From positions 1 through 64,000 of the IMG/VR virus record IMGVR_UViG_3300027770_000027: DNA of 64,000 nucleotides. The stretch is one strand, 5' to 3'. The position numbers and the translations under genes are program-made. This document shows positions 1-64,000 of the stretch, piece by piece. The notes beneath the pieces are model-generated. The model ran no database searches, was not told the origin of the DNA, and worked only from the letters and a program-made list of their open reading frames with translations. How positions within the stretch are numbered: the stretch's first letter is position 1; the number at the start of each line of letters is the position of its first letter.

Positions 1-542
1 TAAGTACCTATATAAGGTACTTCAGTTAATAAGTCTAAATATTTTGTAGTATATACCCATATTTTAGAATGTTCATCTCGAAGCCTCATTGAGTTACACA
101 CTCCACAAGGAATTCTTGGATCCACGGCAGCAACAGCAGCTGCTATACCCTGACTTTGAATGTTAGATGCAATTGTTTGAAGTTGCTCAGCTGCCTGTCT
201 TTCAGCAGCGGTTTGAGTGCCTATGTTAATCGCAACACGGCCACCAATAGAAGTATATACATCTCTTTGAATTTTAACAATTTTATCACCCAATACGGAT
301 TCAAAATAATTCTTATTAGCATTGATGGAAGTATCTGAAGGAGATTCCATTCGAATGGTTCCGCCAGCTCCTAACTTGAGATAAGAACCGTCATTTTGTG
401 ACAATTGAACAGATGAGGTGTCTACTTGGGCATTTGGAGAATTTCCAACATCCTGTTTATTGGTATGAAATCTTAAAGTGCCTGCAGCACCCTTAATTTC
501 ATCTGTTTTTACTGAATTATTTCCTACATTGACATCAGCCAT
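1..542 (-). CDS. gp5 C-terminal/needle-like beta-helix protein (partial, runs off the window edge; not in ORF track)
   Basis: Hand translation from ATG 542 is open to position 1: MADVNVGNN...SVQLSQNDGSYLKLGAGGTIRMESPSDTSINANKNNFESVLGDKIVKIQRDVYTSIGG..., resembling gp5/VgrG C-terminal repeats; GATAAATA late-type motif upstream. Confidence 0.6.
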   Translation of the reverse strand, partial: MADVNVGNNSVKTDEIKGAAGTLRFHTNKQDVGNSPNAQVDTSSVQLSQNDGSYLKLGAGGTIRMESPSDTSINANKNYFESVLGDKIVKIQRDVYTSIGGRVAINIGTQTAAERQAAEQLQTIASNIQSQGIAAAVAAVDPRIPCGVCNSMRLRDEHSKIWVYTTKYLDLLTEVPYIGT

Positions 543-578
543 ACATTTATTTATCGAATATTAAAAATTTATACTTTA

Positions 579-2387
579 CTAAAGACCTACATTTTTGCTT
601 AAAACTTTTTGAGAAGCCAGGAAGGCTTCTTCATTTGTTAATGGGTTTGAAGCTATAGACGTATAATAATCCACCAACACTTGTTTTGAAGGATCCGTGG
701 CCGCTTGTTGTTTTGTAGTGACAATTAAATTACTCAATTCTTTAGAAGTAATAATATCTGGAGCATAATCTCCCTTGCTACCAGGGGTTAGTGCCGCATA
801 TACCAAATTACCATCCACATCCACTGCCCTGGCAGTTTGATTTTTAGCACCATCCCATGATTTTAAATTTGCCATAACCTTATCCGGTGACATGGGAATT
901 AAGGCTGACACCAAATTAGAAGATTTGGAAAGTTCATCAGTAACAGCTGCCGAACTACCAATCGCAGGAACTTCGCCCGGTGATGTGTTACTAACTGAGG
1001 TGTCCGTTGTTTGTCCATTATTTTGAGTAATTGTCGCACCAGAAGAGGGAGAGGTAGGAGAAGTGCTTCCTTGATTAGGAGCATTTTGAGAAGCAACCGG
1101 ACCCGGAGTTCCTACAGGAACTTGAACATTTCCTTGATCAGTTCTACCCGCCGCCCCTGGTTCCGCTACTGCTGCAAAATATACTGGTCTCTGAGGATCT
1201 CCTCCCAAGAAAAATACATAAACCATATTACCCGGAGACGGTGTAGAATTTACACCATGTGGAGTTCTCATGTCATGGGGAGCCGCCGGAGATGTGGTGT
1301 CTATTGCGTGAGATTTATCGTGAGATAAAGCAGTATTGCCTCCAGCTGTAGTGGCCGGACCACTATTAGAAGAAGATCCCTTAGTAGCGGTGCTCATGCT
1401 GCTAGGATCTCTTTGTCCCGCTAAAGCATTTAGGGTATTAGCAGCATATCCTCGGCTCATTCCAAGGCGACTATTTCCAGTACCAGCTTGAATTACATTA
1501 TTACCAGGTTTAGCCATCATGGCTTCACAATATGCTAAATTTATTCTAGCAGATGTAACCGGGTCTCTTAGTTCTTCTGGAGAATAAACTCGGGCTTCTA
1601 CTCCATATCTAGCAAAAATAGTTGGATAAGCCTTTCCAAAATCTCGTGCGGTGTAGGGCGATAAACTATAAGGGCCGTATGATCCACCAGGGTCATTTAA
1701 ATTTTGTGCCTCTGGTCCATAAAGTTGATTACCAGTTTCATAATATGGCACTTTGCCCATAAATTTAGCCCAAGATTCTGGAGTATTATCCAGCCCAAAT
1801 CTCTCAGCATCTCTTGGAAGGTTATTGGTTAATCCCGAACCACATTCTTTAATAATTTGAAGATTTAAATCAACCATGTCCTGTGTTTGAACCACCTTTG
1901 TTGGTTGTTTATTATAAGTACCATCTGATACAGTGGGCTGTAGATACCCAGAGTTGCCCTTCACCTTGCCATTAGTATCTGCTGTGTTATTTTCTGGATT
2001 AGGATTACCTGCAGAGGGGTTTACAACAGAAGTTGGTTGGCCGTTGCGTAAGTCTTTATTTGCGACATTGGTAACTGTAGGGGCCCCAGTAGATGCTATC
2101 CGAGTACTTCCAGTTGCTGGATCTGAATAACTAGTTCCACCGCCCACTCCAAAATTTTGATTAGCACTTTCAGCCCATGGCAATAGTTTTTTAAGTCTTT
2201 CTAACACCGCTCCTTCTATGCTAGACAGGTCTCCCTGTCGAATACTGATATTAGAACCCTTTTCATTCCAACCTGTAAAAAGTGTTGTAGACAAATAAGG
2301 CACAAAAACTTGTACACGACCACGCGATTCTGGGTCGTTGCTATTAACAATTATACCTATATGGTTTCCGTATACTGGTTCACTCAT
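579..2387 (-). CDS. Baseplate hub gp5/VgrG-like N-terminal OB-fold protein with an inserted lytic-transglycosylase-like domain
   Basis: GIIVNSNDPESRGRVQVFVP (aa 11-30) and STPSPGNMVYVFFLGGDPQRPVYF (aa 381-404) are the two halves of the gp5 OB motif; SLT-like segment at aa ~175-325. Confidence 0.8.
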   Translation of the reverse strand: MSEPVYGNHIGIIVNSNDPESRGRVQVFVPYLSTTLFTGWNEKGSNISIRQGDLSSIEGAVLERLKKLLPWAESANQNFGVGGGTSYSDPATGSTRIASTGAPTVTNVANKDLRNGQPTSVVNPSAGNPNPENNTADTNGKVKGNSGYLQPTVSDGTYNKQPTKVVQTQDMVDLNLQIIKECGSGLTNNLPRDAERFGLDNTPESWAKFMGKVPYYETGNQLYGPEAQNLNDPGGSYGPYSLSPYTARDFGKAYPTIFARYGVEARVYSPEELRDPVTSARINLAYCEAMMAKPGNNVIQAGTGNSRLGMSRGYAANTLNALAGQRDPSSMSTATKGSSSNSGPATTAGGNTALSHDKSHAIDTTSPAAPHDMRTPHGVNSTPSPGNMVYVFFLGGDPQRPVYFAAVAEPGAAGRTDQGNVQVPVGTPGPVASQNAPNQGSTSPTSPSSGATITQNNGQTTDTSVSNTSPGEVPAIGSSAAVTDELSKSSNLVSALIPMSPDKVMANLKSWDGAKNQTARAVDVDGNLVYAALTPGSKGDYAPDIITSKELSNLIVTTKQQAATDPSKQVLVDYYTSIASNPLTNEEAFLASQKVLSKNVGL

Positions 2388-3817
2388 AAAGCTGGAGAAT
2401 ATATAGGTCTCTGAGGCAACATGGTATTTCTCAAATCATTTAATAACGCCGCCGCGTTTGCGCCACTAACACCACCCTTACTCACCATGTCTCCATAATA
2501 GACACTCTTATTTAAATCAAATACATTCTTAAAAGAGTTAACAGATCCTTGTATGGTCATGCTAGGTAACCCATTATGGTCATATGTGGCATTCCTGAAA
2601 GGACTACTAGAATTTAACAACCTATACATTAAAGGACTATTCAATTCTTTTGGTAACCAAGACAACGAACCCTTCACCAGTCCGGGGCCCGTCCGAGTCC
2701 AACTAGATTTTGAACTTATAGGTCCGTTACCGAATGTTTGTAATACTGTATTCAAATCTCCCAATTGAGCCCCTAGACCATATCTTTGAACGATAGCGTT
2801 TGCTATACTCAATCCTCTATTTTGACTAATTTTTCCAAAATTAAAACCCTTTAATAGATAACCCAAATAATGTTCTGGAATAGAACCTATACTCTTGATA
2901 AAAGCATTAAGTTTAGCAGCTTCTTTTGGGAAAAAGGTTCCTAATGTAGCACTGCCGGAGGAAAGGGTATTTGCTGTATCCATGATTTGAGCTCCGGTAT
3001 TAATCACAGTTTGTACAGAATTTAAAACTTTAAACAGACTATCAGAGCCACCAAAAATAGAAGCAAAAAAGGAAACATCATCTAAAATACTTTGTATCAT
3101 TTGAAAAATCATACAAATGATGGCAAGCCACATCATAACTCGAGGCCCTAAGAATTTATTCAAGAGAATTTGAGTCACCGTACCAACTATTTGATCTATC
3201 AGCAATTGCATACTCTGGAGTAACATAGAAACTCCTTTAAATATGTCGTTTATTGCTTCATAAAAACTTTGTACTGTACCAGTTATTGTGTGAATTGCTT
3301 CTGAAAATGCCCCCATTGCTCCGGTGGTGACTTTACTTAGATAACTATTTGCAAAAATATTTTCGGTATATTTTGTTAATTTAGAAAGCATGTTTGGCAC
3401 AAAAGTATTTGCCATATCTTGACACCCAGGAGGCAAACACACCTGTGGACCAGACACCCCATCAAAGTGTAACAATCCAGATAATCTACTGATCAAGCCT
3501 AGACGACCAACATCAAGAAAATGTTGTGCCTGTCCTAAAGTTGAATTGATAGTTTTCTTTAATAAATTACAAGCTTTTAAAATACCCCCATCTTTATCTA
3601 CAAAATCTTTATAAAAACTTTCAGATATTGTACACCCCGGAAAATGTGCAGTTATGGTAAAGGTATTTCCCAACGCCTCATGTCCTTTATTTAAAATAAA
3701 CAATGAAGCTGCATATTTATTAATATCACCATTACATCCTACATTTCTCAAGAGAATTAATTCATGACTCTTGAGACCAGAATTGTCTTCATAAAATTTG
3801 AAATTAAAATCTCCCAT
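2384..3817 (-). CDS. Hypothetical baseplate-region protein, helical with a hydrophobic segment
   Basis: 477-aa ORF overlapping gp5 by 4 nt; hydrophobic VMMWLAIICMIFQMIQSIL; GTAAATA upstream. Confidence 0.5.
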   Translation of the reverse strand: MGDFNFKFYEDNSGLKSHELILLRNVGCNGDINKYAASLFILNKGHEALGNTFTITAHFPGCTISESFYKDFVDKDGGILKACNLLKKTINSTLGQAQHFLDVGRLGLISRLSGLLHFDGVSGPQVCLPPGCQDMANTFVPNMLSKLTKYTENIFANSYLSKVTTGAMGAFSEAIHTITGTVQSFYEAINDIFKGVSMLLQSMQLLIDQIVGTVTQILLNKFLGPRVMMWLAIICMIFQMIQSILDDVSFFASIFGGSDSLFKVLNSVQTVINTGAQIMDTANTLSSGSATLGTFFPKEAAKLNAFIKSIGSIPEHYLGYLLKGFNFGKISQNRGLSIANAIVQRYGLGAQLGDLNTVLQTFGNGPISSKSSWTRTGPGLVKGSLSWLPKELNSPLMYRLLNSSSPFRNATYDHNGLPSMTIQGSVNSFKNVFDLNKSVYYGDMVSKGGVSGANAAALLNDLRNTMLPQRPIYSPAL

Positions 3818-3826
3818 ATAAAATAT

Positions 3827-4132
3827 TTACCACTTTCTTTCCGGACACTTTTCAACTTTTAATTTAGTTTTTATCTCCATATAACAGCCACATTTCTTAC
3901 AACGGTTGTTATTTTTTTCAAAAAAATCACATTTTTGACATATAGCCAATCGAGCATCTGCTACAGATGCTTCTACCATAATTCCATTTCCACTAATAAC
4001 TTGCTGTAAATTTTGACTAATACTGGAAACCGCATTTTTAATTACTTGAGAAGTAGATGGGTAGGAAACTGGAGCAGCTGGAATTTTATCTCGTATTTCT
4101 TCTAAATGTTTCTTTAGTTGTTCTCGAGTCAT
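3827..4132 (-). CDS. Cys-rich small phage protein (DUF6171-like)
   Basis: RLAICQKCDFF...RCKKCGCYMEIKTKL...CPERKW pattern. Confidence 0.6.
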   Translation of the reverse strand: MTREQLKKHLEEIRDKIPAAPVSYPSTSQVIKNAVSSISQNLQQVISGNGIMVEASVADARLAICQKCDFFEKNNNRCKKCGCYMEIKTKLKVEKCPERKW

Positions 4133-4140
4133 AACACTAT

Positions 4141-5745
4141 TTAATAGGCATTGTCGGTTTTACCATATATTGCAGAGAATGCATCTATTTTTGATGCAAC
4201 TATATCATTAATATATCCACCTTTTGTAAAAAAGTGTGTTATTTTAGTAATAATCCATTGGCCTAAAAATCGATCATCAAACGGATTTTGATCACCGCCG
4301 GCTGATGGTCTGTCTATATAAATAATTTTGCCAGGAGCCCTAAAAGTTAATCCAGGAACTTGAAATGCAATAGATTCACCTAGGAATATTAAATCTTTTA
4401 ACATATTCAATCCTGTATGATCCTTCAAATAAAATCTTTGAGGCAAGAATACATTACGAGTTGCTGCTCCAGATGCCTTTGTTTTATTAATATTCATTAA
4501 TATTTTATCTTGACTTTTATCGGGAGAATCTTTAAAATTATATAAACCCATTGCAGCCACTTTTTTAGTTTTTTCTAACACTTCTTTTAAGGTGTTATCT
4601 TTAAAGTGTATATTATACGTACCTGTAGAATGGTCATAGTTAAAAACCGGAGCGTTAACCATACGATGCTCATCTAAAGCTATCATAGGAGAATGTTGAT
4701 AATTTTTAATTATAGATGCCAGTGGAGATGTAAAGTTTTTAAGAGGATTATCAGAACCAGTTGTAAAATAACTTCTCTCTATATGTGGGGGAGAGTTAGA
4801 GTTACCACCTTCTTCTAATAATAATTTTTCTATTTGATTTTTTTCAGAATCTTTAATAAAAGATGACAATGAAACAAATTGCCAAGCTTTGGTTTTTATA
4901 GTTCTACCATAATCTAAAATAAGAGGACAATTATCTGCAGATTTGGAATTATTGACAATATATTGCATATCATCAATGACATTGGTATTTCCTGGAGATG
5001 TGTAGTAAATTGCTGATTCATTCTTAGGGGCTCCAGTATCCCAATTATTGGTATCTATTTTTGAAAGTGGTATATTTGGCTTATCAATGGATCCTTGTTC
5101 GTCATATGTTACACACAATTGAGCGGACTCACTCCCCATTTTTCCAGCTGCCTCTAAAAGAGACTTTAAGGCAGCTGGTCCTGTCATTGCTTTTTCAAAA
5201 TCTGTACCTCCTTGAGAAGAATCCATTCCAGTACTCCATTCAACCCTTCTTTCCTCTAAGACCTGTTTTTTAACATCTTTGAAATAATAGGCCCTCATTT
5301 TTTTGGCTGGATCATCTGTAATATCTTGTATATCATAAATTACAAAATCAAAAGACATGCTCCAGGGATCAAGTTTTTCAACCTGATTAGAGGTGGGCTC
5401 TTCTTGAGTGTATGGATAAATTTTAATACTAATTAAATTACGCCCGTCTGATCTCATTACATAAGGGGCTTTTATATCTAAAGATTTTTTACCATCAGAA
5501 CCGGCAGCAGAACTAAAGGCGGAAGCTCCTCTTTCTATAGCTTCACCCCAGTTTTCAATTACAATATAACCTTCTGTAGACCAATCATATAAAGTTTCTT
5601 CTATGGAAAGTTGATCAATAAACATGCACGGAACTGGCCATGGTTGGTAATTTGGAAGCATATTATACATCCAAACTTCAACCCAAAAATAATCAGCACC
5701 GATTTGATTTATAAACCGTTCTTTATTGATTACCGAGTTTGTCAT
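4141..5745 (-). CDS. Baseplate hub protein (gp27/late control D-like)
   Basis: C-terminal FQVPGLTFRAPGKIIYI...FLGQWIITKITHFFTKGGYINDIVASK is typical of hub proteins; baseplate context. Confidence 0.65.
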   Translation of the reverse strand: MTNSVINKERFINQIGADYFWVEVWMYNMLPNYQPWPVPCMFIDQLSIEETLYDWSTEGYIVIENWGEAIERGASAFSSAAGSDGKKSLDIKAPYVMRSDGRNLISIKIYPYTQEEPTSNQVEKLDPWSMSFDFVIYDIQDITDDPAKKMRAYYFKDVKKQVLEERRVEWSTGMDSSQGGTDFEKAMTGPAALKSLLEAAGKMGSESAQLCVTYDEQGSIDKPNIPLSKIDTNNWDTGAPKNESAIYYTSPGNTNVIDDMQYIVNNSKSADNCPLILDYGRTIKTKAWQFVSLSSFIKDSEKNQIEKLLLEEGGNSNSPPHIERSYFTTGSDNPLKNFTSPLASIIKNYQHSPMIALDEHRMVNAPVFNYDHSTGTYNIHFKDNTLKEVLEKTKKVAAMGLYNFKDSPDKSQDKILMNINKTKASGAATRNVFLPQRFYLKDHTGLNMLKDLIFLGESIAFQVPGLTFRAPGKIIYIDRPSAGGDQNPFDDRFLGQWIITKITHFFTKGGYINDIVASKIDAFSAIYGKTDNAY

Positions 5746-5746
5746 A

Positions 5747-6349
5747 TTATTGAGAAATAGAACTTACATTGTTTAATAATTGTGGAGTCATTTGATTATA
5801 TGCAAACGATACAGTTGATGTTAAAATGTTTTCATCTTGATGGGTAAAATTTATTTCAGATAATCCAGTTATAAAAGCATCTTTATATTTAAATGCCATT
5901 ATATTATTATTATATTCGTCTAAAGCATATAAAACAAAATCACAAACATAATCTGTAAATGGAATATTGGTAATATAATCTTTATCTTCAAACGGAGATG
6001 GTCTGCTTATCATGTCTGTGTGGCCGGTGGAGGAATCATTAAAAAGATTCAACCAATTCCAAAGTATCCAATAATTTTGATATCCGTTGTCAATTACGAG
6101 TTTTAAATCCAAAGGTGGCCACGGTCCTCTAGTGTTGCTAGAAGTATTATAACTTTGTCCACCAAATGGCAAATTTATAGGAGCAATCTTCATAGCAGGT
6201 ACTGGCGAACCAAAGACTGTAAATTGAATAGTGTTTGGGTTTTTTGCAGTCTTTAAAATGGGATCTAAAGTTTTCTTCAATGCCAATGGAATATCCATTA
6301 ACAAATTAAATTTGTCTATCCTAGCTTGATTTAATACGCTTTGATTCAT
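5747..6349 (-). CDS. Tail completion/sheath stabiliser (T4 gp3-like, tube fold)
   Basis: DKFNLLMDIP...VPAMKIAPINLPF...PLDLKLVIDNGYQNYWILWNWL. Confidence 0.7.
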   Translation of the reverse strand: MNQSVLNQARIDKFNLLMDIPLALKKTLDPILKTAKNPNTIQFTVFGSPVPAMKIAPINLPFGGQSYNTSSNTRGPWPPLDLKLVIDNGYQNYWILWNWLNLFNDSSTGHTDMISRPSPFEDKDYITNIPFTDYVCDFVLYALDEYNNNIMAFKYKDAFITGLSEINFTHQDENILTSTVSFAYNQMTPQLLNNVSSISQ

Positions 6350-6353
6350 ATAT

Positions 6354-8231
6354 TTAAAATAATACTATAGGTGAATATTCTTCCTTATACATTGATTCTA
6401 GTTCCTCTGTCGTCAATTCTTTTTGAACTTCTGGAGGAGTTCCTCCAAAGGCTTGTGTGTGAAGCCACATCCATAAATCTTTTGCATCATCTCCATAAGG
6501 ATCCCTTTGAGCGGGTTTAGGATTTATCATGGCGGGTATCACATTGATGTGACGATTCCTGTATAATTTACCCATCTGACCAACAATTAAAGGACTTTGT
6601 TTTAATAGCTCTGAATTATCATTAATAGCTCTTATTACTTTAGGTCTTCCTTGATCATCTATTTCTAAAACACTAAAATAATTTTGAACTAGATTGGGTA
6701 TTAAAATAAATAAAGCCCAAATACTGGACATGACTCTATCATCTAAATCTTTATCTGTTCGTTTACTATACATTTGATTAGGCAATCTTACAAACGTATG
6801 CAATTCTTGTACAGTTTCTGCATTATTAAATTTTACAGCCTTTAAACTATTGCACCAATATCTAAAATTACTAACTCCATGATATTTCGTAGTGGTATGA
6901 GCATGTACTCCTTTACGATTTCCAGTGTTATAATGAACACTATTTCCTTCTTGAGCATATGTTACTATATTTTCATAATTGTGAGTATGATACAGCACAT
7001 CCAAAACTTGCATTCCATAATTATTATTTTCAACAAGCACTGGACATCTGCCCCAATCATTTAATAATCCTAAAAGTCGAGTCCCAAAATGATAAGGACT
7101 GATATCTTTTGAAGCAAATGTAGCCACTTGTTCTATTTGTTGCAGATCTGTAATATCAAATACCTGTGCAACAGTATTAGATCTACCTATACCTTCCCCA
7201 ACATCAACACCCATTACATATTGTTTACCGGGTTCTGGTAATTTATAAACTAAATATCGACCCTCTTCAAATGCTAATATAGGTTCTGGACAATTTTTAA
7301 GCTGCTCTAATAGTTCTGGATCTATAACAGTTCTACCCGGAACAATAAATTGATTACCAAATTCTTGATCGAAAGATTCTTCCCCCTTGCCCTCTTCTGC
7401 TAAGAGCTCCATGGCATCTTTTTTCCATTTTTCATCCCGGCCAGGAACATCCCACCATTCAACTCGCTCAGAATGCCAAATACTTTCTGGTTTTTGAGCG
7501 TCTCTAAACAATTGATAGAATTTATTATCAACTCCATTCGCAGTACTAATAACTGTAATTTGAGATTTTTTAGATTGAATGATAATTGGAATAGCAGACT
7601 TCCACAATTCATTCATAATTTCTGGAGGACAAAAAGCCATCTCATCAATGAGTAGCAGGTTACTACTACCACCACGAGGTCCCGCTGCTGATGTAGTACT
7701 AATGGTAATAGCGGAACCGTTTGTTAAATTTAAACCATCTTTACGCCAAGATTTAATGGCTGGTTTAAGATAAATGGGTAACATTTCATAAGCAGTTCGG
7801 ATGCGACTAAAAATTTCTTTTGCGGTAGATTCTTTATTAGCAACAATAGTGACTCTTTTATCTGCCTGAAAACAAACCAACCACAAAGCATATATAGTAA
7901 TAGTGGTGGTTTTACCCGACTGACGGCTACTTAATACAACATTAAAACGATTAGCCTTAAATGCCTTTAAAAGTCTTTTTTGATATTTGTATAACTGGAT
8001 TTTTTGTTTTCCATCATCAAGAGTTATGATATAAAAATGCTGTTCAGCAAAGTGTAAAATGCTTTTTATACACAACTTAACTTCTTCCTGCATCGCAGGA
8101 GTCCATTTAAAGGTAGCATTTTTGGTACGAAGAATGTTTTCATTTCCTTGATAATATTTGCCATCTACAAGAATATCATCTGGCTCTAATTCATCCAACG
8201 GAATATCAAGTTCTTCATCGTCATCAGGCAT
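6354..8231 (-). CDS. terL: Terminase large subunit (T4 gp17-like)
   Basis: Walker A SRQSGKTT, Walker B LLLIDEMAF, motif III ISTANG, nuclease YVMGVDVGEG and DDRVMS. Confidence 0.97.
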   Translation of the reverse strand: MPDDDEELDIPLDELEPDDILVDGKYYQGNENILRTKNATFKWTPAMQEEVKLCIKSILHFAEQHFYIITLDDGKQKIQLYKYQKRLLKAFKANRFNVVLSSRQSGKTTTITIYALWLVCFQADKRVTIVANKESTAKEIFSRIRTAYEMLPIYLKPAIKSWRKDGLNLTNGSAITISTTSAAGPRGGSSNLLLIDEMAFCPPEIMNELWKSAIPIIIQSKKSQITVISTANGVDNKFYQLFRDAQKPESIWHSERVEWWDVPGRDEKWKKDAMELLAEEGKGEESFDQEFGNQFIVPGRTVIDPELLEQLKNCPEPILAFEEGRYLVYKLPEPGKQYVMGVDVGEGIGRSNTVAQVFDITDLQQIEQVATFASKDISPYHFGTRLLGLLNDWGRCPVLVENNNYGMQVLDVLYHTHNYENIVTYAQEGNSVHYNTGNRKGVHAHTTTKYHGVSNFRYWCNSLKAVKFNNAETVQELHTFVRLPNQMYSKRTDKDLDDRVMSSIWALFILIPNLVQNYFSVLEIDDQGRPKVIRAINDNSELLKQSPLIVGQMGKLYRNRHINVIPAMINPKPAQRDPYGDDAKDLWMWLHTQAFGGTPPEVQKELTTEELESMYKEEYSPIVLF

Positions 8232-8232
8232 A

Positions 8233-8592
8233 TTACCTATTTAGTTGGTTATGCAATTCCTGCAGTACAATACTTACATATTGTTTGTTTAAAATTTTTA
8301 TAGTAGAACCCGGACGAGGCCTCAAAACTGGATTGTTAATGCTGTTATAGGCACAAACTAACCACCATAAATCCATGATATTATAATGCAAATAGGAAAT
8401 AGACTGCCAAGTATCAGATTCAGAAATTATGTGAGCAGTTTCAACATCTGCACTACCAGACGGAAATATATTTACAGATTTTAAAATATTATAAAATCTT
8501 TCTCCAGTGCGCTCATCTGTATAAATGTTGAAAAAATTTTCATATCTATACAAATTAAGCTGGGGCAGATCTTCAAATTCATTTTGTTTCAT
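8233..8592 (-). CDS. Baseplate wedge protein gp53-like (LysM-like)
   Basis: SDTWQSISYLHYNIMDLWWLVCAYNSINNP. Confidence 0.8.
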   Translation of the reverse strand: MKQNEFEDLPQLNLYRYENFFNIYTDERTGERFYNILKSVNIFPSGSADVETAHIISESDTWQSISYLHYNIMDLWWLVCAYNSINNPVLRPRPGSTIKILNKQYVSIVLQELHNQLNR

Positions 8593-8604
8593 ATGACTAA
8601 TTTA

Positions 8605-11127
8605 CTATTGACCAAGAGCTTGATTTCTTGTAGTGGTTTGTTGGGTTCTAAGAGGTTTTATAAAATTTTGATATTCATAAACTCTTAAATCTGCATTCTT
8701 TTTTGCAGTAGCGTCTGCAGGACTCATACCAGAACTTATATTACTTTGATAGTTTTGTTGAATTGTATCATACTGGGCTTTTTGATCTGCGGTGGTTTGA
8801 TATGTAGTTGACCCTGTCTTGCTATAGGGTATACTCACAACACCCACTATGTTCGGATTTGGTGTGGCAAATGCCTTGGTTTCTGCATCTATTTGAGCCT
8901 TTATTGCCGCTACTTTATTGTCATATGATGTGGTTGAGGTGCTAGCTCCCGGAGGTCTGACTGGTGTTAAATCCGGTTCTTTGTTAGCAACCGGAACATT
9001 TGTAACAACACTTGGAGGAACAGTTGCTGGTGAAGACCCTGGAGCTCCTGTGGGTGGAAATAATGCATCTACCGAAGAATGTTTGGCTTCTGCTACTACA
9101 AATTTAGCTTCATCTGATAAATTTGCTTTTTGTTCTGGGGTCATCTTATCATAAGCAGCAGAAACTCTAGCATTAGATTGTGCGTTCAAGGCATCTAAAT
9201 TGGCTTGTTCGCTTTTCATTTGAACATCAGCAGCTCCTTGCATATCTTTCATAACCGCCTGCTCTTCTTGAAAAGACATGTCTTTATAATTTCCAGCAGC
9301 TAGTTCAGCCAGAGACCGTCCTGGATAGTCTTGTGTTACTAGTTTTTCTGGGGGTTTTGACCAATCTGGAGCAGATAAGGGTCGAGGCAATTCAGCTGGG
9401 TCTTTTGCTAGTGTTGAGGGATCTACTTTTGGAATTTCTGGAGTAGGAGATGCCTGGTTCCACATTGGATCTACTTTAGCTTCTGGAGGAGCTGGTGGTC
9501 CAATAGGGCCTTCTGCAGCATCAGGATCTTGGACATAACGTTGAGGTTGTACAGGACCGTCTCTTCCACTCCATTCTTCTCCGGAGTTATTATTAGAAGA
9601 TGGGGTTGGATAATTTGTAGATTGTTTTTCACCTTGCACAGAAGCTCCATATTCTTCTCCAGAAGAGGCATCCAGTCCAGTGTCACATTTCAAAGGATCT
9701 GGTACGTATTTACCTTGGGTTATATCAGAGGTTTCTGAGTTGGTAATAGTATCTGGAGTGGGCAATGGTTCTAGTCCGGTGGGTTCTTCTCCGACAGCAC
9801 TTGCAAATTGTTGAGCAGCAAGTGCTTCTTCCATTTGCGTCCTGTCCATAGGAGTACCATCTGGATTGGGTATGAAATTTTCTAAATTTTTGGAGGGGTC
9901 TCCGTTGAATCGCTCATCCGGTAATCCAACTGGTGCAGTTGGGCCATATACTTCGGCGATTGACTCGCCGGAAAGTTCAAACTCAGTTGAATAATTGTTT
10001 GGTGGACCTAGCGGATATATAACATCTCCATCATCCTGTCTTGCATTAATGCTGACTCCGCTAGAAACTCTGTCTGTAAACCCTTCACCCATGTCTATAG
10101 GGTTTGGCCCCACTCCTCCACTGCTATCAGTGGGCAAGACATCATTTGATGGATTAGAATTACTAGAATTGGAAAAAGTACTGGCAAAAGATGTACCCGC
10201 AGTAGATGCCATAGAGCTTATTACTTTAACTTTTGAACCACCAAGGGCCCCTTCCATAATATTGGAACTCTCTGGTAAAAGTTCTCCAAAAACAATTTTT
10301 ACTAAATATGCTTCTGGCACTAATCGATATCCACTAGAGCCTGCACCAGCAGCATTACCCACTCCAAAATCATTCATTCTTCTTACTGGTCCTATAGCTT
10401 CAACGTCAAAAGATTTGACATAAGCAGCTGGGCAAAAAATACCACCTTCTGCCATTGTGTCTAATGTATATATTTTAGGAGGCAAATAAGTTGTAAAAGA
10501 TGTTCTGGTTTTTAAATTTTGAATTGCGAATAAACTTATGAAACTATAGTTATCATTAGCTTCTTGCACGGTGCCAGTGTTGTAAAGAGGAAAAGAAACT
10601 GATATAGATTTTTCTTCAGTTTGACCAAATCTTTTAATATCCTCTCGACCCCAACCAGGAGTTAAAACTTTTCCAATTTTATCAAAGGTGTCTCCTGCCC
10701 TTTTAATCATTTTTCCGATTCCTCCCAAACTACTGCCTATTATATCCATGAGGCCGTCCTGTTTGACCCATCCATTAGAAATAGCCCCTCTTATGCTGCC
10801 CTCACTTTTTAGGTATGGTAAATTATATGAAAACCCTGTAGGATTTCCAGTATATAAAACCTGTCCCGGATCTTTACCCATACTCAAAGCACTATTGATT
10901 GGTTGTAATAACCTGGTAATACTTGTGGTCAATAATCCGTAATCTAAACTATACTCTGTAACAACTAGACAAGGAACCTCTTCAACACTTCCATGATTCT
11001 TCCATTTAAATTTACCATGAACATCTATAGAACCGGATCCAGCCTTTACAACATTTGGATATGTAAAGGTGTTAGTACCCATAAAAGTACCCATCTTAGG
11101 TTGAATACTGAAAAAATTATATGCCAT
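8605..11127 (-). CDS. Baseplate tail-tube cap (gp48-like) N-terminal domain with a ~540-aa Pro/Ser/Thr/acidic extension
   Basis: aa ~170-290 SISVSFPLYNT...LPPKIYTLD...AAYVKSFDVE...AYLVKIVFGELL resembles the tube-fold cap; the remainder is low complexity. Confidence 0.6.
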   Translation of the reverse strand: MAYNFFSIQPKMGTFMGTNTFTYPNVVKAGSGSIDVHGKFKWKNHGSVEEVPCLVVTEYSLDYGLLTTSITRLLQPINSALSMGKDPGQVLYTGNPTGFSYNLPYLKSEGSIRGAISNGWVKQDGLMDIIGSSLGGIGKMIKRAGDTFDKIGKVLTPGWGREDIKRFGQTEEKSISVSFPLYNTGTVQEANDNYSFISLFAIQNLKTRTSFTTYLPPKIYTLDTMAEGGIFCPAAYVKSFDVEAIGPVRRMNDFGVGNAAGAGSSGYRLVPEAYLVKIVFGELLPESSNIMEGALGGSKVKVISSMASTAGTSFASTFSNSSNSNPSNDVLPTDSSGGVGPNPIDMGEGFTDRVSSGVSINARQDDGDVIYPLGPPNNYSTEFELSGESIAEVYGPTAPVGLPDERFNGDPSKNLENFIPNPDGTPMDRTQMEEALAAQQFASAVGEEPTGLEPLPTPDTITNSETSDITQGKYVPDPLKCDTGLDASSGEEYGASVQGEKQSTNYPTPSSNNNSGEEWSGRDGPVQPQRYVQDPDAAEGPIGPPAPPEAKVDPMWNQASPTPEIPKVDPSTLAKDPAELPRPLSAPDWSKPPEKLVTQDYPGRSLAELAAGNYKDMSFQEEQAVMKDMQGAADVQMKSEQANLDALNAQSNARVSAAYDKMTPEQKANLSDEAKFVVAEAKHSSVDALFPPTGAPGSSPATVPPSVVTNVPVANKEPDLTPVRPPGASTSTTSYDNKVAAIKAQIDAETKAFATPNPNIVGVVSIPYSKTGSTTYQTTADQKAQYDTIQQNYQSNISSGMSPADATAKKNADLRVYEYQNFIKPLRTQQTTTRNQALGQ

Positions 11128-11130
11128 AAA

Positions 11131-13410
11131 TTATCCTTGTACTCCTCTTACATTAAATGCTGAATATGCGTTGCGGTGTTTGTCCAATTTATCATCTCTT
11201 GAAGAAGGTATAGTTATGCCTCCAGAACTACCAGAACTGCTAGAAGATTCTCCACCAGAATTTTTAGAAGAGAATCGTTCGGTAAAGTCTTCAAAACGAT
11301 CCATGAAATTGTCTGTCAATTGTTTAAAGGAGTCTTTTACAACCCCCAAAGAATCTCCCACAGAACCCTTATCTTTGCGGCTTTCGTCTATATATTTATT
11401 TAAAACATCAGCACCCTTTCCAGCAACTTGTTTGCCAAATTGAGGAACCTCTTGTATATTGGTAGGAACTTTAATAGTGGACGAAACCACCGGAGAAGTT
11501 TTATTGTCTTCGCCCAATTTCTTTGCCCATGGAGATAATCCAGCACTTTCTTCTCCGGGTTTTAAAAATATTAATTTTTCAGATGCAGGAGTTTCTTCTG
11601 AATTTTGTTTAGAAACTTCTCGTTTAAGTTTTCGAGCTGCCTGAGCCTCATGCATTTTATCAACAGAATTTTTGTGTTCTTCCGCTGCTTGTATCCTACT
11701 AGCATTTCTTTTGGCTTCTGCTTCTTTTTTAACAGCTTCTTCCTTTTTCTTTTCTTCATCACCAGAACCCCAATTCTTAGGATTCCACAAACTCTTTTCA
11801 TCTTTCTTATCTTTATCTAGTTCTAGTGGTTTTTCCGGAGTTTCTGTGGGCATCGGAGTTGCTTCTGCAGAGTTGTCTTCAATGCCAAAATAGTCTGCTA
11901 TCTTTTTTCGAATGCCCCAAGTCTTTGGTAATAAAAATAATATACCCCTCAAAATAGCTTGTTTAACATCTTTAAAGACAGTGGTCCAATTAAATCCTTC
12001 ATTTTTCTTTGCAATATCTCCACCAGCTTCTTCTGTAAGTTTGGCATCATACATATCAATAGCCAATGAAGCCGCCCATCCTACAATCGGTATCATGCCC
12101 GCTAATGCTGAAGCCAGTCCCAAAAATCCGCCACGAGTATCTCCGTCTATAAATTTTTTGATAGCCAAACCAAAACTAATAATGGTGCCTATACCAGGCA
12201 TTTTTAAAAAAATACCTTTAAGAGCTCCTTTGAAAAGTGAGAACATTCCTTTACCCGCACCACCAGCTGCCTTACCAGCTAGATTTAAAACTCCTGATAC
12301 TCCCTTCTTGCCTAAATCTGCAAAGAAGCCACTCATGCCTCCTGCTAATTTACCAAAGACTCTCCCGAATCCAAATTTAAATCCCATTTTAATACTGTGA
12401 ACTATTTTAGAAGCAGCATCTAACATTTTAGGCCCAGCAGCAACAACTCCAGCAGCAGCATCTTTAAGTTTTCCTATAACAATTGCAACTCCTTTAATTA
12501 TTTTAGGAACCGCCATGACAATTCCTTTGGCGGCGGTTCCTATACCCTTTACAACAGCCATCATGCCACGAGCTATTTTAAATGGTAAATCTTTAAGAAA
12601 GGCTCCGGCTACTACAGCCCATTTAGCGGCAGATTCTAAATAACCTTTGAATTTTTTGAGAGGTGCTATGAAGTTAGAAACTGCTTCAGATAAATTTGTA
12701 CCAAATTTTTGGTCAAACATTCCTATTGCCTTCATAATGCCTCCAGCAAAAAAACTAACCAAAAGACCTATAATACCGCCACCTATTAATAAAGCCGCTA
12801 TGGTGCCAAGAATGCCCCCTCCCTCATCTTTATCTTCTTTACCTTTAAGAATCCAATCTTTTAATCTTCCACCAAGCCCTCCAATAGAACGAGCCACTTT
12901 ATCCATTTTCTTACCCAAGAAAGATTCTAAATCTAAAACCCAAAGAGGAACTGCAGGTTTAGCTAAAGTCTGTGGCTGGACGTCAGGTTTCTTCGGAAAA
13001 ATTTTAAGCAATTTTTCTATTAAATTTTCTTCAGTTTTTGGATTTTTACTAGGATCTTGTACTTTGTCAACATCTCCTCTAGTAGTTATTAGTCCCGTAT
13101 TAGTTACAATTTTATTCAGAGCCTCCAACATAGGACTGAAAAACTTTTCCATCCTGTAAACACTTGAGTAAATTTCTTTAGACAGCTCTGTAGTTTGACT
13201 TCTTTCTTCTTTTTTTTCTTCTATCTGTTGACTTAAAAAACCAACCATTTTAGACATTTCCGAATTTAAACTACCCAGAAGTATTGTAGATTGAAGAGAA
13301 TTGGATTTATTATCTGTAGCATCTGTTCCAAGTTTTGCTAAAGCCTTAATTAAGCTTTCTGGCAATCCTGAATCTTTTTCATCTCTATTACTGGTGCCGC
13401 CAAATAACAT
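11131..13410 (-). CDS. Tape-measure/baseplate hub gp29-like protein
   Basis: 759 aa, Gly/Ala/Lys-rich amphipathic repeats, two hydrophobic segments (e.g. PGIGTIISFGLAI...GWAASLAIDMY); sits between gp26 and gp48. Confidence 0.6.
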   Translation of the reverse strand: MLFGGTSNRDEKDSGLPESLIKALAKLGTDATDNKSNSLQSTILLGSLNSEMSKMVGFLSQQIEEKKEERSQTTELSKEIYSSVYRMEKFFSPMLEALNKIVTNTGLITTRGDVDKVQDPSKNPKTEENLIEKLLKIFPKKPDVQPQTLAKPAVPLWVLDLESFLGKKMDKVARSIGGLGGRLKDWILKGKEDKDEGGGILGTIAALLIGGGIIGLLVSFFAGGIMKAIGMFDQKFGTNLSEAVSNFIAPLKKFKGYLESAAKWAVVAGAFLKDLPFKIARGMMAVVKGIGTAAKGIVMAVPKIIKGVAIVIGKLKDAAAGVVAAGPKMLDAASKIVHSIKMGFKFGFGRVFGKLAGGMSGFFADLGKKGVSGVLNLAGKAAGGAGKGMFSLFKGALKGIFLKMPGIGTIISFGLAIKKFIDGDTRGGFLGLASALAGMIPIVGWAASLAIDMYDAKLTEEAGGDIAKKNEGFNWTTVFKDVKQAILRGILFLLPKTWGIRKKIADYFGIEDNSAEATPMPTETPEKPLELDKDKKDEKSLWNPKNWGSGDEEKKKEEAVKKEAEAKRNASRIQAAEEHKNSVDKMHEAQAARKLKREVSKQNSEETPASEKLIFLKPGEESAGLSPWAKKLGEDNKTSPVVSSTIKVPTNIQEVPQFGKQVAGKGADVLNKYIDESRKDKGSVGDSLGVVKDSFKQLTDNFMDRFEDFTERFSSKNSGGESSSSSGSSGGITIPSSRDDKLDKHRNAYSAFNVRGVQG

Positions 13411-13431
13411 ATGGAATACTTAGTTCCAAGG

Positions 13432-14262
13432 TTAGTTTGACAAAAATAAAGTGGTATCAATCTCAAGTATTTTCTTGACTCCTGTAGAAGAGGTAACGGT
13501 TAAAAAAGAATCTACATAGGTTTTCCAAGTAGAAATCTTATCTATAATACTCTGAATAATTGCCGCTGGCAATTTTTCAACCATTGCAATTTTTTGTTTA
13601 ATGGAAAGAGTGTTATAAAATAAATCATTATTTGCAATTGATATATTTTCTATATACTTTGAGGTTTCATACAAATAAGCATCTGCAATAAAGGCCTTTA
13701 ACCCCTCTTCTCCTTCATTTGTTTTATAGAGAGGCATGTTTTCAAAATATTCAACCTCTCTTTTAATAGTAGGCACCACCAATCTTATAATCAATTCTGT
13801 TCCATTTTTTTCTAAAAGTAAATTCTCAGGAGAAGGGTGGGTGTAATCTGAAAATTTTGAAATCAATTCACTTAATATAACATCCTCTGAATTTGTATCA
13901 TTTTTTTCTTCTTCCGTAGTACTAAAATCTATTCGTATTGAATCAGATACTTGTGATTTCATTGCAACAGATATAAAAAGTCTATCAAAAAATGTTAAAT
14001 TATCAATTACAGATTTTTCACACAAAGCATTTTCTATCAAAATTTGATATATAGCTTTTGTAAAAAATGGTTTATAACCGTTTGAACTAGAATCTAATGC
14101 AAATGATAATAAAGATTTTTGTTGTTTTGCATTCAATTCTTTAATTTTAATAACCTTCTTTAAAGAAGGGACCCACACATCAGAGACGAATGATTGTTTA
14201 GTATACGCATCTAAAAGGTTAACTGCATCGTTAAAGGCCAACGGGGTTTGTACATCACTCAT
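13432..14262 (-). CDS. Baseplate hub assembly protein gp26-like
   Basis: VWVPSLKKVIKIKELNAKQQKSLL...NLTFFDRLFISVAMKSQV. Confidence 0.65.
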   Translation of the reverse strand: MSDVQTPLAFNDAVNLLDAYTKQSFVSDVWVPSLKKVIKIKELNAKQQKSLLSFALDSSSNGYKPFFTKAIYQILIENALCEKSVIDNLTFFDRLFISVAMKSQVSDSIRIDFSTTEEEKNDTNSEDVILSELISKFSDYTHPSPENLLLEKNGTELIIRLVVPTIKREVEYFENMPLYKTNEGEEGLKAFIADAYLYETSKYIENISIANNDLFYNTLSIKQKIAMVEKLPAAIIQSIIDKISTWKTYVDSFLTVTSSTGVKKILEIDTTLFLSN

Positions 14263-14265
14263 AAT

Positions 14266-15255
14266 TTAATTATCACCGGCTTCACCCATTTCTCCGCCAC
14301 CAAAGGCCGACTCAAAACTTGTAGGTCCTTCATTTAAATAATTAGAATTTTCCTGATCCGCCTGCTTGGATTTATACTCTTCCTCTACAAAGGAATAATA
14401 AACTTGTCTATCAGCAATAGATACCTTATCTAAATAATCTGGAGAAATGTTTTTAGAAGCTAATACATAATACTGTTGGTAAATGTTTTGTATGTTTTCT
14501 GCAAAAAATAATCTTAAAAGGTTTTGACACGATAGGTTATAAAAACTTAATTTTAAATATTTGCTAATTGCCTCGTTAAATACTGTATTTTCTGTAAAAT
14601 ATTTAATAGCTCTTAATACAATTGTTTGTATTTTATTTTGAATTTTAGTGGGCAATTTATTATACAAATCAGATCTTTGAGAGGAAGTAAATCCGGACAT
14701 GTTTATATCCTGATTGTTGATAGAAATTTTTTTAATAAACTCCGGAACAGATTCTAAAATTGCCAAAATTGTATTATCTGCATAAACTGTTTGATTAGTT
14801 AAAAAGTTTAATTCAGATTTTAAATTAGGCCAATCAAGAATAACATATACTCCGTTTTCTTCTATATATGTTTCACTTAAAGAATCTTGGCAAAGATTGT
14901 ATAAATCAATAATAAGTTTTTGTAAATTTAAATTTAATTTAATTATACTAGTTTCAACTTCTTTGTTAGAATCATCTATTTGCAATTCTATTTCATTTCC
15001 TATAGAAACCATTCGCAATTTACAAGCAAACATAATATATTCTATTATGTTTAATTTTAAAAATTCTTCTTTGTCTTCTACACAATTCATTAGAATTTTT
15101 TGCAGAAAAGCAGCGTACTCTGGAGCATATTCTGTAGTTAGGGGCAACATAGCATTTGCCTTTGATAACATTATATATTCTCTATTATTGAGTTCTCTAT
15201 AATTTAATTTTACACCAGAGAACGGCAAGTCTACACTATAAAGATAGTACTCCAT
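14266..15255 (-). CDS. gp26-like hub protein with a C-terminal gp51-like segment
   Basis: YSVDLPFSGVKLNYREL...LNIIEYIMFACKLRMVSIGNEIEL; C-terminal NIYQQYYVLASKNISPDYLDKVSIADRQVYYSFVEEE. Confidence 0.65.
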   Translation of the reverse strand: MEYYLYSVDLPFSGVKLNYRELNNREYIMLSKANAMLPLTTEYAPEYAAFLQKILMNCVEDKEEFLKLNIIEYIMFACKLRMVSIGNEIELQIDDSNKEVETSIIKLNLNLQKLIIDLYNLCQDSLSETYIEENGVYVILDWPNLKSELNFLTNQTVYADNTILAILESVPEFIKKISINNQDINMSGFTSSQRSDLYNKLPTKIQNKIQTIVLRAIKYFTENTVFNEAISKYLKLSFYNLSCQNLLRLFFAENIQNIYQQYYVLASKNISPDYLDKVSIADRQVYYSFVEEEYKSKQADQENSNYLNEGPTSFESAFGGGEMGEAGDN

Positions 15256-15998
15256 TAGTAGTTTATGTAAGATTTTGTATTCAAATCCATTACAGAATAT
15301 GAGTCATATGCAAAAGAAACAGAACGTTCAACCATGCCTTCTTGACTATGATTCAATTCTTTATCTCCTATATTAGTAGGCACCACATTAAAAAAACGAA
15401 CCAATTTACGTAAAACTGGAGCTTGTGATCTATAATATCCATTCTCAGAATTTGAAGCCGGGTCAACTCCTCCCTTTGCAAATTGAATAATGTCCATATG
15501 TGAACATTTAACATTTTTTGGCGAACCCGGAGCTCTTGCAACGAGACCGTAATGTCCTACCAAAACAAGCCAGGGTCTTATAACAAAATCTATAAAAGAA
15601 GCATTTGTTTCTAGCAAGTTCATGCTAATTGCTTTAAACTTAGCCCGGCTTCCAGCAGTGGCAGGTCCTTGATACCCTGCATAATCTAATCCTTTGTGTT
15701 CTACAGATACACTTTCTCCTGGTATTGATACCGCTCGGGCAAATACACAGCCAGACATGCATTCGGCCACTTCTTGATATTCTTTAGAAGTTAATTTAGA
15801 TATAACATCTGGAGATATTTGCCAAGGTTGATACCCCTTAGAATCCATTAAACTAACTCGGCCAGCCGGGTCATTGTTTAAAGCATCTACACTTTGCAAA
15901 TTAAATGTAACAAACCATTGGCTGGCCAAGGCTACTGTGGACGGCCATTGGGATAGTACATCAAGATAAAAGCTATAGGGACTAAGATTTTGTGCCAT
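15255..15998 (-). CDS. Tail tube initiator (gp54-like) / tube paralogue
   Basis: FARAVSIPGESV...ISMNLLET...FNVVPTNIG...VSFAYD tube-fold pattern; next to the tube gene. Confidence 0.65.
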   Translation of the reverse strand: MAQNLSPYSFYLDVLSQWPSTVALASQWFVTFNLQSVDALNNDPAGRVSLMDSKGYQPWQISPDVISKLTSKEYQEVAECMSGCVFARAVSIPGESVSVEHKGLDYAGYQGPATAGSRAKFKAISMNLLETNASFIDFVIRPWLVLVGHYGLVARAPGSPKNVKCSHMDIIQFAKGGVDPASNSENGYYRSQAPVLRKLVRFFNVVPTNIGDKELNHSQEGMVERSVSFAYDSYSVMDLNTKSYINY

Positions 15999-16030
15999 GT
16001 ATACAATACTTAGTATACAAGATCAAAAGG

Positions 16031-16567
16031 TTACTCCCAATACTGATAAGCAATAGTTGCTTGTTGTTCTACAACAGAACCAGCATCTGTAATATCAAGA
16101 GCGTAATCACCGAGGCTAACACAATAGGCACCGACCATTTTATAGGTTTTAATAGGCATCCCTTGTTTATCCATCAATGCTAACCAAACAGTTCCTAGAT
16201 CTCTTAATTCATATGCACCAGTACTTGTAGCGTCGTCAAAAGTTGCTCTTGTCCAATACTCCAATTTCTTTCTAATGGAAAGATCTTGAGGCATGCGGAA
16301 AGTAACATTCCACCCATCACTTCCGGGATAGTTAGCAGTTCCAGGTACATTGAATTTCATACCCATGAAAGGTACGGACACATTGTTTATAGCTCTTTTA
16401 GGAAGAGACGTAGCAGTGACATACACCAAATCATTTTCAGTGAATTGAATGCCGGCAGCACCGGTTTCAATACCCAGCACACGGAAAAGATTTTTACGTG
16501 CAAAATCCTTTCTAAATGCTGTTTGGTAGAAATTTTGAATATCTTGGTTGGAGAATACGTTAGCCAT
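16031..16567 (-). CDS. Tail tube protein (gp19-like)
   Basis: FARKNLFRV...ATSLPKRAINNVSVPFMG...PG...WNVTF...GAYCVSLGDYAL...QATIAYQYWE; directly after the sheath gene. Confidence 0.85.
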   Translation of the reverse strand: MANVFSNQDIQNFYQTAFRKDFARKNLFRVLGIETGAAGIQFTENDLVYVTATSLPKRAINNVSVPFMGMKFNVPGTANYPGSDGWNVTFRMPQDLSIRKKLEYWTRATFDDATSTGAYELRDLGTVWLALMDKQGMPIKTYKMVGAYCVSLGDYALDITDAGSVVEQQATIAYQYWE

Positions 16568-16585
16568 ATGTTAATACTTATCTCG

Positions 16586-19129
16586 TTAGGATGTGAGTTC
16601 GTTGAAATCTGCGCCAGTGCGGGTAGCAATGAAGTCTGCCAATATGAATTCTGCGGTTCTCACTGGTTGGATGTAAATGGCAACTCTTAATTCATTGTTG
16701 TCAATCACATCTGGAGTGTTGTTGCGTTCATCACATACAATTTTATATGCATATAAACCGTCATTGTTCTTAGCTTGACTAAATACTGGACTCAAGGCAC
16801 TAACCAGTCTTGCACGAGTTGCAAAGGTATTAGGCTCAAATGTATAGTACTTCAAGAGTCTTAATGTAATTTTTTCAAGAGTCAAGAACAGTCTGCGCAC
16901 ATTAATTCTATCAAAGGCGGAAGGTTTATTGAATAAGGTTTTCTGACCAAAAATAACATATCCATCACCAGCAAAGTAAGCAATAGGATTGATATTAACA
17001 CGATATAACAAATCTCTTTGTTTTTGAGTTGGGTTAATAGCAATATCCAAAACGTTACTAAGTTGCCCTCTGCTAAACCCAGCAGGTGCAGACCATGGAA
17101 AACTTGTTGCAGATGATAAAGCAATATCTGCTGCAACATATCCGGATGCTGGCAACCAACAAGGTTTGTTAGAAAACACATCGTTAAATAACAACCAGTT
17201 ACCGTAAGCAGCAGCGTAGCTAGTCACAGTATTGGCATAAAGATTTTTTAAAGCCCAATAAATATCTGAAGAGAATACATAATCAAATCTCTTAACAGTT
17301 TTATCTTTACCATGGATATCCCAAGGCCCGTTAGCAAAAATACATCTTAAAGGATCCGCAATGAACATGTGATCTTTGCGGGTTTTTTCTGCAAATGTTG
17401 AAAACTGTTGAGCAATAGATTGATACCAAGTTCTTAAAGCACTTGTAGCTTCAACATCTTGATTTTTTAAATCAGCTAAATCAGCAGCAGAAACCGCAAA
17501 AGTTGGATCAAAATGTATTCCAGTATAACCAGAATTTGCTAGTTTAATTTTAGCTAATTTGCAATTTGCCTGAGTCCATATAGTACCTAATCCAGCTTCT
17601 GGAATGATGTCTACATCAACTTCAAGATCGTCGATGCGTTGTAACACTCTTTGGAGTTTTAAAGGCACATCTCCTAAATCATCTCCATTGATAGAATTTT
17701 CTACGAACACACCCTGCGAATATAAATTCTTTGCGTCTTGATGAATTCTAACGGTTTTACCAGCTGGAATATAATTTCGGGCAGTACCTGATAGGGGACT
17801 TAAAGTAGAAGTCACATAAGGAGAATTTAAGGCGATTCTTTCCTCTGTATTCCAATTTCCAATTTCTGATATATAGGGATTAACTATTACTTTAACATCA
17901 GAAGATCTTTGATTAACAAGTTTTTCCAAAGCAAAGGACACTGGTGCTCCTCCTCTAGGATTGTTTTGTGTTCTCTTAGAATATAAAGAACCAGAATATG
18001 CTTCCTGTATTGAATAATCTAATTTAACTGTATCCTGAGCATATATAGAAGAACGAACTTTTAGATATACCAGACTCAAGCTATCATTGTATTCTTTACT
18101 GCCAAAATCAAAACCTGTAGGATATTGTTCTATTACTTCTGAAATACTACCAGATCCGTCCATTGGAGTTGCTGATAATTTGAAGTTTAATTTAGTAGAA
18201 CTAACATCAACAAAGGTTTGGAAGTGCTCTCCAATGTCACCTATACCGGTTTGCATGCCCGCAACTGCTTTCATACCACCAACTGCATCGAAATTCGTTG
18301 CGGGGTTATTGTTAGAGTTGTCTGCCAGACCTACATAATATCCTTCATAAATTTCATTGATAGATACCTTGGAAGGATTGGCTATAATAATACCGGCATT
18401 ACCTAAACCAAGTTCATCTCCTGCTTTGAGGGTTGTTGTATATTTGTCTGACCAGTCTAATTGATTCGAAAGTAAGGCACTATATGCCCCTTCGTCTAAT
18501 AATACAGATTTTGGAGCCAATATTTGATAATAGTTGGCATTTTCATATGTGACTGGTATCTGAACATATGAAGAGGTTAAGGCTCCAGTCGGTGCGTAAA
18601 AATTAGGCAATTCAGGATTATGCTGTGTTGGATCTCCCGACATTGCTGCGTAGGTTGAAAGAAACGGCATTGTATTGGAGAATACATCTAACCAGGTTCC
18701 TTTAGAACCACCGGCTCCTGTAAGAGAAGGTATAAATTGTACACCACCGCCTGGAAGATCTTGATAAGAACCTGCTAATGTTTGAGTGTGATAAACTGCA
18801 GATATTCCATACACCAAAGCACTGTATGTATTGGCAAATCCTGATCCGTGACCCGAACCATAAGCCATTCTAGTAACCATAAGATTACCAGGAGACTGGG
18901 TAAGGATTTGTCGAGCGGTGTGATATAAATAACGCTCCGCTTCATTGGTTGGAATCCCGAAAACAGTTTCATATTCAGAAACTGAGGAGATATTAACAAT
19001 TTCATCAGTAGGACCTTGAGAAGTGAATCCAGTGATAAATATATTAGTCCCAACTTGAGATCTTGCTATAATAGACAGGTCTGTCTCGTTGATTTGGACT
19101 CCAGGAGATGCTATTGTTCTTGTTGCCAT
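16586..19129 (-). CDS. Tail sheath protein (gp18-like)
   Basis: SPGVQINETDLS N-terminus; WSAPAGFSRG, RVNINPI, IFGQKTL, SAFDRINVRRLF, YTFEPN, PVRTAEFI. Confidence 0.95.
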   Translation of the reverse strand: MATRTIASPGVQINETDLSIIARSQVGTNIFITGFTSQGPTDEIVNISSVSEYETVFGIPTNEAERYLYHTARQILTQSPGNLMVTRMAYGSGHGSGFANTYSALVYGISAVYHTQTLAGSYQDLPGGGVQFIPSLTGAGGSKGTWLDVFSNTMPFLSTYAAMSGDPTQHNPELPNFYAPTGALTSSYVQIPVTYENANYYQILAPKSVLLDEGAYSALLSNQLDWSDKYTTTLKAGDELGLGNAGIIIANPSKVSINEIYEGYYVGLADNSNNNPATNFDAVGGMKAVAGMQTGIGDIGEHFQTFVDVSSTKLNFKLSATPMDGSGSISEVIEQYPTGFDFGSKEYNDSLSLVYLKVRSSIYAQDTVKLDYSIQEAYSGSLYSKRTQNNPRGGAPVSFALEKLVNQRSSDVKVIVNPYISEIGNWNTEERIALNSPYVTSTLSPLSGTARNYIPAGKTVRIHQDAKNLYSQGVFVENSINGDDLGDVPLKLQRVLQRIDDLEVDVDIIPEAGLGTIWTQANCKLAKIKLANSGYTGIHFDPTFAVSAADLADLKNQDVEATSALRTWYQSIAQQFSTFAEKTRKDHMFIADPLRCIFANGPWDIHGKDKTVKRFDYVFSSDIYWALKNLYANTVTSYAAAYGNWLLFNDVFSNKPCWLPASGYVAADIALSSATSFPWSAPAGFSRGQLSNVLDIAINPTQKQRDLLYRVNINPIAYFAGDGYVIFGQKTLFNKPSAFDRINVRRLFLTLEKITLRLLKYYTFEPNTFATRARLVSALSPVFSQAKNNDGLYAYKIVCDERNNTPDVIDNNELRVAIYIQPVRTAEFILADFIATRTGADFNELTS

Positions 19130-19212
19130 AAAAAATTATGTAACTACTTATCTTTTTGTGGGACCCAAATGAATTTGCTCTTGAATGGTAACGTTTGTAT
19201 CTAAATAGATAT

Positions 19213-19560
19213 ATGAGTCGCTTTGATGATATTATTAAAAACACCTTAAATCAGGTAAATGAAACTGCTTCTATATTGTCAGACATATATTCAAGCACAG
19301 ATCCTCAAAAGGTTACTTTGATTAATCAAGCACTTATAAAGTTGGCACAAAAGACTGGATCCAATCAATTAATGGGAACAGAAAAGGCTGCACTTGATGA
19401 ATTCGGAAAGGCATTTGCTTCTAAGATGACATCCACCACTCCCTCAACCTCTGCAGTCAATCCCACAGGAGCACCTACCACACCAGCGCCCACCACAGCT
19501 GCTGTTGGTCCTGGATCCAATCCAGTAAGTCAACAGATTAGTTCTACAGCAGGATACTAA
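19213..19560 (+). CDS. Hypothetical protein, possible internal head protein
   Basis: Likely start MSRFDDIIKNTLNQVNE after CTAAATA; Thr/Pro-rich tail. Confidence 0.5.
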   Translation: MSRFDDIIKNTLNQVNETASILSDIYSSTDPQKVTLINQALIKLAQKTGSNQLMGTEKAALDEFGKAFASKMTSTTPSTSAVNPTGAPTTPAPTTAAVGPGSNPVSQQISSTAGY

Positions 19561-19570
19561 ATAACTATAT

Positions 19571-20368
19571 ATGGGAAAAAAACCCCGTTCGAAAAGCCGG
19601 CCAATGGCAGAATTAGTATTGGAAAATACTGATGAACCAAAGGATACATCACCAAGAGTCTATCAGAGAGACAAAATAAATTTTGACTTTAATTGTAGAC
19701 CACTTCCGTGGACAGAAAAACAAAAAGCCCTTATCGCTACGTTATTGGATAAAAAAACTAAATGTGTTTTCATAGAAGGACCCGCAGGAACTTCCAAAAC
19801 ATGTACGGCGGTTTATGCTGGTCTACAATTATTGAAACTTAAAAAAGCTTCTGATATTATTTTTGTAAGAAGTGCCGTGGAGAGTGCTGATAGTAAAATT
19901 GGCTACCTGCCCGGTACTATAGATGAAAAGTTTGAAGCTTATATGGCACCGTTTACAGAAAAGATGGAAGAATTTCTAGACTCTGGTACTATTAAAAGGT
20001 TACACACAGATAAAAGAGTTAGTGCTATGCCGGTGAATTACATAAGAGGTCTTCACTGGCCTGCAAAGGTTATTATAGTAGATGAATGTCAAAATATTAC
20101 CTTTAAAGAATTAACAACAACCATTACCCGGTTGGGAGAATTTTCAAAAATTATCTTTTTAGGAGATCCCAAACAATCAGACTTGCCTCCAAATAAATCT
20201 GGAGGATTTGCTAGAATGTGTGAACTATTTTCCGGACAAGATAGTATAGATCATGGAGTTTTTCACTTTAAATTTGACAAAGAAGACATTGTTCGTTCAG
20301 AATTTGTTAAATTTGTGGTGTCTAAATTAGAAGAAACTCCACCATCCCATGAGATGTTTCCGGTATAA
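19571..20368 (+). CDS. phoH: PhoH-family ATPase
   Basis: GPAGTSKT, GYLPG...EK, YIRG, IIVDECQN, TRLGEFSKIIFLGDPKQSD, IVRS. Confidence 0.95.
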   Translation: MGKKPRSKSRPMAELVLENTDEPKDTSPRVYQRDKINFDFNCRPLPWTEKQKALIATLLDKKTKCVFIEGPAGTSKTCTAVYAGLQLLKLKKASDIIFVRSAVESADSKIGYLPGTIDEKFEAYMAPFTEKMEEFLDSGTIKRLHTDKRVSAMPVNYIRGLHWPAKVIIVDECQNITFKELTTTITRLGEFSKIIFLGDPKQSDLPPNKSGGFARMCELFSGQDSIDHGVFHFKFDKEDIVRSEFVKFVVSKLEETPPSHEMFPV

Positions 20369-20383
20369 CCTGTAAGTATACAT

Positions 20384-20575
20384 ATGAGCAATCAGAATCA
20401 AAAACCAGAATATCAAACTCTAGCCAATAAGCCAATTGGATGCACTTATTGTGGCAATCATGTACAAGGAAAAATTGAAGAACAATATGATCCACGTACC
20501 AAAGTTGTCAATAAATTAATTAAGTGGAACTGTGGTCGTTGTGGTAATGTAGTAAGAATAGGCAAACCACAATAA
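20384..20575 (+). CDS. Small zinc-ribbon protein
   Basis: CTYC...CGRC. Confidence 0.55.
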   Translation: MSNQNQKPEYQTLANKPIGCTYCGNHVQGKIEEQYDPRTKVVNKLIKWNCGRCGNVVRIGKPQ

Positions 20576-20582
20576 TTTCTTT

Positions 20583-21065
20583 ATGGACGTGAATAAAATC
20601 TTTAACGAGGCCTTAGACGGACTCTGGAACAATACTAGTTATGGTGGCCAGAGTGACCCTCCTCGAAAAGATTTTAGTCCACAAAGTAGTGCTCAAGGGT
20701 ATAATTTTCCCTATCAAAAAAATAAAGGACCAGTATTTCCCCCGACTGCTCCTGGACCCGAGGCCCCAATAAATCTAGCATGGCCTCTTCAAACCATTAC
20801 ATATGATCTGGCAGACAGTTTTACCTATCTGTTAGCAGCCTCTAATAAGTTAGAAAATTGTAGACAATTAAATACGGCCATATCAAAGAAACAACGAAAG
20901 CAATTAGACTCTCTTCTTACTTTTTCTGCAAAAATTATGACGGCCATACAAAAATTAGATGCAGAGATTGGTTTAGTAGCAAATCTCTCTAATGAACAAC
21001 CCCCGATGAATCCTCATCAAGAAAGAGATCCGAATAGTGTTGCAGTTCCCTTGAAAAATATGTAA
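20583..21065 (+). CDS. Hypothetical protein
   Basis: 160-aa ORF in a tight operon; N-terminal IFNEA. Confidence 0.5.
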   Translation: MDVNKIFNEALDGLWNNTSYGGQSDPPRKDFSPQSSAQGYNFPYQKNKGPVFPPTAPGPEAPINLAWPLQTITYDLADSFTYLLAASNKLENCRQLNTAISKKQRKQLDSLLTFSAKIMTAIQKLDAEIGLVANLSNEQPPMNPHQERDPNSVAVPLKNM

Positions 21066-21068
21066 TAT

Positions 21069-21482
21069 TTGTTTATGAAAATAAACAAAAACTTGTTTGA
21101 CTTTTTGAAGTCAACATCTGTAGTAATGTTTACCTCCTCTCTTGTGGGGTTATCATTTATCCTTCTAGAAAAACCTTTTTGGCCGGCTTTTATTCTAGCG
21201 GTGTGTACACAGTATATACTCTTTTCCTTTGTTGCAAACCTAATCAATAGTTTCTTAGCAGCTTCTGTTAGACAAAAGGAATTAGATGTTCTAGAACCTC
21301 TTTCATCTATTCTCCAATGTGCAACTTGCTCTGCTTCTAATGTTATTACATTTGTGCCTAATCAAAATGAGAGGGTAGAATTTGTATGTGACAGTCCTAC
21401 ATGTGCTAGTAAGAATGTAGTGAATATTAATTTTACAGTGGCTCGTGTCACAGAATTCAATGATCCTATTGAAATTAAATAA
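21069..21482 (+). CDS. Membrane protein with a C-terminal Zn-ribbon
   Basis: Two hydrophobic helices, then CATC...CDSPTC. Confidence 0.55.
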   Translation: MFMKINKNLFDFLKSTSVVMFTSSLVGLSFILLEKPFWPAFILAVCTQYILFSFVANLINSFLAASVRQKELDVLEPLSSILQCATCSASNVITFVPNQNERVEFVCDSPTCASKNVVNINFTVARVTEFNDPIEIK

Positions 21483-21483
21483 T

Positions 21484-21810
21484 ATGAAAACCAAGACAAA
21501 ACCAGAACAGTTCACAGAAGAACCTAAACAAAATCCTTTGGCTTGGTGGGGTGAAACACAAGAAAAGGCCTTAACATTAGCAAAGTGGATGTCTCTGTAT
21601 GAGGCAGTTAATTATATAGCAGACAAAGCTGATGAAAAGCAGATTCCTATTGATGATGTAGATTTTAAACCACTAGATATTCGTGACTATATGGAATCTA
21701 CCCAGGATATCTTTTTACGTAAAATTTTAGAACACGATTATAAAATTCATATCTGTGCCTCCTCTGATAATGTTGTAGACAACGTAGAAGTTGAATTAAA
21801 TCCTACTTAA
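21484..21810 (+). CDS. Hypothetical acidic protein
   Basis: Likely start MKTKTK immediately after the upstream stop. Confidence 0.5.
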   Translation: MKTKTKPEQFTEEPKQNPLAWWGETQEKALTLAKWMSLYEAVNYIADKADEKQIPIDDVDFKPLDIRDYMESTQDIFLRKILEHDYKIHICASSDNVVDNVEVELNPT

Positions 21811-22439
21811 TAATTTCCATAAACAGAAGTTCTGCTGTCTGGGTTATCCACAATGTAATCAAAGTGTTCTTGTGTAGAATGTTCTTCAATGATGTCGTTA
21901 TCATCATGGGTAATATTACCAACACCAGGCCCAGGCGCAGTCGGCTCGAAGCTATAGTTACACCTTTTAGCAGACCAGAACCAAACATAATGTCCTCCGA
22001 GGGCATTTACTTTAAATTCATCAATAGCTTCTGTTATCTCATACACAGTAGCTCCTCGTTTAGGAAATCCTAAACGATCAGATCCATATTCAGACAGTAC
22101 CACTACATCACCAGCCTTGGGTTCTGCAGATACTCCAAAAACTGCTGTAAACATTTCTGGATGAATAACGGAAGCAACCTCCCCATCTGCAACTAAACCA
22201 AATTTAGACAACATAATAGCATCGTTGTTTAAATTTAAATAAACAATTAATGGTTTTGGCACTTCAAAACCAGCCATTGGTTGTTCTCCGTAAAGTTGAT
22301 TAGCAGCTGATAAAGATGTGTTATTAACATAATACATTACTTCCTGACCTTTTATTGAAATCTGTTCTTTCCACCAATTAGAAATCAAATAACGTTCAGA
22401 AGCATTTGTTTGTTTATTTAAATATCGTAAGTTGTCCAT
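21807..22439 (-). CDS. Neck/head-closure protein (T4 gp14-like)
   Basis: ISIKGQEVMYY...LYGE...MLSKFGL...EPKAGDVV...YEIT. Confidence 0.75.
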   Translation of the reverse strand: MDNLRYLNKQTNASERYLISNWWKEQISIKGQEVMYYVNNTSLSAANQLYGEQPMAGFEVPKPLIVYLNLNNDAIMLSKFGLVADGEVASVIHPEMFTAVFGVSAEPKAGDVVVLSEYGSDRLGFPKRGATVYEITEAIDEFKVNALGGHYVWFWSAKRCNYSFEPTAPGPGVGNITHDDNDIIEEHSTQEHFDYIVDNPDSRTSVYGNY

Positions 22440-22440
22440 A

Positions 22441-22854
22441 TTATCGTTTAAATAATGTCCAAGTTTGTCTGTCTGGAAAAAACTTTATACAGACTTTAGC
22501 ACCAGTAAGTTTACATTTTATCCCGTGAATGGACTTAACATAAGAATCTTCTTGATCATGGTCATGTTTAATCTTATAAAGACTAAAAATTGGTTGTACC
22601 AAATTCCATTTTAAATTTGGCATTAGAGTGGTGCCACTATTAATAAATTTATTAATAAGAGGATGTTCCGCATCTTTTTTTGTGTGAGAAACTGCTACTA
22701 GGTTTTCTTTACCACTCTTGCGGTGTCCCATTTTCATCAAGCGATCTTTACTTTGATGATGAGTACGAGAATTGGCAGTAAATTTGTCAGATTTATTGAA
22801 TTGAGGTTTTAGAGATTCTCCTCGCTTATAAAATGAAAAAAATGAATCTAACAT
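22441..22854 (-). CDS. Hypothetical basic protein
   Basis: Start MLDSFF follows CTAAGTA; the longer ORF-track start runs through the terminator. Confidence 0.5.
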   Translation of the reverse strand: MLDSFFSFYKRGESLKPQFNKSDKFTANSRTHHQSKDRLMKMGHRKSGKENLVAVSHTKKDAEHPLINKFINSGTTLMPNLKWNLVQPIFSLYKIKHDHDQEDSYVKSIHGIKCKLTGAKVCIKFFPDRQTWTLFKR

Positions 22855-22871
22855 AACATAGATACTTAGGC

Positions 22872-22903
22872 AAAAAAAACTCCGTCTCAAGGACGGAGTT
22901 TTT
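22872..22903. terminator. Intrinsic terminator, possibly bidirectional
   Basis: AAAAACTCCGTC-tcaag-GACGGAGTTTTT with A8 on the left and a T-run on the right. Confidence 0.85.
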
Positions 22904-22925
22904 ATTTTTTAGACTTACGCTTAAT

Positions 22926-23846
22926 TTACTGATCGTTCCAGAATTTGCCTTGTCTTACATAGTCTGTTTTTTGTCCAGACTTACTCTGTAGAGGGGCAAT
23001 ATTTCCTTTGAATTCTGTGGGCTTACCATCTACCTTAGCACCTTTAGGAACTTGGGCCTTTCCCTTGGCAACATTAACAGCTCCTTTAACAACATTGTTT
23101 TTAGGATTTGTAAAGTTGTTGGCAAGACGTTCAAGATCTACTAAAGCAGTGCCAAGTTCTTCGGCGTCTACTTCTTCTTCAACTTTACTGTCTTCACCGT
23201 CTTCTTCACCACCTTCTTCACCTTCTTCTTCGTTAACGGTGTTTTCTCCAAAGGGATTACCAGTACCTTCTTCTCCTTCTTCGTCTTCTTCTCCTTCTTC
23301 GTCTTCTTCTCCTTCTTCTTCGCCACCTTCTTCATGTTCTTCTTCTTCTTCTTCTTCTTCAGATTCACCTTCTTCGTGTCCTGTGGCCTTTTCCAAAGCA
23401 GCTACGGCTGCTCTTAAAGCATGTAACACTTGAACCATGGGGTCTTCATCTTCTTCAGAGGCTTCTGCTTCTCCTTCACCGGATTCTGCATCACCGCTAA
23501 AATTTAAATCTAAATCACCAGCGGGGGCTCCACCAAAGTTAGGTTGGCTGTTGGCTTCTTCATCAGATTCCCAGTTTTCCTGAGCTAAAATTTTATTATA
23601 AAGAGAATCAAAGGGATTGGTTGAAGCATTAACTAAAGTTTTCTTAAGGGGTTTGGGAGAAGTTTCTGCCCCGTCTGAATTAAGTTCCTTAGAAGCTTCT
23701 TTAGGTTTGTCAACCGTTTCACCTTCTTGTTTGTTGATCTTCACCTTACCGAAATAAGGATCCTTTGAGGGAGTGATATCGGAACCTTTAACGGCTTGAC
23801 CTTCACTTTCGTTTAAGATTTTGTTGTAAGCATCTAGTAATGACAT
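22926..23846 (-). CDS. Highly acidic protein, possible prohead core/scaffold
   Basis: Central poly-Glu tract, basic C-terminus, two ILxE/LAQE motifs. Confidence 0.5.
   Translation of the reverse strand: MSLLDAYNKILNESEGQAVKGSDITPSKDPYFGKVKINKQEGETVDKPKEASKELNSDGAETSPKPLKKTLVNASTNPFDSLYNKILAQENWESDEEANSQPNFGGAPAGDLDLNFSGDAESGEGEAEASEEDEDPMVQVLHALRAAVAALEKATGHEEGESEEEEEEEEHEEGGEEEGEEDEEGEEDEEGEEGTGNPFGENTVNEEEGEEGGEEDGEDSKVEEEVDAEELGTALVDLERLANNFTNPKNNVVKGAVNVAKGKAQVPKGAKVDGKPTEFKGNIAPLQSKSGQKTDYVRQGKFWNDQ
23230..23370 (-). repeat. Coding low-complexity (GAA)n / 18-nt EEGEED repeat
   Basis: ttctccttcttcgtcttc is repeated tandemly within the Glu tract. Confidence 0.7.
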
Positions 23847-23885
23847 AAGCGTTTGTAAGAATATTTACCTTTTAAGTAGGCCAAT

Positions 23886-24683
23886 TCAATTGTTAGACAG
23901 AGTTTTTTCTGCTTCTAAAATCATTTTTGCTTCCTCTTTAAGGTCTAATGTGGGTATTAATTCATATTTATCTCCACCAATCCACACTATGTTAGATTCT
24001 TTTATTTTAATATTAGTATTGCGTTCAATTATAAGAGAATACAGATGTAACTGTAAACTATATTTAGTTATTGAATTATTGGATAGATGACTCAAAATTC
24101 CAGTCAAGTTATCTTTAGCCTTACTATGCACGTCCTTATTGGTCTTGTAGTCAAATACTATAATAGTTTGATCTTTTGTGTTAAAGGAAAGGTTGTCCAG
24201 AGTTCCACACACAGAGGATTCCTTATCTCCTATAACAAATTCTGAACGCAATATAACATGTTCTTGATTAAACCATTCATAAAAATTTAAAAAATGATTT
24301 ACATGATTAGCAACATCTTTGTAAAAGGTATCCTCATCTAGATAATCTGGATATTTTCTAATAAAACTTTTAATGACATTTTTATCCAGAGGACTTTTTT
24401 TTCTTAAAAAATAGTTTTCAATGTATGAATGTACCAATGTACCCTTTTCACAAGAATAATCTCTTTTGAAGTCCCACAACTGTCTTACTTCACCCACCGG
24501 CACTCCTTGGTTCTTGGCTACAATTCGAGAAATCTTATCTACATCAAAAGGTACTTCGTATTGTTTAATAATTCGAGATATAGATTTGCCAGAAGTGGTA
24601 TTCCCTATTTTATAGGAATGTCCTTCTTCATAAAAAAAGATATCCTTGAAGGCCAAATCCAATTCTATCAGGTCTTTTGTCAT
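23886..24683 (-). CDS. PD-(D/E)xK (Cas4/RecB-like) exonuclease
   Basis: KGTLVHSYIE, SEFVI, CGTLDNL, VFDYKT, YSLQLHLY; first ATG is at 24683. Confidence 0.8.
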   Translation of the reverse strand: MTKDLIELDLAFKDIFFYEEGHSYKIGNTTSGKSISRIIKQYEVPFDVDKISRIVAKNQGVPVGEVRQLWDFKRDYSCEKGTLVHSYIENYFLRKKSPLDKNVIKSFIRKYPDYLDEDTFYKDVANHVNHFLNFYEWFNQEHVILRSEFVIGDKESSVCGTLDNLSFNTKDQTIIVFDYKTNKDVHSKAKDNLTGILSHLSNNSITKYSLQLHLYSLIIERNTNIKIKESNIVWIGGDKYELIPTLDLKEEAKMILEAEKTLSNN

Positions 24684-24727
24684 TATGTTTTCATTATAGA
24701 TCTCTTTTTTAAAAATGCTCTTTTTGC

Positions 24728-24762
24728 TTGACAAATTCTTTAAAACCTGTGATAATTATAAT
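24728..24762 (+). promoter_or_regulatory. Sigma70-like promoter 6 nt from the ATG
   Basis: TTGACA-17 nt-GATAAT-tataat-ATG(24763). Confidence 0.7.
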
Positions 24763-25107
24763 ATGAAGAAGCTATCTGAAAAATTCATCAAAAAGAGTTT
24801 TAGACACGTCCTGGTAAAAAGAGAAGGTGATGTGGCAATATACAAGCGTCGACATATTGAAAACACAGGGCGGTGGCATTATGAAGTGGTAGTTATTACT
24901 TCACACGATGGGACTTATATTAATGAAAACCTCATTGAAGCTAGTGAGATTTATCCTAGCACTTCGCAATGGGGACTCATGGGATGGACGCACACTACCA
25001 TAGAGGAGGCAGAAAAACGATTTCTTTTAACTTTAAAAAGAGTACAAACCTCAGAAGAGAATAAGATAGCAAAGGCGGAAAAGGCATCAAAAAAACAAAG
25101 CAAGTAG
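24763..25107 (+). CDS. Hypothetical protein
   Basis: MKKLSEK... start follows the promoter. Confidence 0.55.
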   Translation: MKKLSEKFIKKSFRHVLVKREGDVAIYKRRHIENTGRWHYEVVVITSHDGTYINENLIEASEIYPSTSQWGLMGWTHTTIEEAEKRFLLTLKRVQTSEENKIAKAEKASKKQSK

Positions 25108-25112
25108 TCTTC

Positions 25113-25520
25113 ATGAAGCTTTCTAAGGAAGATTTAACCAATCTGTTTAAAAAGATAATGATTCTGGTGAAAACACAACCACCAGAATTTTTTAATCTTC
25201 GTAAAATGAGTGGCACAGTGGGCCTGTGTTATTTTACAGATATTGAATTAGATTATAGAAGAGATATAATTCCTACTGCCTTTCATGAATTAATTCATTA
25301 TCTTTACCCCGATTGGCCAGAGTCTGCAGTCAGATATGCAGAGTCTCGGATTATTAATTTTTGCACCCCACTCCAGGTTGCATCATTTTTAAAAATTCTA
25401 GCAAATAAAATTTATAAAGCAGAGCTTGCTAAGCAGACTCTCACAGAAGGAAAACCCAAAAAATGCAGGGCTAAACATCTTAAAATAAAGATTAGAAAGC
25501 CAAATCAAAATTTAGACTAA
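25113..25520 (+). CDS. Putative HExxH metallopeptidase-like protein
   Basis: TVGLCY...TAFHELIHYLYP. Confidence 0.5.
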   Translation: MKLSKEDLTNLFKKIMILVKTQPPEFFNLRKMSGTVGLCYFTDIELDYRRDIIPTAFHELIHYLYPDWPESAVRYAESRIINFCTPLQVASFLKILANKIYKAELAKQTLTEGKPKKCRAKHLKIKIRKPNQNLD

Positions 25521-25539
25521 ATAGAGCACAACATTATTT

Positions 25540-27795
25540 ATGAGTGATAAAATTCTTCACGTTAAAAAGCGAGACGGTACACTAGTCCCGTTTCAAGTAG
25601 AAAATATTAATAAAGTTATCAAGTGGGCTGTGGACGGTATTACAGGTGTAAGTGTTTCAGATATTGAAATAAATACAAAGCTCAATCTTGTGGACGGCAT
25701 TTCTACTAAAGAAATTCACAAAGTTTTAATAGAATCTACCATTAATCTTTTTAATGAGGAAAATCCTAATTATCAATGGGTAGCATCTCGCCTATTAACT
25801 TATCAATTACGCAAAGATGTATGGGGAGGCAAAAATCCTCCGAGACTTTATGATTTTATTACACTTAATACTGAACGTAAGGTATATCATCCCGAGATCC
25901 TCCTTGCTTATTCTAAAACAGAAATAGATAAATTAGATGATAAAATTTCTCATAATAGAGATTATGATTTTACCTTTTCTGGAATAAAACAATTATGTGA
26001 TAAATATTTGATCCAAAATCGTAAGTCTAAAGAGATTTTTGAGACCCCTCAGTTTGCGTATATGTTGGCAGCAATGGTTAGTTACATTAACTATCCCGTT
26101 GAAACTCGCTTACAGTACGTTAAAAGAGCCTATGACAGATTCAGCAAATTTAAAATCAATCTCCCGACACCTCAAATGGCAGGAATTAGAGGATTGCTCA
26201 AACAATACGCCTCATGCTGTCTCATTGATGTGGACGATACTAAAGAATCCATTTTCAGCTCTAATACTGCTGCTGGCTTTGCTACTACCCAAAGATATGG
26301 CATCGGATTAAATTTTGGGAGAATTCGGGGTATTGGTACTGAAATTAAAAACGGCAGTGTCATTCATACGGGCATCATTCCCTTTCTCAAAGTATTTGAA
26401 GCCACTGTAAAGAGCTGTCAACAAAATGGTATTCGAGGTGGTGGAGCCACTGTTAATTTTCCTTTCTGGCATTATGAAATTGAAGATGTATTGGTTCTTA
26501 AAAACAATGGAGGAACAGAAGATAATAGAGTTCGTAAAGTTGATTATGTAATTCAATTTTCAAAATTATTTTATGAGAGATTCATGAGAAATGAATTCAT
26601 CACTTTGTTTTCTCCACATGAGGTTCCTGATCTGACAGAAGCTTTTGGACTTCCTCATTTTGATGAATTGTACGAAAAATATGAAAAGGATAAAAGTATT
26701 CGTTACAAGCGCAAGATCAAAGCAACCACTTTGATGTCACAATTTGTTAAAGAAAGAACAGAGACTGGAAGAATTTATGTAATGAATATAGATCACTGTA
26801 ATGAGCATGGATCTTTTGAGGATCGAGTTTGTATGACCAATCTTTGTGTTGAGGTTACTCATCCTACTAAGCCTATTCAACATATTGATGATCCGGATGC
26901 AGAAATTGGTATTTGTGTATTATCTGCTATTAACGTATTGGAAATTAAGGACGATCAGGACTTGGTAGACACCTGTGACATTATTGTTCGTATGTTAGAT
27001 GAATTGATTGATTATCAAGAATATTTTACAAAAGCCGCAGAGAACTTTACCAAAAAACGTAGAAGCCTTGGAGTTGGTATTACCAATTTAGCAGCATTGC
27101 TAGCTAAGAACAATCTCAAATACACAGATGTAGACGCTCCAAATTTTGTAGATGCGTTAATGGAAAAGATTCAATATAACCTTATTTCCGCCTCAGTTGA
27201 TTTGGCCGCTGAAAAGGGTGTGTGTGAAAAATTTAACAATACAAAATATTCAAAAGGTATTTTACCCATTGACACATATAAGAAGAAAATAGATGCGGTT
27301 GTTACTCGTAAACCCACATTAGATTGGGAATCTTTGAGACAGAGGATTATTACAACCGGAATGAGACACTCAACACTTACGGCATTAATGCCTTGTGAAT
27401 CTAGTTCTGTAATTCAAAATACTACAAACGGAATTGAACCACCCCGGTCTCTATTAACATATAAGGGATCAAAGGCAAATTCTGTGCCGGTACTTGTACC
27501 CAATTATAGCACTTGTAAAAATAAATATACTTTACAATTTGATATGCTTAATAATATGGGTTATATCAATATCGTAGCAGCCCTTCAAAAATGGGTAGAT
27601 ATGTCTATTTCTGCAAATCTTTATTACAATTATGAACACTATCCAAACAAAGCATTGCCGGATGCTTTGTTAATTAAAGAATTGTTATATGCATACAGCA
27701 TGGGTGTAAAGACTTTATATTATAGCAACACCTATGATGGAGACAAACAATCTGCAACTGATCAAGGATGTTCAAGTGGTGCTTGTGCAATTTAA
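25540..27795 (+). CDS. nrdA: Ribonucleotide reductase class Ia alpha subunit with ATP-cone
   Basis: VKKRDG ATP-cone, PTPQMAG, ASCCLI, TNLCVE, CVLS, LMPCESSS, KTLYY, C-terminal CSSGAC. Confidence 0.98.
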   Translation: MSDKILHVKKRDGTLVPFQVENINKVIKWAVDGITGVSVSDIEINTKLNLVDGISTKEIHKVLIESTINLFNEENPNYQWVASRLLTYQLRKDVWGGKNPPRLYDFITLNTERKVYHPEILLAYSKTEIDKLDDKISHNRDYDFTFSGIKQLCDKYLIQNRKSKEIFETPQFAYMLAAMVSYINYPVETRLQYVKRAYDRFSKFKINLPTPQMAGIRGLLKQYASCCLIDVDDTKESIFSSNTAAGFATTQRYGIGLNFGRIRGIGTEIKNGSVIHTGIIPFLKVFEATVKSCQQNGIRGGGATVNFPFWHYEIEDVLVLKNNGGTEDNRVRKVDYVIQFSKLFYERFMRNEFITLFSPHEVPDLTEAFGLPHFDELYEKYEKDKSIRYKRKIKATTLMSQFVKERTETGRIYVMNIDHCNEHGSFEDRVCMTNLCVEVTHPTKPIQHIDDPDAEIGICVLSAINVLEIKDDQDLVDTCDIIVRMLDELIDYQEYFTKAAENFTKKRRSLGVGITNLAALLAKNNLKYTDVDAPNFVDALMEKIQYNLISASVDLAAEKGVCEKFNNTKYSKGILPIDTYKKKIDAVVTRKPTLDWESLRQRIITTGMRHSTLTALMPCESSSVIQNTTNGIEPPRSLLTYKGSKANSVPVLVPNYSTCKNKYTLQFDMLNNMGYINIVAALQKWVDMSISANLYYNYEHYPNKALPDALLIKELLYAYSMGVKTLYYSNTYDGDKQSATDQGCSSGACAI

Positions 27796-27796
27796 T

Positions 27797-28858
27797 ATGA
27801 AAACTGTCCTCTCAACTAAAAATATTGATACTCGTCTACAACCATTGTTCTTGGGTGAACCATTAGCCCTTCAACGATACGATCAACTTAAATATCCCAA
27901 ATTGTATGAACTAGCAGAACAAATGGAAGAATATTTCTGGAGAGCTAAGGAAGTCAATCTGATGAAAGATCGGAATGATTATTTAGAACTATCAGATGCA
28001 GAACGATTTGTTTTTGATACAAACCTTAAATGGCAAACAACTACTGATTCTATGTTATCTCGTAGTTTACAAATTCTTACACAGTATGTTTCTAACCCAG
28101 AATTAGAAGCTTGTATGAATGCCTGGACTTTCTTTGAATCTAACATTCATTCTCGTTCTTATTCCCATATTCTCAAAAATGTATATCCCGATGAATCTGT
28201 TTTTTGGAATTCTATTCTAGAAGATGGAGAGGTCTCTCGTAGAGCAGATGAGATTAAAAATGACTATGATAAATTTTTTAATAATGATGGAGACATTAAA
28301 CAAAAGATATTTGATGCATTATTGTCTACTCAAATTACAGAAGGTCTTTCTTTTTATAGTTCTTTTGTATGTTCCTTTTTCTTTGCAGCAAGAGGTAAAA
28401 TGGAAGGAAATGGAAAAATTATTAAACTCATTGCAAGGGATGAAAATCTTCACGTTGCAGTTTCTAAAAATGTCCTAGATTATTTAAGAGATAATGAGGA
28501 TGAAGGATTTCAGCACATCATTCAAGCAAGTGAACAAAAGGTATACGAAGCATATACCATGGCAGTAGAGCATGAAAAGCGTTGGGCTGATTATCTGTTC
28601 TCTCATGGAAGTTTACTAGGTCTCAACGCAGACATCCTAAAAGGGTATGTAGAGTGGCTTGCTAACAACCGTTTATCTTCTCTCGGTTATAAGAAAATTT
28701 TTGAAATGAAGAAAAACCCTTTAGGTGCTTGGTATGACCAGTTCATGAACTCAGATAAAGTTCAAGTAGCTCCTCAAGAAACAGAGATCTCCTCTTATAA
28801 AATAGGAGCCAGAGACACACAGGTAGATATGGCTCAATTTGAAGGAATTGAACTTTAG
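27797..28858 (+). CDS. nrdB: Ribonucleotide reductase class I beta subunit
   Basis: FW..KEV, NLKWQTTTDS, IHSRSY, EGLSFYSSF, IARDENLH, VAPQETEISSY; start MKTVLS at 27797. Confidence 0.96.
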   Translation: MKTVLSTKNIDTRLQPLFLGEPLALQRYDQLKYPKLYELAEQMEEYFWRAKEVNLMKDRNDYLELSDAERFVFDTNLKWQTTTDSMLSRSLQILTQYVSNPELEACMNAWTFFESNIHSRSYSHILKNVYPDESVFWNSILEDGEVSRRADEIKNDYDKFFNNDGDIKQKIFDALLSTQITEGLSFYSSFVCSFFFAARGKMEGNGKIIKLIARDENLHVAVSKNVLDYLRDNEDEGFQHIIQASEQKVYEAYTMAVEHEKRWADYLFSHGSLLGLNADILKGYVEWLANNRLSSLGYKKIFEMKKNPLGAWYDQFMNSDKVQVAPQETEISSYKIGARDTQVDMAQFEGIEL

Positions 28859-29304
28859 GCTTTAGAAGATACTAATTTATGTATCTCAACTACAAGAGCA
28901 TCAACACGTTTAGTCAAATCTAAAATTTCTTTAGAAGTTTCAGCGGCTAACTGTTGATGCTCCAAGGAAGATTTGTGTAACTCTTCCCGATGTTCTGCAT
29001 CAGATTTTTCCCAGGCTTTGTCTCTTTCTGCTTGTCTAGTTTGAGCAAGTAAGATGAGAGGGGCTGCATATGCTGCTTGTGTACTAAATGCTAAATTTAG
29101 TAAAATAAAAGGATAAGGATCAAATGTTAATTTTTCAAAACAATTGTATACAATCCATATCACTACAAATATAGATTGGCCTATTAAAAATGTAGGAGTG
29201 CCGAAAAAACGAGCAAAGTTTTCAGCATAGGCACCAAACCGATTATCTCCAAATGGTTGGTGATTGACAAATCCGTCTTTATCTAAAGAAGAATTATTTT
29301 CCAT
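28855..29304 (-). CDS. DUF1003-family membrane protein
   Basis: FARFFGTPTF...FDPYPFILLNLAFSTQAAYAAPLILLAQTRQAERD. Confidence 0.85.
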   Translation of the reverse strand: MENNSSLDKDGFVNHQPFGDNRFGAYAENFARFFGTPTFLIGQSIFVVIWIVYNCFEKLTFDPYPFILLNLAFSTQAAYAAPLILLAQTRQAERDKAWEKSDAEHREELHKSSLEHQQLAAETSKEILDLTKRVDALVVEIHKLVSSKA

Positions 29305-29473
29305 TCTTCTTTTTTGGATTAGCAATTGATTTAGCAATTGCAGCATTACGCTTTTTTAGGTAACCGTCTGTTTTATCAACTTTGCCATCATCATTGACAT
29401 CGTCTTTAGAAAAATCAAGTTTCTTTTTAGTGGCTTCAAGAATTGAACTAACAAATGCATCAAAAGAGATCAT
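29294..29473 (-). CDS. 59-aa protein with an EF-hand/dockerin-like loop (below ORF-track cutoff)
   Basis: Hand translation MISFDAFVSSILEATKKKLDFSKDDVNDDGKVDKTDGYLKKRNAAIAKSIANPKKKNGK; GTAAATA upstream. Confidence 0.65.
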   Translation of the reverse strand: MISFDAFVSSILEATKKKLDFSKDDVNDDGKVDKTDGYLKKRNAAIAKSIANPKKKNGK

Positions 29474-29897
29474 ATGATATATTTACACACTCTATATCAT
29501 AAAATTTAAAAATTTCTAAAGCTGATTGATCTCTGTGATACATTTCCTTATAAACCACCTTTTTAACTCCATGTCCGGCAATTAAAGTAGCACATGCTTG
29601 ACAAGGCAGTAGTGTACATGCTAGTAGTTTACATTTACCTCTTTTAAAGAGAGACAAGAGGTTTGCCTCTGCGTGTATCATATACATTCGTCGTTGATCT
29701 CTGTCAGTCCAAAAAGAAGCATCAACACTTTTACCAGGAGCGAGTCCGTTGTAACCAGTTCCTAGGATTCTATTCTTTTTGTCCAAGGCACAAGCCCCAA
29801 CTCTTTTATAAGGATCTTCTGAACGAAGTGCTGCATCTGTCGCAATACGCATTGCGTATTCTTCCCAACTTATCCGGCTATCAGAAATGGGTTCCAT
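29460..29897 (-). CDS. dCMP deaminase
   Basis: RSEDP..RVGAC, GTGYNG, HAEAN, LLPCQACA. Confidence 0.9.
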   Translation of the reverse strand: MEPISDSRISWEEYAMRIATDAALRSEDPYKRVGACALDKKNRILGTGYNGLAPGKSVDASFWTDRDQRRMYMIHAEANLLSLFKRGKCKLLACTLLPCQACATLIAGHGVKKVVYKEMYHRDQSALEIFKFYDIECVNISYDLF

Positions 29898-30460
29898 TCT
29901 TTAATATCGTATCTATTGCGAATATAAACGGTGGTGGGCATTGCAGAGGGTTCTTTGGCAGGTTTGATCAAGTGCAATCCTGCTTCGATTGGAGTCTTGT
30001 CCCCTTTTTGTGTATTAATGTCTTTATGAGACAATACACAATTAGACCAAGTGGTTTTGCCGCCCCTGGATTTTGGCACAATATGATCAATGTTACCTTC
30101 ATTTGGAGTTAACTTCTTTCCGGAGTATTGACATATGCCACCATCTCGTTCCCAAATATTTTTAGAAGTAAATCTAAGTCGTCTGCGAGGCACCTTATTA
30201 AATTTACACAACACAATTATTTTTGGAATCTTGATATCTCCTCTGACAGTTTTAACATAATCTGAATGAGGATCATGTGGCAATTTAACCCAATCATCCC
30301 ATTTCAAAGGAGTCATATCATCTTCTCCCTCTATATTTAGACCTGTGGCGGCGTCACAGAACATCATTGAAAGAGCATCTAGTGGATTTTTCACATTGAT
30401 GGCTTGCCAGCTCTTGTTTAACACAAGAACACTATTTCTTTCTAGTTTACAATTTTCCAT
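29870..30460 (-). CDS. HNH endonuclease (McrA-like)
   Basis: VLVLNKSW, NIWERDGGICQYSG, NIDHIVPKSRGG, NCVLSH...N..KG. Confidence 0.9.
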   Translation of the reverse strand: MENCKLERNSVLVLNKSWQAINVKNPLDALSMMFCDAATGLNIEGEDDMTPLKWDDWVKLPHDPHSDYVKTVRGDIKIPKIIVLCKFNKVPRRRLRFTSKNIWERDGGICQYSGKKLTPNEGNIDHIVPKSRGGKTTWSNCVLSHKDINTQKGDKTPIEAGLHLIKPAKEPSAMPTTVYIRNRYDIKEWNPFLIAG

Positions 30461-30502
30461 ATCCTGTATTATATTATACAATATATCAGGGAATGTCAAT
30501 CT

Positions 30503-30868
30503 TTAAACTGCTGGTGGTGGCTGAGTAGAAGCATCTGGAGCTTTGTCTTCGGCTTTTTTTGTCAACTTAATATCAAGAGACGGATTGTTTTTAAGCATTG
30601 CGAGAGCATAGTTGTTTGCTCCTTTTTTCCAATCAAATGCTTTTGGTTGGCCTTGTTGCTTAAATACTTTGCCATTGATTAATAGGTACCACGGACCTCT
30701 ATCATGATCTCTAAAACGCGCGGCTTCTTTTTTACCACCTGGGTCATCTTGATAATCATCATATCCTCCACCCAAAGCATTTCCGTCTGCGTCATGATAT
30801 TTGTCATAACGACTTTGACCAAACCTTGATTCCTTTAATATCTGATTGACTGCTTTATCGAAGTTCAT
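30503..30868 (-). CDS. Hypothetical protein, possible internal head protein
   Basis: MNFDKAVNQILKES N-terminus. Confidence 0.5.
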   Translation of the reverse strand: MNFDKAVNQILKESRFGQSRYDKYHDADGNALGGGYDDYQDDPGGKKEAARFRDHDRGPWYLLINGKVFKQQGQPKAFDWKKGANNYALAMLKNNPSLDIKLTKKAEDKAPDASTQPPPAV

Positions 30869-30872
30869 ATTT

Positions 30873-31427
30873 TTATTTATCTCTCAACACACCAATGTAT
30901 GGCAAATTTCTATAAAGACCATTATAGTCTAAACCGTACCCAACTATAAATTCATTTTCTATATCAAAAGCTTTATAGTCTGCTTCTATTTCTATAGATC
31001 TTTTTACCTTTTTATTTAACATTACACAGGTTTTAACTTCTTTAGCTCCATTGTTTTCCATGGCTCTTTTAAGAGTGGACATGGTTAATCCCGAGTCTAA
31101 GATGTCATCAACTAATAAAATATTTTTACCATGACAGAAAGAAAGATCTTGAGAATTGTATACCACTAGACCAGTACTTTCTTTTCCTTGATAACTAGAA
31201 ACTTTAAGAGATACTAAATCAATATCTATTGTCATTTCTATAATTAAATTTGCTGCAAAGATTAAACTACCTTCTAATAGATAGACTACTGTTAATTCTT
31301 TGCCGTGATAATCTCTGCTAATTTGTCTGCCCAAAGATTGACTTTTACCAAGAATTACCTGCTTATTAAATAAAATCCGCTCTATATCTGGATGCACAAA
31401 AACTCCTGTGTTTAAATCTATAGCCAT
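30873..31427 (-). CDS. hpt: Hypoxanthine phosphoribosyltransferase
   Basis: LLEGSLIFAANL, VSSYQG..STG, PRPP-binding LLVDDILDSGLT, FIVGYGLDYNGLYRNLPYIG. Confidence 0.93.
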   Translation of the reverse strand: MAIDLNTGVFVHPDIERILFNKQVILGKSQSLGRQISRDYHGKELTVVYLLEGSLIFAANLIIEMTIDIDLVSLKVSSYQGKESTGLVVYNSQDLSFCHGKNILLVDDILDSGLTMSTLKRAMENNGAKEVKTCVMLNKKVKRSIEIEADYKAFDIENEFIVGYGLDYNGLYRNLPYIGVLRDK

Positions 31428-31463
31428 AAAATATTATGACCAATTTTCTGAAACAATCAACTA

Positions 31464-31628
31464 CTATTTCATTCTCAAGTCGTTTTTACTTATTATTTCA
31501 GGTTTTGAATTTTTAGTGGCCTTAACCTTATATAAGTCAGGAGTGACTTCTATAACATAAACAATTTGACCAAATGCTAGTGTTGGATGTGTTTTGATAC
31601 AAACAACACCTTGTGGATAGTTATTCAT
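31464..31628 (-). CDS. 54-aa hypothetical protein (below ORF-track cutoff)
   Basis: Hand translation MNNYPQGVVCIKTHPTLAFGQIVYVIEVTPDLYKVKATKNSKPEIISKNDLRMK; overlaps the upstream stop. Confidence 0.45.
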   Translation of the reverse strand: MNNYPQGVVCIKTHPTLAFGQIVYVIEVTPDLYKVKATKNSKPEIISKNDLRMK

Positions 31629-31803
31629 TTAAAGTATTTCCTATTAAACTAATAAAAAAATTAGTAGACTCTTTAGAATTTATTTCTATTGCAGCCCTTT
31701 GAGCCAAAGCTTTCTTTTTAGATAAAGATTTTTTACTAAAACATTTGCCAGAAGGCTTACACACTTTGTATCCCTTTCCCTTTTTTCTTATTTTGTATGG
31801 CAT
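31621..31803 (-). CDS. Small basic protein
   Basis: MPYKIRKKGKGYKVCKPSGKCFSKK...; GATAAGTA upstream. Confidence 0.55.
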   Translation of the reverse strand: MPYKIRKKGKGYKVCKPSGKCFSKKSLSKKKALAQRAAIEINSKESTNFFISLIGNTLNE

Positions 31804-31844
31804 AACTATACTTATCTTTTCTTTCTCTAGACTAAATAGATTAT

Positions 31845-34547
31845 ATGAATTTTAGGGAATTTTTTACAGAGGCTGGTAAGATCTTGTCCAAACAGGGTAT
31901 AGAACTATCTAGAGTAAACAAGCAAGACTTTTTAACAGCCAAAGCAAAATTAAACCCTATTCTTCAAAGGGCTGGGTTGACTGCTGGGTGGACTGCCGGT
32001 GGTGCGGGGAGTTTTGATCCAGAACACCCATATGGTGGTGGTGGCAGAGATGACTCTGGAGATATAGACATTTTAATAGATCCTGTAGAATTAATTCAAA
32101 AATTTCCTAAAGACATTGCAGAATACGTAAAAGAATTCAACGCAAGAGCCAAAACAGAAGGTAAAAAACCTATAGGTGATGTAGCTTTGAATAATGCTTT
32201 AGCAATACCTGCCAAGAAAAGTGAACTACAAATAAGTGCTAGTAAATGGGAGCTAGCAAAATATATGTCTCAAAATGGTTACGAAACTACTCCAGGAACT
32301 TTGACGTTACAATATTCTGTAAACGGAAAAAATCATTCTGTAGATTTAATTTTAAGACCCAAAAGTGCCTGGGAGTTACACACTCACGACTTTACAAAAG
32401 ATGCTGGAATGAGAGGAAGTGATCTTTGGTTAAAGATTTATCCTCTCTTGGCTAAGTTAGCTAGTAAAACAAAACTTCCACCAGATCCAAAAACTGGAGA
32501 AGAAAAGGGCAATTTACAATTTAGTCCAGAAAGGGGAGTAGTAGATAGAAATACCAATGAAGTGATAACTTCCAATAAAAATGAGATAGCAAAACTTTTA
32601 TTAGGACCAGATGCATCTGCTGTAGATTTAGCTAGTCTTTCTGGCATTAAAAATAAATTAATGAATCAACCCGAAAAATGGAATGCAATCAAAGAATTTT
32701 ATCCAATTAAAAATGAAAGCATGGACTTAGGAGTTTTAATGGAAGGCATTGACCATCCAGAGGATAATATTATTAATAACGGATATGAAGGAGCCGAACA
32801 GGCATTTAAACAAATGTCTTCTCTGGTCAAAAATAGTAAGACAGTTACCATTAAATGGGATGGTTTTCCAGCAATTATTTTTGGGTGGAAAGAAATTCCT
32901 TCTAAAAATAATCCAAACGGTCAATTTTTGTTTGTAGACAAACACATGTTTGATAAAATGGCTAAGAGTAAACTAGAGTTTACATCTATAGAAGATTATG
33001 ACAAAGGTCGCGGAGCCAATAGACAAAGCCTATGGGAAGCCGCAGCAATGATGGTCCCTACAATGAAAAAAATTGTTCCCATGACTCAAGATCAATACTT
33101 TTTCGGAGATCTTATGTGGTCTGGAATGCCTAAGATTCAAAACGGATATTATGTATTTGAACCCAACACCGTAAAGTATCAGGTCAAAATTGACTCTGAC
33201 TTGGGAAACACTATAGGCAAGAGTGTAGGTGGTATAGCCATACACACCTTTATACCATCTATGGGCGCGGAGGATAGACCGTTGAAGGGATTGCAGGGAT
33301 TAAAACAAAACAATGGAATAACTTTCTTAGTTGGGGAAATTAAAGAAAAACCAAAAATTGCTCTGTCTACAGACCAGTTATCTCAAACTCAAGAAATTCT
33401 TAACTCAAATAAACATGTTGTCAAACAATTTGTGGGTGATCTTAAAACGTTAAAATCTGCAGTTGTTTTATCCAGCATGTCGCCGTTTATTACTTCGATG
33501 TTAAGAGACAATGATATAGCATCTGATATAGTTCCTAGATTTTTAACATTTCTTAAAACTAGATTATCTGAAGGACAGTCTATAAAATTATTAGGCATTA
33601 ATAAAGACGGATGGCTTTATAAAGAAGGTGCTCGCGGTTTAATAGGAATTTGGTCTATATGGGCGGCTTTAACTGAATTAAAACTTAACATTAAAAAGCA
33701 AATAGACCTTCAACAAACCGGTCTTCCTGTACAGGCTCGGATAGGCGAAGAAGATTCTCATGAAGGATATGTTTTTGGATCCGGAGCTAATAAATTAAAA
33801 CTTATAGATCGACTAGGATTTAGTAAAGCAAATTTTGCCAAAAATAATGTTGCTGGAGAAGATGTTTCTTCAAAATTAAATATGCCCGCAGCTTCATTTT
33901 GTTTTGGTCGAATGAATCCACCAACTGTGGGTCACAAAGCTTTGATGCAAAAAACTATCGAAAAGGGTGGTACTAATTCTTTTATATTTTTAAGTAATAC
34001 TCAAAATTCAAAAAAAGACCCACTAAATCCAGATATTAAATCTCAATTTGTAAAATTAATTTATCCAGAATTTGCTCCACATGTTGTTGATGAGAAAGTA
34101 TTAAATCCGATTTATGCTGCAAATTATCTATATGCTAAAGGTTTTAGAAATTTAATTTTTATTGCTGGCTCTGATAGATTGGGTGATAATCAAGGTAGTC
34201 TTGAAAAATTATTGACTAGTTGGAACAGTGGGGCTATTAGAACCAAAGATACTAATTTTGGCCCACAAGGAAGAGAACAAGTGGCTTTAAGATTTGTTAG
34301 CAGTGGAGACAGAGATCCAGATGCTACCGAAGGAGACGTAAGTGGTATATCTGCTTCTTTAGCGAGAAAGTTAGCAACTGAAGGCAATGAACAAGGATTT
34401 TATAAAGCCACAGGAGTTTCTTCTAATCTAGTAGTTGCTGGTAAAAATCTCTATCAAGCTGTAAGAGAAGGAATGGGACTTTCAACTGTTAAACCACCCG
34501 TATCTGAAAGTATCATTAGTTTCAAAGAATTTCTCTTTAAAACTTAA
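31845..34547 (+). CDS. Three-domain nucleotidyltransferase fusion (Pol-beta-like NTase + ligase-fold/DUF6267-like + HxGH cytidylyl/adenylyltransferase)
   Basis: GS(55-56)...DID(73-75); KWDG(337), GDL(421), EGY(640), KLKLID(650); FGRMNPPTVGH(687-697), AGSDR, ISAS..R. Confidence 0.8.
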   Translation: MNFREFFTEAGKILSKQGIELSRVNKQDFLTAKAKLNPILQRAGLTAGWTAGGAGSFDPEHPYGGGGRDDSGDIDILIDPVELIQKFPKDIAEYVKEFNARAKTEGKKPIGDVALNNALAIPAKKSELQISASKWELAKYMSQNGYETTPGTLTLQYSVNGKNHSVDLILRPKSAWELHTHDFTKDAGMRGSDLWLKIYPLLAKLASKTKLPPDPKTGEEKGNLQFSPERGVVDRNTNEVITSNKNEIAKLLLGPDASAVDLASLSGIKNKLMNQPEKWNAIKEFYPIKNESMDLGVLMEGIDHPEDNIINNGYEGAEQAFKQMSSLVKNSKTVTIKWDGFPAIIFGWKEIPSKNNPNGQFLFVDKHMFDKMAKSKLEFTSIEDYDKGRGANRQSLWEAAAMMVPTMKKIVPMTQDQYFFGDLMWSGMPKIQNGYYVFEPNTVKYQVKIDSDLGNTIGKSVGGIAIHTFIPSMGAEDRPLKGLQGLKQNNGITFLVGEIKEKPKIALSTDQLSQTQEILNSNKHVVKQFVGDLKTLKSAVVLSSMSPFITSMLRDNDIASDIVPRFLTFLKTRLSEGQSIKLLGINKDGWLYKEGARGLIGIWSIWAALTELKLNIKKQIDLQQTGLPVQARIGEEDSHEGYVFGSGANKLKLIDRLGFSKANFAKNNVAGEDVSSKLNMPAASFCFGRMNPPTVGHKALMQKTIEKGGTNSFIFLSNTQNSKKDPLNPDIKSQFVKLIYPEFAPHVVDEKVLNPIYAANYLYAKGFRNLIFIAGSDRLGDNQGSLEKLLTSWNSGAIRTKDTNFGPQGREQVALRFVSSGDRDPDATEGDVSGISASLARKLATEGNEQGFYKATGVSSNLVVAGKNLYQAVREGMGLSTVKPPVSESIISFKEFLFKT

Positions 34548-34888
34548 TCTACATCATAAGAATGTTTTTTGAAAAAGACCGCCCATACCAACAAAGCTGG
34601 GCGGTCTATATCTAATTCCCAAATTGGGTCCACCATAAATCCATCGGCATATGTTATAGCAGATATAACAGTACAAATTTCTGAAGCCATGTCGGCCATT
34701 TGAGAAGGAAATTTTTTAAGGTCTTTTGAAGATTTCCAATAAATTTCTATTTCTAAAAATGGTTCAGATATCAATGCAGATCCTTTATTTCTGTAATAAA
34801 TAATAGCCTTTTGAGCTTTATATTTTTCAATAAATTTATCTGTACATTTTTCTGTTATTCTAAATAGCGGGTGTTCCGTTATTTCCAT
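34544..34888 (-). CDS. Hypothetical protein
   Basis: 114-aa ORF convergent with the NTase gene. Confidence 0.5.
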   Translation of the reverse strand: MEITEHPLFRITEKCTDKFIEKYKAQKAIIYYRNKGSALISEPFLEIEIYWKSSKDLKKFPSQMADMASEICTVISAITYADGFMVDPIWELDIDRPALLVWAVFFKKHSYDVD

Positions 34889-34892
34889 GAAA

Positions 34893-35096
34893 TCATTTTA
34901 AACTGCTTTTCATAGATAGCAACTCTTTAATAGAATCTTCTAAGGACTGTGGAGTGGCTAACATACCCTGTTTTGGAGGTTCTACATATCCAATTTGCAT
35001 GTATTCCTCAGAGACAATATCATTCATTAGACTAAAGACATCGTGGGATAATTGTCTGATTAACGGATCTCCCTCTCTCTGGATGCCTCCCATCAT
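34893..35096 (-). CDS. Hypothetical protein
   Basis: Likely start ATG overlaps the endolysin stop (ATGA). Confidence 0.45.
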   Translation of the reverse strand: MMGGIQREGDPLIRQLSHDVFSLMNDIVSEEYMQIGYVEPPKQGMLATPQSLEDSIKELLSMKSSLK

Positions 35097-35704
35097 ACAC
35101 AAGATTCCATTAAAGTTGCTTCTGCATCTCTTCTTTTTAACAATCCGTCTAGACCCTGGCCTTCCCAAATTCTTTTCATAGCTCTAAATTCTGCTGCAAT
35201 TTTTTTATAATTTTTGTCTGGCACCAAAGCTCTAATATTTCGCATTTCTCTTCTTGAGTCTCCAGACATGCTAGTGCCTCTATTAAACACCAAAGAAACT
35301 ATAGTACCGTAAGCATCTTCATGCAATTCTGTTAAATCTGGAAAAGCCTTTTCTGCTGCTTTTGAAAATTTAGGCCAAGTCAAATCTTCAAAAATTTCTA
35401 CAGCATGATCCCAAGTAACAACAATACCCGCTTTTCTCAATTCTAATGTATAGTCTTTACCGCGTTGTTTTGTTTTGCCCGCTGCTCCTTGTATTAAGTG
35501 TATTTGATCTTCTGGTAAAAATTTAAATATAGATGCAATTTCTTGAGGATTATAATATGCGGTATCTATTCCGATTCCAATAGTAGGACCACTAGCTCCA
35601 CCAGGCCAAGTAAACCTTGAAAGTTTCTTTTCATAATAAGCCTTACCTCCACCAACTTCATATTCAAATAATAAATTTAAAGTATTTTTAGATGGTTTTT
35701 TCAT
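35093..35704 (-). CDS. Endolysin, pesticin-like / T4-lysozyme-fold muramidase
   Basis: FEYEVG...WPGGASGPTIGIGID...IVSLVFNRG...MKRIW...GLLKRRDAEA. Confidence 0.85.
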   Translation of the reverse strand: MKKPSKNTLNLLFEYEVGGGKAYYEKKLSRFTWPGGASGPTIGIGIDTAYYNPQEIASIFKFLPEDQIHLIQGAAGKTKQRGKDYTLELRKAGIVVTWDHAVEIFEDLTWPKFSKAAEKAFPDLTELHEDAYGTIVSLVFNRGTSMSGDSRREMRNIRALVPDKNYKKIAAEFRAMKRIWEGQGLDGLLKRRDAEATLMESCV

Positions 35705-36033
35705 ACAGTATAATCATCCTCCTTCACATTGTGGGTTAATTTTTCTTCTATGATATGAGTTACTTGTTTAATCTCTTGTTTAGACTCTTGATTAATATTT
35801 TGAGAAGAAGAATTTACCGAAAATAATTTCATAGTTTCTGTTCCAGAATATCCCATAATAAAGGCGCCACTCAAAAATGTTAAAAATGTTAAATAGCTAT
35901 CTACCTTTTGTATAGTTCCAGTAGCATCTAAACCCAAAACTATAAACATACAAATTAAAAAAACAATCAACCATCGTTGACGATTTCCTTGTAAAAATCC
36001 CTCCTTTTCGTGTACGTTTCGTTTCTTATCCAT
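35701..36033 (-). CDS. Putative holin
   Basis: Two TM helices and charged termini; overlaps the endolysin start. Confidence 0.6.
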   Translation of the reverse strand: MDKKRNVHEKEGFLQGNRQRWLIVFLICMFIVLGLDATGTIQKVDSYLTFLTFLSGAFIMGYSGTETMKLFSVNSSSQNINQESKQEIKQVTHIIEEKLTHNVKEDDYTV

Positions 36034-36142
36034 ATCTTATAATTAGGGAGACCAGCAGTCCTAAAAGAAAATAACACTTACGAGGATGTTCTTCTTCTAT
36101 ATCTATGGTCCAATTTAAAAGGGCTATGATGAAGTCTGTCAT
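36026..36142 (-). CDS. 38-aa hydrophobic peptide in the lysis cassette (below ORF-track cutoff)
   Basis: Hand translation MTDFIIALLNWTIDIEEEHPRKCYFLLGLLVSLIIRYG; its stop overlaps the holin start. Confidence 0.45.
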   Translation of the reverse strand: MTDFIIALLNWTIDIEEEHPRKCYFLLGLLVSLIIRYG

Positions 36143-36157
36143 ATAATTTAACATAAT

Positions 36158-36730
36158 TTAAAAGGGCATTAAGCCTCGTATTTTTAAAAATACATATAAG
36201 CCAATAGCCATCATTAATAGGCCTATAATTACATTTCGCTTCAACAAAGCAAGTTGTTTGTCCTTTATCTCTAATACTAGATTATCATAATCTCTCAACA
36301 ATTGAGATTTTGCATCTCTTTGTTCTACTAGAGCTTTATAAACTTCTTCTTTTTCTTTCTGCAGATTTTCAAATTCTGTTTTTAATTGTTCTGCATTTTC
36401 CTTTATTTCTAAAAGTTTTCTATACTCATCAGACCCAACAACAACAATTTGCATGCCTTTAAGAGAAGGTGGAACTACTATAACATTTTTACCTATATCT
36501 GAAGAGGTTGCCTTAGAAACAATGGGTTTGATTAATATAGGTTCTTTAGGTGGATCTACTAAAGTCTTGGCTTGTTTGGCATATTGATCTGCCAGATCTA
36601 TTCTACCTAGATCTATAGAATCACTGGAGGCGTATACAGCCCTTGATAACGGCTCAGAATCTTTGGGAATATATCTTGTAGGTGCACAAGAAGTTAACAT
36701 ACAAACTAGCAATAAAAAAATCCTCTTCAT
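36158..36730 (-). CDS. Putative unimolecular spanin
   Basis: Lipobox LTS-C15, Ala at +2, coiled coil, C-terminal TM NVIIGLLMMAIGLYVFL. Confidence 0.65.
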   Translation of the reverse strand: MKRIFLLLVCMLTSCAPTRYIPKDSEPLSRAVYASSDSIDLGRIDLADQYAKQAKTLVDPPKEPILIKPIVSKATSSDIGKNVIVVPPSLKGMQIVVVGSDEYRKLLEIKENAEQLKTEFENLQKEKEEVYKALVEQRDAKSQLLRDYDNLVLEIKDKQLALLKRNVIIGLLMMAIGLYVFLKIRGLMPF

Positions 36731-36808
36731 GTAACTATTTACACAAAGAGGATTATACTAACCTGATTAGGCATACTAACTTGAGCTATGTTAGCATGCC
36801 GTGTGAAG

Positions 36809-37075
36809 TTATTTAGCAGAACTAGACATCATTCGATGTACACCAGAACCTCGACCGGTATAACGACCGTAAGGATTATATTTCTTCCACTCTTTATGAG
36901 CATCTTCAGAAATAATCTGGATAGCTCCGGCGGTCTTATGGCCAAAAACCATGACACCACGAGGCTTAGACTTCTGGCCCATGCCCTGCTTAGCACACCC
37001 ACTACAAACTTTAGTCTCCGGCAAAACTTCTAGACGCTCAAATTCAATCAGATAATCACAAGATAAGCAATTCAT
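36809..37075 (-). CDS. TraR/DksA-type C4 zinc-finger protein
   Basis: CLSC..LIEFERLEVLPETKVCSGC. Confidence 0.75.
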   Translation of the reverse strand: MNCLSCDYLIEFERLEVLPETKVCSGCAKQGMGQKSKPRGVMVFGHKTAGAIQIISEDAHKEWKKYNPYGRYTGRGSGVHRMMSSSAK

Positions 37076-37087
37076 ATTGTGATAATA

Positions 37088-37609
37088 TTATTGAGTAATT
37101 GGGGGAAGATCAAGATCTTTCCGATGAATAATATACCGTTTGCCAGTAGCTACTACTGCTTCCATTTCTTTAACAATCCGAGTAGCGTCCTCGTGTCTGC
37201 CGAGATCCCGTAATTCCTTAGCAAACTTCAAAGTTCGCTTGCGGCCAGTTAGTTTGTATTTCTTTATTCGACGATGATCTTCTCCTATCTTCCAACCATA
37301 TTTCTGAAAGATCATTTCTGGAGTATAAGGTTCTTCTTCCAAGGTCCAAACCGCGTGTCCCGGTTTGTCATTATCATCCATCATGAAATTGTTACAATAG
37401 ACCTTTTGTCCTGTAACAACATTAAACATGTTGATGCGATACCTTCCAATACCCAAGCGATTGTTGCCGGTAGTTCGAAAGATTGTCTTCTCTCTAAGAA
37501 GAATGCTTGCTTGGGTTTCATGATCGAATACGATGGCACCCGAAGGGGCTGAGATGGTCATATCCTTAAAGACCTGACCTTGGTAGTTAGTCATTGCAAT
37601 ATAAGCCAT
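37088..37609 (-). CDS. Hypothetical protein
   Basis: 173 aa; TTGCCA-17-GATAAT promoter 5 nt upstream of the ATG. Confidence 0.55.
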   Translation of the reverse strand: MAYIAMTNYQGQVFKDMTISAPSGAIVFDHETQASILLREKTIFRTTGNNRLGIGRYRINMFNVVTGQKVYCNNFMMDDNDKPGHAVWTLEEEPYTPEMIFQKYGWKIGEDHRRIKKYKLTGRKRTLKFAKELRDLGRHEDATRIVKEMEAVVATGKRYIIHRKDLDLPPITQ

Positions 37610-37633
37610 GACCTATTATCTAAAATTTTTATA

Positions 37634-39001
37634 TTATTGGCAAGCCCAATCTACAGATTCATTTGTATTCAATTGAATAGATTTGGTGGATTTGGGATAA
37701 GTCAACATCAAGTTTAATTGATCCGGTTCAAATCCTCCAGAAGCAGTTCTGACCTGTAATATAAATTGTTTGACTTTATTGTTTTTACCTTTAGTCCATA
37801 ATTCTATATCAAAGTGTTTTTTCTTCTTTGTTTTGGATTCAAAATATGGATAAGAAATATATCCACCATCACTTAGTGGTTCACCTATAAAATCTAAAAC
37901 ATCCTGTGGTGTCATTAAACTTTCAAGTTGCATACCATCTTTTTCCAGGTCTCTCAAATAGTAATAACCATATGAACAAGCGGCTTGAACCATCTCTTTT
38001 ATATATTGTGAAGAACCTGGAATGATATCTCTTTTGAACGAAGTTTGATTACCCTCAATTTTTCCCATATAAGCCGCGCCAGTTTTACTTAATCTATCCA
38101 ATGCAAATTCTACATCAAAATTTAAATTGGTTAACATGTGTCCTACAAAGCTTTTAGTTCCGTTTGGATCAAATCCAAAAGCTGGTTTTTTAGTATCTGT
38201 ATAAAAGAATAAACCAGTTGCTCCTGAGTTTAATATAGTGTATCCGTCTATATTTTTAAAAGATATATAAATTTCCTTTCCGTTGATATCTTTTCCTATC
38301 ATATCTGCTATGGCAGAACCATAATCTTCACATTTACCTGTAAAGGGTCTTCGAGTAGAACCCTTCCGAGATTCTACCGATACAATCTGTATATTGAATT
38401 TTTCTTTGAATAAATTTATTACAACATTATCAGCTGGTCTTTCACTTTCAGAAGAAGCTTTAAGAGTATCTAACATTTGTTTTTCGGCTTGATTTCCTTT
38501 ATTTCCAAAAGTTCCTTTGCCGATTACTATCTTGCACTCTGTTGAAAAATCTGGTTGATTAGTTTCTGGATTAATTTTTGCTATTAAATATGTATAAAAT
38601 TTTGAAGAAAGAGAATCAGCTGTTCTTCCAATGCCTTGAGATGTTTCGTCAGGCACATCGTTGTAAGGATTACTTCTCTTCACACAGACATATCCGGATC
38701 CTTGGATAATAGCATTCAATTCGTCCGCGGATAAATTTGTATATTTGTCTGCAGATTCTTGATCCTGAGCTGTAATTCTGATGTGAGGATGTTTTTCAGC
38801 AAATACCTTAGAAGTTTTATTTGCTATCTTTACCTTTCCCGGAAAAAAATTTCTCAAAACTACACCAGCTTCTAGTAGTCTTTTACCCAAAGGAGAGGCA
38901 GCTGCCTCTAAGATGCTGCTATAAGTTTCTGTTAAAGATTGTTTTTTTACAGTATTTGATTGTTTGGAAAGGCTACTCCAAAAATGGTGATTGAAAGGCA
39001 T
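37634..39001 (-). CDS. Putative restriction-endonuclease-fold (PD-(D/E)xK variant) nuclease
   Basis: GNKGNQAEKQML helix, IADMIG, IYISFK; AATAAATA upstream. Confidence 0.5.
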   Translation of the reverse strand: MPFNHHFWSSLSKQSNTVKKQSLTETYSSILEAAASPLGKRLLEAGVVLRNFFPGKVKIANKTSKVFAEKHPHIRITAQDQESADKYTNLSADELNAIIQGSGYVCVKRSNPYNDVPDETSQGIGRTADSLSSKFYTYLIAKINPETNQPDFSTECKIVIGKGTFGNKGNQAEKQMLDTLKASSESERPADNVVINLFKEKFNIQIVSVESRKGSTRRPFTGKCEDYGSAIADMIGKDINGKEIYISFKNIDGYTILNSGATGLFFYTDTKKPAFGFDPNGTKSFVGHMLTNLNFDVEFALDRLSKTGAAYMGKIEGNQTSFKRDIIPGSSQYIKEMVQAACSYGYYYLRDLEKDGMQLESLMTPQDVLDFIGEPLSDGGYISYPYFESKTKKKKHFDIELWTKGKNNKVKQFILQVRTASGGFEPDQLNLMLTYPKSTKSIQLNTNESVDWACQ

Positions 39002-39017
39002 ATGATATATTTATTCC

Positions 39018-39052
39018 AAAAGGACTGGGAGTCAATCTCTCCCAGTCCTTTT
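39018..39052. terminator. Intrinsic terminator (14-bp stem)
   Basis: AAAAGGACTGGGAG-tcaatct-CTCCCAGTCCTTTT. Confidence 0.85.
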
Positions 39053-39061
39053 ATCTCTGAA

Positions 39062-39367
39062 TTAAAAACTTCCAATTGTAATAGCTCCTAGTGGATCTTC
39101 TGAAAGTTTTACCAGAGCCCTGCCAAGAGCAATTGAGTTGCCCAACTTCCGATTGAAACTGTCTTGTAGAGAACAATGGGCTTCACCAATCACAGTAACC
39201 TCGTTGTTAGGTGTGGTGACATCAATTCGAGTATAACCCCCTTTAGCGGAAAGACGTTTTGATTGATCCATACGAGCCATTCTGGTTGGTGGTGTTTCAT
39301 AATGACGAGTGTGTAGTATACGAACCTTGAAGCCAGCTTTGCGAAGTTTTTGAATTGTTGGTTGCAT
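39062..39367 (-). CDS. Conserved-type phage hypothetical protein
   Basis: GGYTRIDV...GEAHCSLQDSFNRKLGNSIALGRA; TTGATT-17-TATGAT-6 nt-ATG(39367). Confidence 0.55.
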   Translation of the reverse strand: MQPTIQKLRKAGFKVRILHTRHYETPPTRMARMDQSKRLSAKGGYTRIDVTTPNNEVTVIGEAHCSLQDSFNRKLGNSIALGRALVKLSEDPLGAITIGSF

Positions 39368-39410
39368 GTATAGATCATACAGCAAATGTGTTAATCAATC
39401 AACTAGAAAA

Positions 39411-39835
39411 TGGTGGAGGCGAGGGGAGTTGAACCCCTGTCCTGAAAACTTAGACTTTAGCGTCTACAATCATATTTTGCTAACATTATAGGGACAAAGG
39501 GTTGTTAGCTAGTTTTTAGTCTACCTGCTGGCGCGAAGTCTACCAGCTACTCTCGGCTTGTTTTTATTGAGCTTCACGATCTTACTCAAACCTACTTAGG
39601 TTACTCCAGAAATTTTAATAGGATCCATTTCTGTTTGTTAGGCTGCGAGCTCGTACATCTCTTCTTCTGCGAGGTAATCCTCGAAGTTGTTGATGATGTG
39701 GGTTGCTTCAGCTAAGAGTGCTTCTGTATTATCAGTTGCATTTATTTGTTTGTCCAGAGATTTTAACGAGGCCAACCAGACTTCCTCGGATTGCAACTAA
39801 AGTTTTCAGCGCTCAGTCGAAACCAATGCGCCCCC
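39411..39835 (-). ncRNA. ssrA: tmRNA
   Basis: 5' GGGGGCG pairs with 3' CGCCUCC-ACCA (G3.U70); GGUUUCGAC; T-arm GGGGUUCAACUCCCC; resume context AUAAAU-GCA; tag ORF 39739-39638 ending LAA*. Confidence 0.95.
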
Positions 39836-39891
39836 AAATGTTAAAGATCTATTTACAATTATATAACAATTATATAATTATTCAAGCAAAA

Positions 39892-40128
39892 TTATTCAAA
39901 AGAAGGATTTGGAGCCGATAATTTTTCCAACGCCTTAAGGAAAACACTATCATTGTTCCATGAACGGGCTTCTTTAGAATCATATTCTGCAGGTCCCCAC
40001 AAAATCAAAGACCTTGGCAAACCGTGAATTCTAGCCGTAATTTTTTTTTCAAAAAAACTATCACGAACTGCCAAAATATTAATTTCATTCAATTCTACAG
40101 AGGTCTCAGACTGTACTACAATTTTCAT
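39892..40128 (-). CDS. Hypothetical protein
   Basis: 78-aa ORF; CTAAATAAATA upstream. Confidence 0.5.
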   Translation of the reverse strand: MKIVVQSETSVELNEINILAVRDSFFEKKITARIHGLPRSLILWGPAEYDSKEARSWNNDSVFLKALEKLSAPNPSFE

Positions 40129-40161
40129 ATATTTATTTAGTTATATTGGGTTCAATTGTTA

Positions 40162-41847
40162 CTATGAAATTGTATTAATGGTATGAGGCACTAAGATGCT
40201 TGCTTTTTGAACTCCTTTATTAATAATTCCTTGATTGGTTAAAATAACTTGAAGTGTTCCTGTGGTACCAAAATCAATTGCATTATGTCCTTTGACAATA
40301 CTAATGGTATTAGACAAGACTATACCACCAACTGTAACTCTTGCATATTTATCACCAGACAAAATTACATTATTTGTAGATATTTGACCATACTTGAATC
40401 TAAGAGCTCCACCAGTTGATGTAGGACCTGGATTTGTTAAAGTATCTCTATCAGACTCTGTTTGGTAAATTGTAATGGAATCTGCTCCTGTAAATATTAA
40501 TTCACTATCTAAATTATTGGATCTTATTAATATTTTATCAGAAATTAAATTATTATTTAATTGGTAAAAATCTTTGCCAATTGCAAATACTATATCATCA
40601 GTCAATACTATACTTTTTAGTATTAAAGTATCTCCCGAAATGCTAACAACATTACTTGCGGTTGCATCCAAAGCTAATCCATTTTTAAAAGATAATGTAC
40701 CAAAAGTTTCTGATTCAATATCTCCGTAATCAATGCCGTCAGATGTTGTTTGATAATAAGACAAATAATCATGTATCTTCGCGACAGAGTCTAGATTATT
40801 ATAAGCAGATGCCACGTCAACCTTGGTTTCTGTTATAAACAAATCTTTAACGTAATTGGGATTAATTGTAATAGTTGATCCGATGGCGGGATCAACTGTA
40901 AAATTTTCACTGATTGAATAGTACCCATATTTTGCTATTTTATAATTCCACAATCCAGACGCATTAGATGCTAATACAATTGAAGAAGGTTCTGTAATAA
41001 AATATTGTTTAGAGTTAGTATTATCATATATTCCAACACTGCCACTTAATGGACTTATATTAATAATTGTAGGTGCATAATTTTGAATTTCTGGATCAGT
41101 GGCATTGTTAATTGTAGAATTAACACGCTTGATTAAAACATTACCAGTTCCTATATTAACAACAGTACCAATAGTACAATTAGTATATGTAATAGATGCC
41201 GGAGAATTTGTATTGTAAATTAATGTGCCGTTAATTATTACATTTGTTAAATCATTTGGAGTTTTGTCTGTTGCACTAGCTGCTATAGTGATATTTGTAA
41301 TCCCACTATTACCAGAAACTGAAAGAGTTCCATTTGTCTTAACGGATGCTCCAGAAAGCGTATTGCAATGAAGTACAAAAGTACTTCCGTCATAACTAAA
41401 TGCTGGGGAAGCAGAATCAAATAGAATAATATTATTAGAACCTACGTCTAATGTAGATGCATAAAAATTTAAATCTCCATATCCTAATCCAGCACTAGTA
41501 GTTCTGTAATAAGATAGGTAATCATAAATCTTTTGTGTTACACTAAAATCAGAATAAGCAGAAACGGATGCGACTACATCAGATACATAAATGTCTTGGA
41601 TATATGTTGGAGCAATTGTTACGATACCTCCAGCAGCACGATCAATCGTAAATGTACCAGTAACTAACTTGTATCCGTATTTAGCAATCTTATACGTCCA
41701 CGTTCCAGTAGCTGAATAAGGCAGTTCTAAAGTACCGTCTGTATTTTGATAATACTGCTGAGTTGTCGCGTTATCATAGATAGCAATATACCCTCCTTGT
41801 AAAGTCAGGCTTATATAAGTTGGGATATATGTTAAAATATTAGACAT
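40162..41847 (-). CDS. Repeat-containing adhesin/tail-fibre-associated protein
   Basis: Two copies of IYDN...YKIAKYGY...FT.D...I.P.Y..D...KI.DYLSYY.TT..G..YGD. Confidence 0.6.
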   Translation of the reverse strand: MSNILTYIPTYISLTLQGGYIAIYDNATTQQYYQNTDGTLELPYSATGTWTYKIAKYGYKLVTGTFTIDRAAGGIVTIAPTYIQDIYVSDVVASVSAYSDFSVTQKIYDYLSYYRTTSAGLGYGDLNFYASTLDVGSNNIILFDSASPAFSYDGSTFVLHCNTLSGASVKTNGTLSVSGNSGITNITIAASATDKTPNDLTNVIINGTLIYNTNSPASITYTNCTIGTVVNIGTGNVLIKRVNSTINNATDPEIQNYAPTIINISPLSGSVGIYDNTNSKQYFITEPSSIVLASNASGLWNYKIAKYGYYSISENFTVDPAIGSTITINPNYVKDLFITETKVDVASAYNNLDSVAKIHDYLSYYQTTSDGIDYGDIESETFGTLSFKNGLALDATASNVVSISGDTLILKSIVLTDDIVFAIGKDFYQLNNNLISDKILIRSNNLDSELIFTGADSITIYQTESDRDTLTNPGPTSTGGALRFKYGQISTNNVILSGDKYARVTVGGIVLSNTISIVKGHNAIDFGTTGTLQVILTNQGIINKGVQKASILVPHTINTIS

Positions 41848-44287
41848 AGGTTACAGTAGAATTTATCTTCTTAATTGTTACGTTTGCTGATCCTTCATTG
41901 GTAGCGCTAGTTATGGTACAATTAGTGTATGTTACCAATGAAGGAGTGTTTGTATTGTAGCTTAGCAATTTAGAAATTGTTACTCCATTTAAGTTGGATA
42001 CATTTAATGAAGATACGTTTGCATTAACTGTTATATTTGACAGAATAGCGCTGCCAGATAATGTCACCAATCCACTTGTCTTTACAGTATTAAAATTATT
42101 ACCAGAAGAAAGTAAAGGAGTTTTAATTGTTATTGTATTTGAAGCACTAGCATATGCGAAATTTGTAGATGCTGAATTATTAACAACAATGTTCTTATCA
42201 CCAAAATCTAACACAGTTCCGTTCCTTGTATATAAGTCTAGATACGAAGTTGATAATGGATTATTAATTGTCCAGTAATTGGAAGCATCATAGAGACGAT
42301 CTAAATTAGTTATATCAACGGAAGATACTTGGTTTTCTGTTAATGTTGTTAATGTATCAACACTTCTATAAGCATTTTTAACTACTTCATATCCATACCA
42401 TCTTACATCTTTAATAAAGGGATCTAAATTTAAACCGTCAAGATAAACAAAACCTGTAGAAAGTGTACTTGTTCCTGTCAATCTAATTTCTATATCACCA
42501 GTATATGTTGGTGTAAGATCATATTCGAAACCATTCCAAGTATTTACAGATGATTGACAAGTAAATGTTGTAGTAGTAACTGCACCACCGAACGTAATTG
42601 AAGGTGGAGTGGTTGAACCATAAGCTGAATCAAATCTTAAATTACCTTTAATTTTTTGAGTAACACCTTGAATAGCTGGTATAGTAAATATTTTAACAAA
42701 TGCTGTATTTGGAATTTTTGGTCTAAACGAAAGTGAAGTTAAACCATTTTTTCTTATAGAAGAATTTGTTGTTGCGTGATAAAAATAATTGAATGAAGTA
42801 GATGTACTATCGTTATTCGGATTAAAGATATTAAAAGTAGCCTCATTAAGAGTTCTGTTTACAGTAGAAAATGTATACGAAGAAATTGGAACACTCATTG
42901 TGCAGTTTAACAATGTCATGTCACCAAACACATTTAGAGTATTAGTTGCTATTGTTCTAGGAGATGGATATACAAGAGTGCAGTTATTTGCTTTCCATGA
43001 GTTTAAATTGTCAAAATATAAAAGCTGACCGTTTGATCTTAATGTGCAGTTATTAAGTATATTATACGCTCCAGTAGTACCAACTGGTAGAATATTAGTT
43101 TCAGCATTTAAGTAAGAATTTTCGAATGTTATTTTATATGGTCCAGCCGATTCATATCCTATACCACATCTATATATTACAGAATTTGTAACTTTTGTTA
43201 GATTATTAGCTCCAAAATAAAATGAACCTATGGTGGAATTACTAGGAACAATGATAGCAATATCATCTGCAATAATTTCATTATAAGGTAGTCCTGTAGA
43301 AGTGAAAGCGGGGGCAGTTGAAGCGTTTAAAGAAATTGATATTCCTTTAAAAATAGGTTGTGTTATAGAACTATATGTAACAGTACAAATTAATGCTCCA
43401 ACACCAGCGAGAATATTACCAGTTGCATCTGTTCTTGTCCAATTAGTACCAAAATTTTCAAATGAAACATTATTAACTTGATAAGCTCCATTTGAACCAT
43501 CTAAAATTAATCCAGCAGCTTGAGGAGAACTTTCTAAAGATTTTAAAGTTACCGTGCTGCTAAAATTACCAACTCTCGTTCCTGCTAATCTTGCAAAGTT
43601 TAAATTAGTATCTAAAGTAATTGTATTACCAGAAACGTTTGAAATTCTTGCACTAAAAGCTCTACTTGTACTAGTAGTATCAGATTCAATCCAGATTAAA
43701 TCACCATTTGCCCAATTTTTACTAGCATTAACAACAATTTGATTTTGAGAAGCACTTGCAGGAGATGTTAAAAAGGTATTTCTTGTTTTCTCTAAACCAC
43801 AAAAACATGCAGAATTATACAGAGTTAAAGTTGATACACGGTTAACATATATTGCTGCTGAACCATCTCTATTACAAGAGAGTGAAATTGTAGAAGTAAC
43901 TGATGATAAAGGATCATTTACTGTACCCCAATCCAAAAATGAATTAGTTGTTAATACACTTGCACCGTCTACCCAAATAGTTCCTACTGCTGTTAATGCT
44001 GTATTTTGAGTCCTTGATGCTCTTAATGTACCTCCACTTAATATGATTGAGGCAGTTGAAATATTTTTAGTACCAGTGCCAAGCGTATGTCCTCCTCCTC
44101 CATCACCAAATACACCTGAAGTATTATATGTAACAGTATGGCCTTGCCTAATGACAATTTTATCTCTACCGTTAGATTGAGGAGCAACACTAGCAGTTGC
44201 TGTTGGTGTAAATGTACCAGTTGCAGCAGTTAACCATATTGATGCTGTTGTCCAATCTCCTGTTCCATTTGAAATATACGTTGCCAT
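41840..44287 (-). CDS. Beta-helix (G8/pectin-lyase-like) tailspike/adhesin with a CBM-like module
   Basis: N-terminal GDWTTASIW...IVIRQGHTVTY; Asn-ladder repeats NNCTL/LNCTM; jelly-roll-like VNTWNGFEYDLTPTYTGDIEIRL..VYLDG. Confidence 0.6.
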   Translation of the reverse strand: MATYISNGTGDWTTASIWLTAATGTFTPTATASVAPQSNGRDKIVIRQGHTVTYNTSGVFGDGGGGHTLGTGTKNISTASIILSGGTLRASRTQNTALTAVGTIWVDGASVLTTNSFLDWGTVNDPLSSVTSTISLSCNRDGSAAIYVNRVSTLTLYNSACFCGLEKTRNTFLTSPASASQNQIVVNASKNWANGDLIWIESDTTSTSRAFSARISNVSGNTITLDTNLNFARLAGTRVGNFSSTVTLKSLESSPQAAGLILDGSNGAYQVNNVSFENFGTNWTRTDATGNILAGVGALICTVTYSSITQPIFKGISISLNASTAPAFTSTGLPYNEIIADDIAIIVPSNSTIGSFYFGANNLTKVTNSVIYRCGIGYESAGPYKITFENSYLNAETNILPVGTTGAYNILNNCTLRSNGQLLYFDNLNSWKANNCTLVYPSPRTIATNTLNVFGDMTLLNCTMSVPISSYTFSTVNRTLNEATFNIFNPNNDSTSTSFNYFYHATTNSSIRKNGLTSLSFRPKIPNTAFVKIFTIPAIQGVTQKIKGNLRFDSAYGSTTPPSITFGGAVTTTTFTCQSSVNTWNGFEYDLTPTYTGDIEIRLTGTSTLSTGFVYLDGLNLDPFIKDVRWYGYEVVKNAYRSVDTLTTLTENQVSSVDITNLDRLYDASNYWTINNPLSTSYLDLYTRNGTVLDFGDKNIVVNNSASTNFAYASASNTITIKTPLLSSGNNFNTVKTSGLVTLSGSAILSNITVNANVSSLNVSNLNGVTISKLLSYNTNTPSLVTYTNCTITSATNEGSANVTIKKINSTVTYV

Positions 44288-44303
44288 GTTATAGTTGTAT
44301 TTA

Positions 44304-45746
44304 TTATAATGTAATCGATTTACTAGCTACTAATCCAGAAACTGCTGTGCCGTTCCATGTAGTGTAGAAAGCATCTGTGCTGCCATTAGTTGATATAAAT
44401 CTGTAATATGTTTTGTTTGTTGGAGAGGAGTTGTAAACATAACTGTATACTTCTCCAGTTCCTATAGTTGCCAATAAAGTAGGAGCAATGTTATATCCTC
44501 TAACTAAAGTCATCCAATCAACTACTGTTTTATTTGTTAAAGTCTGAGTTCCGCTTAGAGTGACATAGGTACTAGAAACCGCTTGATATGTGGTGGCTGT
44601 GTTATGAGCAATATTCCAATTACTTGATAAATTATTTGTAGTAGAATAAACAGAGGCCCATTTGGGAGTATCAACTGTAGAAAATGTTCCAGTTACAGTT
44701 AAATTTCCGTTAACCGTTCCCCCAGATTTATCAAATTTAGCACTTAAATCTGTTGTTAAATTTAATATCTTAGATTGATTAATTTGAGCATTTGAAGCTA
44801 CATCTACATCAACCAACAAAGATGCTGGTGTTTGATATATACCGTTAATTACTTTTACTAGCCCAGACCCACCCACAGATGGTAAAGTTGTATGAAAATG
44901 TGTTGGTGTATTACCTCCAAACCCAAAAGTTACATGATGGTTATTAGAGCTTGCTTTTGCTCTAAACTCAACGTATATACGATCTGATGTTAGTATAGGT
45001 GTTTGAGTGAGTAAACATGAAATAACTATAGGGTAAAAAACACCCCCGTTTGTTAATTTTGTACTCTCTGAAGTTGATAATAAAGTTGGAGCATTAACCC
45101 CGTCGTATTTGTATATCAATGCTTGTACTAATAGTGTTTCATTTTGGTTAGCATCACTATACCCCCATAGATTAAAATCCCATAGACCTGCTGGAATAGC
45201 AGTAATGTTAGGGTCTAATACATCTGATACAAATCCCGCAACTAGATCATAATTAACCTGTGAAAGTGTAGGACTAGTGACAATAGTCTGAGCTGATAGC
45301 CCTGTTCGTCCTAGTTCATGAGCAGTTAATGGTAAATTGGTAGTTGGCGATTGAGCAGATAGTCCTTGATTTAAGAAGTATGTTAATCCACCTCCTCCAC
45401 TACCCCCTACGGCAATTGATCCGGGAACCCAAGCTGTTCCATTCCATTGTAAAATCTGTCCATTAACAGGAGTTGCTGTACTAATCGTATAGCCTTGCAA
45501 TTTAGAAACTGTAGGATTTGGATAAGATCCAGAAAGATCTCCTCCTGCAGAACCCGTAGTGGTGTCTGCCCCTGCCCATTGAGCGGAAGAAGCAAGAACC
45601 GTAGAATATGTAGCATTCCACAGAGTAGAATTGCCCCCATTGGCATAAACAACATTCTGAGCAGAAGCAGATCCTATAAGAGACAAGGATCCACTGCCAT
45701 ATGTGTTGCCGTATACAACTAAATCATCTACTACATTTATAGACAT
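44304..45746 (-). CDS. Tail fibre-like protein
   Basis: AGGDLSGSYPNPTV, GQILQWNGTAWVP, KFDKSGGTVNGNLTV fibre motifs. Confidence 0.65.
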   Translation of the reverse strand: MSINVVDDLVVYGNTYGSGSLSLIGSASAQNVVYANGGNSTLWNATYSTVLASSAQWAGADTTTGSAGGDLSGSYPNPTVSKLQGYTISTATPVNGQILQWNGTAWVPGSIAVGGSGGGGLTYFLNQGLSAQSPTTNLPLTAHELGRTGLSAQTIVTSPTLSQVNYDLVAGFVSDVLDPNITAIPAGLWDFNLWGYSDANQNETLLVQALIYKYDGVNAPTLLSTSESTKLTNGGVFYPIVISCLLTQTPILTSDRIYVEFRAKASSNNHHVTFGFGGNTPTHFHTTLPSVGGSGLVKVINGIYQTPASLLVDVDVASNAQINQSKILNLTTDLSAKFDKSGGTVNGNLTVTGTFSTVDTPKWASVYSTTNNLSSNWNIAHNTATTYQAVSSTYVTLSGTQTLTNKTVVDWMTLVRGYNIAPTLLATIGTGEVYSYVYNSSPTNKTYYRFISTNGSTDAFYTTWNGTAVSGLVASKSITL

Positions 45747-45774
45747 ACATATCTATTTATCTTTATAAACAACA

Positions 45775-47040
45775 TTACCCTATGATAACGGCCTTATAGG
45801 CATTAGTTGTTGGTATAAAGCTAAAAGATACGACTGTAATGTATGGATCTTTGTTTGCAATGGTGGGAATTACAGTTTGACCACTAGAGTTATCATATAT
45901 ATTAACTACTCTATCAATAGAACTAATAGTGTGAGAAATAGAGAATATTCTATTTATTCCGTCTCCTATAAGAGCTACTTGCTTACTGCTTATGTTAAGA
46001 GCAGTTACCAAGGCGTATGTAGTATTCCAGCGAGCAGATAAGCTATTAACAGTTGCTTCGACCGATGCAATCTTGGGTTGATATACAGCTGAGGATAACA
46101 CCCCATCCAGATGAGATCCGTCCCCGTAATGAGTACCAGATAAACTAGCCGCATTTACATACTGGCTAAAGACTCCATAAGAAGCAGAAACTGAATTAGA
46201 TATAGAAACATCTGACGTGGTAATTTGTTTATCAAAATATACATTGTCGGTAGCACTAACAGTGCCTATCACTGTTAGGGTCTTATTAGGAGCGGATGTA
46301 TTGATGCCAATAACTCCAGCTGGTATTGTTCCGTTAGTAAATTTGGCGTTTCCTACATGCAACGCTTCTATACCATCAGCATCATAGAAACTTGCAATGT
46401 TTCCAGGACCAAGTCCTTGTTGAACATACAAGGCAGGACCGTCCCCTAGATTGATAACACTTAAAGAACTGGTATTAGTGAAGACTGTGGTGTTATTAAA
46501 GGTGGTGGTTCCGGTTGCGGTTAAGTTTCCTACAACAGTAACATTGCCAACAATAATATCTGTATGAAGAGCATATGTTGATAGATTGTTATAAACCGTG
46601 GCATTGTCTACAAATAAATTTTTTGCAGATATTTGATTAGTGGCAATAACACCACCAGCTTTAAGAGATAATACATCTAATTCTGCACCTCTTAATAATG
46701 CTGCAAGGTCACTAGCAGATCCTAAAGGAGATCCGTTTAGTACAATTGAAGACGCACTCAGTCCATCAAAAATTGCATTTTTACCAGACAGTAGTCCTGT
46801 AAGAGTTCCTCCAGTTAATGAAAGCTTGGAAGGATCTATACCAGTAACATTAGTAACAAATGTACCGTCCCCATAAAAATAATTGAAATGGGCATTATCT
46901 CCCGACAATCCAGCAAACCCCGTAAGTTGGCCCCCAGAAAGAGGTAGAACATTAGTTAGTCCACTGCCGTCTCCGTATATAATAGAATTGGAGGATACAG
47001 ACCCAGAAACTGTAAGAGCATCTAAAAATTGAACAGCCAT
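45775..47040 (-). CDS. Tail fibre-like protein
   Basis: LPLSGGQLTG, LSLTGGTLTG, IGINTSAPNKTLTVIG fibre repeats. Confidence 0.65.
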   Translation of the reverse strand: MAVQFLDALTVSGSVSSNSIIYGDGSGLTNVLPLSGGQLTGFAGLSGDNAHFNYFYGDGTFVTNVTGIDPSKLSLTGGTLTGLLSGKNAIFDGLSASSIVLNGSPLGSASDLAALLRGAELDVLSLKAGGVIATNQISAKNLFVDNATVYNNLSTYALHTDIIVGNVTVVGNLTATGTTTFNNTTVFTNTSSLSVINLGDGPALYVQQGLGPGNIASFYDADGIEALHVGNAKFTNGTIPAGVIGINTSAPNKTLTVIGTVSATDNVYFDKQITTSDVSISNSVSASYGVFSQYVNAASLSGTHYGDGSHLDGVLSSAVYQPKIASVEATVNSLSARWNTTYALVTALNISSKQVALIGDGINRIFSISHTISSIDRVVNIYDNSSGQTVIPTIANKDPYITVVSFSFIPTTNAYKAVIIG

Positions 47041-47075
47041 ATGATACTACTTATCCCTTAGTAGTACCATGATTC

Positions 47076-47411
47076 TTATAATTTGCCACCTACTCGATGA
47101 GTGGCTCTATCACCTAGTAACCCTGCCCAGGCATTTCTGACTTGATCTCTCAGAGGATCTACAGAAGGTTCTTTAATAGCTCCTGTCCGAAATCCTGAAC
47201 AGGTGACATAATTTAAAACCCGACGAACCCTCCACGGATTATTTGGATCTACATCAAAATAAGCTTGCAGCCCCTTTACACACTCCGGCCCTTGAGCTGC
47301 CCATTTACCCTTCAACCACACTCGAAGCTTTTGCCACTCTGGATCATCAACTACAATTTGAATATTGGTTGCTTTTACCTTTTTTGCCAACTCTTGAATA
47401 CTTTCTTTCAT
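47076..47411 (-). CDS. Hypothetical protein
   Basis: 111 aa; TTCCCC-type promoter 6 nt upstream of the ATG. Confidence 0.55.
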   Translation of the reverse strand: MKESIQELAKKVKATNIQIVVDDPEWQKLRVWLKGKWAAQGPECVKGLQAYFDVDPNNPWRVRRVLNYVTCSGFRTGAIKEPSVDPLRDQVRNAWAGLLGDRATHRVGGKL

Positions 47412-47448
47412 ACTACTATAATAGTAGAATTATTGGGGAAGTTCCCGA

Positions 47449-47739
47449 TTAATCTGAGTGGTGTTCATGTTCCGGATCAGAATGGTGTGCTTCTATGTGG
47501 GCATCTAGATGGGCATCATCAATAAATGCCCTCCAAGCAATCAATCCTTGCAATACAAAATTAATAAGAATGATTGACCATTTAATTAAATGCCCTTCAG
47601 GAACTTCTACATGAGACACTGCCTGGGATGCTGTCTGTAAATAATGATTTAAGTCCGCTAGTAAAGAAGCTAGAGAAGCTGTCGTGATATACAGTATTAA
47701 TTTAGTAGTAGGACTACATAAAGAATTCTTTTTACCCAT
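47449..47739 (-). CDS. Small membrane protein with a His-rich tail
   Basis: Two hydrophobic helices; DDAHLDAHIEAHHSDPEHEHHSD. Confidence 0.55.
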   Translation of the reverse strand: MGKKNSLCSPTTKLILYITTASLASLLADLNHYLQTASQAVSHVEVPEGHLIKWSIILINFVLQGLIAWRAFIDDAHLDAHIEAHHSDPEHEHHSD

Positions 47740-47790
47740 ATAATATATTTATCCGCTTTATATGGACACTATGGCGATTAAATAAGAAAC

Positions 47791-48039
47791 ATGACTATAA
47801 AGGAAACTTTAAATCTAATATTAGAAACACGGGATGTTTTGATATCAGATTATACAAATATACACGGAGAAGATCCTACAAATGAGGACCTCCTTCTTCA
47901 TGTTAAAAAAATTATTAAAGAGGGAAATGCAGATGAACTTTTGGAAAGTATATTACTAGAAGAAGATATAGAAGATGTTGCTGATCTCTATAAACTTCTT
48001 CTATTAACTGCTGCCTCTGTATCAGACCATAAAGATTAA
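47791..48039 (+). CDS. Hypothetical acidic protein
   Basis: 82-aa ORF. Confidence 0.45.
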   Translation: MTIKETLNLILETRDVLISDYTNIHGEDPTNEDLLLHVKKIIKEGNADELLESILLEEDIEDVADLYKLLLLTAASVSDHKD

Positions 48040-48305
48040 GCAGCAACTGCCACCACTTCCTTTGTCTCAACTGTATACTGCTTGTCTACAAAGTGTCCTT
48101 TACTGGAAGGACTTCCAAGGGTTTTAAGTTGTTGATAAACAGAACGATAATTGATTTTAATAGTAAGATTGTGTTCCGCTGCAACTGTGGTTGCAACTTC
48201 TACTGCCTTACTGACAGATACTCCTGAAGTTCCGGCATTTTTAAGAATGGAAGAAACTACAGATGACAGGGATACTCGCTTGGTGTTGGTGTTGGTGGTA
48301 TTCAT
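48036..48305 (-). CDS. Hypothetical protein, possible winged helix
   Basis: 89-aa ORF. Confidence 0.45.
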   Translation of the reverse strand: MNTTNTNTKRVSLSSVVSSILKNAGTSGVSVSKAVEVATTVAAEHNLTIKINYRSVYQQLKTLGSPSSKGHFVDKQYTVETKEVVAVAA

Positions 48306-48350
48306 ATGTGTTATTGTTTGTATATATCATAGATCTCTTTTGTGGGAAGG

Positions 48351-48602
48351 TCACTCTTCTTCTTGCTCCATTTCTTCGATATGTCTAAAATTAATTGGAA
48401 GGCCATCTGTTAAAAATCCCTCTTTGTGCATATACCCCATAATCATTTGCATATAATAGGGATTTGGTCTACCGGCAATATCTTTCTCTAATTCTGGTTC
48501 CAAGCAAACAATATCTCTATTTTTGCCTTTAAAATTAATATAAAATTTATTTCCCAGAATATTGAGAAAATATGTTTTCCGAATATTCTTTTTAATTCTC
48601 AT
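48351..48602 (-). CDS. Hypothetical protein
   Basis: Start MRIKK overlaps the upstream stop region. Confidence 0.45.
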   Translation of the reverse strand: MRIKKNIRKTYFLNILGNKFYINFKGKNRDIVCLEPELEKDIAGRPNPYYMQMIMGYMHKEGFLTDGLPINFRHIEEMEQEEE

Positions 48603-48603
48603 T

Positions 48604-48771
48604 TTAAAACAATTCTTCTGCAATTCCTAGGGTTTCTGCAATGATAATAAGCATACCCGCAACTGGAATTGCCATATTATTATTTAGAAGTAATACAATT
48701 CCTGCCCAGACTCGAAAGCCGGATTTGATGAGAGAAATGATTAAATGTTTTTTAGGATCTGGAGTTTTCAT
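48604..48771 (-). CDS. 55-aa membrane protein (below ORF-track cutoff)
   Basis: Hand translation MKTPDPKKHLIISLIKSGFRVWAGIVLLLNNNMAIPVAGMLIIIAETLGIAEELF. Confidence 0.55.
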   Translation of the reverse strand: MKTPDPKKHLIISLIKSGFRVWAGIVLLLNNNMAIPVAGMLIIIAETLGIAEELF

Positions 48772-48809
48772 AAAAAAAGAAAGGGCTCTGGATTTACTCC
48801 AGAGCCCTT
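48772..48809 (-). terminator. Intrinsic terminator
   Basis: AAGGGCTCTGGA-gtaaa-TCCAGAGCCCTT followed by a U-tract on the minus strand. Confidence 0.85.
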
Positions 48810-48821
48810 AGAGGTTATTTT

Positions 48822-49067
48822 TTAGCGGCTACGGCGGTTGCGGGCAACGCGTGCGAAGCGACCCTTGTTGTCACGAACATTGTGGAATCGTGTCTGCAAG
48901 ATAACATTGTTAGTGCGATCAACCATACCAATTACAGTATACTTGCTATGATTAATGCTCTTTTCAACTAGACACATCTTATAAGTCTTTTCAGTGGTAG
49001 GTTCGACATTACGACCAGTAAGACAAGTGATGTTCTTGATGACGATGTTTGGGTTTGTTGTACTCAT
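48822..49067 (-). CDS. Small basic protein
   Basis: Arg-rich C-terminus RDNKGRFARVARNRRSR; has its own terminator. Confidence 0.55.
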   Translation of the reverse strand: MSTTNPNIVIKNITCLTGRNVEPTTEKTYKMCLVEKSINHSKYTVIGMVDRTNNVILQTRFHNVRDNKGRFARVARNRRSR

Positions 49068-49130
49068 ATGTTGTGATATTATAATAACTCATATGAGCAG
49101 GGAAGTCACCAAGAAAAGATAAGTATTTAT

Positions 49131-49727
49131 ATGAAGGGGTTTGTAAAGCTCTGGCTAACTGTAATAACCTTTTTTGGATTATTGCTATTTGGTTCTCAAT
49201 TAAGTTTGGGAGCCACACCATTAAGAGAATCTCAATTGATACGAAGGGTTTACCTAGATGTTCTAGGGTTTCCTCCAAGTCCTAAAGAGTTAGATTGGTA
49301 TTTAACATATAACTCTAAATCGTATGAAACAGCCGTGGACTGGGTGATTAATAGTCACGGTGCTTACTTTCAAAATTTAGATCCGGTTGAAATGAAGAGG
49401 TATTTGTGTTCTATAGAGTATAAAACAACTCCTCAAATTAAAATAATACCTTTTCAATTAGAAATGATAATCAAATACCAGTGTGGTGATCTTAGTCTTT
49501 CTCTAAATGACGCAAAAATCAAATTAACAAAAGATGCAGTTGGTTTTGGAGAGGGCAATGTTTTAGACACTATAGATTATATCGCAGAAAGTCTAATGGC
49601 TAGAGTTTCTCATGCAGAAGAAGCTACTAGTTTGTTAAAAATATATAAAAAATACCCCTCTGAAGCAGAGGGGTATTTTAACGTTGTGTCTGAAATAATG
49701 ACTTATAAAGATTATCTTTACAAGTAA
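49131..49727 (+). CDS. Exported protein with a DUF1549/DUF1553-like (PSCyt2/PSD1) motif
   Basis: Signal-peptide-like N-terminus; QLIRRVYLDVLGFPPSPKEL; LMARVSHAEE. Confidence 0.6.
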   Translation: MKGFVKLWLTVITFFGLLLFGSQLSLGATPLRESQLIRRVYLDVLGFPPSPKELDWYLTYNSKSYETAVDWVINSHGAYFQNLDPVEMKRYLCSIEYKTTPQIKIIPFQLEMIIKYQCGDLSLSLNDAKIKLTKDAVGFGEGNVLDTIDYIAESLMARVSHAEEATSLLKIYKKYPSEAEGYFNVVSEIMTYKDYLYK

Positions 49728-49734
49728 TATTTAT

Positions 49735-49956
49735 TTATTTCCAAATAATATTCCATTCAAAATGTTTTATTACATTCAAAGCATTTTTATTTTGGATAGT
49801 CCAATCAATATCTTCCGGGGGATTATGCTTTTGTATAATTTGATTTCTCAATTCTAACAAATGTTTTACAGTTTCTGCATTAGAATAATGTAATTTTACA
49901 TTACCTAGTTGATTATCCAATTCTTGTATTATGGAATATAATAAAGAGGTGTCCAT
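49735..49956 (-). CDS. Hypothetical protein
   Basis: Likely start MDTSLL overlaps the upstream TAA. Confidence 0.45.
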   Translation of the reverse strand: MDTSLLYSIIQELDNQLGNVKLHYSNAETVKHLLELRNQIIQKHNPPEDIDWTIQNKNALNVIKHFEWNIIWK

Positions 49957-50132
49957 TAAATTCCAACGTGGTTTTCGTCCCACAGGTCTAAATTGTGTTC
50001 GTGATGCCATTTGATAGCAATATCGCCGAGTGTCTGGTGGAGATTAAAGGCCCACTTTGTAGGAATCTTCCAGAGAAGAGGGCTAACTGCTAAGATGGCT
50101 TTACCTAAAAATCGAAGAACGGTTCTTTTCAT
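49956..50132 (-). CDS. 58-aa hypothetical protein (below ORF-track cutoff)
   Basis: MKRTVLRFLGKAILAVSPLLWKIP...; TTCCCC...TATAAT promoter 6 nt upstream. Confidence 0.55.
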   Translation of the reverse strand: MKRTVLRFLGKAILAVSPLLWKIPTKWAFNLHQTLGDIAIKWHHEHNLDLWDENHVGI

Positions 50133-50175
50133 GTCTTAATTATACTAACTCTTTTGGGGAATCTCTCGTAAAAAC

Positions 50176-50712
50176 TTACACAATCGGGGTCTGCTTCTGA
50201 GTAGCTACACTCACTGGAGTTTGTTTAGCCCCTCCTCCTGATATTTCGTCCGTCCTCCACTTATCCGTATACATATACTCTCTAAAGGAGGGCATATTTT
50301 GACCCCGAAGTTTTAATCCTTCAGAATTTCCCCACTTATCATAAGCATCAATTTCTCTAGTAGTGTTTGGTTTGCCTTCTATTTGAGGATCATAAGAACC
50401 AGGTTTAAATGCCGAGCTGCTCGTAGATACAGAACTAATTCGATAGTTTTTAATGAGAGGATATGCCTTTGAAAGTCTTTCACCCACTGGAGTCTTTTCC
50501 AATTTTTTCCAAATTGCCCCAGCATTTAGTTGAGAGCTTCCCTGATGTTGAACGTCATCCATTCTGACACCAGCTGCTAATTCTGGATCAGATTCTATAG
50601 TGTTTATTAAATCTTGAACGTCTCTTGAGTTGTCTATGAGGTCGGGTAAGGAATATCCTTGTTTTTGAGAGCCTCCTGTTACAACTTGTTCAAAGAAATA
50701 GTATCGTTTCAT
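50176..50712 (-). CDS. Hypothetical protein, possible internal head protein
   Basis: MKRYYFFEQ; (TAAA)n late-type motifs upstream. Confidence 0.5.
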   Translation of the reverse strand: MKRYYFFEQVVTGGSQKQGYSLPDLIDNSRDVQDLINTIESDPELAAGVRMDDVQHQGSSQLNAGAIWKKLEKTPVGERLSKAYPLIKNYRISSVSTSSSAFKPGSYDPQIEGKPNTTREIDAYDKWGNSEGLKLRGQNMPSFREYMYTDKWRTDEISGGGAKQTPVSVATQKQTPIV

Positions 50713-50747
50713 ATATCTTTATTTATTTATTTATTTATCATAAAAAA

Positions 50748-50829
50748 TGGTCCACGGGCAGGATTTCTATGTAGCTACATTCCAATCACGACAAGACCTA
50801 TATACCATTGGGTTTGTGGTTACCCGTGA
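50748..50829 (-). ncRNA. tRNA-like element with a CCA end but no canonical T-arm
   Basis: UCACGGG/CCCGUGG-A-CCA acceptor and ACCA/UGGU D-like stem; first-order neighbour of the tRNA cluster. Confidence 0.5.
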
Positions 50830-50836
50830 ACCAAAG

Positions 50837-50913
50837 TGGTGCAATCGGCGGGATTCGAACCCGCGACCAACAGATTAGAAATCTGTTGCTCTATCCAGCT
50901 GAGCTACGATTGC
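50837..50913 (-). tRNA. tRNA-Arg(UCU)
   Basis: GCAATCG...ACAGA-TT-TCT-AA-TCTGT...GGTTCGAATCCC...CGATTGC-ACCA. Confidence 0.95.
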
Positions 50914-50923
50914 TTGTTAAAAA

Positions 50924-50998
50924 TGGAGCGGGTAGAGGGAATTGAACCCTCCTATCTAGTTTGGAAGACTAGGGCATTAGCCACTATGCTATACCCGC
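50924..50998 (-). tRNA. tRNA-Gly(UCC)
   Basis: GCGGGTA...CTAGT-CT-TCC-AA-ACTAG...GGGTTCAATTCCC...TACCCGC-TCCA. Confidence 0.95.
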
Positions 50999-50999
50999 A

Positions 51000-51073
51000 T
51001 GGCACGTCCTGAGGGAATCGAACTCTCATCAACGGTTTTGGAGACCGCAGTTTTACCATTAAACTAAAGACGC
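51000..51073 (-). tRNA. tRNA-Trp(CCA)
   Basis: GCGTCTT...GCGGT-CT-CCA-AA-ACCGT...GAGTTCGATTCCC...AGGACGT-GCCA. Confidence 0.93.
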
Positions 51074-51115
51074 ATTGAGTATATTTTATATCAAAAAATC
51101 TTTAAAGCAACAAAA

Positions 51116-51853
51116 TTAAGAAATTAATGTTTTATTGATAAGGTTTACGTAAAAATTATCAAAGAAATTTGCAGGCCTTGCGGCAGATTTTCCAGCAGCG
51201 GGCAAACCACCTCTTCTGCGTTTAGAGGTTCCAGCGGCTGGTAATTTGCCCCTTCTAGGCTTGGTAACTGGCGGTTCTGTTAAAGGGGGTTCTGTAGAGG
51301 TTCCTGGTTCAGTTGAAGGAGGGGGTGTTCCAGATTCAGCTGGAGGGGGCTCTGTAGTTGTTCCTGGGTCAGTTGAAGTGGCAGGATCTGTTGTTCCGGG
51401 ATCTGTTGAAGTAGCTGGATCTGTTGTTCCGGGGTCAGTTGGAGGAGGGGTTGTAATTGCATCTGGTTCTGTAGGGTTAATGTTACTCGATCCTGAAATA
51501 GTTTCTACTGTCTTAGATATGTTGGAAACTAGGTCTGTAATGTTTTGAGTACTTGGTCTTCTTCCTTTTGGAAAAAGTCCTAATTTGTAAAAATCATTCA
51601 ACATATCAGTTGCGTGAGATTTTGCTATAGACTGAATTTTAGCTGAGGTCCCTTCTTTGGCAGCATCTTGAGTATTAATACCCGCTCCTCCAGTTCCACG
51701 AACAATAGCCTTTCCTACAGCACCTACATTAGAAGCCATAGTACTTGCAGCCGTTTTAGCTCCTTGCAGCCTTGCACCTATGCGGCTAAACAGCCCTTCT
51801 TCTAAAGTATTTCCGTTTAAAGCATCTTGTACATATTCATTAAATGATCCCAT
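51116..51853 (-). CDS. Hypothetical protein with Pro/Thr repeats, possible internal head protein
   Basis: MGSFNEYVQDALNGNTLEEG; DPGTTDPATST repeated; GTATAAATA upstream. Confidence 0.55.
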   Translation of the reverse strand: MGSFNEYVQDALNGNTLEEGLFSRIGARLQGAKTAASTMASNVGAVGKAIVRGTGGAGINTQDAAKEGTSAKIQSIAKSHATDMLNDFYKLGLFPKGRRPSTQNITDLVSNISKTVETISGSSNINPTEPDAITTPPPTDPGTTDPATSTDPGTTDPATSTDPGTTTEPPPAESGTPPPSTEPGTSTEPPLTEPPVTKPRRGKLPAAGTSKRRRGGLPAAGKSAARPANFFDNFYVNLINKTLIS

Positions 51854-51873
51854 AATAAATTATTTATACAAAC

Positions 51874-52185
51874 TTAGTGACTGTTTATTAGATAGATAGA
51901 GAAAACCATTAAAGAAATACCCACCCATTGTATATTAGAAATGTTCTCTCCATAGATTACAAATCCAGCAAAGTAAGCCAATGCTCCTAAAATATCATAT
52001 AGAGCACTTAGTTTTACTAACCCGAGAGCTGAATGCCTCACTACATATGCCCACACAAACATTCCCAAGGTGCTTGTTATAATAGAAGACCAGGCTGGTA
52101 AACTTTCCTTACGAACTTCAACAGCCACAAAGGAACTAGCCACGCAAATAAAGGCATAAATTATAGCTGCAATAAGATCTTTCAT
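51874..52185 (-). CDS. Small DMT-superfamily (SMR/EamA-like) membrane protein
   Basis: Four TM helices; GENISNIQWVGISLMVFSIYLI. Confidence 0.7.
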   Translation of the reverse strand: MKDLIAAIIYAFICVASSFVAVEVRKESLPAWSSIITSTLGMFVWAYVVRHSALGLVKLSALYDILGALAYFAGFVIYGENISNIQWVGISLMVFSIYLINSH

Positions 52186-52244
52186 ACAACGTTAAATACT
52201 TAGTATTTCGTAGCATGATATGGTTATTCAATTATAATAAAAGT

Positions 52245-52634
52245 ATGTCGATGTGTTTAAACATTAAATCCAAACTAACTGACACCTATCCTAAACTGTT
52301 TGCAAGGGTTCAATATTTTGAATGTGGGATTGGTTGGTACAATCTTCTTGATAGAATGTGTAATAAATTACAGTCTTATATAGACAAAGAAGGCGAAGAA
52401 CAGATTAATATTACTTCTATTAAAAATATGTACGGACTCTTGTTAGTACATGCTAGCACTTATGGAATGGAGAGGGCTGAAGAAATTATAGAAGAAGCAG
52501 AAGCAGAAGCTACTGTTACTTGTGAGTTTACAGGTAACAAAGGAAGCCTCCACAGTGTGGGGTCCGTGTTCCACGTAGTTTGTCCGGAAAAGGCCAAGGA
52601 ACTTAATTTAAGTCCCTGTGAAAAGAGTTTCTAA
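52245..52634 (+). CDS. Conserved-type phage hypothetical protein
   Basis: ECGIGWYNLL...IKNMYGLL...TCEFTG; TATAAT 6 nt before ATG 52245. Confidence 0.55.
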   Translation: MSMCLNIKSKLTDTYPKLFARVQYFECGIGWYNLLDRMCNKLQSYIDKEGEEQINITSIKNMYGLLLVHASTYGMERAEEIIEEAEAEATVTCEFTGNKGSLHSVGSVFHVVCPEKAKELNLSPCEKSF

Positions 52635-52825
52635 CGACCCAAGCGAGGTATCTTATATAGTCGTGGCTCTTTTTGCGGACCTTGCCGCTGACTTCGGGAT
52701 TCTGAAACAGATGTTATGATTTGATTAAATCCATCTAGGAGGAGATGAAGGATGCTGGAACAGAAGGAAATGGCCACTCTCATAATCTATATTTACCTAT
52801 TATCCCTCCCACCCATATAATAAAA

Positions 52826-52904
52826 AAGGGCGTGTATCTAAAGTCTTTCAAGAAGAACTATTTGCGAAAAGACTAAAAGCAATAGTCTCCTGATACACGC
52901 CCTT
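52826..52904 (-). other. Long structured inverted repeat / terminator-like RNA
   Basis: 13-bp IR AAGGGCGTGTATC...GATACACGCCCTT enclosing a 53-nt internally pairing segment; U-tract on the minus strand. Confidence 0.6.
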
Positions 52905-52909
52905 AATAT

Positions 52910-53638
52910 TTATGCCACCTCTTCTAAAATCTCTTTAATTTCTGTTGGATTATTAATTTCATATTCTGCTCTAATAAGAGCAAATGTTTCTTTAGATTTA
53001 AGCCCTTGTGTAAATTTTAGATGTTGAAACCATTCATAATCTTCTTCAGAAACATTAATCATATATTGTTTCTTTTTACCAGGACCTTCTTCAAAGGTGT
53101 CTATTCGTACCAAACGAAAATCTTGAACGCCCTCTTTAATCACAAATTCCTGTACGTCTGCTAGGGATCTAACAGATAGGCTAGTCAGTGCAAATCCTCT
53201 CTGTGGCATTCTATCTACTTCTAGAAAGAACTTGTCTTCTGCTACTTTTTTAAAATTTTTATTATGATACTGGGTCTTGCTACAATCTAAGACATTATGC
53301 TGACTATTCCAAAGATGAACCATTTCATGGAGAAGGGTTTCTAGAATATCATTAATGGGTCTCCTCAAAGTCTCTGCAGCAATCATAATCTCTGTATGAA
53401 GAGTGTTCTGATACTGCCACTTGTTCTTCCAATGCCATCCGAGGCAAGCCTTCTTGCCTCTAGACAAAATGGTAATCAACGGCCTATTGAGGATATTTTC
53501 ACAATACTTTTCATTAAAATGGTCAAAGGCTCTATTAAGAATCTCCACAGCCTTAACATAAGGATTCTCGAATCCTGGTTCAATGGCGGTGAATTCTTCT
53601 ACGATCTCTTCTGTCTGGTCTGTGGTTTCTTCTTTCAT
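52910..53638 (-). CDS. SprT-like zinc metalloprotease
   Basis: ILETLLHEMVH...YHNKNF. Confidence 0.85.
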   Translation of the reverse strand: MKEETTDQTEEIVEEFTAIEPGFENPYVKAVEILNRAFDHFNEKYCENILNRPLITILSRGKKACLGWHWKNKWQYQNTLHTEIMIAAETLRRPINDILETLLHEMVHLWNSQHNVLDCSKTQYHNKNFKKVAEDKFFLEVDRMPQRGFALTSLSVRSLADVQEFVIKEGVQDFRLVRIDTFEEGPGKKKQYMINVSEEDYEWFQHLKFTQGLKSKETFALIRAEYEINNPTEIKEILEEVA

Positions 53639-53673
53639 GCTATTATTATACCAACTTTTATGGGGAAGTTCAA
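53639..53673 (-). promoter_or_regulatory. TTCCCC-type promoter, predicted leaderless
   Basis: TTGAAC-TTCCCCATAAAAGTTGG-TATAAT-AATAGC-ATG. Confidence 0.8.
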
Positions 53674-53675
53674 AT

Positions 53676-53706
53676 AAAAAAGCCGGTGTCTTTCGACACC
53701 GGCTTT
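53676..53706 (-). terminator. Intrinsic terminator after the beta-barrel gene
   Basis: AAAGCCGGTGTC-GAAA-GACACCGGCTTT plus U-tract. Confidence 0.9.
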
Positions 53707-53732
53707 GAGAGGCAGGAGTTGGCTATTCTAAA

Positions 53733-54509
53733 TTAGAATGAAACGGTTACTCCTGCAGAATTCTGCACAAAGCTGTTGGAGGCATTTGCCAGAGTTGTGT
53801 CTGTATTATAGTAGATGCTACTTGCCTTGAGAGCAAGTCGATCGGTTACGTTATACACAAAAGCTAGTCCGGCTCCTGTAAATGCATACTTTAGGTCCTT
53901 GTTAGTTCGGGTATAATAGCTACTAGAGCCAGCACCCACACTAACTGGGACACTAACAGATAGCTTTCCGAGGTTCTTAGTAGGAAGGATCCCCGTTTCG
54001 TAATAAGTCCCTCCCTTTGGATCTACTGCCCTTGAGACGTAGACATATGGATTCAAGGTTACTGGAAAAAATCCTTCATCATTGAAAGATACCCGACCAG
54101 TTACTCCTTGAGTGTTTACACCATCTCGACCAGGATATGCCTTAACTTCATATCCCGGAGTCACTGTGAAGCGTCCGAGACCTAAGGCGAGTCCTGCATT
54201 GTACTTGCTACGATACAAGGTGGATCCACTAGTTCCTACAATCTGTTCTGTAGATAGTTGTAGAGTACCTCCTGTAAACAACGGATATGCCAAAGACAAC
54301 TTTGGAACTACCACTGGATTGCTATCTAGTACACGACCGTGATACGTGTAATTAGATACCAAACTCGTTTCTAAGCTACCAGTCAAATCTGACTTTGAAG
54401 CCAACGAGATGTCAGGGCCGATTGGGCGGGTTGAAGAACCAGCGGAAGCTCCTGACGTGAAAGCCACTGCAATAAGAGCGGCTACAATAGTATGTTTTAG
54501 TTTTGTCAT
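53733..54509 (-). CDS. Outer-membrane beta-barrel (TorF/gcw_chp-like porin)
   Basis: Signal peptide MTKLKHTIVAALIAVAFTSGASA; SNYTYHG; alternating beta strands; C-terminal VTVSF. Confidence 0.75.
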   Translation of the reverse strand: MTKLKHTIVAALIAVAFTSGASAGSSTRPIGPDISLASKSDLTGSLETSLVSNYTYHGRVLDSNPVVVPKLSLAYPLFTGGTLQLSTEQIVGTSGSTLYRSKYNAGLALGLGRFTVTPGYEVKAYPGRDGVNTQGVTGRVSFNDEGFFPVTLNPYVYVSRAVDPKGGTYYETGILPTKNLGKLSVSVPVSVGAGSSSYYTRTNKDLKYAFTGAGLAFVYNVTDRLALKASSIYYNTDTTLANASNSFVQNSAGVTVSF

Positions 54510-54545
54510 ACGATTTATATTAGATATGTGTTGAGGGAAATGCAA
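54510..54545 (-). promoter_or_regulatory. TTCCC-type promoter, predicted leaderless
   Basis: TTGCAT-TTCCCTCAACACATATC-TAATAT-7 nt-ATG(54509). Confidence 0.75.
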
Positions 54546-54553
54546 CGGTTAAT

Positions 54554-55018
54554 TTATTGTGATGTGTTATATGCTTGGTGTTGGGTTTTATTTAGATTGC
54601 GAGATTTAAAAATCAAAGTAGTGGTCTCTTCCATCAAAGAATTTAATTGTGTAAGCTTCAAACCTCCTTGATCGATACTGTTAAATGTTTCTACCGCCAT
54701 GCTCTTTTCAATTTCTGCATCTACTTTATTAAGCTGATTTACCAGGATAGATCTGTCCTGTGTTAGAATTTTAACCTTCTCATAGACAAAGTCTTTTGAT
54801 GATTTTTGTTCAAAGGTTCCGTAAAGGGTGTCTAGCTTAGCTAAATTAGCCTTACACACTTCAACTTCACGAGCCAATTCCTGTCTGGTGATTTTCATTT
54901 GAGGATAGTGACTTTCCAAGAACACCATTTTTGGATCATTGTCTTTTAGGACATATCGCTTGCCTTCACAGGCAATCATTGAAAGAGATATCAAGCTCAA
55001 AAACAATATTTTTTTCAT
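54554..55018 (-). CDS. Coiled-coil lipoprotein
   Basis: MKKILFLSLISLSMIA-C lipobox. Confidence 0.7.
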   Translation of the reverse strand: MKKILFLSLISLSMIACEGKRYVLKDNDPKMVFLESHYPQMKITRQELAREVEVCKANLAKLDTLYGTFEQKSSKDFVYEKVKILTQDRSILVNQLNKVDAEIEKSMAVETFNSIDQGGLKLTQLNSLMEETTTLIFKSRNLNKTQHQAYNTSQ

Positions 55019-55019
55019 A

Positions 55020-55577
55020 TTACCTTACTACATTTTTATCTTCAAAACTATTAACCTCAAAGGTGGACTGTGCTCTTTTGGACTTAATTTTAAGATCAGC
55101 TAAGAGACTCTTAATAACGTCTGCTCTCTTTTCACATTCCATAACTGTATCTGTGGTATTGATCAAGGAAGCATTGGCTTTATAACTACTAATTTCTTCC
55201 TTCAGAAACCGTACTTCCGCACGTTGCTGTTCATAGACAGCAAAGAATTCTTTTAAAGTGTTTTCTGCTTCTGGAATCTTATTATTAAGTTCTGCTTGCA
55301 ACTTGGTATAATGGCCAATCCGGCGCTCATCTCCCTTGGCATACGCAGCATCCAATTCATCCTGATAAACCGCCTGCAAGGTCTTCAAACGAACTAGTCG
55401 TTCTTTAAAAGAAGAATATTGGCTCCGGTACATCTCCAAAGCACATTCTCCCTCGCCGGCAACCTTCATCATTTTATTTTCAGTATTGTCTCGAAACACG
55501 GTCAGGGCTATTCCGGTTTTTTCTGTACATCCAACCAAGAAGGATGATGTTAGAGCTAGTAGAAGAATCTTTTTCAT
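55020..55577 (-). CDS. Coiled-coil lipoprotein
   Basis: MKKILLLALTSSFLVG-C lipobox; TTGAAG-TTCCCCC...-TAACAT promoter upstream. Confidence 0.7.
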   Translation of the reverse strand: MKKILLLALTSSFLVGCTEKTGIALTVFRDNTENKMMKVAGEGECALEMYRSQYSSFKERLVRLKTLQAVYQDELDAAYAKGDERRIGHYTKLQAELNNKIPEAENTLKEFFAVYEQQRAEVRFLKEEISSYKANASLINTTDTVMECEKRADVIKSLLADLKIKSKRAQSTFEVNSFEDKNVVR

Positions 55578-55686
55578 TTATTCTTCTTATATGTTACCCC
55601 TTCTTCGGGGGAACTTCAAGCAGACAATTCTCTGCCTATAAGAATACTTATTCGAGAGACAGCCAAGATAAATATCATTAGAGACT

Positions 55687-57546
55687 ATGCCAAATAAAAA
55701 GATTTCAGAATTTTTAAAATTTTCTTTGCCGGACGCAACTGATTATTTTTTATGTAACCATTTAGATGTTACTAAAACTATTACCTTTGCATCTACGCAA
55801 GATTGGGTATTGTCTACCGCAACCTATATAGATGCTACCTCTTACGGACGTTTTGGAACTGGAGTTGCTATTGGAGGCACTACCTCCAAAGAAAAAAGCA
55901 ACAATTGGTTTACCGGAGATACTAACACCATAAAGTTGTGGGGTAATAGATATTATGATGTAGGCGCAAAATTTTGTTCTGCTGGATATGGCGGAGAGAT
56001 TTCTTTTGACAAAACAACTGGAAAATGGGCCATATCTAATACGGCCTTAGGAACTTCTGGAGGAGCTTTAACTAACATAGAAAGACTTACAATCTCCGCT
56101 GATGGCACTGTCACCGCCAAAGCTGCAGCAAGAGTCAATAGCAATTTGTCCGTAGATTCAAATATCGGAATAGGCACCACCTCTGCAGGAGCTCGCTTGC
56201 ATATTGAGGGTGTCACCGCCAATGCCTTGTTAAAGGATACTAGTAATACTACGTCCGCAACCATTCGGCTTGGTGATGCTGCTACGGGTTTTTACGGAAC
56301 TTGGGGAGGATATTCTAATGGATTTACTGCAGGAACCTTCCTTAATGTAGGAGCAAACGGTCTTTACATGACTCAAGACGCAGGTGGGTCTTTAGCTCTC
56401 GGCACTCGAGGTGCAGGGTCCGTAATACTAGGCACTAACAATACAGAAAGAATACGGATTACTAATGCCGGTAAAGTTGGAATAGGTACTCCATCCCCTT
56501 CTCAAGATTTATCAATTGTAGGAACTAATGTAGGAGATGGTGGTAGTATTGGAATATATGACCAAACACTATCTGCTTATGCAAGGGTAAAATTTATAAG
56601 TAATAGCACCGGTTCCTGGCTGGGATGGGTCGGTAATGTTTCTGAAAGCAATTATACTGACCCCTATGATTCAATGAAGGGGCCTGGTACCTTGAGTGTT
56701 AATCAATATGCCACTGCTCCGTTAGCTATTAATAATAGGGCAGCATATCCAATACTCTTCGGAACTGCAGATGTGGAAAAAATGAGGATTACTTCTGCTG
56801 GCCAAGTGGGCATCGGTACCAAGTCACCGGATCAAAAATTTCAAGTTAGTGGTGGTAATATTACAGTGGATAATGGAAATGGTTATTATGCCAAAACAGT
56901 ATCTGGCGTTGATTCGCGGTTGATATACATGAATGGCTCTAATGATGTCGTGTTAGGTAGTGGTACCACGAATAATATAAGATTTAACACAGGAACTGGA
57001 GGAGAATCTCTAACCATTGCCAATGGAGGAACTGTTAGTACTGCTGGCGCTCTCACAGTGGGCGGGTTGTTGACCGGCAATGCTAATTTGCAACTTGCAG
57101 GAAATGCCGCAATCACTGGAACTCTTCATTCTAATGGAGCCTTATCCACGGCTTCTACTCTCGGAGTGGCGGGTAACACCACTCTTAGCGGTACGCTTTT
57201 TGTATCAAGTACCATTTCTACCAATAGTGACATTATAGCATTTGCATCTTCTGATAAGAGACTTAAAGATAATATTCAACACATTCCAAATAGTTTAGAC
57301 ATCGTATCTCAATTAAATGGAGTGTCTTTTGATTGGAATGATCAGCAAAGTCTTTATACCGGAAAAGATTATGGAGTCATAGCTCAGGAAGTAGAAGAGG
57401 TACTACCAGAAATTGTAACTACTAGAAGCAACGGAATCAAGGCCGTTCGTTATGAAAAATTAATACCAGTGTTAATAGAAGCTATAAAAGAACTCCGAAA
57501 TGAAAATCGAAAACTTAAAAATTCTATTCAGGAATTGATTAAATAA
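55687..57546 (+). CDS. Tail fibre with C-terminal intramolecular chaperone (peptidase S74)
   Basis: IGIGT/VGIGT repeats; SDKRLKDNI...LNGVSFDW...GVIAQEVEEVLPEIV...VRYEKLIPVLIEAIKEL. Confidence 0.9.
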   Translation: MPNKKISEFLKFSLPDATDYFLCNHLDVTKTITFASTQDWVLSTATYIDATSYGRFGTGVAIGGTTSKEKSNNWFTGDTNTIKLWGNRYYDVGAKFCSAGYGGEISFDKTTGKWAISNTALGTSGGALTNIERLTISADGTVTAKAAARVNSNLSVDSNIGIGTTSAGARLHIEGVTANALLKDTSNTTSATIRLGDAATGFYGTWGGYSNGFTAGTFLNVGANGLYMTQDAGGSLALGTRGAGSVILGTNNTERIRITNAGKVGIGTPSPSQDLSIVGTNVGDGGSIGIYDQTLSAYARVKFISNSTGSWLGWVGNVSESNYTDPYDSMKGPGTLSVNQYATAPLAINNRAAYPILFGTADVEKMRITSAGQVGIGTKSPDQKFQVSGGNITVDNGNGYYAKTVSGVDSRLIYMNGSNDVVLGSGTTNNIRFNTGTGGESLTIANGGTVSTAGALTVGGLLTGNANLQLAGNAAITGTLHSNGALSTASTLGVAGNTTLSGTLFVSSTISTNSDIIAFASSDKRLKDNIQHIPNSLDIVSQLNGVSFDWNDQQSLYTGKDYGVIAQEVEEVLPEIVTTRSNGIKAVRYEKLIPVLIEAIKELRNENRKLKNSIQELIK

Positions 57547-57550
57547 TTAT

Positions 57551-58075
57551 ATGTTACAATCAAGTGGTTTAATTAGCTTGGGTCAAATACGAAATGAATT
57601 TTCTCCTGGATGGACGTATGCCAATATAGGTAAATTTACTCGCGGTGGTTCCTATGTAACTAATCTCCCAGAAAATGCTAGAATTAAAACCTCTAACGAT
57701 GTCCAAGCCTGGTCAGATTATTACGGAACTAGAAAATATCCACGAGCTGGTTTGACAATCTATAATGTAGTATCAGAAACCAAAAGCCAATATGCCAATA
57801 GCAATAATGGATGGTTTAGTGTGGCAAAATTAGGACCCATTAACACTGGTTATTACTTTTATTACAACGGTATAAGACAAGGAGCAGTATATGACGAAGG
57901 ACACATTCACGCGAAAGGTGGCTTGAATAGTGGTAGTTATACTATAGGATTTTCAGACATATTAACCGGTTATTATATAGGTTTTCTTGTATCTATTGGA
58001 TATGGGGGCGTGTCAGACATTAATGGGTATTCTAGTGGTAGTAGTTTTTGGGTAACACCCAGGGCACCTCGTTAA
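57551..58075 (+). CDS. Tail-fibre tip/adhesin-associated protein
   Basis: MLQSSGLISLGQIRNEF N-terminus, typical of genes following S74 fibres; aromatic/Gly-rich. Confidence 0.55.
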   Translation: MLQSSGLISLGQIRNEFSPGWTYANIGKFTRGGSYVTNLPENARIKTSNDVQAWSDYYGTRKYPRAGLTIYNVVSETKSQYANSNNGWFSVAKLGPINTGYYFYYNGIRQGAVYDEGHIHAKGGLNSGSYTIGFSDILTGYYIGFLVSIGYGGVSDINGYSSGSSFWVTPRAPR

Positions 58076-58083
58076 ATAATTTT

Positions 58084-58980
58084 ATGAGTTTATATAAACA
58101 TGGGTTGAATTATATTCAACAAAATTATCCTTCTTTTAATTTATTAGACTCTACTATAGGAGTAGTTACTGCTGGAGACACCAATGTTTTTGGGGGAGTG
58201 CAGGCTCTGTTTCTTTCTTTAAAAGGAAAAATTAATTTTATATGTATAGACATAGGATTCACAGAAGCTCAAAAACGATGGGCTTTTGAGAATGGTATGA
58301 CTTTAAAATATGTAGACATTGCAGATTATCATAAAACTATAGACAATTGGCAAACTTGGTTTAAACCCCTATACATAATGGCTAGTCCATATGAATATAC
58401 TATATGGATGGATTCAGATTGTTTAGTAGTTGGTGATCTATCTGCCTCTCCTATTATATCCAATAAGCAAACTTTCTTTTTAAAACATTGGTTGCGTCAA
58501 AAATATTTGCATAAAATTTCTGAAAATGTATATAAAGAATTTCCGGTGCAAGATCCTAATGTGCCTACCATTAACGCCGGTGTTGTGGGTATTAATAAAA
58601 AGACTCACAAGCACTTGTTAGACAGTTGGTGTGATAAATTGAACCTATGTTTAAATCGTCCAGAACTAAGGCCACAATTTGTTAATAGTGATGAAGGAAT
58701 ATTAACTTGGACTTTACAAAAAAATAGCTGTAACTCTCTAGTTAAGGATCTGGCAACTCATAATAGATTTGCCAATATCACAGACACCAATATCAATCTT
58801 TTCACAGTAGAAGATGATCACATGGAGCAATCTTACATAACGGTTAAATCTTCTTCCATGCCCTCCAAATTCTTTAGAGAAGTATTGCAAGCAAGCCAAG
58901 GACAAGGAAACTTGGTCCTTCATTTCTCCACGGCCTTAATGAATCGTATGAAGTATTGGAAGACCTGGACCCCTAATTAA
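58084..58980 (+). CDS. GT-A fold glycosyltransferase
   Basis: WFKP..I, TIWMDSDCLV (DxD), INAGVVG, SDEGIL, VLHF. Confidence 0.75.
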   Translation: MSLYKHGLNYIQQNYPSFNLLDSTIGVVTAGDTNVFGGVQALFLSLKGKINFICIDIGFTEAQKRWAFENGMTLKYVDIADYHKTIDNWQTWFKPLYIMASPYEYTIWMDSDCLVVGDLSASPIISNKQTFFLKHWLRQKYLHKISENVYKEFPVQDPNVPTINAGVVGINKKTHKHLLDSWCDKLNLCLNRPELRPQFVNSDEGILTWTLQKNSCNSLVKDLATHNRFANITDTNINLFTVEDDHMEQSYITVKSSSMPSKFFREVLQASQGQGNLVLHFSTALMNRMKYWKTWTPN

Positions 58981-59749
58981 TTCTCTTCATAAAGAGCCAA
59001 GGTTCATTAGGAGCTAAGATAGAAGGCCAGTGTCTAGTTACAATAGAGTACAGAGAAGTGTCTTGATCTATTAAAGGAAACTCTACATCCACCACTTCTT
59101 TGAAATGAGCTTTAACCAAATCTCTTTCTTCTGTGGATACGTCCGGATCTTGTTCCTTATAGGTTTCAAACTCTTGGTCAATGATCTCTTCTTCTAATTG
59201 GATTCTTTTCTCGAGAACCTTTTTCATTTGAGCCCTACAAATGTTTAAGTCCGCCAGAACTGCCGGACTTTCTACTCCTAGAATGAACATAGCTTTGCGA
59301 TCATCCAAAGATACCCCATCTGCATAATTGGTGAGAAGATTTAAAATCTTTTGTAGATCTACCACCAATCCCGTGTTGTATTGATATAACAAAAAGCTGA
59401 GCACAGAATTGAATAAATGTATGGATAGGTCTTGCAAGCCTTCTGCTTGATCTCCGGGTAGAATTTCTAGAATCTTTTCATAAACTCTCTTCTGTCCCTC
59501 GTACTGTTTTAGCATGTCTGCGTCTGCAAAGAAAGCGGCCTTTAAATTGGCATAATAAATAGTCACCACGCTTCCGTCTACAATATTGGAACAGGTGAAA
59601 TACTTTTTGGTCTTCTTATATTTAACACCCGCTTCTCGTCGAACCAACTTTGCAAACCTCTGCATATTTTCGTCTAGATAGGTAACTTCAACTGCACTCT
59701 GTTCTAGTGCTGCGTGTAGTTGCTCTGTGAATTCTTCTGATAAAAACAT
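58973..59749 (-). CDS. Hypothetical protein
   Basis: 258-aa ORF. Confidence 0.55.
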   Translation of the reverse strand: MFLSEEFTEQLHAALEQSAVEVTYLDENMQRFAKLVRREAGVKYKKTKKYFTCSNIVDGSVVTIYYANLKAAFFADADMLKQYEGQKRVYEKILEILPGDQAEGLQDLSIHLFNSVLSFLLYQYNTGLVVDLQKILNLLTNYADGVSLDDRKAMFILGVESPAVLADLNICRAQMKKVLEKRIQLEEEIIDQEFETYKEQDPDVSTEERDLVKAHFKEVVDVEFPLIDQDTSLYSIVTRHWPSILAPNEPWLFMKRIN

Positions 59750-59765
59750 ATATAATATATAGGGA

Positions 59766-60557
59766 TCAAACTTTAAAAAGCTTCTTTAATTTATACTCAG
59801 CTCTACTAGTTGGTATATTACTTAGATCATCTAATTCTTTTCTAGTGAATGGTGCTGCAGGGGTTGGGATTCCGTCATAGGTTCGAGCAATGTCCGGTAA
59901 GATTTCCTCTTCACAAAATAGACTGCCGGACATATGCCAAACATTCAAAGTCAGGGTCACTGCTTTAATCTTATCTTCCAGACTCTCAGCTCCAAACAAC
60001 AAACGAAAACAATAATCTATTCCCTTATAAGCCTCCGCGGCGATATTGGATAAGTTCACCCGCTCCAGGTCCTCTTCGGCATGTAACAAAAAACGCGGGG
60101 ACTTGGGATTATTAATATAGTCGCCCGTCAAATAATCTATCTTTTGGGAATCCTCAGGCCAGTCCAGTTGAGGCTGCGTGTGCCTCATTAAGCGGCCGGC
60201 AGGCATAGGGGTCACTCCCCTACAATCGAACTCACTTAAAAGAGCCCTTCTCGTTCGTCTTCCGACATGCGCATCCATTATAGTAATAAGATATAATTTA
60301 ATCCATTCATAATGGTTTCTTATTTCTCTATCCACCTGTTGCTTCACTTGGTCCTGTTCGTCTCCATAGTGATAATCGGATAAGAGATATTTCATCATTA
60401 CATATTCATGAAATATATGGAGTCTCTTTAATGCCGTCCCCTTAAACTCTTTTACGATCTTCTGGATAACGGGATAATAACCGCGGTACAAGGGGGACAG
60501 CCGGATAGTGACAAGCAGCTTCTTCCTAAAGGCCATTACATCTGTTGTGGAACTCAT
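59766..60557 (-). CDS. Hypothetical protein
   Basis: 263-aa ORF; LNVWHMSG motif not assigned. Confidence 0.55.
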   Translation of the reverse strand: MSSTTDVMAFRKKLLVTIRLSPLYRGYYPVIQKIVKEFKGTALKRLHIFHEYVMMKYLLSDYHYGDEQDQVKQQVDREIRNHYEWIKLYLITIMDAHVGRRTRRALLSEFDCRGVTPMPAGRLMRHTQPQLDWPEDSQKIDYLTGDYINNPKSPRFLLHAEEDLERVNLSNIAAEAYKGIDYCFRLLFGAESLEDKIKAVTLTLNVWHMSGSLFCEEEILPDIARTYDGIPTPAAPFTRKELDDLSNIPTSRAEYKLKKLFKV

Positions 60558-60762
60558 CTAATACATACCGCGCCAGGTACAGGGGTCTATAGGGTATATA
60601 GGGGGTACTCTTATATAGTAGAACAGCGGATTGCCCCCACCCCCCGGCTCCGGCGTGATACCCCTATTACCTGTTTTTGAACAGCCGGGGTCCTTGCATA
60701 CCACGGTGCGAAAAATCCCCAGAGGTCCCTCTCCGCCCCTGGGGCTTGACTCGCCGCCTATG

Positions 60763-61149
60763 CTACTCGAGGCCGTTCTCCAGGAGGCTGTCGATGAAGC
60801 CGTACTCACATCCTAGGTCGAAGTCGAGGAACCGATTGTCACCAAGGGTCTCCTGGGCCTCGTGGAGCCACCGGATTGCCATCGCAACGTCCTGGGCCCC
60901 ATACTGCATGAGGACTCGGATCTGCTCCCGAGCTGCCTGCTCAGCCCTAGCGGTGCGTTGCTTCTCCTCTTCTACCTGGACATAGTACTCCCGCTCGAGC
61001 CGAGCCAGCATTCCCTTCAGCTCCTGCACCGTGACCTTGGTACCGTAGATCCACCGAGCCTTCACCCCGTAGACGTCCTTGTGGAAGTCACAGTACTCAT
61101 CCATCAGCTGCTCGAGTTCGGTGCGGGCGATCGTCATGTCATTCATCAT
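60763..61149 (-). CDS. Early-type hypothetical protein
   Basis: DFHKDVYGVKAR; own promoter; ATGATG start. Confidence 0.65.
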   Translation of the reverse strand: MMNDMTIARTELEQLMDEYCDFHKDVYGVKARWIYGTKVTVQELKGMLARLEREYYVQVEEEKQRTARAEQAAREQIRVLMQYGAQDVAMAIRWLHEAQETLGDNRFLDFDLGCEYGFIDSLLENGLE

Positions 61150-61187
61150 GTTTATATATTAGAGGAGAGAGTGGGGAACCTCAAGGA

Positions 61188-61412
61188 CTATCGGACCGTT
61201 GCGAGGTCCCAATCGTCGAGTCGGACCACATCCTTATTGGCTAGCTCGACGTCCACTGTGACCCGGTTCACCTTCACCACGGTGCCTGTGTGGCGGATGT
61301 TCTCGGTCTGCCGGCCGTCGAAGAACGTGGTCGTCCAGTTGATCGTCTGGCCGATGGTGAACTGATCCTTGAGGGTGGTCTTGGCGGTGTGCTTCTTAAT
61401 TACTTTCATCAT
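61188..61412 (-). CDS. Small SH3-like early protein, paralogue 1
   Basis: FFDGR...TGTVVKVNRVTVDV. Confidence 0.65.
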   Translation of the reverse strand: MMKVIKKHTAKTTLKDQFTIGQTINWTTTFFDGRQTENIRHTGTVVKVNRVTVDVELANKDVVRLDDWDLATVR

Positions 61413-61450
61413 GTATATATCTTAAGGGTTTATTGGGGGAACTGCAACAC

Positions 61451-61687
61451 TTACCAAGGCCGAGTATTAACCTTCACCTGACGGAGGTCTAGGCGGACTA
61501 CATCCTGGTTCGGCAGGTACACGTCCACGGTGACCTTGTTCATCTTGCACACGGTGCCGGTGTAAGGGACATACTCACCGGTCCGGCCGTCGAAGAAACG
61601 AATTACCCAGTCGACTACCTGTCCGGTGCGGAACTTGGGAAGCTGTTCGGTGTGGCGCTTGATTGTTCTCATTGCTGTTCTCATCAT
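61451..61687 (-). CDS. Small SH3-like early protein, paralogue 2
   Basis: FFDGR...TGTVCKMNKVTVDV. Confidence 0.65.
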   Translation of the reverse strand: MMRTAMRTIKRHTEQLPKFRTGQVVDWVIRFFDGRTGEYVPYTGTVCKMNKVTVDVYLPNQDVVRLDLRQVKVNTRPW

Positions 61688-61725
61688 GTATATATCTTAA
61701 GGGTTTCTGGAGGGAACTGCAAGCA

Positions 61726-62022
61726 CTACCGGTTGATCGTTGTGGTCCTATTCTGCAGGAGGAGGTCGAGCTCCTTCAGCTGCTTGAGGGTCGTGAGGTT
61801 CTCCTTCTGTACCAGCGCCAGGCCTTCCACGAAGTCGGTGTTCAGCCAGTCAGTCTTGAAGGCGAGTCCGTTCACCCCGAAGCCTAGGTGTGTGGTTCCT
61901 TCTTCCTCATCGGTGAGGATACCGAGGACGCGGAAGTCGATGGCCTTCGGGTTCTTGGCTTCGAGCGCCTGGAGGACTGCTACGCGGACTTCGGTCTTGG
62001 TGTTCATCTTGTTTTTCATCAT
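61726..62022 (-). CDS. Early hypothetical protein
   Basis: Own promoter; ATGATG start. Confidence 0.6.
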   Translation of the reverse strand: MMKNKMNTKTEVRVAVLQALEAKNPKAIDFRVLGILTDEEEGTTHLGFGVNGLAFKTDWLNTDFVEGLALVQKENLTTLKQLKELDLLLQNRTTTINR

Positions 62023-62060
62023 GTAATAATATTAACGGACGTTGGGGGGAACTGCAAGGA

Positions 62061-62333
62061 CTACTTCCGAGCTCTGGCCTTCTTGAACTGAGCCCTCACC
62101 TTTGCAAAGGTCTCGTCCTGCTCGGGCTCCGGGTAGAACCAGTTCCAGGTGTTGCGGACTCCCTTGACCAGGAGCTCGAGGAGGCACAGAGGGATGAGGA
62201 TCGGGGAGAGCACCACGGTGAGCAGAGCGGTGACAACGATCGTGGTGATACAGGCGCTCGCTAGTGCGTTGATCGTGGACTGGTGGCGGAGGCGGAAAGC
62301 GAAGGCTTCGGTGGGTGTCATGGTGTCTTTCAT
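62061..62333 (-). CDS. Early membrane protein
   Basis: Long hydrophobic segment; own promoter. Confidence 0.6.
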   Translation of the reverse strand: MKDTMTPTEAFAFRLRHQSTINALASACITTIVVTALLTVVLSPILIPLCLLELLVKGVRNTWNWFYPEPEQDETFAKVRAQFKKARARK

Positions 62334-62375
62334 CTTGTATATATCTTAGGTGAGGAGAGGGGGAACCGCACGGAC

Positions 62376-62468
62376 TTAGTTGAGGTCGAAGAGGTAGATA
62401 AAGGTCGCGCCGAGGCCTACGAGAAGGACGAAGTGAACTGTCACGGCTACTACTTGGAACGTTGTCAT
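62376..62468 (-). CDS. 30-aa single-TM peptide (below ORF-track cutoff)
   Basis: MTTFQVVAVTVHFVLLVGLGATFIYLFDLN; own promoter. Confidence 0.6.
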   Translation of the reverse strand: MTTFQVVAVTVHFVLLVGLGATFIYLFDLN

Positions 62469-62500
62469 TGTTAAGATATTAAAGGATGTACTGGGGAACC

Positions 62501-62695
62501 TCAAGCGAAGACTTCGTGGGCGATCCCGGACTCTGGCTGCTCGTAGGACTCGATGAAGAACCTCTTAGAGTCCTTCCGTTGCCAGATCCACTCCTCCGCG
62601 GACTTCCGATCGAAGAAGACTCCGATGAACTCATTGCCGCCGTTGGAGAAGGCTCCGGCTTCCTTGAACACGATATGGACTTGGGTCTTGGTCAT
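62501..62695 (-). CDS. Early hypothetical protein
   Basis: VHIVF...FIGVFFDRKSAEEW; own promoter. Confidence 0.6.
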   Translation of the reverse strand: MTKTQVHIVFKEAGAFSNGGNEFIGVFFDRKSAEEWIWQRKDSKRFFIESYEQPESGIAHEVFA

Positions 62696-62733
62696 AGTTC
62701 TATTATGGGTTAGGAACTGGGGAAGCTCAACGC

Positions 62734-62898
62734 TTATCGTCCGAGAGCAGGCAGGGGCTTCTGAACAGTCACCCAGTGGAGGATCTCGGTCGGGACTCGG
62801 AACACCTTAGCTGCCTGCTCTGCGTCCTCGCGCTTGGCGTAAGCTCCGAGGAAAGCCTGATTGTCTTCGCGAACGAGAATGTAAACGGTGTCTTTCAT
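62734..62898 (-). CDS. Early hypothetical protein
   Basis: Start MKDTVYILVRED; promoter occupies the ORF-track 5' extension; FLGAYAKREDAEQ. Confidence 0.6.
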   Translation of the reverse strand: MKDTVYILVREDNQAFLGAYAKREDAEQAAKVFRVPTEILHWVTVQKPLPALGR

Positions 62899-62930
62899 TG
62901 TTAATATCTTAGTGGATCTAACGGGGAAGC

Positions 62931-63128
62931 TCAAGCCTCAAGAGCGAGGACGTTGAACGGGACCTGGACTACCTGATTGCTGGGAAGTTCCACGCAGACA
63001 TCCAGCTCGGTGTTCTTCTCCAGGCGAGCGGCCACGGACATGGCCTGCCAGAGAGTCTCGTGGGATGTGTGGATCCGGTAGGGCTTGTTGGGGTAGAGAG
63101 GGGAGCGAGTGAGGACGTTGTAGGTCAT
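62931..63128 (-). CDS. Early hypothetical protein
   Basis: 65-aa ORF co-oriented in the array. Confidence 0.55.
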   Translation of the reverse strand: MTYNVLTRSPLYPNKPYRIHTSHETLWQAMSVAARLEKNTELDVCVELPSNQVVQVPFNVLALEA

Positions 63129-63140
63129 GGTGATTGGGAA

Positions 63141-63242
63141 TTAGAGGTTATGCTTAGCTGCTACGTAGGTCACGAAGACTGCGGCGACTCCGGTGAGAGC
63201 GACTCCGGTGAACATCAGGATGGGAAGGACTGTTTCAATCAT
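63141..63242 (-). CDS. 33-aa single-TM peptide (below ORF-track cutoff)
   Basis: MIETVLPILMFTGVALTGVAAVFVTYVAAKHNL; own promoter. Confidence 0.6.
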   Translation of the reverse strand: MIETVLPILMFTGVALTGVAAVFVTYVAAKHNL

Positions 63243-63281
63243 GTAATAATCTTAGCACATGACTGGGGGAACCTCCCGCCC

Positions 63282-63530
63282 TCAATAGTGCCGTGTCTTT
63301 GACTCTGTCTTGACTCGCTCATACTCTGCTCGCGTCCTCTCGTCTTCCAAAGAGAGGAGTAGCCGGTGGAGTTGGCCTGCAGCAACCTGATAGGCCTTCT
63401 CGGCGGTGTAGGCTTCCCGGCGAAGGGCATTGACGGCATCCAGCTTATCTGTCTTGTGAGCAGAGAGACTGTCCAGGAGGTCGAGTTGTTGGCGGACGCC
63501 GGGGTTATTGAGGATGTCTTGGTTATTCAT
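63282..63530 (-). CDS. Early coiled-coil protein
   Basis: 82-aa helical ORF. Confidence 0.55.
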   Translation of the reverse strand: MNNQDILNNPGVRQQLDLLDSLSAHKTDKLDAVNALRREAYTAEKAYQVAAGQLHRLLLSLEDERTRAEYERVKTESKTRHY

Positions 63531-63554
63531 AGATTTATTGGTTGTGGGGAAAGA

Positions 63555-63731
63555 TTAGTGGCGGTTCCGGGGATTGATTCCCTTCCCGGCGTTCTCCTGC
63601 CGGTGGATGATGACCCCGGCGATCACGAAGAGGACAATCACAGGCCAGAAGTTCACGGCGAGCTTGAGGAAGACCTGGCCAATGAGGGAAAGCTTGTCTG
63701 TGAGGGTCATGTCGAAGTGTTCTTGAATCAT
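63555..63731 (-). CDS. 58-aa membrane peptide (below ORF-track cutoff)
   Basis: MIQEHFDMTLTDKLSLIGQVFLKLAVNFWPVIVLFVIAGVIIHRQ...; CATAAT 6 nt upstream. Confidence 0.6.
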   Translation of the reverse strand: MIQEHFDMTLTDKLSLIGQVFLKLAVNFWPVIVLFVIAGVIIHRQENAGKGINPRNRH

Positions 63732-63788
63732 GTTTCTATTATGGCTGGGAATGCTGGGAAGGGAACGGCTGACTTTAACATTGAGGTC

Positions 63789-63971
63789 CTACTTGCACAG
63801 GCAGTAGACTCCGAAGAGGGCCAGCCCTCCCACGATGAGGCCGTGGTTCCCCAGGAACGCGAGACATAGGGTTCCCAGGGCGGTTCCGGCCATCGCCATT
63901 CCTAGGAAGGCGGACGGGCATAGGAACCAGAGGGCTGCGAGAACGGCGAGGAACATCATTACTTTCATCAT
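63789..63971 (-). CDS. 60-aa hydrophobic membrane protein
   Basis: Almost entirely hydrophobic; own promoter; ATGATG start. Confidence 0.6.
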   Translation of the reverse strand: MMKVMMFLAVLAALWFLCPSAFLGMAMAGTALGTLCLAFLGNHGLIVGGLALFGVYCLCK

Positions 63972-64000
63972 GTATATATCTTACAGGACTTGAGGGGGAA

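What the first reader, a model, noticed from the sequence alone, without database searches (positions are those of the whole stretch)
1413..1865. Lytic-transglycosylase-like domain inserted inside the gp5 OB fold
Seen: the two halves of the OB motif (aa 11-80 and 378-407) are about 300 aa apart. Inside is WAKFMGKVPYY-E217-TG...GSYGPYSLS...LRDPVTSARINLAYC, which follows the SLT pattern (catalytic E, GLxQ-like, L.DP..N), with Q replaced by S. Known: T4 gp5 carries a T4L-type lysozyme after, not within, the OB fold. Inference: an independently acquired wall-degrading domain on flexible S/T/N linkers within an OB loop.
Basis: partly seen in the sequence, partly recalled or inferred. Interest (0 to 1): 0.6.

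Follow-up and report, generated by a model that had tools for sequence, protein, structure and literature searches.

The report
Lysozyme-like domain looped into spike OB fold
The tail-spike protein of this uncultured 227-kb T4-like phage has a cell-wall-cutting (lysozyme/SLT-like) domain on long floppy linkers inserted in the middle of its small OB barrel; this is a new layout of a known phage entry tool, and it recurs in many uncultured phages.

Summary
ORF 579..2387(-) encodes a 602-aa central-spike protein. Its Phage_base_V OB fold is built from two pieces, aa 1-76 and 381-409. In the AlphaFold model the two pieces superpose together on the contiguous ~80-aa OB domains of the P1, A-1(L), CIS, VgrG, pyocin and Mu spikes.

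Two caveats:
- This copy is the most divergent of the 26 relatives compared. It has ES->ET, G-[LIV]-x-Q->G-P-Y-S and a 3-aa insertion after the Glu, so activity and chemistry (lytic transglycosylase or hydrolase) are unproven.
- The layout is not unique to this phage. The split OB is family-wide, and the same loop elsewhere holds this domain, NlpC/P60, M15/VanY or DUF2272 domains.

No member was found in 50,697 GenBank phage records.

Verdict: a real feature and a new topological variant of the known tail-associated lysin. Interest is moderate.

The parts
579..2387 (-). Central-spike gene (P0001, 602 aa plus stop). It lies in a tail module after the tube-like, hub-like, DUF6171 and tape-measure-like genes.
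   Evidence: The same gene order is seen in relatives L002 and L003.
2160..2387 (-). N-terminal part of the OB fold, aa 1-76 (strands 8-15, 25-28, 71-74; helix 59-68).
   Evidence: PF04717 positions 2-27 at aa 10-35. OBN HMM at aa 1-81, 1.6e-31. pLDDT 66-91. Structural match to spike OB domains.
1911..2159 (-). Linker 1, aa 77-159: 83 residues, N/G/T/S-rich, predicted disordered.
   Evidence: pLDDT about 30. 71% of residues are S/T/N/G/P/Q/A.
1398..1910 (-). Lysozyme-superfamily (SLT/GH23-like, DslA-like) domain, aa 160-330.
1737..1739 (-). Codon of E217, the predicted catalytic general acid. It sits at the C-terminal end of helix 203-218 (the 'ES' motif, here E-T).
   Evidence: Invariant in 26 of 26 family domains. 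Aligned to DslA E143 and human lysozyme E35. Helix position. ES motif described in PMC7511926.
1665..1676 (-). Motif II, aa 238-241: G-P-Y-S where the family and SLT/C-lysozymes have G-[LIV]-[FYLM]-Q.
   Evidence: P and S are unique to this protein among the 26 aligned domains. The GLMQ motif is said to be essential for active-site architecture (PMC550655).
1248..1397 (-). Linker 2, aa 331-380: S/T/A-rich, predicted disordered.
1161..1247 (-). C-terminal part of the OB fold, aa 381-409 (strands 388-393 and 401-406).
   Evidence: Mu_Gp45 model at aa 375-403. OBC HMM at aa 373-410, 1.4e-20. pLDDT 83-85. Structural match.
747..1160 (-). Linker 3, aa 410-547: long low-complexity S/A/G/T/P stretch. 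No beta-helix was detected.
   Evidence: pLDDT below 50. Composition. No Pfam or PHROG hit.
582..746 (-). Small C-terminal three-helix domain, aa 548-602, role unknown.
   Evidence: Helices 548-564, 566-580 and 585-600 at pLDDT about 66-70. Only generic helical matches.
35093..35704 (-). Separate T4L-type (GH24, PF00959) lysozyme gene, the likely endolysin. The spike domain is therefore a second, different muramidase-like module.
   Evidence: PF00959 at 30 bits, above the cut-off, in a 203-206-aa frame.

Best explanation
P0001 is the OB-fold central-spike subunit of a contractile tail (the gp5 / gpV / VgrG position). A peptidoglycan-cleaving module has been looped into its OB barrel.

Shown in silico:
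- The chain makes the first three strands and the helix of the OB (aa 1-76).
- It then leaves the barrel through an 83-residue disordered linker and folds into a 170-residue lysozyme-superfamily domain of the SLT/GH23-DslA type.
- That domain has its general-acid Glu (E217) at the end of the central helix.
- The chain returns through a 51-residue linker and completes the barrel (aa 381-409).

Inferred:
- The spike is a trimer, so three enzyme domains hang on double tethers beside the tail tip.
- When the sheath contracts and the tip crosses the outer membrane, these domains reach the murein layer. They cut MurNAc-GlcNAc bonds locally and open a hole for the tail tube.
- Because the domain is a loop of the OB plug, it stays attached to the spike/hub and is not released.
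- No conserved second acid is seen at the DslA E154 position. One-acid (lytic-transglycosylase-type) chemistry is therefore somewhat more likely than hydrolysis.
- The unusual motif II (G-P-Y-S) suggests altered sugar recognition or lowered activity.

The same OB loop is a general insertion site in this spike family. It holds different wall-degrading domains in different phages.
For: Spike identity and context:
- PF04717 scores above its cut-off.
- Tube, tape-measure-like, sheath and T4 baseplate genes lie nearby, and the synteny is conserved.

One OB from two pieces:
-.

Lysozyme-like insert:
- 16 relatives in an exhaustive phmmer search, with Pfam SLT above cut-off on the matched parts.
- The family profile hits DslA and C-lysozyme with the catalytic Glu aligned.
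- Confident domain model.
- E217 is invariant.

Disordered linkers.

A dedicated entry enzyme is plausible, because a separate GH24 lysozyme gene exists.

Recurrent architecture:
- The OB-N / insert / OB-C arrangement is found in all 27 family proteins, with gaps of roughly 80-580 aa.
- This LYS domain sits in the insert of at least 11 distinct proteins, including IMG/VR contigs L010-L013.
- Other inserts are NlpC/P60, DUF2272, M15 and VanY.

Precedent: tail-tip puncturing devices and tape measures commonly carry lysin domains (PMC6116005; PMC3004832; PMC9024508).
Against: - No experiment exists. There is only one phage genome with this exact sequence (cluster of 3, identical over the 602 aa compared).
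- Pfam SLT and PHROGs do not hit this copy directly.
- This copy alone has T after the Glu, P and S in motif II, and a 3-aa insertion next to the Glu.
- It sits on a terminal branch about five times the median length (1.68 versus 0.35). That is compatible with relaxed constraint or loss of activity.
- The AYNxG motif of classical SLT is absent.
- Foldseek E-values are only about 1e-3.
- No beta-helix needle follows the OB in this chain. How the spike is completed is unknown.
- Model coordinates could not be inspected. The geometry of the active site and the direction in which the loop leaves the barrel are not verified.
Confidence: 0.65

Rival explanations
1. The inserted domain has the lysozyme fold but is catalytically dead or very weak. 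It would act as a peptidoglycan-binding or anchoring module, holding the tail tip at the murein layer, or as a purely structural decoration of the spike.
For: Three otherwise invariant or near-invariant active-site positions are changed only in this copy: S218T, L/I239P and Q241S. There is also a 3-aa insertion right after the catalytic Glu. The terminal branch is long. GLMQ and the residue after the Glu are described as essential for active-site architecture (PMC550655). [quoted passage not shown]
Against: The general-acid Glu itself is kept, whereas known inactive members replace it (PMC7511926). E followed by T is accepted in the PECACE branch of GH23 (PMC550655). The fold is predicted with high confidence around the motif. 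The invariant GGS and G238 are retained.
Confidence: 0.25
2. The domain is a true hydrolase (a lysozyme of the DslA or goose type, using two acids), not a lytic transglycosylase. It may be tuned to a modified (for example de-N-acetylated) peptidoglycan of its host.
For: DslA is the closest solved structure by both profile and fold. DslA is an inverting hydrolase specific for GlcNAc-deacetylated murein (PMC7511926). A D/E before the GGS turn (D232 here) is kept in nearly all members. P0001 has E226 on the same strand region. Some family members carry the DslA-like R-Y-W loop. The changed motif II could alter N-acetyl recognition.
Against: In the profile alignment the position aligned to DslA E154 is mostly T/V in the family and not an acid in P0001 (the nearest acid, E226, is not conserved). 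D232 aligns with DslA D158, a structural residue. The loop equivalent to DslA's Y-W is G-Y in P0001. Loop alignments at 15% identity are uncertain.
Confidence: 0.25
3. The split is an artefact, arising from a mis-assembly, a chimeric contig or a fused gene call that joins an OB protein and a separate lysin gene.
For: The sequence is metagenome-derived. One cluster member (P0039) is a fused call of the upstream gene with this one.
Against: The frame is uninterrupted, with the OB C half downstream of the insert in the same frame. The 602-aa sequence recurs identically within P0039, on another contig. The same N half / insert / C half order is seen in 27 different proteins from many samples and in IMG/VR contigs.
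Confidence: 0.02

Closest known systems
Phage T4 gp5 (tail-associated lysozyme of the cell-puncturing device)
   Same: It is a trimeric central-spike protein of a contractile tail. It has an N-terminal OB fold and a lysozyme-superfamily domain held on long linkers, used to open the murein during entry (PMC3004832). The phage here is a distant T4-like phage by terminase, baseplate and sheath.
   Different: In T4 the domains are in series: OB (about aa 1-129), then GH24 T4L-type lysozyme, then beta-helix, with a maturation cleavage. The helix blocks the enzyme until it dissociates. Here the enzyme is a loop inside the OB barrel, belongs to the SLT/GH23-DslA branch, and no beta-helix follows in the chain. 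The OB matches Pfam Phage_base_V.
Bdellovibrio bacteriovorus DslA (Bd0314; PDB 6TA9)
   Different: Identity is only about 15%. DslA's second catalytic Glu (E154) and its Y-W loop are not matched in P0001. DslA is a secreted predator enzyme, not a virion part.
Family-1 lytic transglycosylases (Pfam SLT PF01464; Slt70, MltE, MltC) and phage virion SLT domains (P1 Sit tape measure, phiKZ gp144)
   Different: P0001 itself gets no Pfam SLT hit. Motif II is G-P-Y-S, not G-L-M-Q, and AYNxG is absent. In P1 the SLT sits in the tape measure, and the P1 spike OB is contiguous and has no enzyme.
Spike OB domains of P2 gpV / Mu gp45 / P1 gp5 / VgrG / PVC and AFP spikes
   Same: Same OB fold and same Pfam family. 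Structural alignments show 13-30% identity over 71-84 residues.
   Different: In all of these solved spikes the OB is one contiguous stretch of about 75-95 residues. Here it is interrupted by 304 residues. 'Evolved' VgrGs add effectors at the C terminus, not inside the OB (my own knowledge, not tested here).

Membership tests
Phage_base_V (PF04717) spike OB fold | Pfam score above the gathering cut-off | tested here: met
   27.4 bits against a cut-off of 23.8, in two stretches.
Phage_base_V (PF04717) spike OB fold | Five-stranded OB barrel superposable on solved spike OB domains | tested here: met
Phage_base_V (PF04717) spike OB fold | Gene sits in a contractile-tail or baseplate module | tested here: met
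   Tube, tape-measure-like, sheath and T4 baseplate genes are in the window. Synteny is conserved.
Lysozyme superfamily (GH23-like fold) | Two-lobed fold with a central helix ending in E-S/T and a beta-sheet floor | tested here: met
Pfam SLT (PF01464), family-1 lytic transglycosylases | Direct Pfam hit above the cut-off | tested here: not met
   No hit even at E 10 for aa 150-340, and none in the genome at E 0.01. The link is only transitive, through homologues P0025, 26, 34, 35, 36 and 37.
Pfam SLT (PF01464), family-1 lytic transglycosylases | The three-motif signature ES, GLMQ, AYNxG | tested here: not met
   The first motif is E-T (S/T is accepted). G-P-Y-S stands in place of GLMQ. There is no AYNxG; a G-x-R-G-Y loop is present instead (motifs from PMC8517470 and PMC550655).
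Pfam SLT (PF01464), family-1 lytic transglycosylases | Produces 1,6-anhydro-MurNAc products | not testable with these tools
   Needs enzymology.
DslA-type deacetylation-specific lysozyme | Second catalytic Glu on beta-1 (E154) facing the ES Glu | tested here: not met
   The aligned position is T/V in the family, and the P0001 residue there is not an acid. The alignment is uncertain in the loops.
DslA-type deacetylation-specific lysozyme | Y-W loop that excludes acetylated GlcNAc | tested here: not met
   P0001 has G-Y. Some relatives (P0022, 34, 36, 37, L011) have R/K-Y-W.
T4 gp5-type tail lysozyme | GH24 (Phage_lysozyme) domain in series between the OB and a C-terminal triple beta-helix | tested here: not met
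   The domain is not GH24. The PF00959 hit lies elsewhere in the genome, at 35093-35704. The enzyme is inside the OB. No Gp5_trimer_C or beta-helix was found in P0001.

The most novel reading that the evidence does not exclude
The beta3-beta4 loop of the spike OB fold may be a general, evolvable 'socket' on which uncultured myoviruses display and swap wall-degrading cargo (SLT/DslA-like, NlpC/P60, M15/VanY, DUF2272). This would be the phage counterpart of the C-terminal effector extensions of evolved VgrGs. The odd active site of this copy (E-T, G-P-Y-S, extra NQL) would then reflect retargeting to a chemically modified host peptidoglycan, not decay.
Probability: 0.25. Interest if true: 0.65.

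Novelty: new variant of a known kind. Interest (0 to 1): 0.45.

Why it matters
Tail-associated lysins are how many phages pass the murein layer. T4 gp5, with its domains in series, is the only structurally understood example on a contractile-tail spike.

This finding shows a second, topologically different solution: the enzyme is a double-tethered loop of the OB plug, and it comes from a different lysozyme branch. The solution is used by a whole family of uncultured phages, with interchangeable enzyme cargo. It has no representative among 50,697 deposited phage genomes at tblastn sensitivity.

The finding gives a defined insertion site that could be tested for engineering spike-displayed enzymes. 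It also gives a set of natural lysin domains, some DslA-like, to test for substrate specificity.

It does not change the general picture of phage entry.

Tried and rejected
Searches that gave nothing useful:
- Direct family scans of the insert (Pfam at E 10, PHROGs) and of the C-terminal 183 aa gave nothing.
- The word-index search restricted to aa 150-340 found only the protein itself.
- phmmer of the whole protein against PDB gave only a spurious 0.48 hit to homoserine O-acetyltransferase.
- tblastn of P0001, its insert, P0006 and P0022 against GenBank phages gave no match.
- Foldseek against BFVD gave only weak rows (E above 0.04), although these were consistently LT/GEWL/SLT proteins.
- The Pfam HMD hit on the downstream ORF (24.4 bits) lies in an A/Q-rich stretch, and I regard it as spurious.

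Ideas considered and rejected:
- An assembly or gene-call artefact. The architecture recurs in 27 proteins.
- The idea that the two OB halves are unrelated motifs. They form one barrel in the model and match contiguous OB domains.

Things I could not do:
- I could not find the needle. The downstream roughly 710-aa gene and its 662-aa homologue have no Pfam, PHROG or PDB sequence match.
- I could not inspect model coordinates, so no distances in the active site are given.

Complex prediction, the reads tools and the metagenome and genome scans were not used, because no claim here rests on them.

Full report
**What the window is.**
The window is bases 1-64000 of a 227,352-bp IMG/VR virus record that CheckV rates complete. 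It carries:
- a T4-type large terminase, a tail-tube-like protein, a sheath and T4-type baseplate proteins;
- a class I ribonucleotide reductase;
- three tRNAs and a tmRNA.

The terminase is at most 37% identical to any deposited phage; the best matches are phiM9, pf16 and Cr30, followed by cyanophages. This is therefore an uncultured, distant T4-like large myovirus of about 35% G+C.

**The gene.**
ORF 579..2387 on the minus strand encodes a 602-aa protein, P0001. It follows, in the same direction:
- a tube-like gene (5747-6349);
- a 534-aa tail protein (4141-5745);
- a small Cys-rich DUF6171 protein (3827-4132);
- a 477-aa tape-measure-like protein (2384-3817).

The same gene order occurs around its nearest relatives, P0002 and P0003, in other metagenomes. 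All the quoted strings are present, with E217 at window 1737-1739.

**The OB fold is split.**
- Pfam Phage_base_V passes its cut-off (27.4 against 23.8 bits) as two stretches. aa 10-35 match model positions 2-27. aa 375-403 match the C-terminal half of the related Mu Gp45 model.
- Across the family, the N half always matches model positions 1-33 and the C half positions 40-75.
- HMMs that I built from the homologues place the halves at aa 1-81 and 373-410 in P0001.
- The full-length AlphaFold model was made with 27 sequences. Its overall pLDDT is 58 because half of the chain is disorder. It is confident for aa 8-76 and 381-407 and gives strands 8-15, 25-28, 71-74, 388-393 and 401-406 plus helix 59-68.

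The two pieces therefore form one barrel in the model. The interruption lies between the third and fourth strands.

**What the insert is.**
aa 77-159 and 331-380 are predicted disordered (pLDDT about 30), and 71% of their residues are S/T/N/G/P/Q/A. Between them, aa 160-330 is globular.

This globular part has no direct Pfam or PHROG hit and no word-index relatives, so I used the exhaustive search. It returned 16 relatives, the best at E 9.5e-15. In six of them the matched stretch is a Pfam SLT hit above the cut-off, and five are themselves split Phage_base_V proteins.

Further evidence on the domain:
- A profile of the 17 domains hits human-type C lysozyme (1.4e-4) and Bdellovibrio DslA (1.7e-4) in the PDB. 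The invariant Glu is aligned to lysozyme E35 and DslA E143.
- With this alignment AlphaFold gives pLDDT 89.4 and pTM 0.86.
- Foldseek ranks DslA first (TM 0.63), followed by MltE, Slt and MltC.
- The ESM Atlas best match is an SLT cluster (TM 0.66).
- Language-model neighbours include SLT clusters.

**Active site.**
In 26 non-identical family domains the Glu is invariant. It lies at the C-terminal end of helix 203-218, as the ES motif does in the superfamily (PMC7511926). P0001 is the odd one out at three places:
- It alone has T after the Glu. Ser or Thr is accepted in the PECACE branch of GH23 (PMC550655).
- It alone has P and S in the S-x-G-[LIV]-[FYLM]-Q strand, giving G-P-Y-S.
- It alone has three extra residues directly after E-T-G.

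In a maximum-likelihood tree its terminal branch is 1.68 against a median of 0.35. GLMQ is described as essential for active-site architecture. Activity is therefore plausible, because the acid is kept, but it is not assured.

The family has no conserved acid at the position aligned with DslA's second catalytic Glu, E154. The conserved D before the GGS turn aligns with DslA D158, a structural residue. This favours one-acid, transglycosylase-type chemistry, but the alignment is weak in those loops. The AYNxG motif of classical SLT is absent. The corresponding loop resembles DslA's G-x-R-Y-W, but reads R-G-Y in P0001.

**The layout is a family trait.**
All 27 homologues of the OB halves are split. 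The gaps run from about 80 aa (P0019) to about 580 aa (P0010).
- The LYS domain fills the gap in P0001, P0006 (a cluster of 18 sequences), P0007, P0014, P0022, P0024, P0033 and P0035, and in IMG/VR contigs L010, L011/L012 and L013.
- Other gaps hold NlpC/P60 (P0013), DUF2272 together with LYS (P0014), and M15 or VanY peptidase together with LYS (P0024, P0027).
- The nearest OB relatives, P0002 and P0003 (about 50% identical in the N half and syntenic), have an unrelated, unidentified insert.
- The LYS domain also occurs outside spikes. It is found in giant proteins with M15 or M23 domains, with a PG_binding_1 domain, and as small stand-alone proteins.
- The tree needs at least three changes between the OB context and other contexts.

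The domain is therefore a mobile module and the OB loop is a recurrent landing site. Several members with short gaps carry a T4 gp5-type beta-helix after the OB (P0020 and P0021, weakly P0010 and P0022). P0001 does not.

**How it probably works.**
By analogy with T4 gp5, the trimeric OB plugs the hub at the tube tip. In T4 gp5 an OB domain, a GH24 lysozyme on two long linkers and a beta-helix are in series, and the enzyme digests murein after the tip has crossed the outer membrane (PMC3004832).

The three LYS domains would then hang on double tethers and cut glycan strands locally during penetration (inference). Because the enzyme is a loop of the OB, it would remain attached to the plug. No proteolytic maturation is needed to separate it from a needle, and no T4-like steric inhibition by a helix in the same chain can be assumed.

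The genome has a separate GH24 lysozyme (window 35093-35704), the likely endolysin. This fits a dedicated entry role for the spike domain.

**Comparison with what is known.**
Virion-associated lysins on puncturing devices and tape measures are well known (PMC6116005). P1 carries its SLT domain in the tape measure Sit, and its spike is an enzyme-free OB plus helix (PMC9024508).

I found no description of an enzyme inserted inside the spike OB fold in the papers searched. No member of this family was found in 50,697 GenBank phage records. Both are limited searches, not proof of absence.

I file the feature as a new variant of a known kind. Confidence is about 0.9 that the architecture is real, and about 0.6-0.65 that the domain is an active glycan-strand-cleaving enzyme.

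Noticed in passing
window 1-131 and record end (L004 3223-3353 = G000 227222-227352): The first 131 bases of the record are repeated at its end, 130 of 131 identical (the mismatch is at base 5). The record classed as 'linear' is therefore probably a circular assembly or a terminally redundant genome.
   Followed up: partly
window 3-542 (-) plus L004 1632-3353 (-): The gene downstream of the spike is cut by the record ends. Joined across the repeat, it is about 710 aa (662 aa in relatives). It is Cys-rich, and part of it looks repetitive and strand-like by eye. It has no Pfam, PHROG or PDB sequence match. It is a candidate for the missing needle, and it was not folded.
   Followed up: partly
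window 2384-2430 (-), junction of the tape-measure-like gene and the spike gene: The two genes overlap by ATGA. On another metagenome contig a 1078-aa protein (P0039) is called. It fuses the tape-measure-like protein to the complete spike, after a frame change about 10 codons before the stop. This could be a sequencing error, a natural variant or a frameshift product; I could not tell which.
   Followed up: partly
window 39411-39835 (-): A phage-encoded tmRNA (Rfam 132.6 bits, full length). ARAGORN predicts an unusually long, acidic tag peptide of 33 residues.
   Followed up: no
window 60500-64000: G+C jumps to 53-54%, against 32-41% in the rest of the window. The block holds only small ORFs (about 60-130 aa), mostly on the minus strand. 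It could be a foreign insert, a chimeric join or an unusual early-gene block.
   Followed up: no
window 35093-35704 (-): A separate T4L-type lysozyme (PF00959, 30 bits), the likely endolysin. It belongs to a different lysozyme family from the spike insert.
   Followed up: partly
window 3827-4132 (-): A small Cys-rich DUF6171 / phrog_13558 protein conserved between the hub-like and tape-measure-like genes in this phage and its relatives. Its role in the tail is unknown.
   Followed up: no
relatives P0022, P0034, P0036, P0037, L011 (LYS domains): Some members of the LYS family carry an R/K-Y-W loop like the Y-W motif of DslA, which is proposed to exclude acetylated GlcNAc. These may be DslA-like enzymes in phage virion proteins.
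   Followed up: no
window 50837-51073 (-): A cluster of three tRNA genes: Arg-TCT, Gly-TCC and Trp-CCA.
   Followed up: no

Follow-up and report, generated by a model that had tools for sequence, protein, structure and literature searches.

The window analysed here, 64,000 nucleotides long, is the first 64 kb of the complete 227-kb genome (36% GC) of an uncultured T4-like myovirus, very distant from T4. The ORFs considered in it are given below with their terminal sequences; a slash marks the candidate cleavage position after Glu.

19213..19560, plus strand: 115-aa ORF, leader MSRFDDIIKNTLNQVNE (residues 1–17), then a Ser/Thr/Pro-rich body
20583..21065, plus strand: 160-aa ORF, short leader-like start MDVNKIFNE/A
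22926..23846, minus strand: 306-aa ORF, leader MSLLDAYNKILNE/S, long Glu/Asp/Gly tract, basic C-terminus
29294..29473, minus strand: 59-aa very basic ORF, leader MISFDAFVSSILE/A
30503..30868, minus strand: 121-aa ORF, leader MNFDKAVNQILKE/S, the top match to the long consensus
31621..31803, minus strand: 60-aa basic ORF (MPYKIRKKGKGYKV..), C-terminal motif copy ..NFFISLIGNTLNE (stop), last residue Glu
31845..34547, plus strand: 900-aa protein, short T4-like leader MNFREFFTE/A, C-terminus ..SFKEFLFKT (stop) repeating the leader
37634..39001, minus strand: 455-aa ORF, 33-aa conserved N-terminal segment ending ..SLTETYSSILE/AA
50176..50712, minus strand: 178-aa ORF, start MKRYYFFE/Q, two TAAATA upstream
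51116..51853, minus strand: 245-aa ORF, leader MGSFNEYVQDALNGNTLEE/G, Pro/Thr-rich repeat, basic stretch, C-terminal copy FFDNFYVNLINKTLIS (stop)

A sequence-only reading had described unrelated proteins sharing a motif in this region. The nine N-terminal strings it quoted are all found in exact translation, as are the three helix-like C-terminal ends (31803, 34547 and 51116), and an internal copy (FDSLYNKILAQE) lies at residues 79–90 of the 306-aa ORF (about 23577–23612). The motif has a long form, F-[DNE]-x-h-h-x-x-h-L-x-E, and a short T4-like form, F-x-x-F-h-x-E. The leaders which carry it are short and amphipathic, follow the initiator Met directly and come in two lengths: a 13-residue leader with one extra helical turn (M-x-F-[DNE]-x-h-h-x-x-h-L-x-E), and a 9–10-residue leader with the spacing of the capsid-targeting propeptides (CTS) of T4 (aromatic, hydrophobic at +3/+4, x, Glu). 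Both finish with hydrophobic-x-Glu, and the next residue is small or polar; judging from its sequence, this end is the recognition site of a T4-type prohead protease. About 12–20 carriers are found per genome, 8–9 of them within the window in this one. All-versus-all BLASTP bears out that the carriers are not paralogues; the only link is a weak one, between the ORF at 22926–23846 and an ORF outside the window.

Applied to N-termini from three related genomes, unsupervised EM recovers the motif as K-F-[ED]-x-L-[YLV]-x-x-L-L-E, with a log-likelihood ratio of 400 against 227–271 in eight shuffles; EM on interior windows also yields a generic helix motif. With a matrix built from the two relatives only, 10 of 290 N-termini of this genome score at least 10 bits, compared with 7 of 2998 interior windows (p 3e-7). 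A second matrix was trained only on the leaders of one family's metagenomic homologues, and that family was excluded from the test. At the same threshold it gives an N-terminal enrichment of approximately 14-, 38- and 34-fold (range 10–38) in G000, G001 and G002, which are this genome and its two relatives (p = 4e-4, 2e-8 and 3e-7), and zero N-terminal matches of at least 10 bits in T4 (35% GC, like this genome) or cyanophage S-SM1. A loose regular expression is only about 2-fold enriched at N-termini, and C-terminal enrichment is weak (5/290 vs 13/2999). Concerning the late promoter motif, said to precede nearly all of these genes, TAA[AG]TA is indeed present within 25 nt of the ATG in eight of the nine listed ORFs, mostly at 11–14 nt, compared with 83 of 295 ORFs overall; it is 2–3 times commoner upstream of leader genes than of other genes. 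Some of the carriers lack TAA[AG]TA upstream and are located in a region of small genes that are presumably early.

In syntenic orthologues the leader is kept while the downstream sequence has diverged, and the codon differences between orthologous leaders are synonymous. The 19213 ORF (TAAATA 11 nt 5' of the ATG; 6.6 bits with the one-family matrix) has orthologues which adjoin the sheath gene and keep the leader (MSKFNSIFQKTFSNISE, MKKFETILNKVIEE), the sequence directly after it being rich in indels. The orthologues of the 306-aa ORF (TAAATA 21 nt upstream) start with MAIINDYLNVLNE, MSLVKSYLSVLEE and MIDPIAKAYLKVIEE; its mature part has a pI of 4.1, and its acidic tail resembles that of the T4 core protein gp67. 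The mature part of the 29473 ORF has a pI of 9.9 (TAAATA 12 nt upstream), and its orthologue in L006/L007 starts with MNTYDAYVFELLE/A, the codon changes being synonymous and conservative. The 30868 ORF (TAAATA 11 nt upstream) scores 16.1 bits with a matrix from an unrelated family. Its syntenic ORFs keep the leader alone (MNFDKLVNQLLKE, MKFNEIANQIIAE), nearly every conserved codon of which differs synonymously between relatives; the body beyond the leader has no BLAST match in the relatives at 1e-5. In the 455-aa ORF (TAAATA 12 nt upstream) the motif is internal, at residues 22–33, and closes the 33-aa segment; the relatives have ..SLSEIYSTILE/S and ..TLSEMYRMVVE/N, with bodies that barely align. 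The nearest named protein-atlas clusters of this ORF are restriction endonucleases, at the level of a lead only. At the C-terminus, the relatives of the 31803 ORF (pI 10.2; TAAGTA 11 nt upstream) end in ..FSNLIESVLNE (stop) and ..FESLIVSALYE (stop). The end ..FDNFYVNLINKTLIS (stop) of the ORF at 51116–51853 (9.5 bits; TAAATA 13 nt upstream) was confirmed, and in its middle this protein resembles the C-terminal regions of large, fibre-like proteins from the relatives.

Three of the listed ORFs fit the set less well: 39001, through its internal motif, 20583 and 50712. The membership of 20583 appears doubtful on its sequence: it scores a low 5.0 bits, TAA[AG]TA was looked for upstream of it and is absent, and its orthologues (MTDMDKLFQE/A, MIDLNKILNE/S, MDLDKIIKE/S) share sequence past the Glu as well (..LWN..). 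Conservation beyond the Glu, like that of a folded N-terminal domain, is seen in 20583, in 31845 and in an ORF at genome position 155858. The 50712 ORF, also listed as a motif carrier, is probably not a member; it is scored by none of the motif models and has no relatives in the genomes compared.

The 900-aa protein (TAAATA 12 nt upstream) contains a 300-aa domain of unknown type, DUF6267 (Pfam, E 8e-35) and a cytidylyltransferase-like domain, and matches PHROG cytidyltransferase families; both of its ends are kept in orthologues. Residues 677–895 are 30% identical (E 4e-21) to SSM1_190 of S-SM1 (T4-GC190, 'cytidyltransferase'), a protein detected in purified S-SM1 virions with 25 peptide counts, as were its neighbours GC1454 and GC1455. 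SSM1_190 starts with a short CTS-like leader (MKKFSAFLNE/A), like the 900-aa protein. It is a separate 387-aa protein, whereas the window's 900-aa protein has this domain joined to DUF6267 and to one more domain on the N-terminal side; neither a targeting leader nor processing is mentioned in the published work on SSM1_190. The proposal that the cargo includes enzymes has its basis in this one nucleotidyltransferase-like protein.

Head machinery is encoded in the same genome: a prohead protease of the T4 type (Peptidase_S77, genome 162680–163381), a homologue of the major capsid protein gp23, a scaffold resembling gp22 and a core-like ORF of 75 aa. The T4 protease gp21 cleaves after L/I-x-E (PMC9026906), and [LI]-x-E sites are kept in the capsid, scaffold and protease proteins here. 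In gp23 of three genomes WC[LI]xE/[TSA] falls exactly at the end of conservation (the site was placed by alignment, and the T4 site there faces a gap); gp21 has LLVE at residues 8–11 (LLIE in the T4 counterpart) and gp22 has [LI][SN]E at residue 17. The specificity of the protease is plausibly conserved with that of T4 gp21. The scaffold, core and protease proteins also start with helices similar to the leaders, and the three genomes found to contain leaders all contain Peptidase_S77.

The modularity of the leader is seen in the 'CTKVTG' domain (about 75–76 aa, very basic), which is preceded by leaders of 12–32 aa in 120 metagenomic clusters. In 110 of these clusters L, I or V occupies P3 ahead of the junction Glu, and in 86 the spacer from leader to first Cys is five residues long; the mean charge is -3 for the leader and +20 for the mature domain. 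G000 and G002 share 81% identity in the mature part, but a long leader has been exchanged for a short one. Homologues of the domain are leaderless in five cultured non-T4-like phages (HTVC106P, CRP-738, CRP-3, Kolga and a Flavobacterium podovirus), and Peptidase_S77 is absent from the three of these whose genomes were searched. Leader and protease co-occur in the genomes checked: three have both, and the three cultured phages without the protease have the domain without the leader.

Based on these findings, the shared leader most likely serves as an address tag by which proteins are loaded into the phage head, as are the internal proteins of T4. We consider it probable, by analogy, that in this far-T4 clade the leaders act as capsid-targeting propeptides in the style of T4; packaging and cleavage would go with this, and injection may. 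The sequence-only reading is partly supported: its comparison with T4 CTS stands up well on the protease, scaffold and capsid genes, the T4 spacing, the modular leaders, the leaderless homologues and the virion homologue, but not for 50712. The leader genes would be expressed late, and the leader helix would bind the scaffolding core, so that its carriers become part of the prohead. Cleavage after the Glu by the gp21-like protease would then release the mature proteins within the head. Among the predicted mature proteins are small ones that are very basic and DNA-binding-like, acidic ones that are core-like, and at least one enzyme that is nucleotidyltransferase-like; some of these may exit with the DNA at infection. 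The second, C-terminal copy on a few proteins could parallel T4 Alt, both ends of which are trimmed (PMC9026906). Core binding, cleavage, virion residence and injection are what we infer from T4.

A less probable explanation is that the leader is an uncleaved docking helix for another common partner (chaperone, portal, tail or baseplate, replication or transcription hub, membrane or host protein), and that the proteins need not enter the head. This would suit the motif copies at C-termini and inside proteins, the carriers among early-looking genes without TAA[AG]TA and the fibre-like middle of the 51116–51853 protein. Against it speak the T4 protease site that closes nearly every leader, the occurrence of leaders solely alongside Peptidase_S77 in the genomes checked and the leaderless domain in the five cultured phages, three of which were searched and lack the protease. 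Moreover, the spacing fits experimentally mapped residues of the T4 CTS (4 and 7 for targeting, 8 and 10 for processing; PMC9026906), similar helices open the scaffold, core and protease proteins, and C-terminal propeptides have a precedent in Alt.

It is also conceivable, but rather unlikely, that the proteins are targeted and processed and are mostly assembly parts or DNA-packing material (core or scaffold components, internal peptides, protamine-like DNA condensers) and not an injected arsenal. Several carriers do look, from their acidic tracts and protamine-like basic domains, more like prohead-core or DNA-condensing proteins than injected effectors: the 306-aa ORF and the ORF at genome 105643–106035 have long acidic tracts, as in T4 gp67, five carriers combine a very small size with an extremely basic pI (9.7–10.7), the CTKVTG domain is strongly positive, and several carriers adjoin head or tail genes. 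Against this, the carrier repertoire differs strongly between related genomes, which is the pattern of the T4 variable internal proteins, known to act after injection (PMC3012670), and one carrier is large and nucleotidyltransferase-like. A resemblance with no shared function, arising from AT-rich 5' codons (Asn, Phe, Lys, Ile, Glu) and common amphipathic N-terminal helices, would be in line with the low GC, the weak enrichment of the loose regular expression and the interior EM motif but is very improbable and largely refuted by the differing synonymous codons behind conserved leader residues, the leaders exchanged or missing on homologous mature domains, the recovery of other carriers by the one-family matrix, and the lack of N-terminal enrichment with that matrix in T4, at equal GC, and in T4-like S-SM1.

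Returning to the capsid-targeting reading, the leaders resemble the CTS of T4 IPI, IPII and IPIII in that the tag comes straight after the first Met of proteins that are unrelated and in many cases small and basic; it has an aromatic residue at position 3–4, hydrophobics 3 and 4 later, and a hydrophobic-x-Glu cut site that precedes Ala/Ser. In the T4 record ipI starts with MKTFKEF.. and ipII/III with MKTYQEFIAE/A; clade leaders which resemble these are MKTFKEFYLEE, MVKTFKEFFIE/S, MNFREFFTE/A and MNFESFYKE/S, some of them identical to IPI in the first seven residues. As in T4, the protease family, scaffold and capsid protein are encoded and the cargo set varies between relatives. Unlike the T4 CTS, the dominant clade leader has 13 residues, a consensus of its own and one more helical turn; the long-form matrix scores none of the T4 leaders, so the likeness is one of pattern and spacing and homology is not demonstrable. 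The clade also has more carriers than the handful of T4, its leaders are sometimes duplicated in the propeptide or repeated C-terminally, and its mature proteins, known from sequence alone, are not homologous to the T4 internal proteins. The 900-aa protein, with the leader motif at both ends (as in three other carriers), is comparable to Alt, a head-packaged ADP-ribosyltransferase from which gp21 removes both propeptides; its enzyme family (DUF6267 plus cytidylyltransferase-like) is different and its C-terminal processing is conjectured.

Cleavage after Glu, predicted here, and a T4-related prohead protease are shared with the giant phages phiKZ, 201phi2-1 and SPN3US, in which many head-internal proteins are cut after Glu with few other determinants (PMC9026906). 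Those phages have a small P3 residue (S/A/G-x-E) and long propeptides unlike one another, whereas the clade has L/I/V at P3 and a short shared helix. Encapsulin cargo-loading peptides likewise send unrelated cargo into an HK97-fold shell by means of a short terminal peptide; in contrast to what is proposed for the clade leaders, they attach directly to the shell protein and escape proteolytic removal. They also sit mostly at the C-terminus and follow another consensus.

The IMG/VR virus record, of which the window comprises bases 1-64000, is rated complete at 227,352 bp and has a GC content of 36%. The tail sheath gene is located at 16586-19129 on the minus strand; for the sheath and the major capsid protein, identity with the nearest cultured phages (T4-like cyanomyoviruses) is only about 35%. 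Because this identity is so low, the phage is, judged by its sequences, a far relative of T4 without a cultured representative. A T4-type head module, including a protease and a scaffolding core, is encoded outside the window (genome coordinates):

159984-161456, gp23 homologue
161525-162418, gp22-like scaffold
162437-162664, 75-aa core-like ORF
162680-163381, Peptidase_S77 prohead protease

Peptidase_S77 is present in this genome and in both related genomes used, in full, for the statistics (G001, 195 kb, and G002, 217 kb).

The sequence-only reading had listed nine ORFs of the window whose N-termini share a short helical motif, here called the leader, and translation confirmed all nine strings (ORFs are named by start coordinate):

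19213, 115 aa
20583, 160 aa, uncertain member
23846, 306 aa, with a further internal copy of the motif
29473, 59 aa
30868, 121 aa
31845, 900 aa
39001, 455 aa
50712, 178 aa, probably not a member
51853 (51116-51853, minus strand), 245 aa

The three helix-like C-terminal ends reported in that reading are also present, as is the internal copy of the motif in the 306-aa ORF. Seven of the nine ORFs are good members; 20583 and 50712 are graded as in the list. The leader begins at residue 2-6, and the ORFs carrying it are, as had been supposed, mutually unrelated, with no paralogy among them: a short peptide follows the initiator Met on otherwise unrelated proteins. A scan of the whole genome revealed more N-termini of this kind outside the window:

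MNFESFYKES, adjoining the capsid gene
MKFNELVNFLLEK
MSLFENLCENYLEE
MQFNSFVQNLLDE
MSNKFQQLYEN
MRTKD[ST]ILLEQAY..V.E, at the start of four ORFs

The second half of the last pattern matches the leader of the 306-aa ORF, to which one of the four ORFs is also weakly homologous downstream.

Concerning the statistics of the motif, loose regular expressions ([FLIVYM]xE and F-polar-x-h-h) gave a 1.3-2-fold N-terminal enrichment and were not discriminating, and a first matrix, built from seven sequences of the earlier list with weak pseudocounts, was overfitted and generalised poorly. Unsupervised motif discovery (EM) over the N-termini of the three genomes bore out the shared motif as K-F-[ED]-x-L-[YLV]-x-x-L-L-E, with a log-likelihood ratio far above that of shuffles. 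With a matrix trained on G001 and G002, 10 of 290 N-termini of this phage scored at least 10 bits, compared to 7 of 2998 interior windows (p 3e-7). Cross-validated EM for G001 and G002 converged on a generic helix or on M-R/K-x-K-D-x-I-L-L-E-x-A-Y, which is a related leader family, and yielded no significant test for these two genomes. The cleanest test used a matrix made only from the leaders of one family's metagenomic homologues, with that family excluded from testing, at a threshold of at least 10 bits:

N-terminal enrichment with the one-family matrix
This phage: 14-fold, p 4e-4
G001: 38-fold, p 2e-8
G002: 34-fold, p 3e-7

The top N-termini of this phage by this matrix include 30868, 178633, 51853, 190508 and 19213. 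At the same threshold the matrix found no N-terminal match in T4 and none in Synechococcus phage S-SM1; since T4 is equally AT-rich, the motif is clade-specific and not a by-product of AT-rich 5' codons. In the three clade genomes the enrichment of N-termini over interiors by the one-family matrix is 10-38-fold; at C-termini the enrichment is weak.

The leader genes were also said to carry, nearly all, a late-promoter-like motif, and this holds: TAA[AG]TA, which by sequence resembles the T4 late promoter core, lies at most 25 nt before the ATG in eight of the nine listed genes, usually at 11-14 nt. It is found within this distance in 83 of 295 ORFs overall, most structural genes among them, and is 2-3 times as frequent in leader genes as in other genes in each of the three genomes. 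Many genes across the window (e.g. at 19202-19207 and 31833-31838) have this nearly fixed spacing of 11-14 nt, with no room for Shine-Dalgarno-like spacing, and the 5' UTRs of their transcripts may be very short or absent (leaderless). A second start-proximal signal, distinct from TAA[AG]TA, is an element repeated at genome 61-76 kb (window 61407, 61682, 62015, 63238, 63966 and onward): on the gene strand it reads TAAGAT[AT]AT[AT]TAC and then ATGATG, before small minus-strand ORFs beginning MM.., and it possibly marks an early gene class.

In syntenic loci of relatives, where conserved genes are 51-72% identical, the leader is kept at the same gene positions even when the remainder of the protein is beyond BLAST detection:

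Leaders at syntenic positions (window; relatives)
30868: MNFDKAVNQILKE; MNFDKLVNQLLKE, MKFNEIANQIIAE
39001: ..SLTETYSSILE; ..SLSEIYSTILE, ..TLSEMYRMVVE
19213: MSRFDDIIKNTLNQVNE; MSKFNSIFQKTFSNISE, MKKFETILNKVIEE
23846: MSLLDAYNKILNE; MAIINDYLNVLNE, MSLVKSYLSVLEE

The alignments become indel-rich immediately past the leader Glu. Conserved leader residues are encoded by differing synonymous codons between relatives, so it is the peptide, not a DNA element, that is under selection; a repeated DNA element as the source of the motif was rejected on the same grounds. The 245-aa ORF had no match in the related-loci search.

The capsid targeting sequences (CTSs) and processing sites of T4, taken from the T4 record itself, are as follows (the arrow marks the cut after Glu; in the sequences of other phages further on, a predicted cut):

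IPI: MKTFKEF..TITE↓A
IPII and IPIII: MKTYQEFIAE↓A
gp22: MLKEQLIAE↓A
gp21: MNEPQLLIE↓T
gp67: MEGLIE↓A, with an acidic tail
gp23: ..FLTE↓AEIGG

Changing the Glu of a T4 leader to Asp blocks processing and leaves targeting intact. The protease gp21 cleaves after L/I-x-E, and ten residues from the N-terminus of IPIII are enough for targeting; within the CTS, residues 4 and 7 matter for targeting and 8 and 10 for processing, and Alt is trimmed at both ends (PMC9026906). The targeting residues are aromatic or hydrophobic, at about position 4 and three residues on; those for processing are Glu at P1 and a hydrophobic residue at P3 (Mullaney and Black, summarised in PMC9026906). This spacing of targeting and processing residues is found in the clade: its short leaders have it exactly (MNFREFFTE↓A, MNFESFYKE↓S, MKTFKEFYLEE), its long leaders are one helical turn longer, and two leaders share the first seven residues of IPI. 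The long-form matrix finds no T4 N-terminus at 6 bits or more; the short-class pattern picks ipII, ipIII and one further T4 ORF, a 54-aa ORF at NC_000866 18966-19130 (minus strand) which begins MKTFKEFIKED and thus starts as IPI does. The head proteins of the clade keep putative [LI]-x-E cleavage sites, which lend indirect support to a predicted cut by the prohead protease after the leader Glu: in gp23, WC[LI]xE↓[TSA] lies where conservation passes into a Gly-rich, variable stretch; residues 8-11 of gp21 read LLVE; and the scaffold carries [LI][SN]E at residue 17. Scans of 20 carrier ORFs against Pfam and PHROGs gave no match to internal-protein families (IPI, IPII or IPIII), and tblastn searches of cultured phages with 20583, 23846 and the 60-aa ORF 31803 were negative.

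On the best-supported reading, the leaders are probably T4-style capsid-targeting propeptides whose consensus is longer and clade-specific, serving an enlarged and variable set of cargo. If so, a simple signature marks the head-borne proteins of uncultured T4-like phages, a class to which IPI (anti-restriction) and Alt (a host-modifying enzyme) belong in T4. The signature would then yield a list of candidate injected counter-defence proteins drawn up without annotation by homology, indicate that T4-type loading is ancient and has diversified in length, copy number and terminus, and supply new tags for targeting foreign proteins to phage capsids.

The most telling comparative case is a very basic domain of about 75 aa, 'CTKVTG' (genome 99712-99981). 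Its mature part is 81% identical between this phage and G002; the leader is exchanged, the long form MKFNELVNFLLE giving way to the short, T4-like MKTFKEFYLEE. Each of the 120 metagenomic clusters read has an N-terminal leader of 12-32 residues, and in 98 of them an aromatic residue stands at position 2-4. If the junction is set at the last Glu ahead of the first Cys, P3 is occupied by L, V or I in 110 of the 120 (92%) and a fixed 5-residue spacer leads to that Cys in 86; longer leaders hold two or three putative cut sites, and the mean charge is -3 for the leader and +20 for the mature domain. The domain has no leader in its homologues from five cultured phages not of the T4 type (Pelagibacter phages HTVC106P and Kolga, Roseobacter phages CRP-738 and CRP-3, and a Flavobacterium podovirus); a search of three of these genomes found no Peptidase_S77. 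Cluster look-up gave nine homologues with NCBI records, none informatively named. The leader-bearing and leaderless copies represent a natural experiment on recruiting a protein into the capsid.

The same helix might instead remain uncleaved and dock on another partner, which seems unlikely beside the junction residues of the 'CTKVTG' leaders. Encapsulin cargo-loading peptides are uncleaved, usually C-terminal, and bind the encapsulin shell protein; the present motif was set apart from them, being mainly N-terminal and ending in a predicted protease site in a phage with a T4-type capsid and scaffold. A phiKZ-like propeptide (S/A/G-x-E, small P3) was rejected on the L, V or I found at P3 in 92% of the leaders.

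Almost all carriers are without annotation. Their compositions form groups reminiscent of T4 head contents:

Tiny, very basic (pI 9.7-10.7): 29473, 31803, and genome 99712, 93614 and 190508
Acidic-tract: the 306-aa ORF with its two leader copies, and genome 106035
Larger proteins

Alongside these groups, targeting could be correct while the roles are mainly assembly and DNA packing and not those of injected effectors; we regard this version as quite improbable. Chance or composition is a very improbable source of the leaders, being largely excluded by the synonymous codons, the leaderless 'CTKVTG' homologues, the one-family matrix enrichment and the T4 and S-SM1 controls.

The 900-aa protein, which bears the motif at each end, contains DUF6267 and a cytidylyltransferase-like domain. 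Its C-terminal domain shares 30% identity (E 4e-21) with SSM1_190 of S-SM1, whose N-terminus is MKKFSAFLNE↓A. SSM1_190 was detected in purified S-SM1 virions with 25 peptide counts; its neighbours GC1453, GC1454 and GC1455 were also detected (PMC3037559, Table S8). This detection, the sole experimental link, was made for a homologue of one carrier's C-terminal domain and not in this phage. In S-SM1 (146.4-151.3 kb) the non-T4 genes GC1453, GC190, GC1454 and GC1455 are adjacent, and all four products are virion proteins by published mass spectrometry (PMC3037559); two of the four start with CTS-like leaders (MKKFSAFLNE and MLSFKELQE), and the gene preceding the quartet starts like DUF6267. From this arrangement, the 900-aa protein looks like a fusion of two such homologues with an extra N-terminal domain. 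Sequence searches of solved structures with the 900- and 455-aa proteins gave no match; in the protein atlas the 455-aa protein has restriction-endonuclease neighbours, at lead level only. Residues ~50-200 of 51116-51853 resemble the C-terminal regions of several large, fibre-like proteins encoded by G001 and G002, and this ORF contains a Pro/Thr-rich repeat, TDPGTT(D/E)P...

A broader proposal, which we put forward tentatively, is that this far-T4 clade made the T4 targeting principle a general loading code for a large, fast-changing cargo, much of it injected as counter-defence. The code would be a helix of 9-13 residues that can be placed N-terminally, duplicated or placed C-terminally; the cargo would comprise protamine-like DNA binders, acidic core proteins, a nucleotidyltransferase-like enzyme and possibly a nuclease, and many of these proteins would be injected as first-strike counter-defence factors. 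If this is true, sequence alone would be enough to predict, from the leader, which proteins uncultured phages inject.

Other features of the window and genomes are as follows:

Window 39411-39835, minus strand, full-length tmRNA gene (Rfam RF00023, 132.6 bits, E 1e-51)
Window 50837-51073, minus strand, three-tRNA cluster (Arg-TCT, Gly-TCC, Trp-CCA)
Window 60000-64000, extending to ~65.5 kb of the genome and recurring near 70 kb, GC island (50-55%, against 36% for the genome)
Genome 180306-182936, outside the window, two ORFs that are paralogues (33% identity), each with a twin-arginine-like N-terminus (..RREFL.., ..RRDFL..)

The tmRNA tag predicted by ARAGORN is acidic and unusually long (33 residues), and a tmRNA look-alike stretch is found at the syntenic place in a relative's locus (L006). 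Few convincing ORFs are found in the window part of the GC island. The ribonucleotide reductase large-subunit homologue is unsplit in the window (25540-27795) and in other relatives, and is split into two ORFs (1729-3378 and 3391-4446) at 1729-4446 of one relative's locus (L004).

What the first reader, a model, noticed from the sequence alone, without database searches (positions are those of the whole stretch)
31845..34547. Putatively encapsidated polyprotein joining three unrelated nucleotidyltransferase folds
Seen: domain 1 (aa ~40-285) has Pol-beta-superfamily GS...DID plus a third Asp in SVDL. Domain 2 (~300-665) has covalent-NTase/ligase motifs I KWDG (K337), III GDL, IV EGY and V KLKL. 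Domain 3 (~680-880) has the HxGH-class FGRMNPPTVGH, AGSDR and ISAS..R. The protein starts with CTS-like MNFREFFTEA, has NE-S and LME-G exactly at the domain 1/2 junction, and ends with VSE-SIISFKEFL. It is a solitary plus-strand gene with a late motif. Known: these folds catalyse template-independent nucleotide addition, adenylation/ligation and NMN/phospho-substrate adenylyl- or cytidylyl-transfer; T4 gp21 cuts after Glu. Inference: a packaged, protease-processed toolkit injected with the DNA that repairs or caps RNA ends (tRNA/tmRNA are encoded nearby), restores NAD+, or modifies host defence proteins or signals. This is the strongest candidate for an undescribed system here.
Basis: partly seen in the sequence, partly recalled or inferred. 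Interest (0 to 1): 0.82.

Follow-up and report, generated by a model that had tools for sequence, protein, structure and literature searches.

The report
Fused polymerase-ligase-nucleotidyltransferase phage enzyme
One 900-residue phage gene joins a DNA-polymerase-beta-like enzyme, a probable RNA-ligase-like enzyme of a so far unnamed family (DUF6267) and a small nucleotide-transferring enzyme. The same three parts occur together, as neighbouring genes or in other fusion orders, in many large aquatic phages, which points to an undescribed break-repair kit that may travel inside the virus particle.

Summary

- **Domain 1 (aa ~10-288):** models at pLDDT 93.8. Its top 34 PDB fold matches are all family-X DNA polymerases (lambda, beta, mu).
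- **Domain 2 (aa 301-666):** this is Pfam DUF6267. No significant fold or profile match was found, but three weak lines (motif order, first non-family Foldseek hits, nearest language-model families) all point to RNA ligases.
- **Domain 3 (aa ~683-880):** a cytidylyltransferase-like, NMNAT-class fold.

The main new result is linkage. Standalone domain-1 genes sit directly upstream of DUF6267-cytidylyltransferase genes in 4 of 4 loci examined. In addition, 28 of 145 domain-1 relatives carry DUF6267 in the same chain, in both orders.

My reading is a fill-and-seal repair module for nucleic-acid breaks. Packaging is plausible but unproven. The leader resembles the T4 capsid-targeting sequence, [LIV]xE sites flank the modules, and two cyanophage virion proteomes detected leader-bearing homologues of domain 3. 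The "late motif" is not diagnostic. No prohead protease lies in the window. Substrates are unknown.

The parts
31832..31839 (+). Upstream motif CTAAATAG, 12 nt before the ATG. It is a recurrent gene-start signal of this phage.
   Evidence: TAAATA lies at -11 to -13 in 11 of 58 genes (about 0.13 expected). These include the terminase large subunit, and the motif also occurs at -22 of NrdA. It is not specific for late genes.
31845..34547 (+). Whole gene: 900 codons plus stop.
   Evidence: Orthologues are 57-72% identical over the full length. Codon usage is native: r = 0.90 against 15 large genes, GC3 0.226.
31845..31871 (+). N-terminal leader MNFREFFTE (aa 1-9), ending in a candidate F-T-E|A cleavage site.
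   Evidence: Family consensus is MNFKEFFxE|[AGS]G. The first ten residues have low model confidence (mean pLDDT 52). The leader resembles T4 IPI MKTFKEF, IPII/III MKTYQEFIAE|A and gp24 MAKINELLRE|S, all read from NC_000866.
31872..32708 (+). Domain 1 (aa 10-288): family-X-polymerase-like nucleotidyltransferase (palm plus thumb). Catalytic candidates are D73, D75 and D167.
   Evidence: The AF2 model has pLDDT 93.8. Foldseek against PDB gives family-X polymerases at all of ranks 1-34, with probability about 1.0, E from 1.3e-3, TM 0.39-0.42 and about 260 aligned columns. G52, D73, D75, D167, H179, G191 and R235 are nearly invariant in 88 relatives.
32709..32744 (+). Flexible junction (aa 289-300) ending V-L-M-E300|G301. 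This is a candidate internal cleavage site and the remnant of the gene boundary.
   Evidence: pLDDT is low at the end of model 1 and the start of model 2. In the two-gene versions the DUF6267 gene starts here, with its own leader followed by [IL]xE|GIDHPED.
32745..33842 (+). Domain 2 (aa 301-666): DUF6267, a probable lysine-nucleotidyl (RNA-ligase-like) transferase. The K337 codon is at 32853-32855.
   Evidence: Pfam PF19782 matches at E = 8e-35. K337-W-D-G, G421-D, H639-E-G-Y-V-F-G, K652 and D655-R are invariant in 108 sequences. The model has pLDDT 87.5. RNA ligases are the first non-family fold hits but are not significant. With DUF6267 and cytidylyltransferase clusters excluded, 96 of the 100 nearest named language-model clusters carry RNA-ligase families.
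33369..33716 (+). Helical insert within domain 2 (aa ~509-624), between candidate ligase motifs IIIa and IV.
   Evidence: Secondary structure of the model. The insert attracts coiled-coil noise in Foldseek.
33891..34484 (+). Domain 3 (aa ~683-880): cytidylyltransferase-like (HIGH/TxGH class, NMNAT-like) nucleotidyltransferase.
   Evidence: PHROG 'cytidyltransferase' families match at 2.8e-29 and 4.2e-19. Pfam PF01467 is below cut-off for this protein (15.6-17.5 bits against 21) but hits 32 of 49 orthologous domains, best 1e-5. Structure matches to viral CTP_transf_like clusters reach TM 0.77.
34485..34544 (+). C-terminal tail (aa 881-900): ...P-V-S-E888|S-I-I-S-F-K-E-F-L-F-K-T, a candidate C-terminal propeptide that repeats the N-terminal FKEF motif.
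   Evidence: P885, E888, S892 and F893 are conserved in the 20 orthologues. The tail is absent from two-domain relatives, which end at ...REGMG(L/I). T4 Alt is processed at both ends, at ITE-6 and LTE-619 (PMC5694885).

Best explanation
The gene encodes a fusion of three enzymes that act on nucleic-acid ends.

1. A minimal family-X (Pol-beta/lambda-like) nucleotidyltransferase, which adds nucleotides at a 3' end or fills a short gap.
2. DUF6267, a divergent member of the lysine-nucleotidyltransferase (ligase) superfamily closest to Rnl2/Rnl5-type RNA ligases. It would be charged with AMP on K337 and seal the resulting nick.
3. A HIGH-class nucleotidyltransferase, which most likely makes or recycles a nucleotide cofactor or activated intermediate for the other two.

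The fusion arose by loss of the stop codon between two translationally coupled genes, a Pol-X-like gene and a DUF6267-cytidylyltransferase gene. These genes are neighbours in related large phages.

The working model is a fill-and-seal break-repair or end-joining kit. It would be analogous to bacterial LigD (polymerase plus ligase using ribonucleotide 3' ends) or to the Pol X plus ligase pair of African swine fever virus.

The N-terminal leader and the [LIV]xE sites suggest a T4-Alt-like route. The protein would be carried into the prohead and trimmed by the prohead protease into a Pol-X piece and a ligase-transferase piece, then injected with the DNA. I rate that step at about 0.4.

Shown: the three modules, their conserved catalytic residues, their recurrent genetic linkage and the conservation of the leader.

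Inferred: ligase chemistry, substrates, the role of domain 3, packaging and cleavage.
For: **Domain identities**
- Domain 1: fold; catalytic triad conserved in 88 relatives.
- Domain 2. The candidate ligase motifs K-x-D-G ... G-D ... F-E-P-N ... E-G-hhh ... K-x-K occur in the canonical order.
- The only enzyme-like PDB hit is the Naegleria RNA ligase 6vt3/6vt5.
- The first non-family BFVD hits are RNA ligases of Tunisvirus (E 0.047), ASFV and Marseillevirus.
- 96 of the 100 nearest named language-model clusters carry RNA-ligase families: PF09414, alone or with other ligase families, or PF17720.
- Domain 3.

**Linkage**
- Standalone Pol-X-like genes lie immediately upstream of DUF6267-CT genes in L008, L009, L010/L011 and L016. 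In the first three the two genes overlap by 4 nt.
- 28 of 145 representative relatives of domain 1 carry DUF6267 in the same chain. Of these, 21 have domain 1 first, 6 have DUF6267 first and 1 is preceded by a cytidylyltransferase-like stretch.
- DUF6267 and the cytidyltransferase are adjacent genes in T4-like cyanophages.
- P0065 further fuses DUF5661 and an NT5C nucleotidase. These are separate neighbours, next to an Endonuclease_NS gene, in L016.

**Context**
- The surrounding block is nucleotide metabolism. The sister contig carries gp32 and a DnaB-like helicase. The terminase is T4-like.

**Packaging**
- Leader similarity to T4 propeptides.
- The [ILVM]xE|G rule.
- The background rate of the leader pattern is about 1% of ORFs, against 91% of DUF6267-first proteins.
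- Virion proteomes of S-SZBM1 and S-CREM2 contain homologues that begin MRFRQFIIEA and MKNFSSFLTEA.
Against: **Domain assignments**
- Domain 2 has no significant fold match: best relevant hits are E 0.047, probability 0.28 (BFVD) and E 1.3 (PDB).
- Domain 2 has no Pfam ligase hit in 108 members and no HHalign signal against T4 Rnl1, Rnl2 or DNA ligase.
- The IV-to-V motif spacing (10-12 residues) is shorter than in the ligases I know. A 115-residue helical insert interrupts the core.
- Domain 1 matches Pol X only at fold level (TM about 0.4). No sequence profile hit to Pol X appears in PDB or Pfam. It lacks the 8-kDa lyase domain.
- No known ligase system needs a HIGH-class transferase, so the role of domain 3 is a guess.

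**Packaging**
- No prohead protease or capsid gene lies in the window.
- The proteome detections rest on 2-3 peptides, and the S-CREM2 authors themselves warn of carry-over.
- The DUF6267 homologue of S-SZBM1 was not in its virion table.
- hxE-GGN is so common at the start of domain-1 relatives, even after 4-5-residue 'leaders', that the Glu there may be structural.
- T4 lysozyme also begins MNIFEML, so the pattern can be an ordinary helix.
Confidence: 0.5

Rival explanations
1. The chemistry is the same, but the enzyme is cytoplasmic and not packaged. It would serve replication or repair, for example as the nick-sealing ligase (with a gap-filling partner) of phages that lack a T4 gp30-type DNA ligase. 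The terminal motifs would be ordinary helices or partner-binding peptides, for example for the sliding clamp.
For: - The gene sits in a nucleotide-metabolism block in the window and in the orthologue locus.
- In cyanophages, DUF6267 and the cytidyltransferase lie between UvsX-gp41-MazG and the gp61 primase.
- DUF6267 is extremely common there: 7995 of the 8000 candidates scored had E <= 1e-5.
- Synechococcus phages are missing from the top genera that carry a T4-type ligase. The review PMC2993671 notes that quasi-core replication genes, gp30 among them, are absent from some marine cyanophages.
- Cyanophage DUF6267 has no leader (0 of 120) and was not in the S-SZBM1 virion table.
- T4 lysozyme shows that the N-terminal pattern can be structural.
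Against: - The leader is kept at the extreme N-terminus whichever domain follows: Pol-X-like, DUF6267 or the cytidylyltransferase.
- The leader is dispensable for the DUF6267 fold.
- It is followed by an [ILVM]xE|G site only when something precedes the core.
- Leader-bearing homologues of domain 3 were found in two virion proteomes.
Confidence: 0.3
2. An RNA-end repair or editing-like kit. The Pol-beta-type transferase would add nucleotides to RNA 3' ends and the Rnl2/Rnl5-like ligase would reseal cleaved RNAs such as tRNAs cut by host anticodon nucleases. This would be comparable to T4 Pnkp plus Rnl1, or to the TUTase plus REL ligase pair of kinetoplastid editing.
For: - The nearest families for domain 2 are RNA ligases, not DNA ligases.
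- The best, non-significant, PDB sequence hit of domain 1 is the terminal uridylyltransferase Tailor, aligned at the catalytic motif.
- The cytidylyltransferase-like domain is fused in other phages to AAA_33/Zeta-type kinases and NTP_transf_2.
- The phage carries tRNAs and a tmRNA.
Against: - The fold of domain 1 matches templated family-X DNA polymerases far better than TUTases or CCA-adding enzymes: probability 1.0 against 0.1-0.25.
- No kinase or phosphatase end-healing module is present in this protein.
- The tRNA and tmRNA genes are 5-16 kb away and not linked.
- No anticodon-nuclease context was found.
Confidence: 0.15
3. A nucleotide or NAD+ metabolism or counter-defence enzyme. Domain 3 would act as an NMN adenylyltransferase that rebuilds NAD+, and the other two domains would make or destroy signalling nucleotides, not act on polynucleotides.
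For: - Some cyanophage records annotate the homologue as NMNAT (PMC10665884).
- The weak NCBIfam hit is to nicotinate/nicotinamide nucleotide adenylyltransferase.
- A phosphoribosyltransferase gene lies about 400 bp upstream.
Against: - The NMNAT hit covers only the TxGH motif (E 0.012, 15.7 bits against a cut-off of 112).
- No Nampt or Nudix partner was seen.
- cGAS-like and other signalling transferases rank far below Pol X for domain 1.
- The persistent fusion with a ligase-like and a polymerase-like domain is not explained.
Confidence: 0.05

Closest known systems
Family X DNA polymerases (Pol beta, lambda, mu; minimal Pol X of African swine fever virus)
   Same: - The palm carries the G-[GS] ... 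D-x-D ... D triad.
- The thumb-like C-terminal subdomain matches.
- The top 34 Foldseek PDB hits are all of this family.
- From my own knowledge of the Pol beta sequence, not checked with a tool: SGDIDILI, VDLILRPK and RGSDLW resemble SGDMDVLL, IDIRLIPK and TGSDIF.
- Like ASFV Pol X, domain 1 lacks the 8-kDa and BRCT domains.
   Different: - No sequence-profile match to Pol X families.
- TM is only about 0.4.
- An extra conserved H179-x-H-D motif is present.
- The N-terminal E-[AG]-G-[KN] motif is not a Pol X feature.
- Activity and template dependence are unknown.
Rnl2/Rnl5-type RNA ligases (Pfam PF09414; T4 Rnl2, Naegleria NgrRnl, Deinococcus DraRnl) within the ligase/capping-enzyme superfamily
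   Same: - An invariant K-x-D-G lysine motif.
- Candidate motifs III, IIIa, IV (E-G-hhh) and V (K-x-K) in the canonical order.
- This family gives the first non-family structural hits and the nearest language-model families.
   Different: - No significant profile or fold match.
- A 115-residue helical insert is present.
- An invariant N-terminal I-x-H-x-E-D motif and D365-K-H are unknown in ligases.
- The motif IV-V spacing is short.
Bacterial LigD (NHEJ: polymerase + ligase + phosphoesterase in one chain)
   Same: - The logic matches: a nucleotide-adding domain, a sealing domain and a third accessory catalytic domain are fused in variable order.
- From the literature as I recall it: the LigD ligase prefers a 3' ribonucleotide added by its polymerase. 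That would suit an RNA-ligase-like sealer.
   Different: - The LigD polymerase is an archaeo-eukaryotic primase fold, not Pol X.
- Its ligase is a canonical ATP-dependent DNA ligase.
- Its third domain is a phosphoesterase, not a HIGH-class transferase.
- No Ku partner was seen here.
T4 Alt and internal proteins IPI-III (capsid-targeted, gp21-processed, injected proteins)
   Same: - A short N-terminal leader of the type M-x-x-[FY]-x-E-F-x-x-E|A.
- Candidate cleavage after Glu with a hydrophobic P3 residue at the N-terminus, and at the C-terminus as in Alt (ITE-6, LTE-619; PMC5694885).
- The protein is an enzyme, not a structural protein.
- The gene is scattered outside the head gene cluster.
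   Different: - No sequence homology beyond the leader.
- Packaging, cleavage and the presence of a gp21-type protease in this phage are all untested.
- The leader may be partly structural.
Cyanomyovirus 'cytidyltransferase' (T4-GC_190) and its upstream hypothetical gene (T4-GC_71 = DUF6267)
   Same: - Domains 2 and 3 are homologous to these genes: 27% identity, E 1e-20 and 1e-17 against S-SZBM1_141 and _140.
- The order is the same.
- Virion detection has been reported for the transferase.
   Different: - In cyanophages they are separate genes.
- No detectable Pol-X-like partner was found there.
- DUF6267 lacks the leader there.

Membership tests
Family X DNA polymerase | Pol-beta-superfamily palm with G-[GS], D-x-D and a third carboxylate | tested here: met
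   G52/G55-S56, D73, D75 and D167 are invariant in the 20 orthologues. G52, D73, D75 and D167 are at least 90% conserved in 88 relatives.
Family X DNA polymerase | Overall palm plus thumb fold similar to solved Pol X structures | tested here: met
   Foldseek against PDB: ranks 1-34 are all Pol lambda, beta or mu. Probability is about 1.0, E from 1.3e-3, about 260 aligned columns, but TM is only 0.36-0.42.
Family X DNA polymerase | Match to curated Pol X sequence models, or to PDB sequences | tested here: not met
   No Pfam or NCBIfam hit. A profile against PDB gives only Tailor TUTase at E 0.3-0.7.
Family X DNA polymerase | 8-kDa dRP-lyase and helix-hairpin-helix fingers domains | tested here: not met
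   Only about 40 residues precede the palm, so this is a minimal form, as in ASFV Pol X (own knowledge).
Family X DNA polymerase | Template-directed DNA synthesis | not testable with these tools
   Needs an enzyme assay.
Ligase/capping lysine nucleotidyltransferases (RNA ligase PF09414 branch) | Motif I K-x-D-G with an invariant lysine | tested here: met
   K337-W-D-G is invariant in 108 sequences and also present in the cyanophage homologue (VTVKWDG).
Ligase/capping lysine nucleotidyltransferases (RNA ligase PF09414 branch) | Motifs III, IIIa, IV and V in order with usual spacing | tested here: inconclusive
   Candidates FFGDLMW, YVFEPN, HEGYVFG and KLKLIDR occur in order and are invariant. 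A 115-residue insert lies between IIIa and IV, and the IV-V spacing is short.
Ligase/capping lysine nucleotidyltransferases (RNA ligase PF09414 branch) | Fold similarity to solved or predicted ligases | tested here: inconclusive
   PDB: NgrRnl at E 1.3-2, probability 0.09-0.16. BFVD: RNA ligases are the first non-family hits, at E 0.047-0.36, probability 0.09-0.28.
Ligase/capping lysine nucleotidyltransferases (RNA ligase PF09414 branch) | Profile-level homology to ligase families | tested here: not met
   No ligase family appears among the Pfam hits of 108 members at E <= 10. HHalign against T4 Rnl1, Rnl2 and gp30 gives probability 0.1. The language-model neighbours are RNA-ligase clusters, but with scores of 0.71-0.78, which is a lead only.
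Ligase/capping lysine nucleotidyltransferases (RNA ligase PF09414 branch) | Covalent enzyme-NMP intermediate and strand sealing | not testable with these tools
   Needs labelled-NTP self-nucleotidylation with a K337A control.
HIGH-signature nucleotidyltransferases (Pfam PF01467, NMNAT/PPAT/GCT class) | (H/T)-x-G-H and I-S-x-x-x-x-R motifs | tested here: met
   P-P-T694-V-G-H697 and I835-S-A-S-L-A-R841 are conserved.
HIGH-signature nucleotidyltransferases (Pfam PF01467, NMNAT/PPAT/GCT class) | Curated family score | tested here: inconclusive
   This protein scores 15.6-17.5 bits against a cut-off of 21. 32 of 49 orthologous domains hit PF01467, best 9.7e-6. PHROG cytidyltransferase families match at 2.8e-29. 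Predicted-structure TM is 0.77 to viral CTP_transf_like clusters.
HIGH-signature nucleotidyltransferases (Pfam PF01467, NMNAT/PPAT/GCT class) | Substrate identity (NMN, glycerol-3-P, pantetheine-P or other) | not testable with these tools
   Only the TxGH stretch matches TIGR00482 NMNAT (E 0.012).
T4-type capsid-targeted, prohead-protease-processed internal proteins | N-terminal targeting leader followed by an [LI]-x-E cleavage site | tested here: inconclusive
   MNFREFFTE|A compares with T4 MKTYQEFIAE|A, MKTFKEF and MAKINELLRE|S. The pattern occurs in about 1% of background ORFs against 91% of DUF6267-first proteins. However, hxE-GGN may be structural.
T4-type capsid-targeted, prohead-protease-processed internal proteins | The phage encodes a gp21-type protease and scaffold core | not tested
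   None is in the window. The terminase and gp32 are T4-like, so one is expected elsewhere in the 227-kb genome.
T4-type capsid-targeted, prohead-protease-processed internal proteins | Presence and cleavage in virions | not testable with these tools
   The evidence is indirect. Domain-3 homologues S-SZBM1_140 (2 peptides) and S-CREM2 gp154 (3 peptides) appear in virion proteomes.

The most novel reading that the evidence does not exclude
DUF6267 is an unrecognised ligase family. It is abundant in marine T4-like phages, which mostly lack a T4-type DNA ligase. Together with a minimal Pol X and a HIGH-class transferase it forms a virion-packaged, protease-processed end-joining or gap-repair kit that is injected with the genome. 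The kit would heal or circularise the incoming DNA before host nucleases act. This would be a phage counterpart of the virion-borne Pol X/ligase repair set of African swine fever virus and of LigD-type NHEJ.
Probability: 0.2. Interest if true: 0.85.

Novelty: new variant of a known kind. Interest (0 to 1): 0.62.

Why it matters
DUF6267 is one of the commonest unannotated genes of marine myoviruses: 7995 of the 8000 candidates scored had E <= 1e-5, and about 375 cultured Synechococcus phage records carry DUF6267 and/or its cytidyltransferase partner. My full-text search found no paper that mentions it.

A testable chemistry for DUF6267 (a K337-dependent ligase) and two obligate partners (a Pol-X-like transferase and the cytidylyltransferase) would annotate thousands of phage genes.

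It could also explain how phages without a T4-type ligase seal DNA.

If the leader is a true capsid-targeting sequence, it would extend the T4 internal-protein paradigm to enzymes of a very different kind. It would also give a sequence rule for predicting injected proteins in uncultured phages.

Tried and rejected
- **Whole-protein and per-domain profile searches against PDB sequences.** These gave nothing useful.
- **HHalign of the DUF6267 profile against T4 Rnl1, Rnl2 and DNA ligase.** No signal. The profile has low diversity (Neff 2.3) and the templates were single sequences, so this is weak negative evidence.
- **Pfam scan of 108 DUF6267 domains at E <= 10.** No ligase family appeared.
- **Foldseek of domain 2 against PDB.** Long-helix noise dominated: Rad50, CorA.
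- **Is the cyanophage gene upstream of DUF6267 a hidden Pol-X-like gene?** I tested S-MbCM7_152, S-RIM44 gp102 and S-SZBM1_142. BLAST found nothing. One weak profile hit appeared (E 9e-4 in a 12-sequence search). The three proteins do not align with each other and show no G-S/D-x-D motif. Rejected as unsupported.
- **tblastn of domain 1 against 50,697 cultured-phage records.** No match.
- **Search for T4 or cyanophage head genes in the window** (gp21, gp22, gp23, gp24, portal). None found. The weak gp21 hit falls in a nuclease-like ORF.
- **A recent foreign insertion.** Rejected: codon usage and GC are native and synteny is conserved.
- **Reading the upstream TAAATA motif as a T4 late promoter.** Rejected as a timing marker, because NrdA has it too and its distance to the ATG is fixed.
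- **The [LIV]xE|GGN pattern of domain-1 relatives as proof of cleavage.** Downgraded, because 4-5-residue 'leaders' also carry it.

Full report
**What is there**

Window 31845-34547 (+) is an uninterrupted 900-codon ORF. It is the only + strand gene in a run of - strand genes. The upstream neighbour ends 41 nt before it, and the downstream neighbour overlaps its stop codon.

Its GC content (35.3%), GC3 (0.226) and codon usage (r = 0.90 against 15 large genes of the window) are native. The same isolated + orientation recurs in a 59%-identical orthologue locus, after the same block of NrdA, NrdB, dCMP deaminase, HNH and phosphoribosyltransferase.

The phage is an uncultured myovirus. Its window holds a tail sheath, a baseplate hub and a terminase that is 31-37% identical to T4-superfamily terminases. 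A sister contig carries a gp32-type single-strand-binding protein. No nucleotide-level relative exists among 50,697 cultured-phage records.

About 20 metagenomic clusters share the full three-domain architecture at 57-72% identity.

**Domain 1 (aa ~10-288)**

Pfam, NCBIfam and PDB sequence searches are silent. A profile search of 1.84 billion representatives found 147 relatives. These include standalone proteins of about 280-290 aa.

With an 88-sequence alignment, AlphaFold gives pLDDT 93.8. Foldseek against the PDB returns family-X DNA polymerases at every one of ranks 1-34: Pol lambda, beta and mu, with a Deinococcus Pol X entry lower down. Probability is about 1.0, E starts at 1.3e-3 and about 260 columns align. 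Terminal uridylyltransferases, CCA-adding enzymes and cGAS-like proteins come far behind.

G52, D73, D75, D167, H179, G191 and R235 are nearly invariant across the 88 relatives.

Caveats: TM-scores are only about 0.4, no sequence profile links the domain to Pol X, and the 8-kDa lyase domain is absent.

**Domain 2 (aa 301-666)**

This is Pfam DUF6267 (E = 8e-35). A full-text search found no paper that mentions the family.

In 108 sequences the following are invariant:
- K337-W-D-G
- D365-K-H
- G421-D
- H467-T
- H639-E-G-Y-V-F-G
- K652
- D655-R

The order K-x-D-G ... G-D ... F-E-P-N ... E-G-hhh ... K-x-K is that of ligase motifs I, III, IIIa, IV and V.

The AlphaFold model (pLDDT 87.5) has no significant PDB match. 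The only enzyme-like hits are the Naegleria RNA ligase (E 1.3-2). A 115-residue helical insert attracts coiled-coil noise.

Against predicted viral structures, the 14 significant hits are family members, among them an S-PM2 591-aa fusion and a PA5oct protein. The very next hit is an RNA ligase of Tunisvirus (E 0.047), followed closely by RNA ligases of ASFV and Marseillevirus.

When DUF6267 and cytidylyltransferase clusters are excluded, 96 of the 100 nearest named protein-language-model clusters carry RNA-ligase families (PF09414, alone or with other ligase families, or PF17720), at sub-threshold scores of 0.71-0.78.

Against this, no ligase family appears in a Pfam scan of all 108 members. 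HHalign against T4 Rnl1, Rnl2 and DNA ligase is blank.

I read domain 2 as a probable (about 0.7), very divergent ligase-type lysine nucleotidyltransferase nearest to the Rnl2/Rnl5 branch. Membership is not proven.

**Domain 3 (aa ~683-880)**

- PHROG 'cytidyltransferase' families match at 2.8e-29 and 4.2e-19.
- Pfam PF01467 is just under its cut-off for this protein, but hits 32 of 49 orthologous domains.
- Predicted-structure matches to viral CTP_transf_like clusters reach TM 0.77.
- T694-x-G-H697 and I835-S-x-x-x-x-R841 are conserved.

The substrate cannot be told. The NMNAT-model hit covers only the TxGH stretch.

In other phages this domain is fused to NTP_transf_2, AAA_33/Zeta-type kinases, PAP2, ATP-grasp and several DUFs.

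**The main new result: the three modules are genetically locked together**

More than 100 clusters encode the DUF6267-cytidylyltransferase pair as one protein of about 600 aa, on contigs of up to 381 kb. Many carry further C-terminal modules.

In T4-like cyanophages the two are adjacent genes inside the replication block, between UvsX-gp41-MazG and the gp61 primase.

Standalone domain-1 genes lie immediately upstream of a DUF6267-cytidylyltransferase gene in all four loci I could read:
- L008, L009 and L010/L011, where the two genes overlap by 4 nt
- L016, a 381-kb contig

Among 145 representative relatives of domain 1, 28 carry DUF6267 in the same chain. Of these, 21 have domain 1 first, 6 have DUF6267 first, and one has a cytidylyltransferase-like stretch ahead of both.

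Independent fusions in both orders are the classic sign of enzymes that work on the same substrate. The window's protein is thus a stop-codon-loss fusion of a conserved, translationally coupled gene pair. The junction ...NESMDLGVLME|GIDHPED still shows the remnant of the second gene's start.

**Mechanism I commit to**

A Pol-X-type enzyme next to a ligase-type enzyme is the fill-and-seal logic of short-patch repair and end joining. From established knowledge: Pol beta/lambda work with ligases in eukaryotes, Pol X with a ligase in ASFV, and polymerase plus ligase plus a third domain in bacterial LigD.

Because the sealing domain looks like an Rnl2/Rnl5-type RNA ligase, a LigD-like route is attractive. 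There the polymerase lays down ribonucleotides and the ligase seals a 3'-ribo nick. This is inference.

The role of the HIGH-class transferase is the weakest link. It might supply or recycle a nucleotide cofactor, or activate a 5'-phosphate. I know of no precedent.

An RNA-repair or editing-like reading (TUTase plus Rnl2-like ligase) remains possible. The fold of domain 1 fits templated DNA polymerases much better.

**Encapsidation and processing**

I read the T4 propeptides from NC_000866:
- IPII/IPIII: MKTYQEFIAE|A
- IPI: MKTFKEF...
- Alt: MELITE|LFDE
- gp24: MAKINELLRE|S

T4 internal proteins share only such a capsid-targeting sequence (PMC3012670). Alt is trimmed at both ends, at ITE-6 and LTE-619 (PMC5694885).

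The window's protein begins MNFREFFTE|AGK (family consensus MNFKEFFxE|[AGS]G). Its first ten residues are poorly ordered in the model.

A strict version of the leader pattern occurs at these rates:

| Set | Matches |
|---|---|
| Three-domain proteins | 19 of 20 |
| DUF6267-first proteins | 89 of 98 |
| Other domain-1 relatives | 23 of 141 |
| Cyanophage standalone DUF6267 | 0 of 120 |
| Background ORFs | about 1% |

In nearly all of the 118 leader-bearing or fused proteins, the four residues before the DUF6267 core are [ILVM]-x-E-[GS], with a freely varying second position. The leaderless cyanophage proteins have K-N-T there instead. That is what a cleavage site, as opposed to a structural motif, would look like.

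The C-terminal add-on ...P-[LV]-x-E|S-F-K-E-F-F is absent from the two-domain relatives.

Two independent cyanophage virion proteomes list the cytidylyltransferase:
- S-SZBM1_140, with 2 peptides (PMC9146016)
- S-CREM2 gp154, with 3 peptides (PMC10665884)

I showed that both are homologues of domain 3 (E 1e-17 each). Both begin with a leader, MRFRQFIIEA... and MKNFSSFLTEA..., followed by a low-complexity linker. The leaderless DUF6267 of S-SZBM1 is not in that table.

Several points count against packaging:
- The detections are weak, and the S-CREM2 authors warn of carry-over.
- No prohead protease lies in the window.
- hxE-GGN opens most domain-1 relatives, even after 4-5 residues, so that Glu may be structural.
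- T4 lysozyme also starts MNIFEML.

I put packaging of this protein at about 0.4.

**The 'late motif'**

CTAAATAG sits 12 nt before the ATG. TAAATA at -11 to -13 occurs in 11 of 58 genes against about 0.13 expected, so it is a real signal. It precedes the terminase but also NrdA (at -22). Its fixed distance to the start codon suggests very short or absent leaders, not a timing class. No sigma-70-like or terminator signal stands out.

**Comparison and novelty**

Each fold is known, and DUF6267 and the cyanophage 'cytidyltransferase' are catalogued. The following are new as far as the searched literature goes:
- The Pol-X-like identity of domain 1. It has no homologue detectable in cultured phages.
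- The ligase-like reading of DUF6267.
- The three-way linkage.
- The leader/cleavage-site rule.

T4-type DNA ligase is found in 2645 phage records. Synechococcus phages are not among the ten commonest genera there, whereas about 375 of them carry DUF6267 and/or the cytidyltransferase. This makes DUF6267 a candidate for their missing ligase, which is a lead and not a result.

**Verdict**

This is a new variant of known kinds of system, of moderate-to-high interest, chiefly because it gives an abundant unknown phage family a testable function.

Noticed in passing
window 22926-23846 (-): A 306-aa hyperacidic protein with long Glu runs. Its N-terminus is MSLLDAYNKILNE|S and it has an internal repeat LYNKILAQE|N. 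It looks like a scaffold or internal head protein with protease-type sites. No PHROG hit.
   Followed up: partly
window 30503-30868 (-) and 20583-21065 (+): Two further small proteins begin with leader-like N-termini ending [LI]xE|[AS]: MNFDKAVNQILKE|S and MDVNKIFNE|A. The first is conserved in the orthologue locus L015 as MKFDALVNKILNE|E. They may be other packaged proteins.
   Followed up: partly
window-wide; e.g. 31832-31839, upstream of 6354-8231, 25540-27795, 16586-19129: There are two recurrent gene-start motifs. [AC]TAAATA[GA] sits 11-13 nt before the ATG of 11 of 58 genes (about 0.13 expected). GATAAGTA lies before the tail sheath, 16031-16567, 45775-47040, 49131-49727 and 31621-31803. 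The fixed spacing suggests near-leaderless mRNAs or a translation signal.
   Followed up: partly
window 39411-39835 (-); 50837-51073 (-): A phage-encoded tmRNA (tag ...EEEMYELAA) and a cluster of tRNA-Arg(TCT), tRNA-Gly(TCC) and tRNA-Trp(CCA).
   Followed up: no
window 23886-24734 (-): A 282-aa ORF with a ...VFDYKTNKD... motif that looks like a PD-(D/E)xK (Cas4/RecB-type) nuclease. It has no PHROG hit. It was the place of a spurious weak tblastn hit of T4 gp21.
   Followed up: no
window 30873-31427 (-): A type-I phosphoribosyltransferase (HPRT-like; LLVDDILDSG motif) lies about 400 bp upstream of the target, on the opposite strand. It is conserved in the orthologue locus (PF00156 in L015).
   Followed up: no
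L010:1561-5924 and L011: A phage contig carries DnaJ and a ClpB-like chaperone. Next comes a 467-aa protein that also matches the domain-1 profile (E 2e-7), a possible second Pol-beta-type paralogue. It lies directly before the Pol-X-like gene and the DUF6267-cytidylyltransferase gene.
   Followed up: partly
L016:6126-13536; protein P0065: In a 381-kb contig, the Pol-X-like and DUF6267-cytidylyltransferase genes are followed by an NT5C nucleotidase, an Endonuclease_NS and a DUF5661/DUF6321 protein. P0065 (1308 aa) fuses the Pol-X-like part, DUF6267, the cytidylyltransferase, DUF5661 and NT5C into one chain. Another gene there starts MKITDLLTE|AKKPTPPK.
   Followed up: partly
proteins P0021-P0120 (C-terminal extensions): Many DUF6267-cytidylyltransferase proteins continue after a Pro/Ala/Gln/Lys-rich linker into further modules. 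These are often introduced by [LM]xE|[ST] (e.g. ...DLVE|SILRDK, ...SMNE|SKLKNK) or by internal leader-like strings (MKITEITE, RLLKEFTE). This is consistent with polyproteins built from leader-bearing genes.
   Followed up: partly
window 1-600; L013, L014: The window is the left end of JGI metagenome contig 3300027770 Ga0209086_10000004 (227,352 bp). A 137-kb sister contig continues with GTP cyclohydrolase I, a gp32-type SSB and a DnaB-like helicase.
   Followed up: no
window 54554-55018 (-), 55020-55577 (-), 36158-36730 (-): Three small proteins have lipoprotein-type signal peptides (e.g. MKKILFLSLISLSMIAC...). They may be superinfection-exclusion or lysis-related lipoproteins.
   Followed up: no
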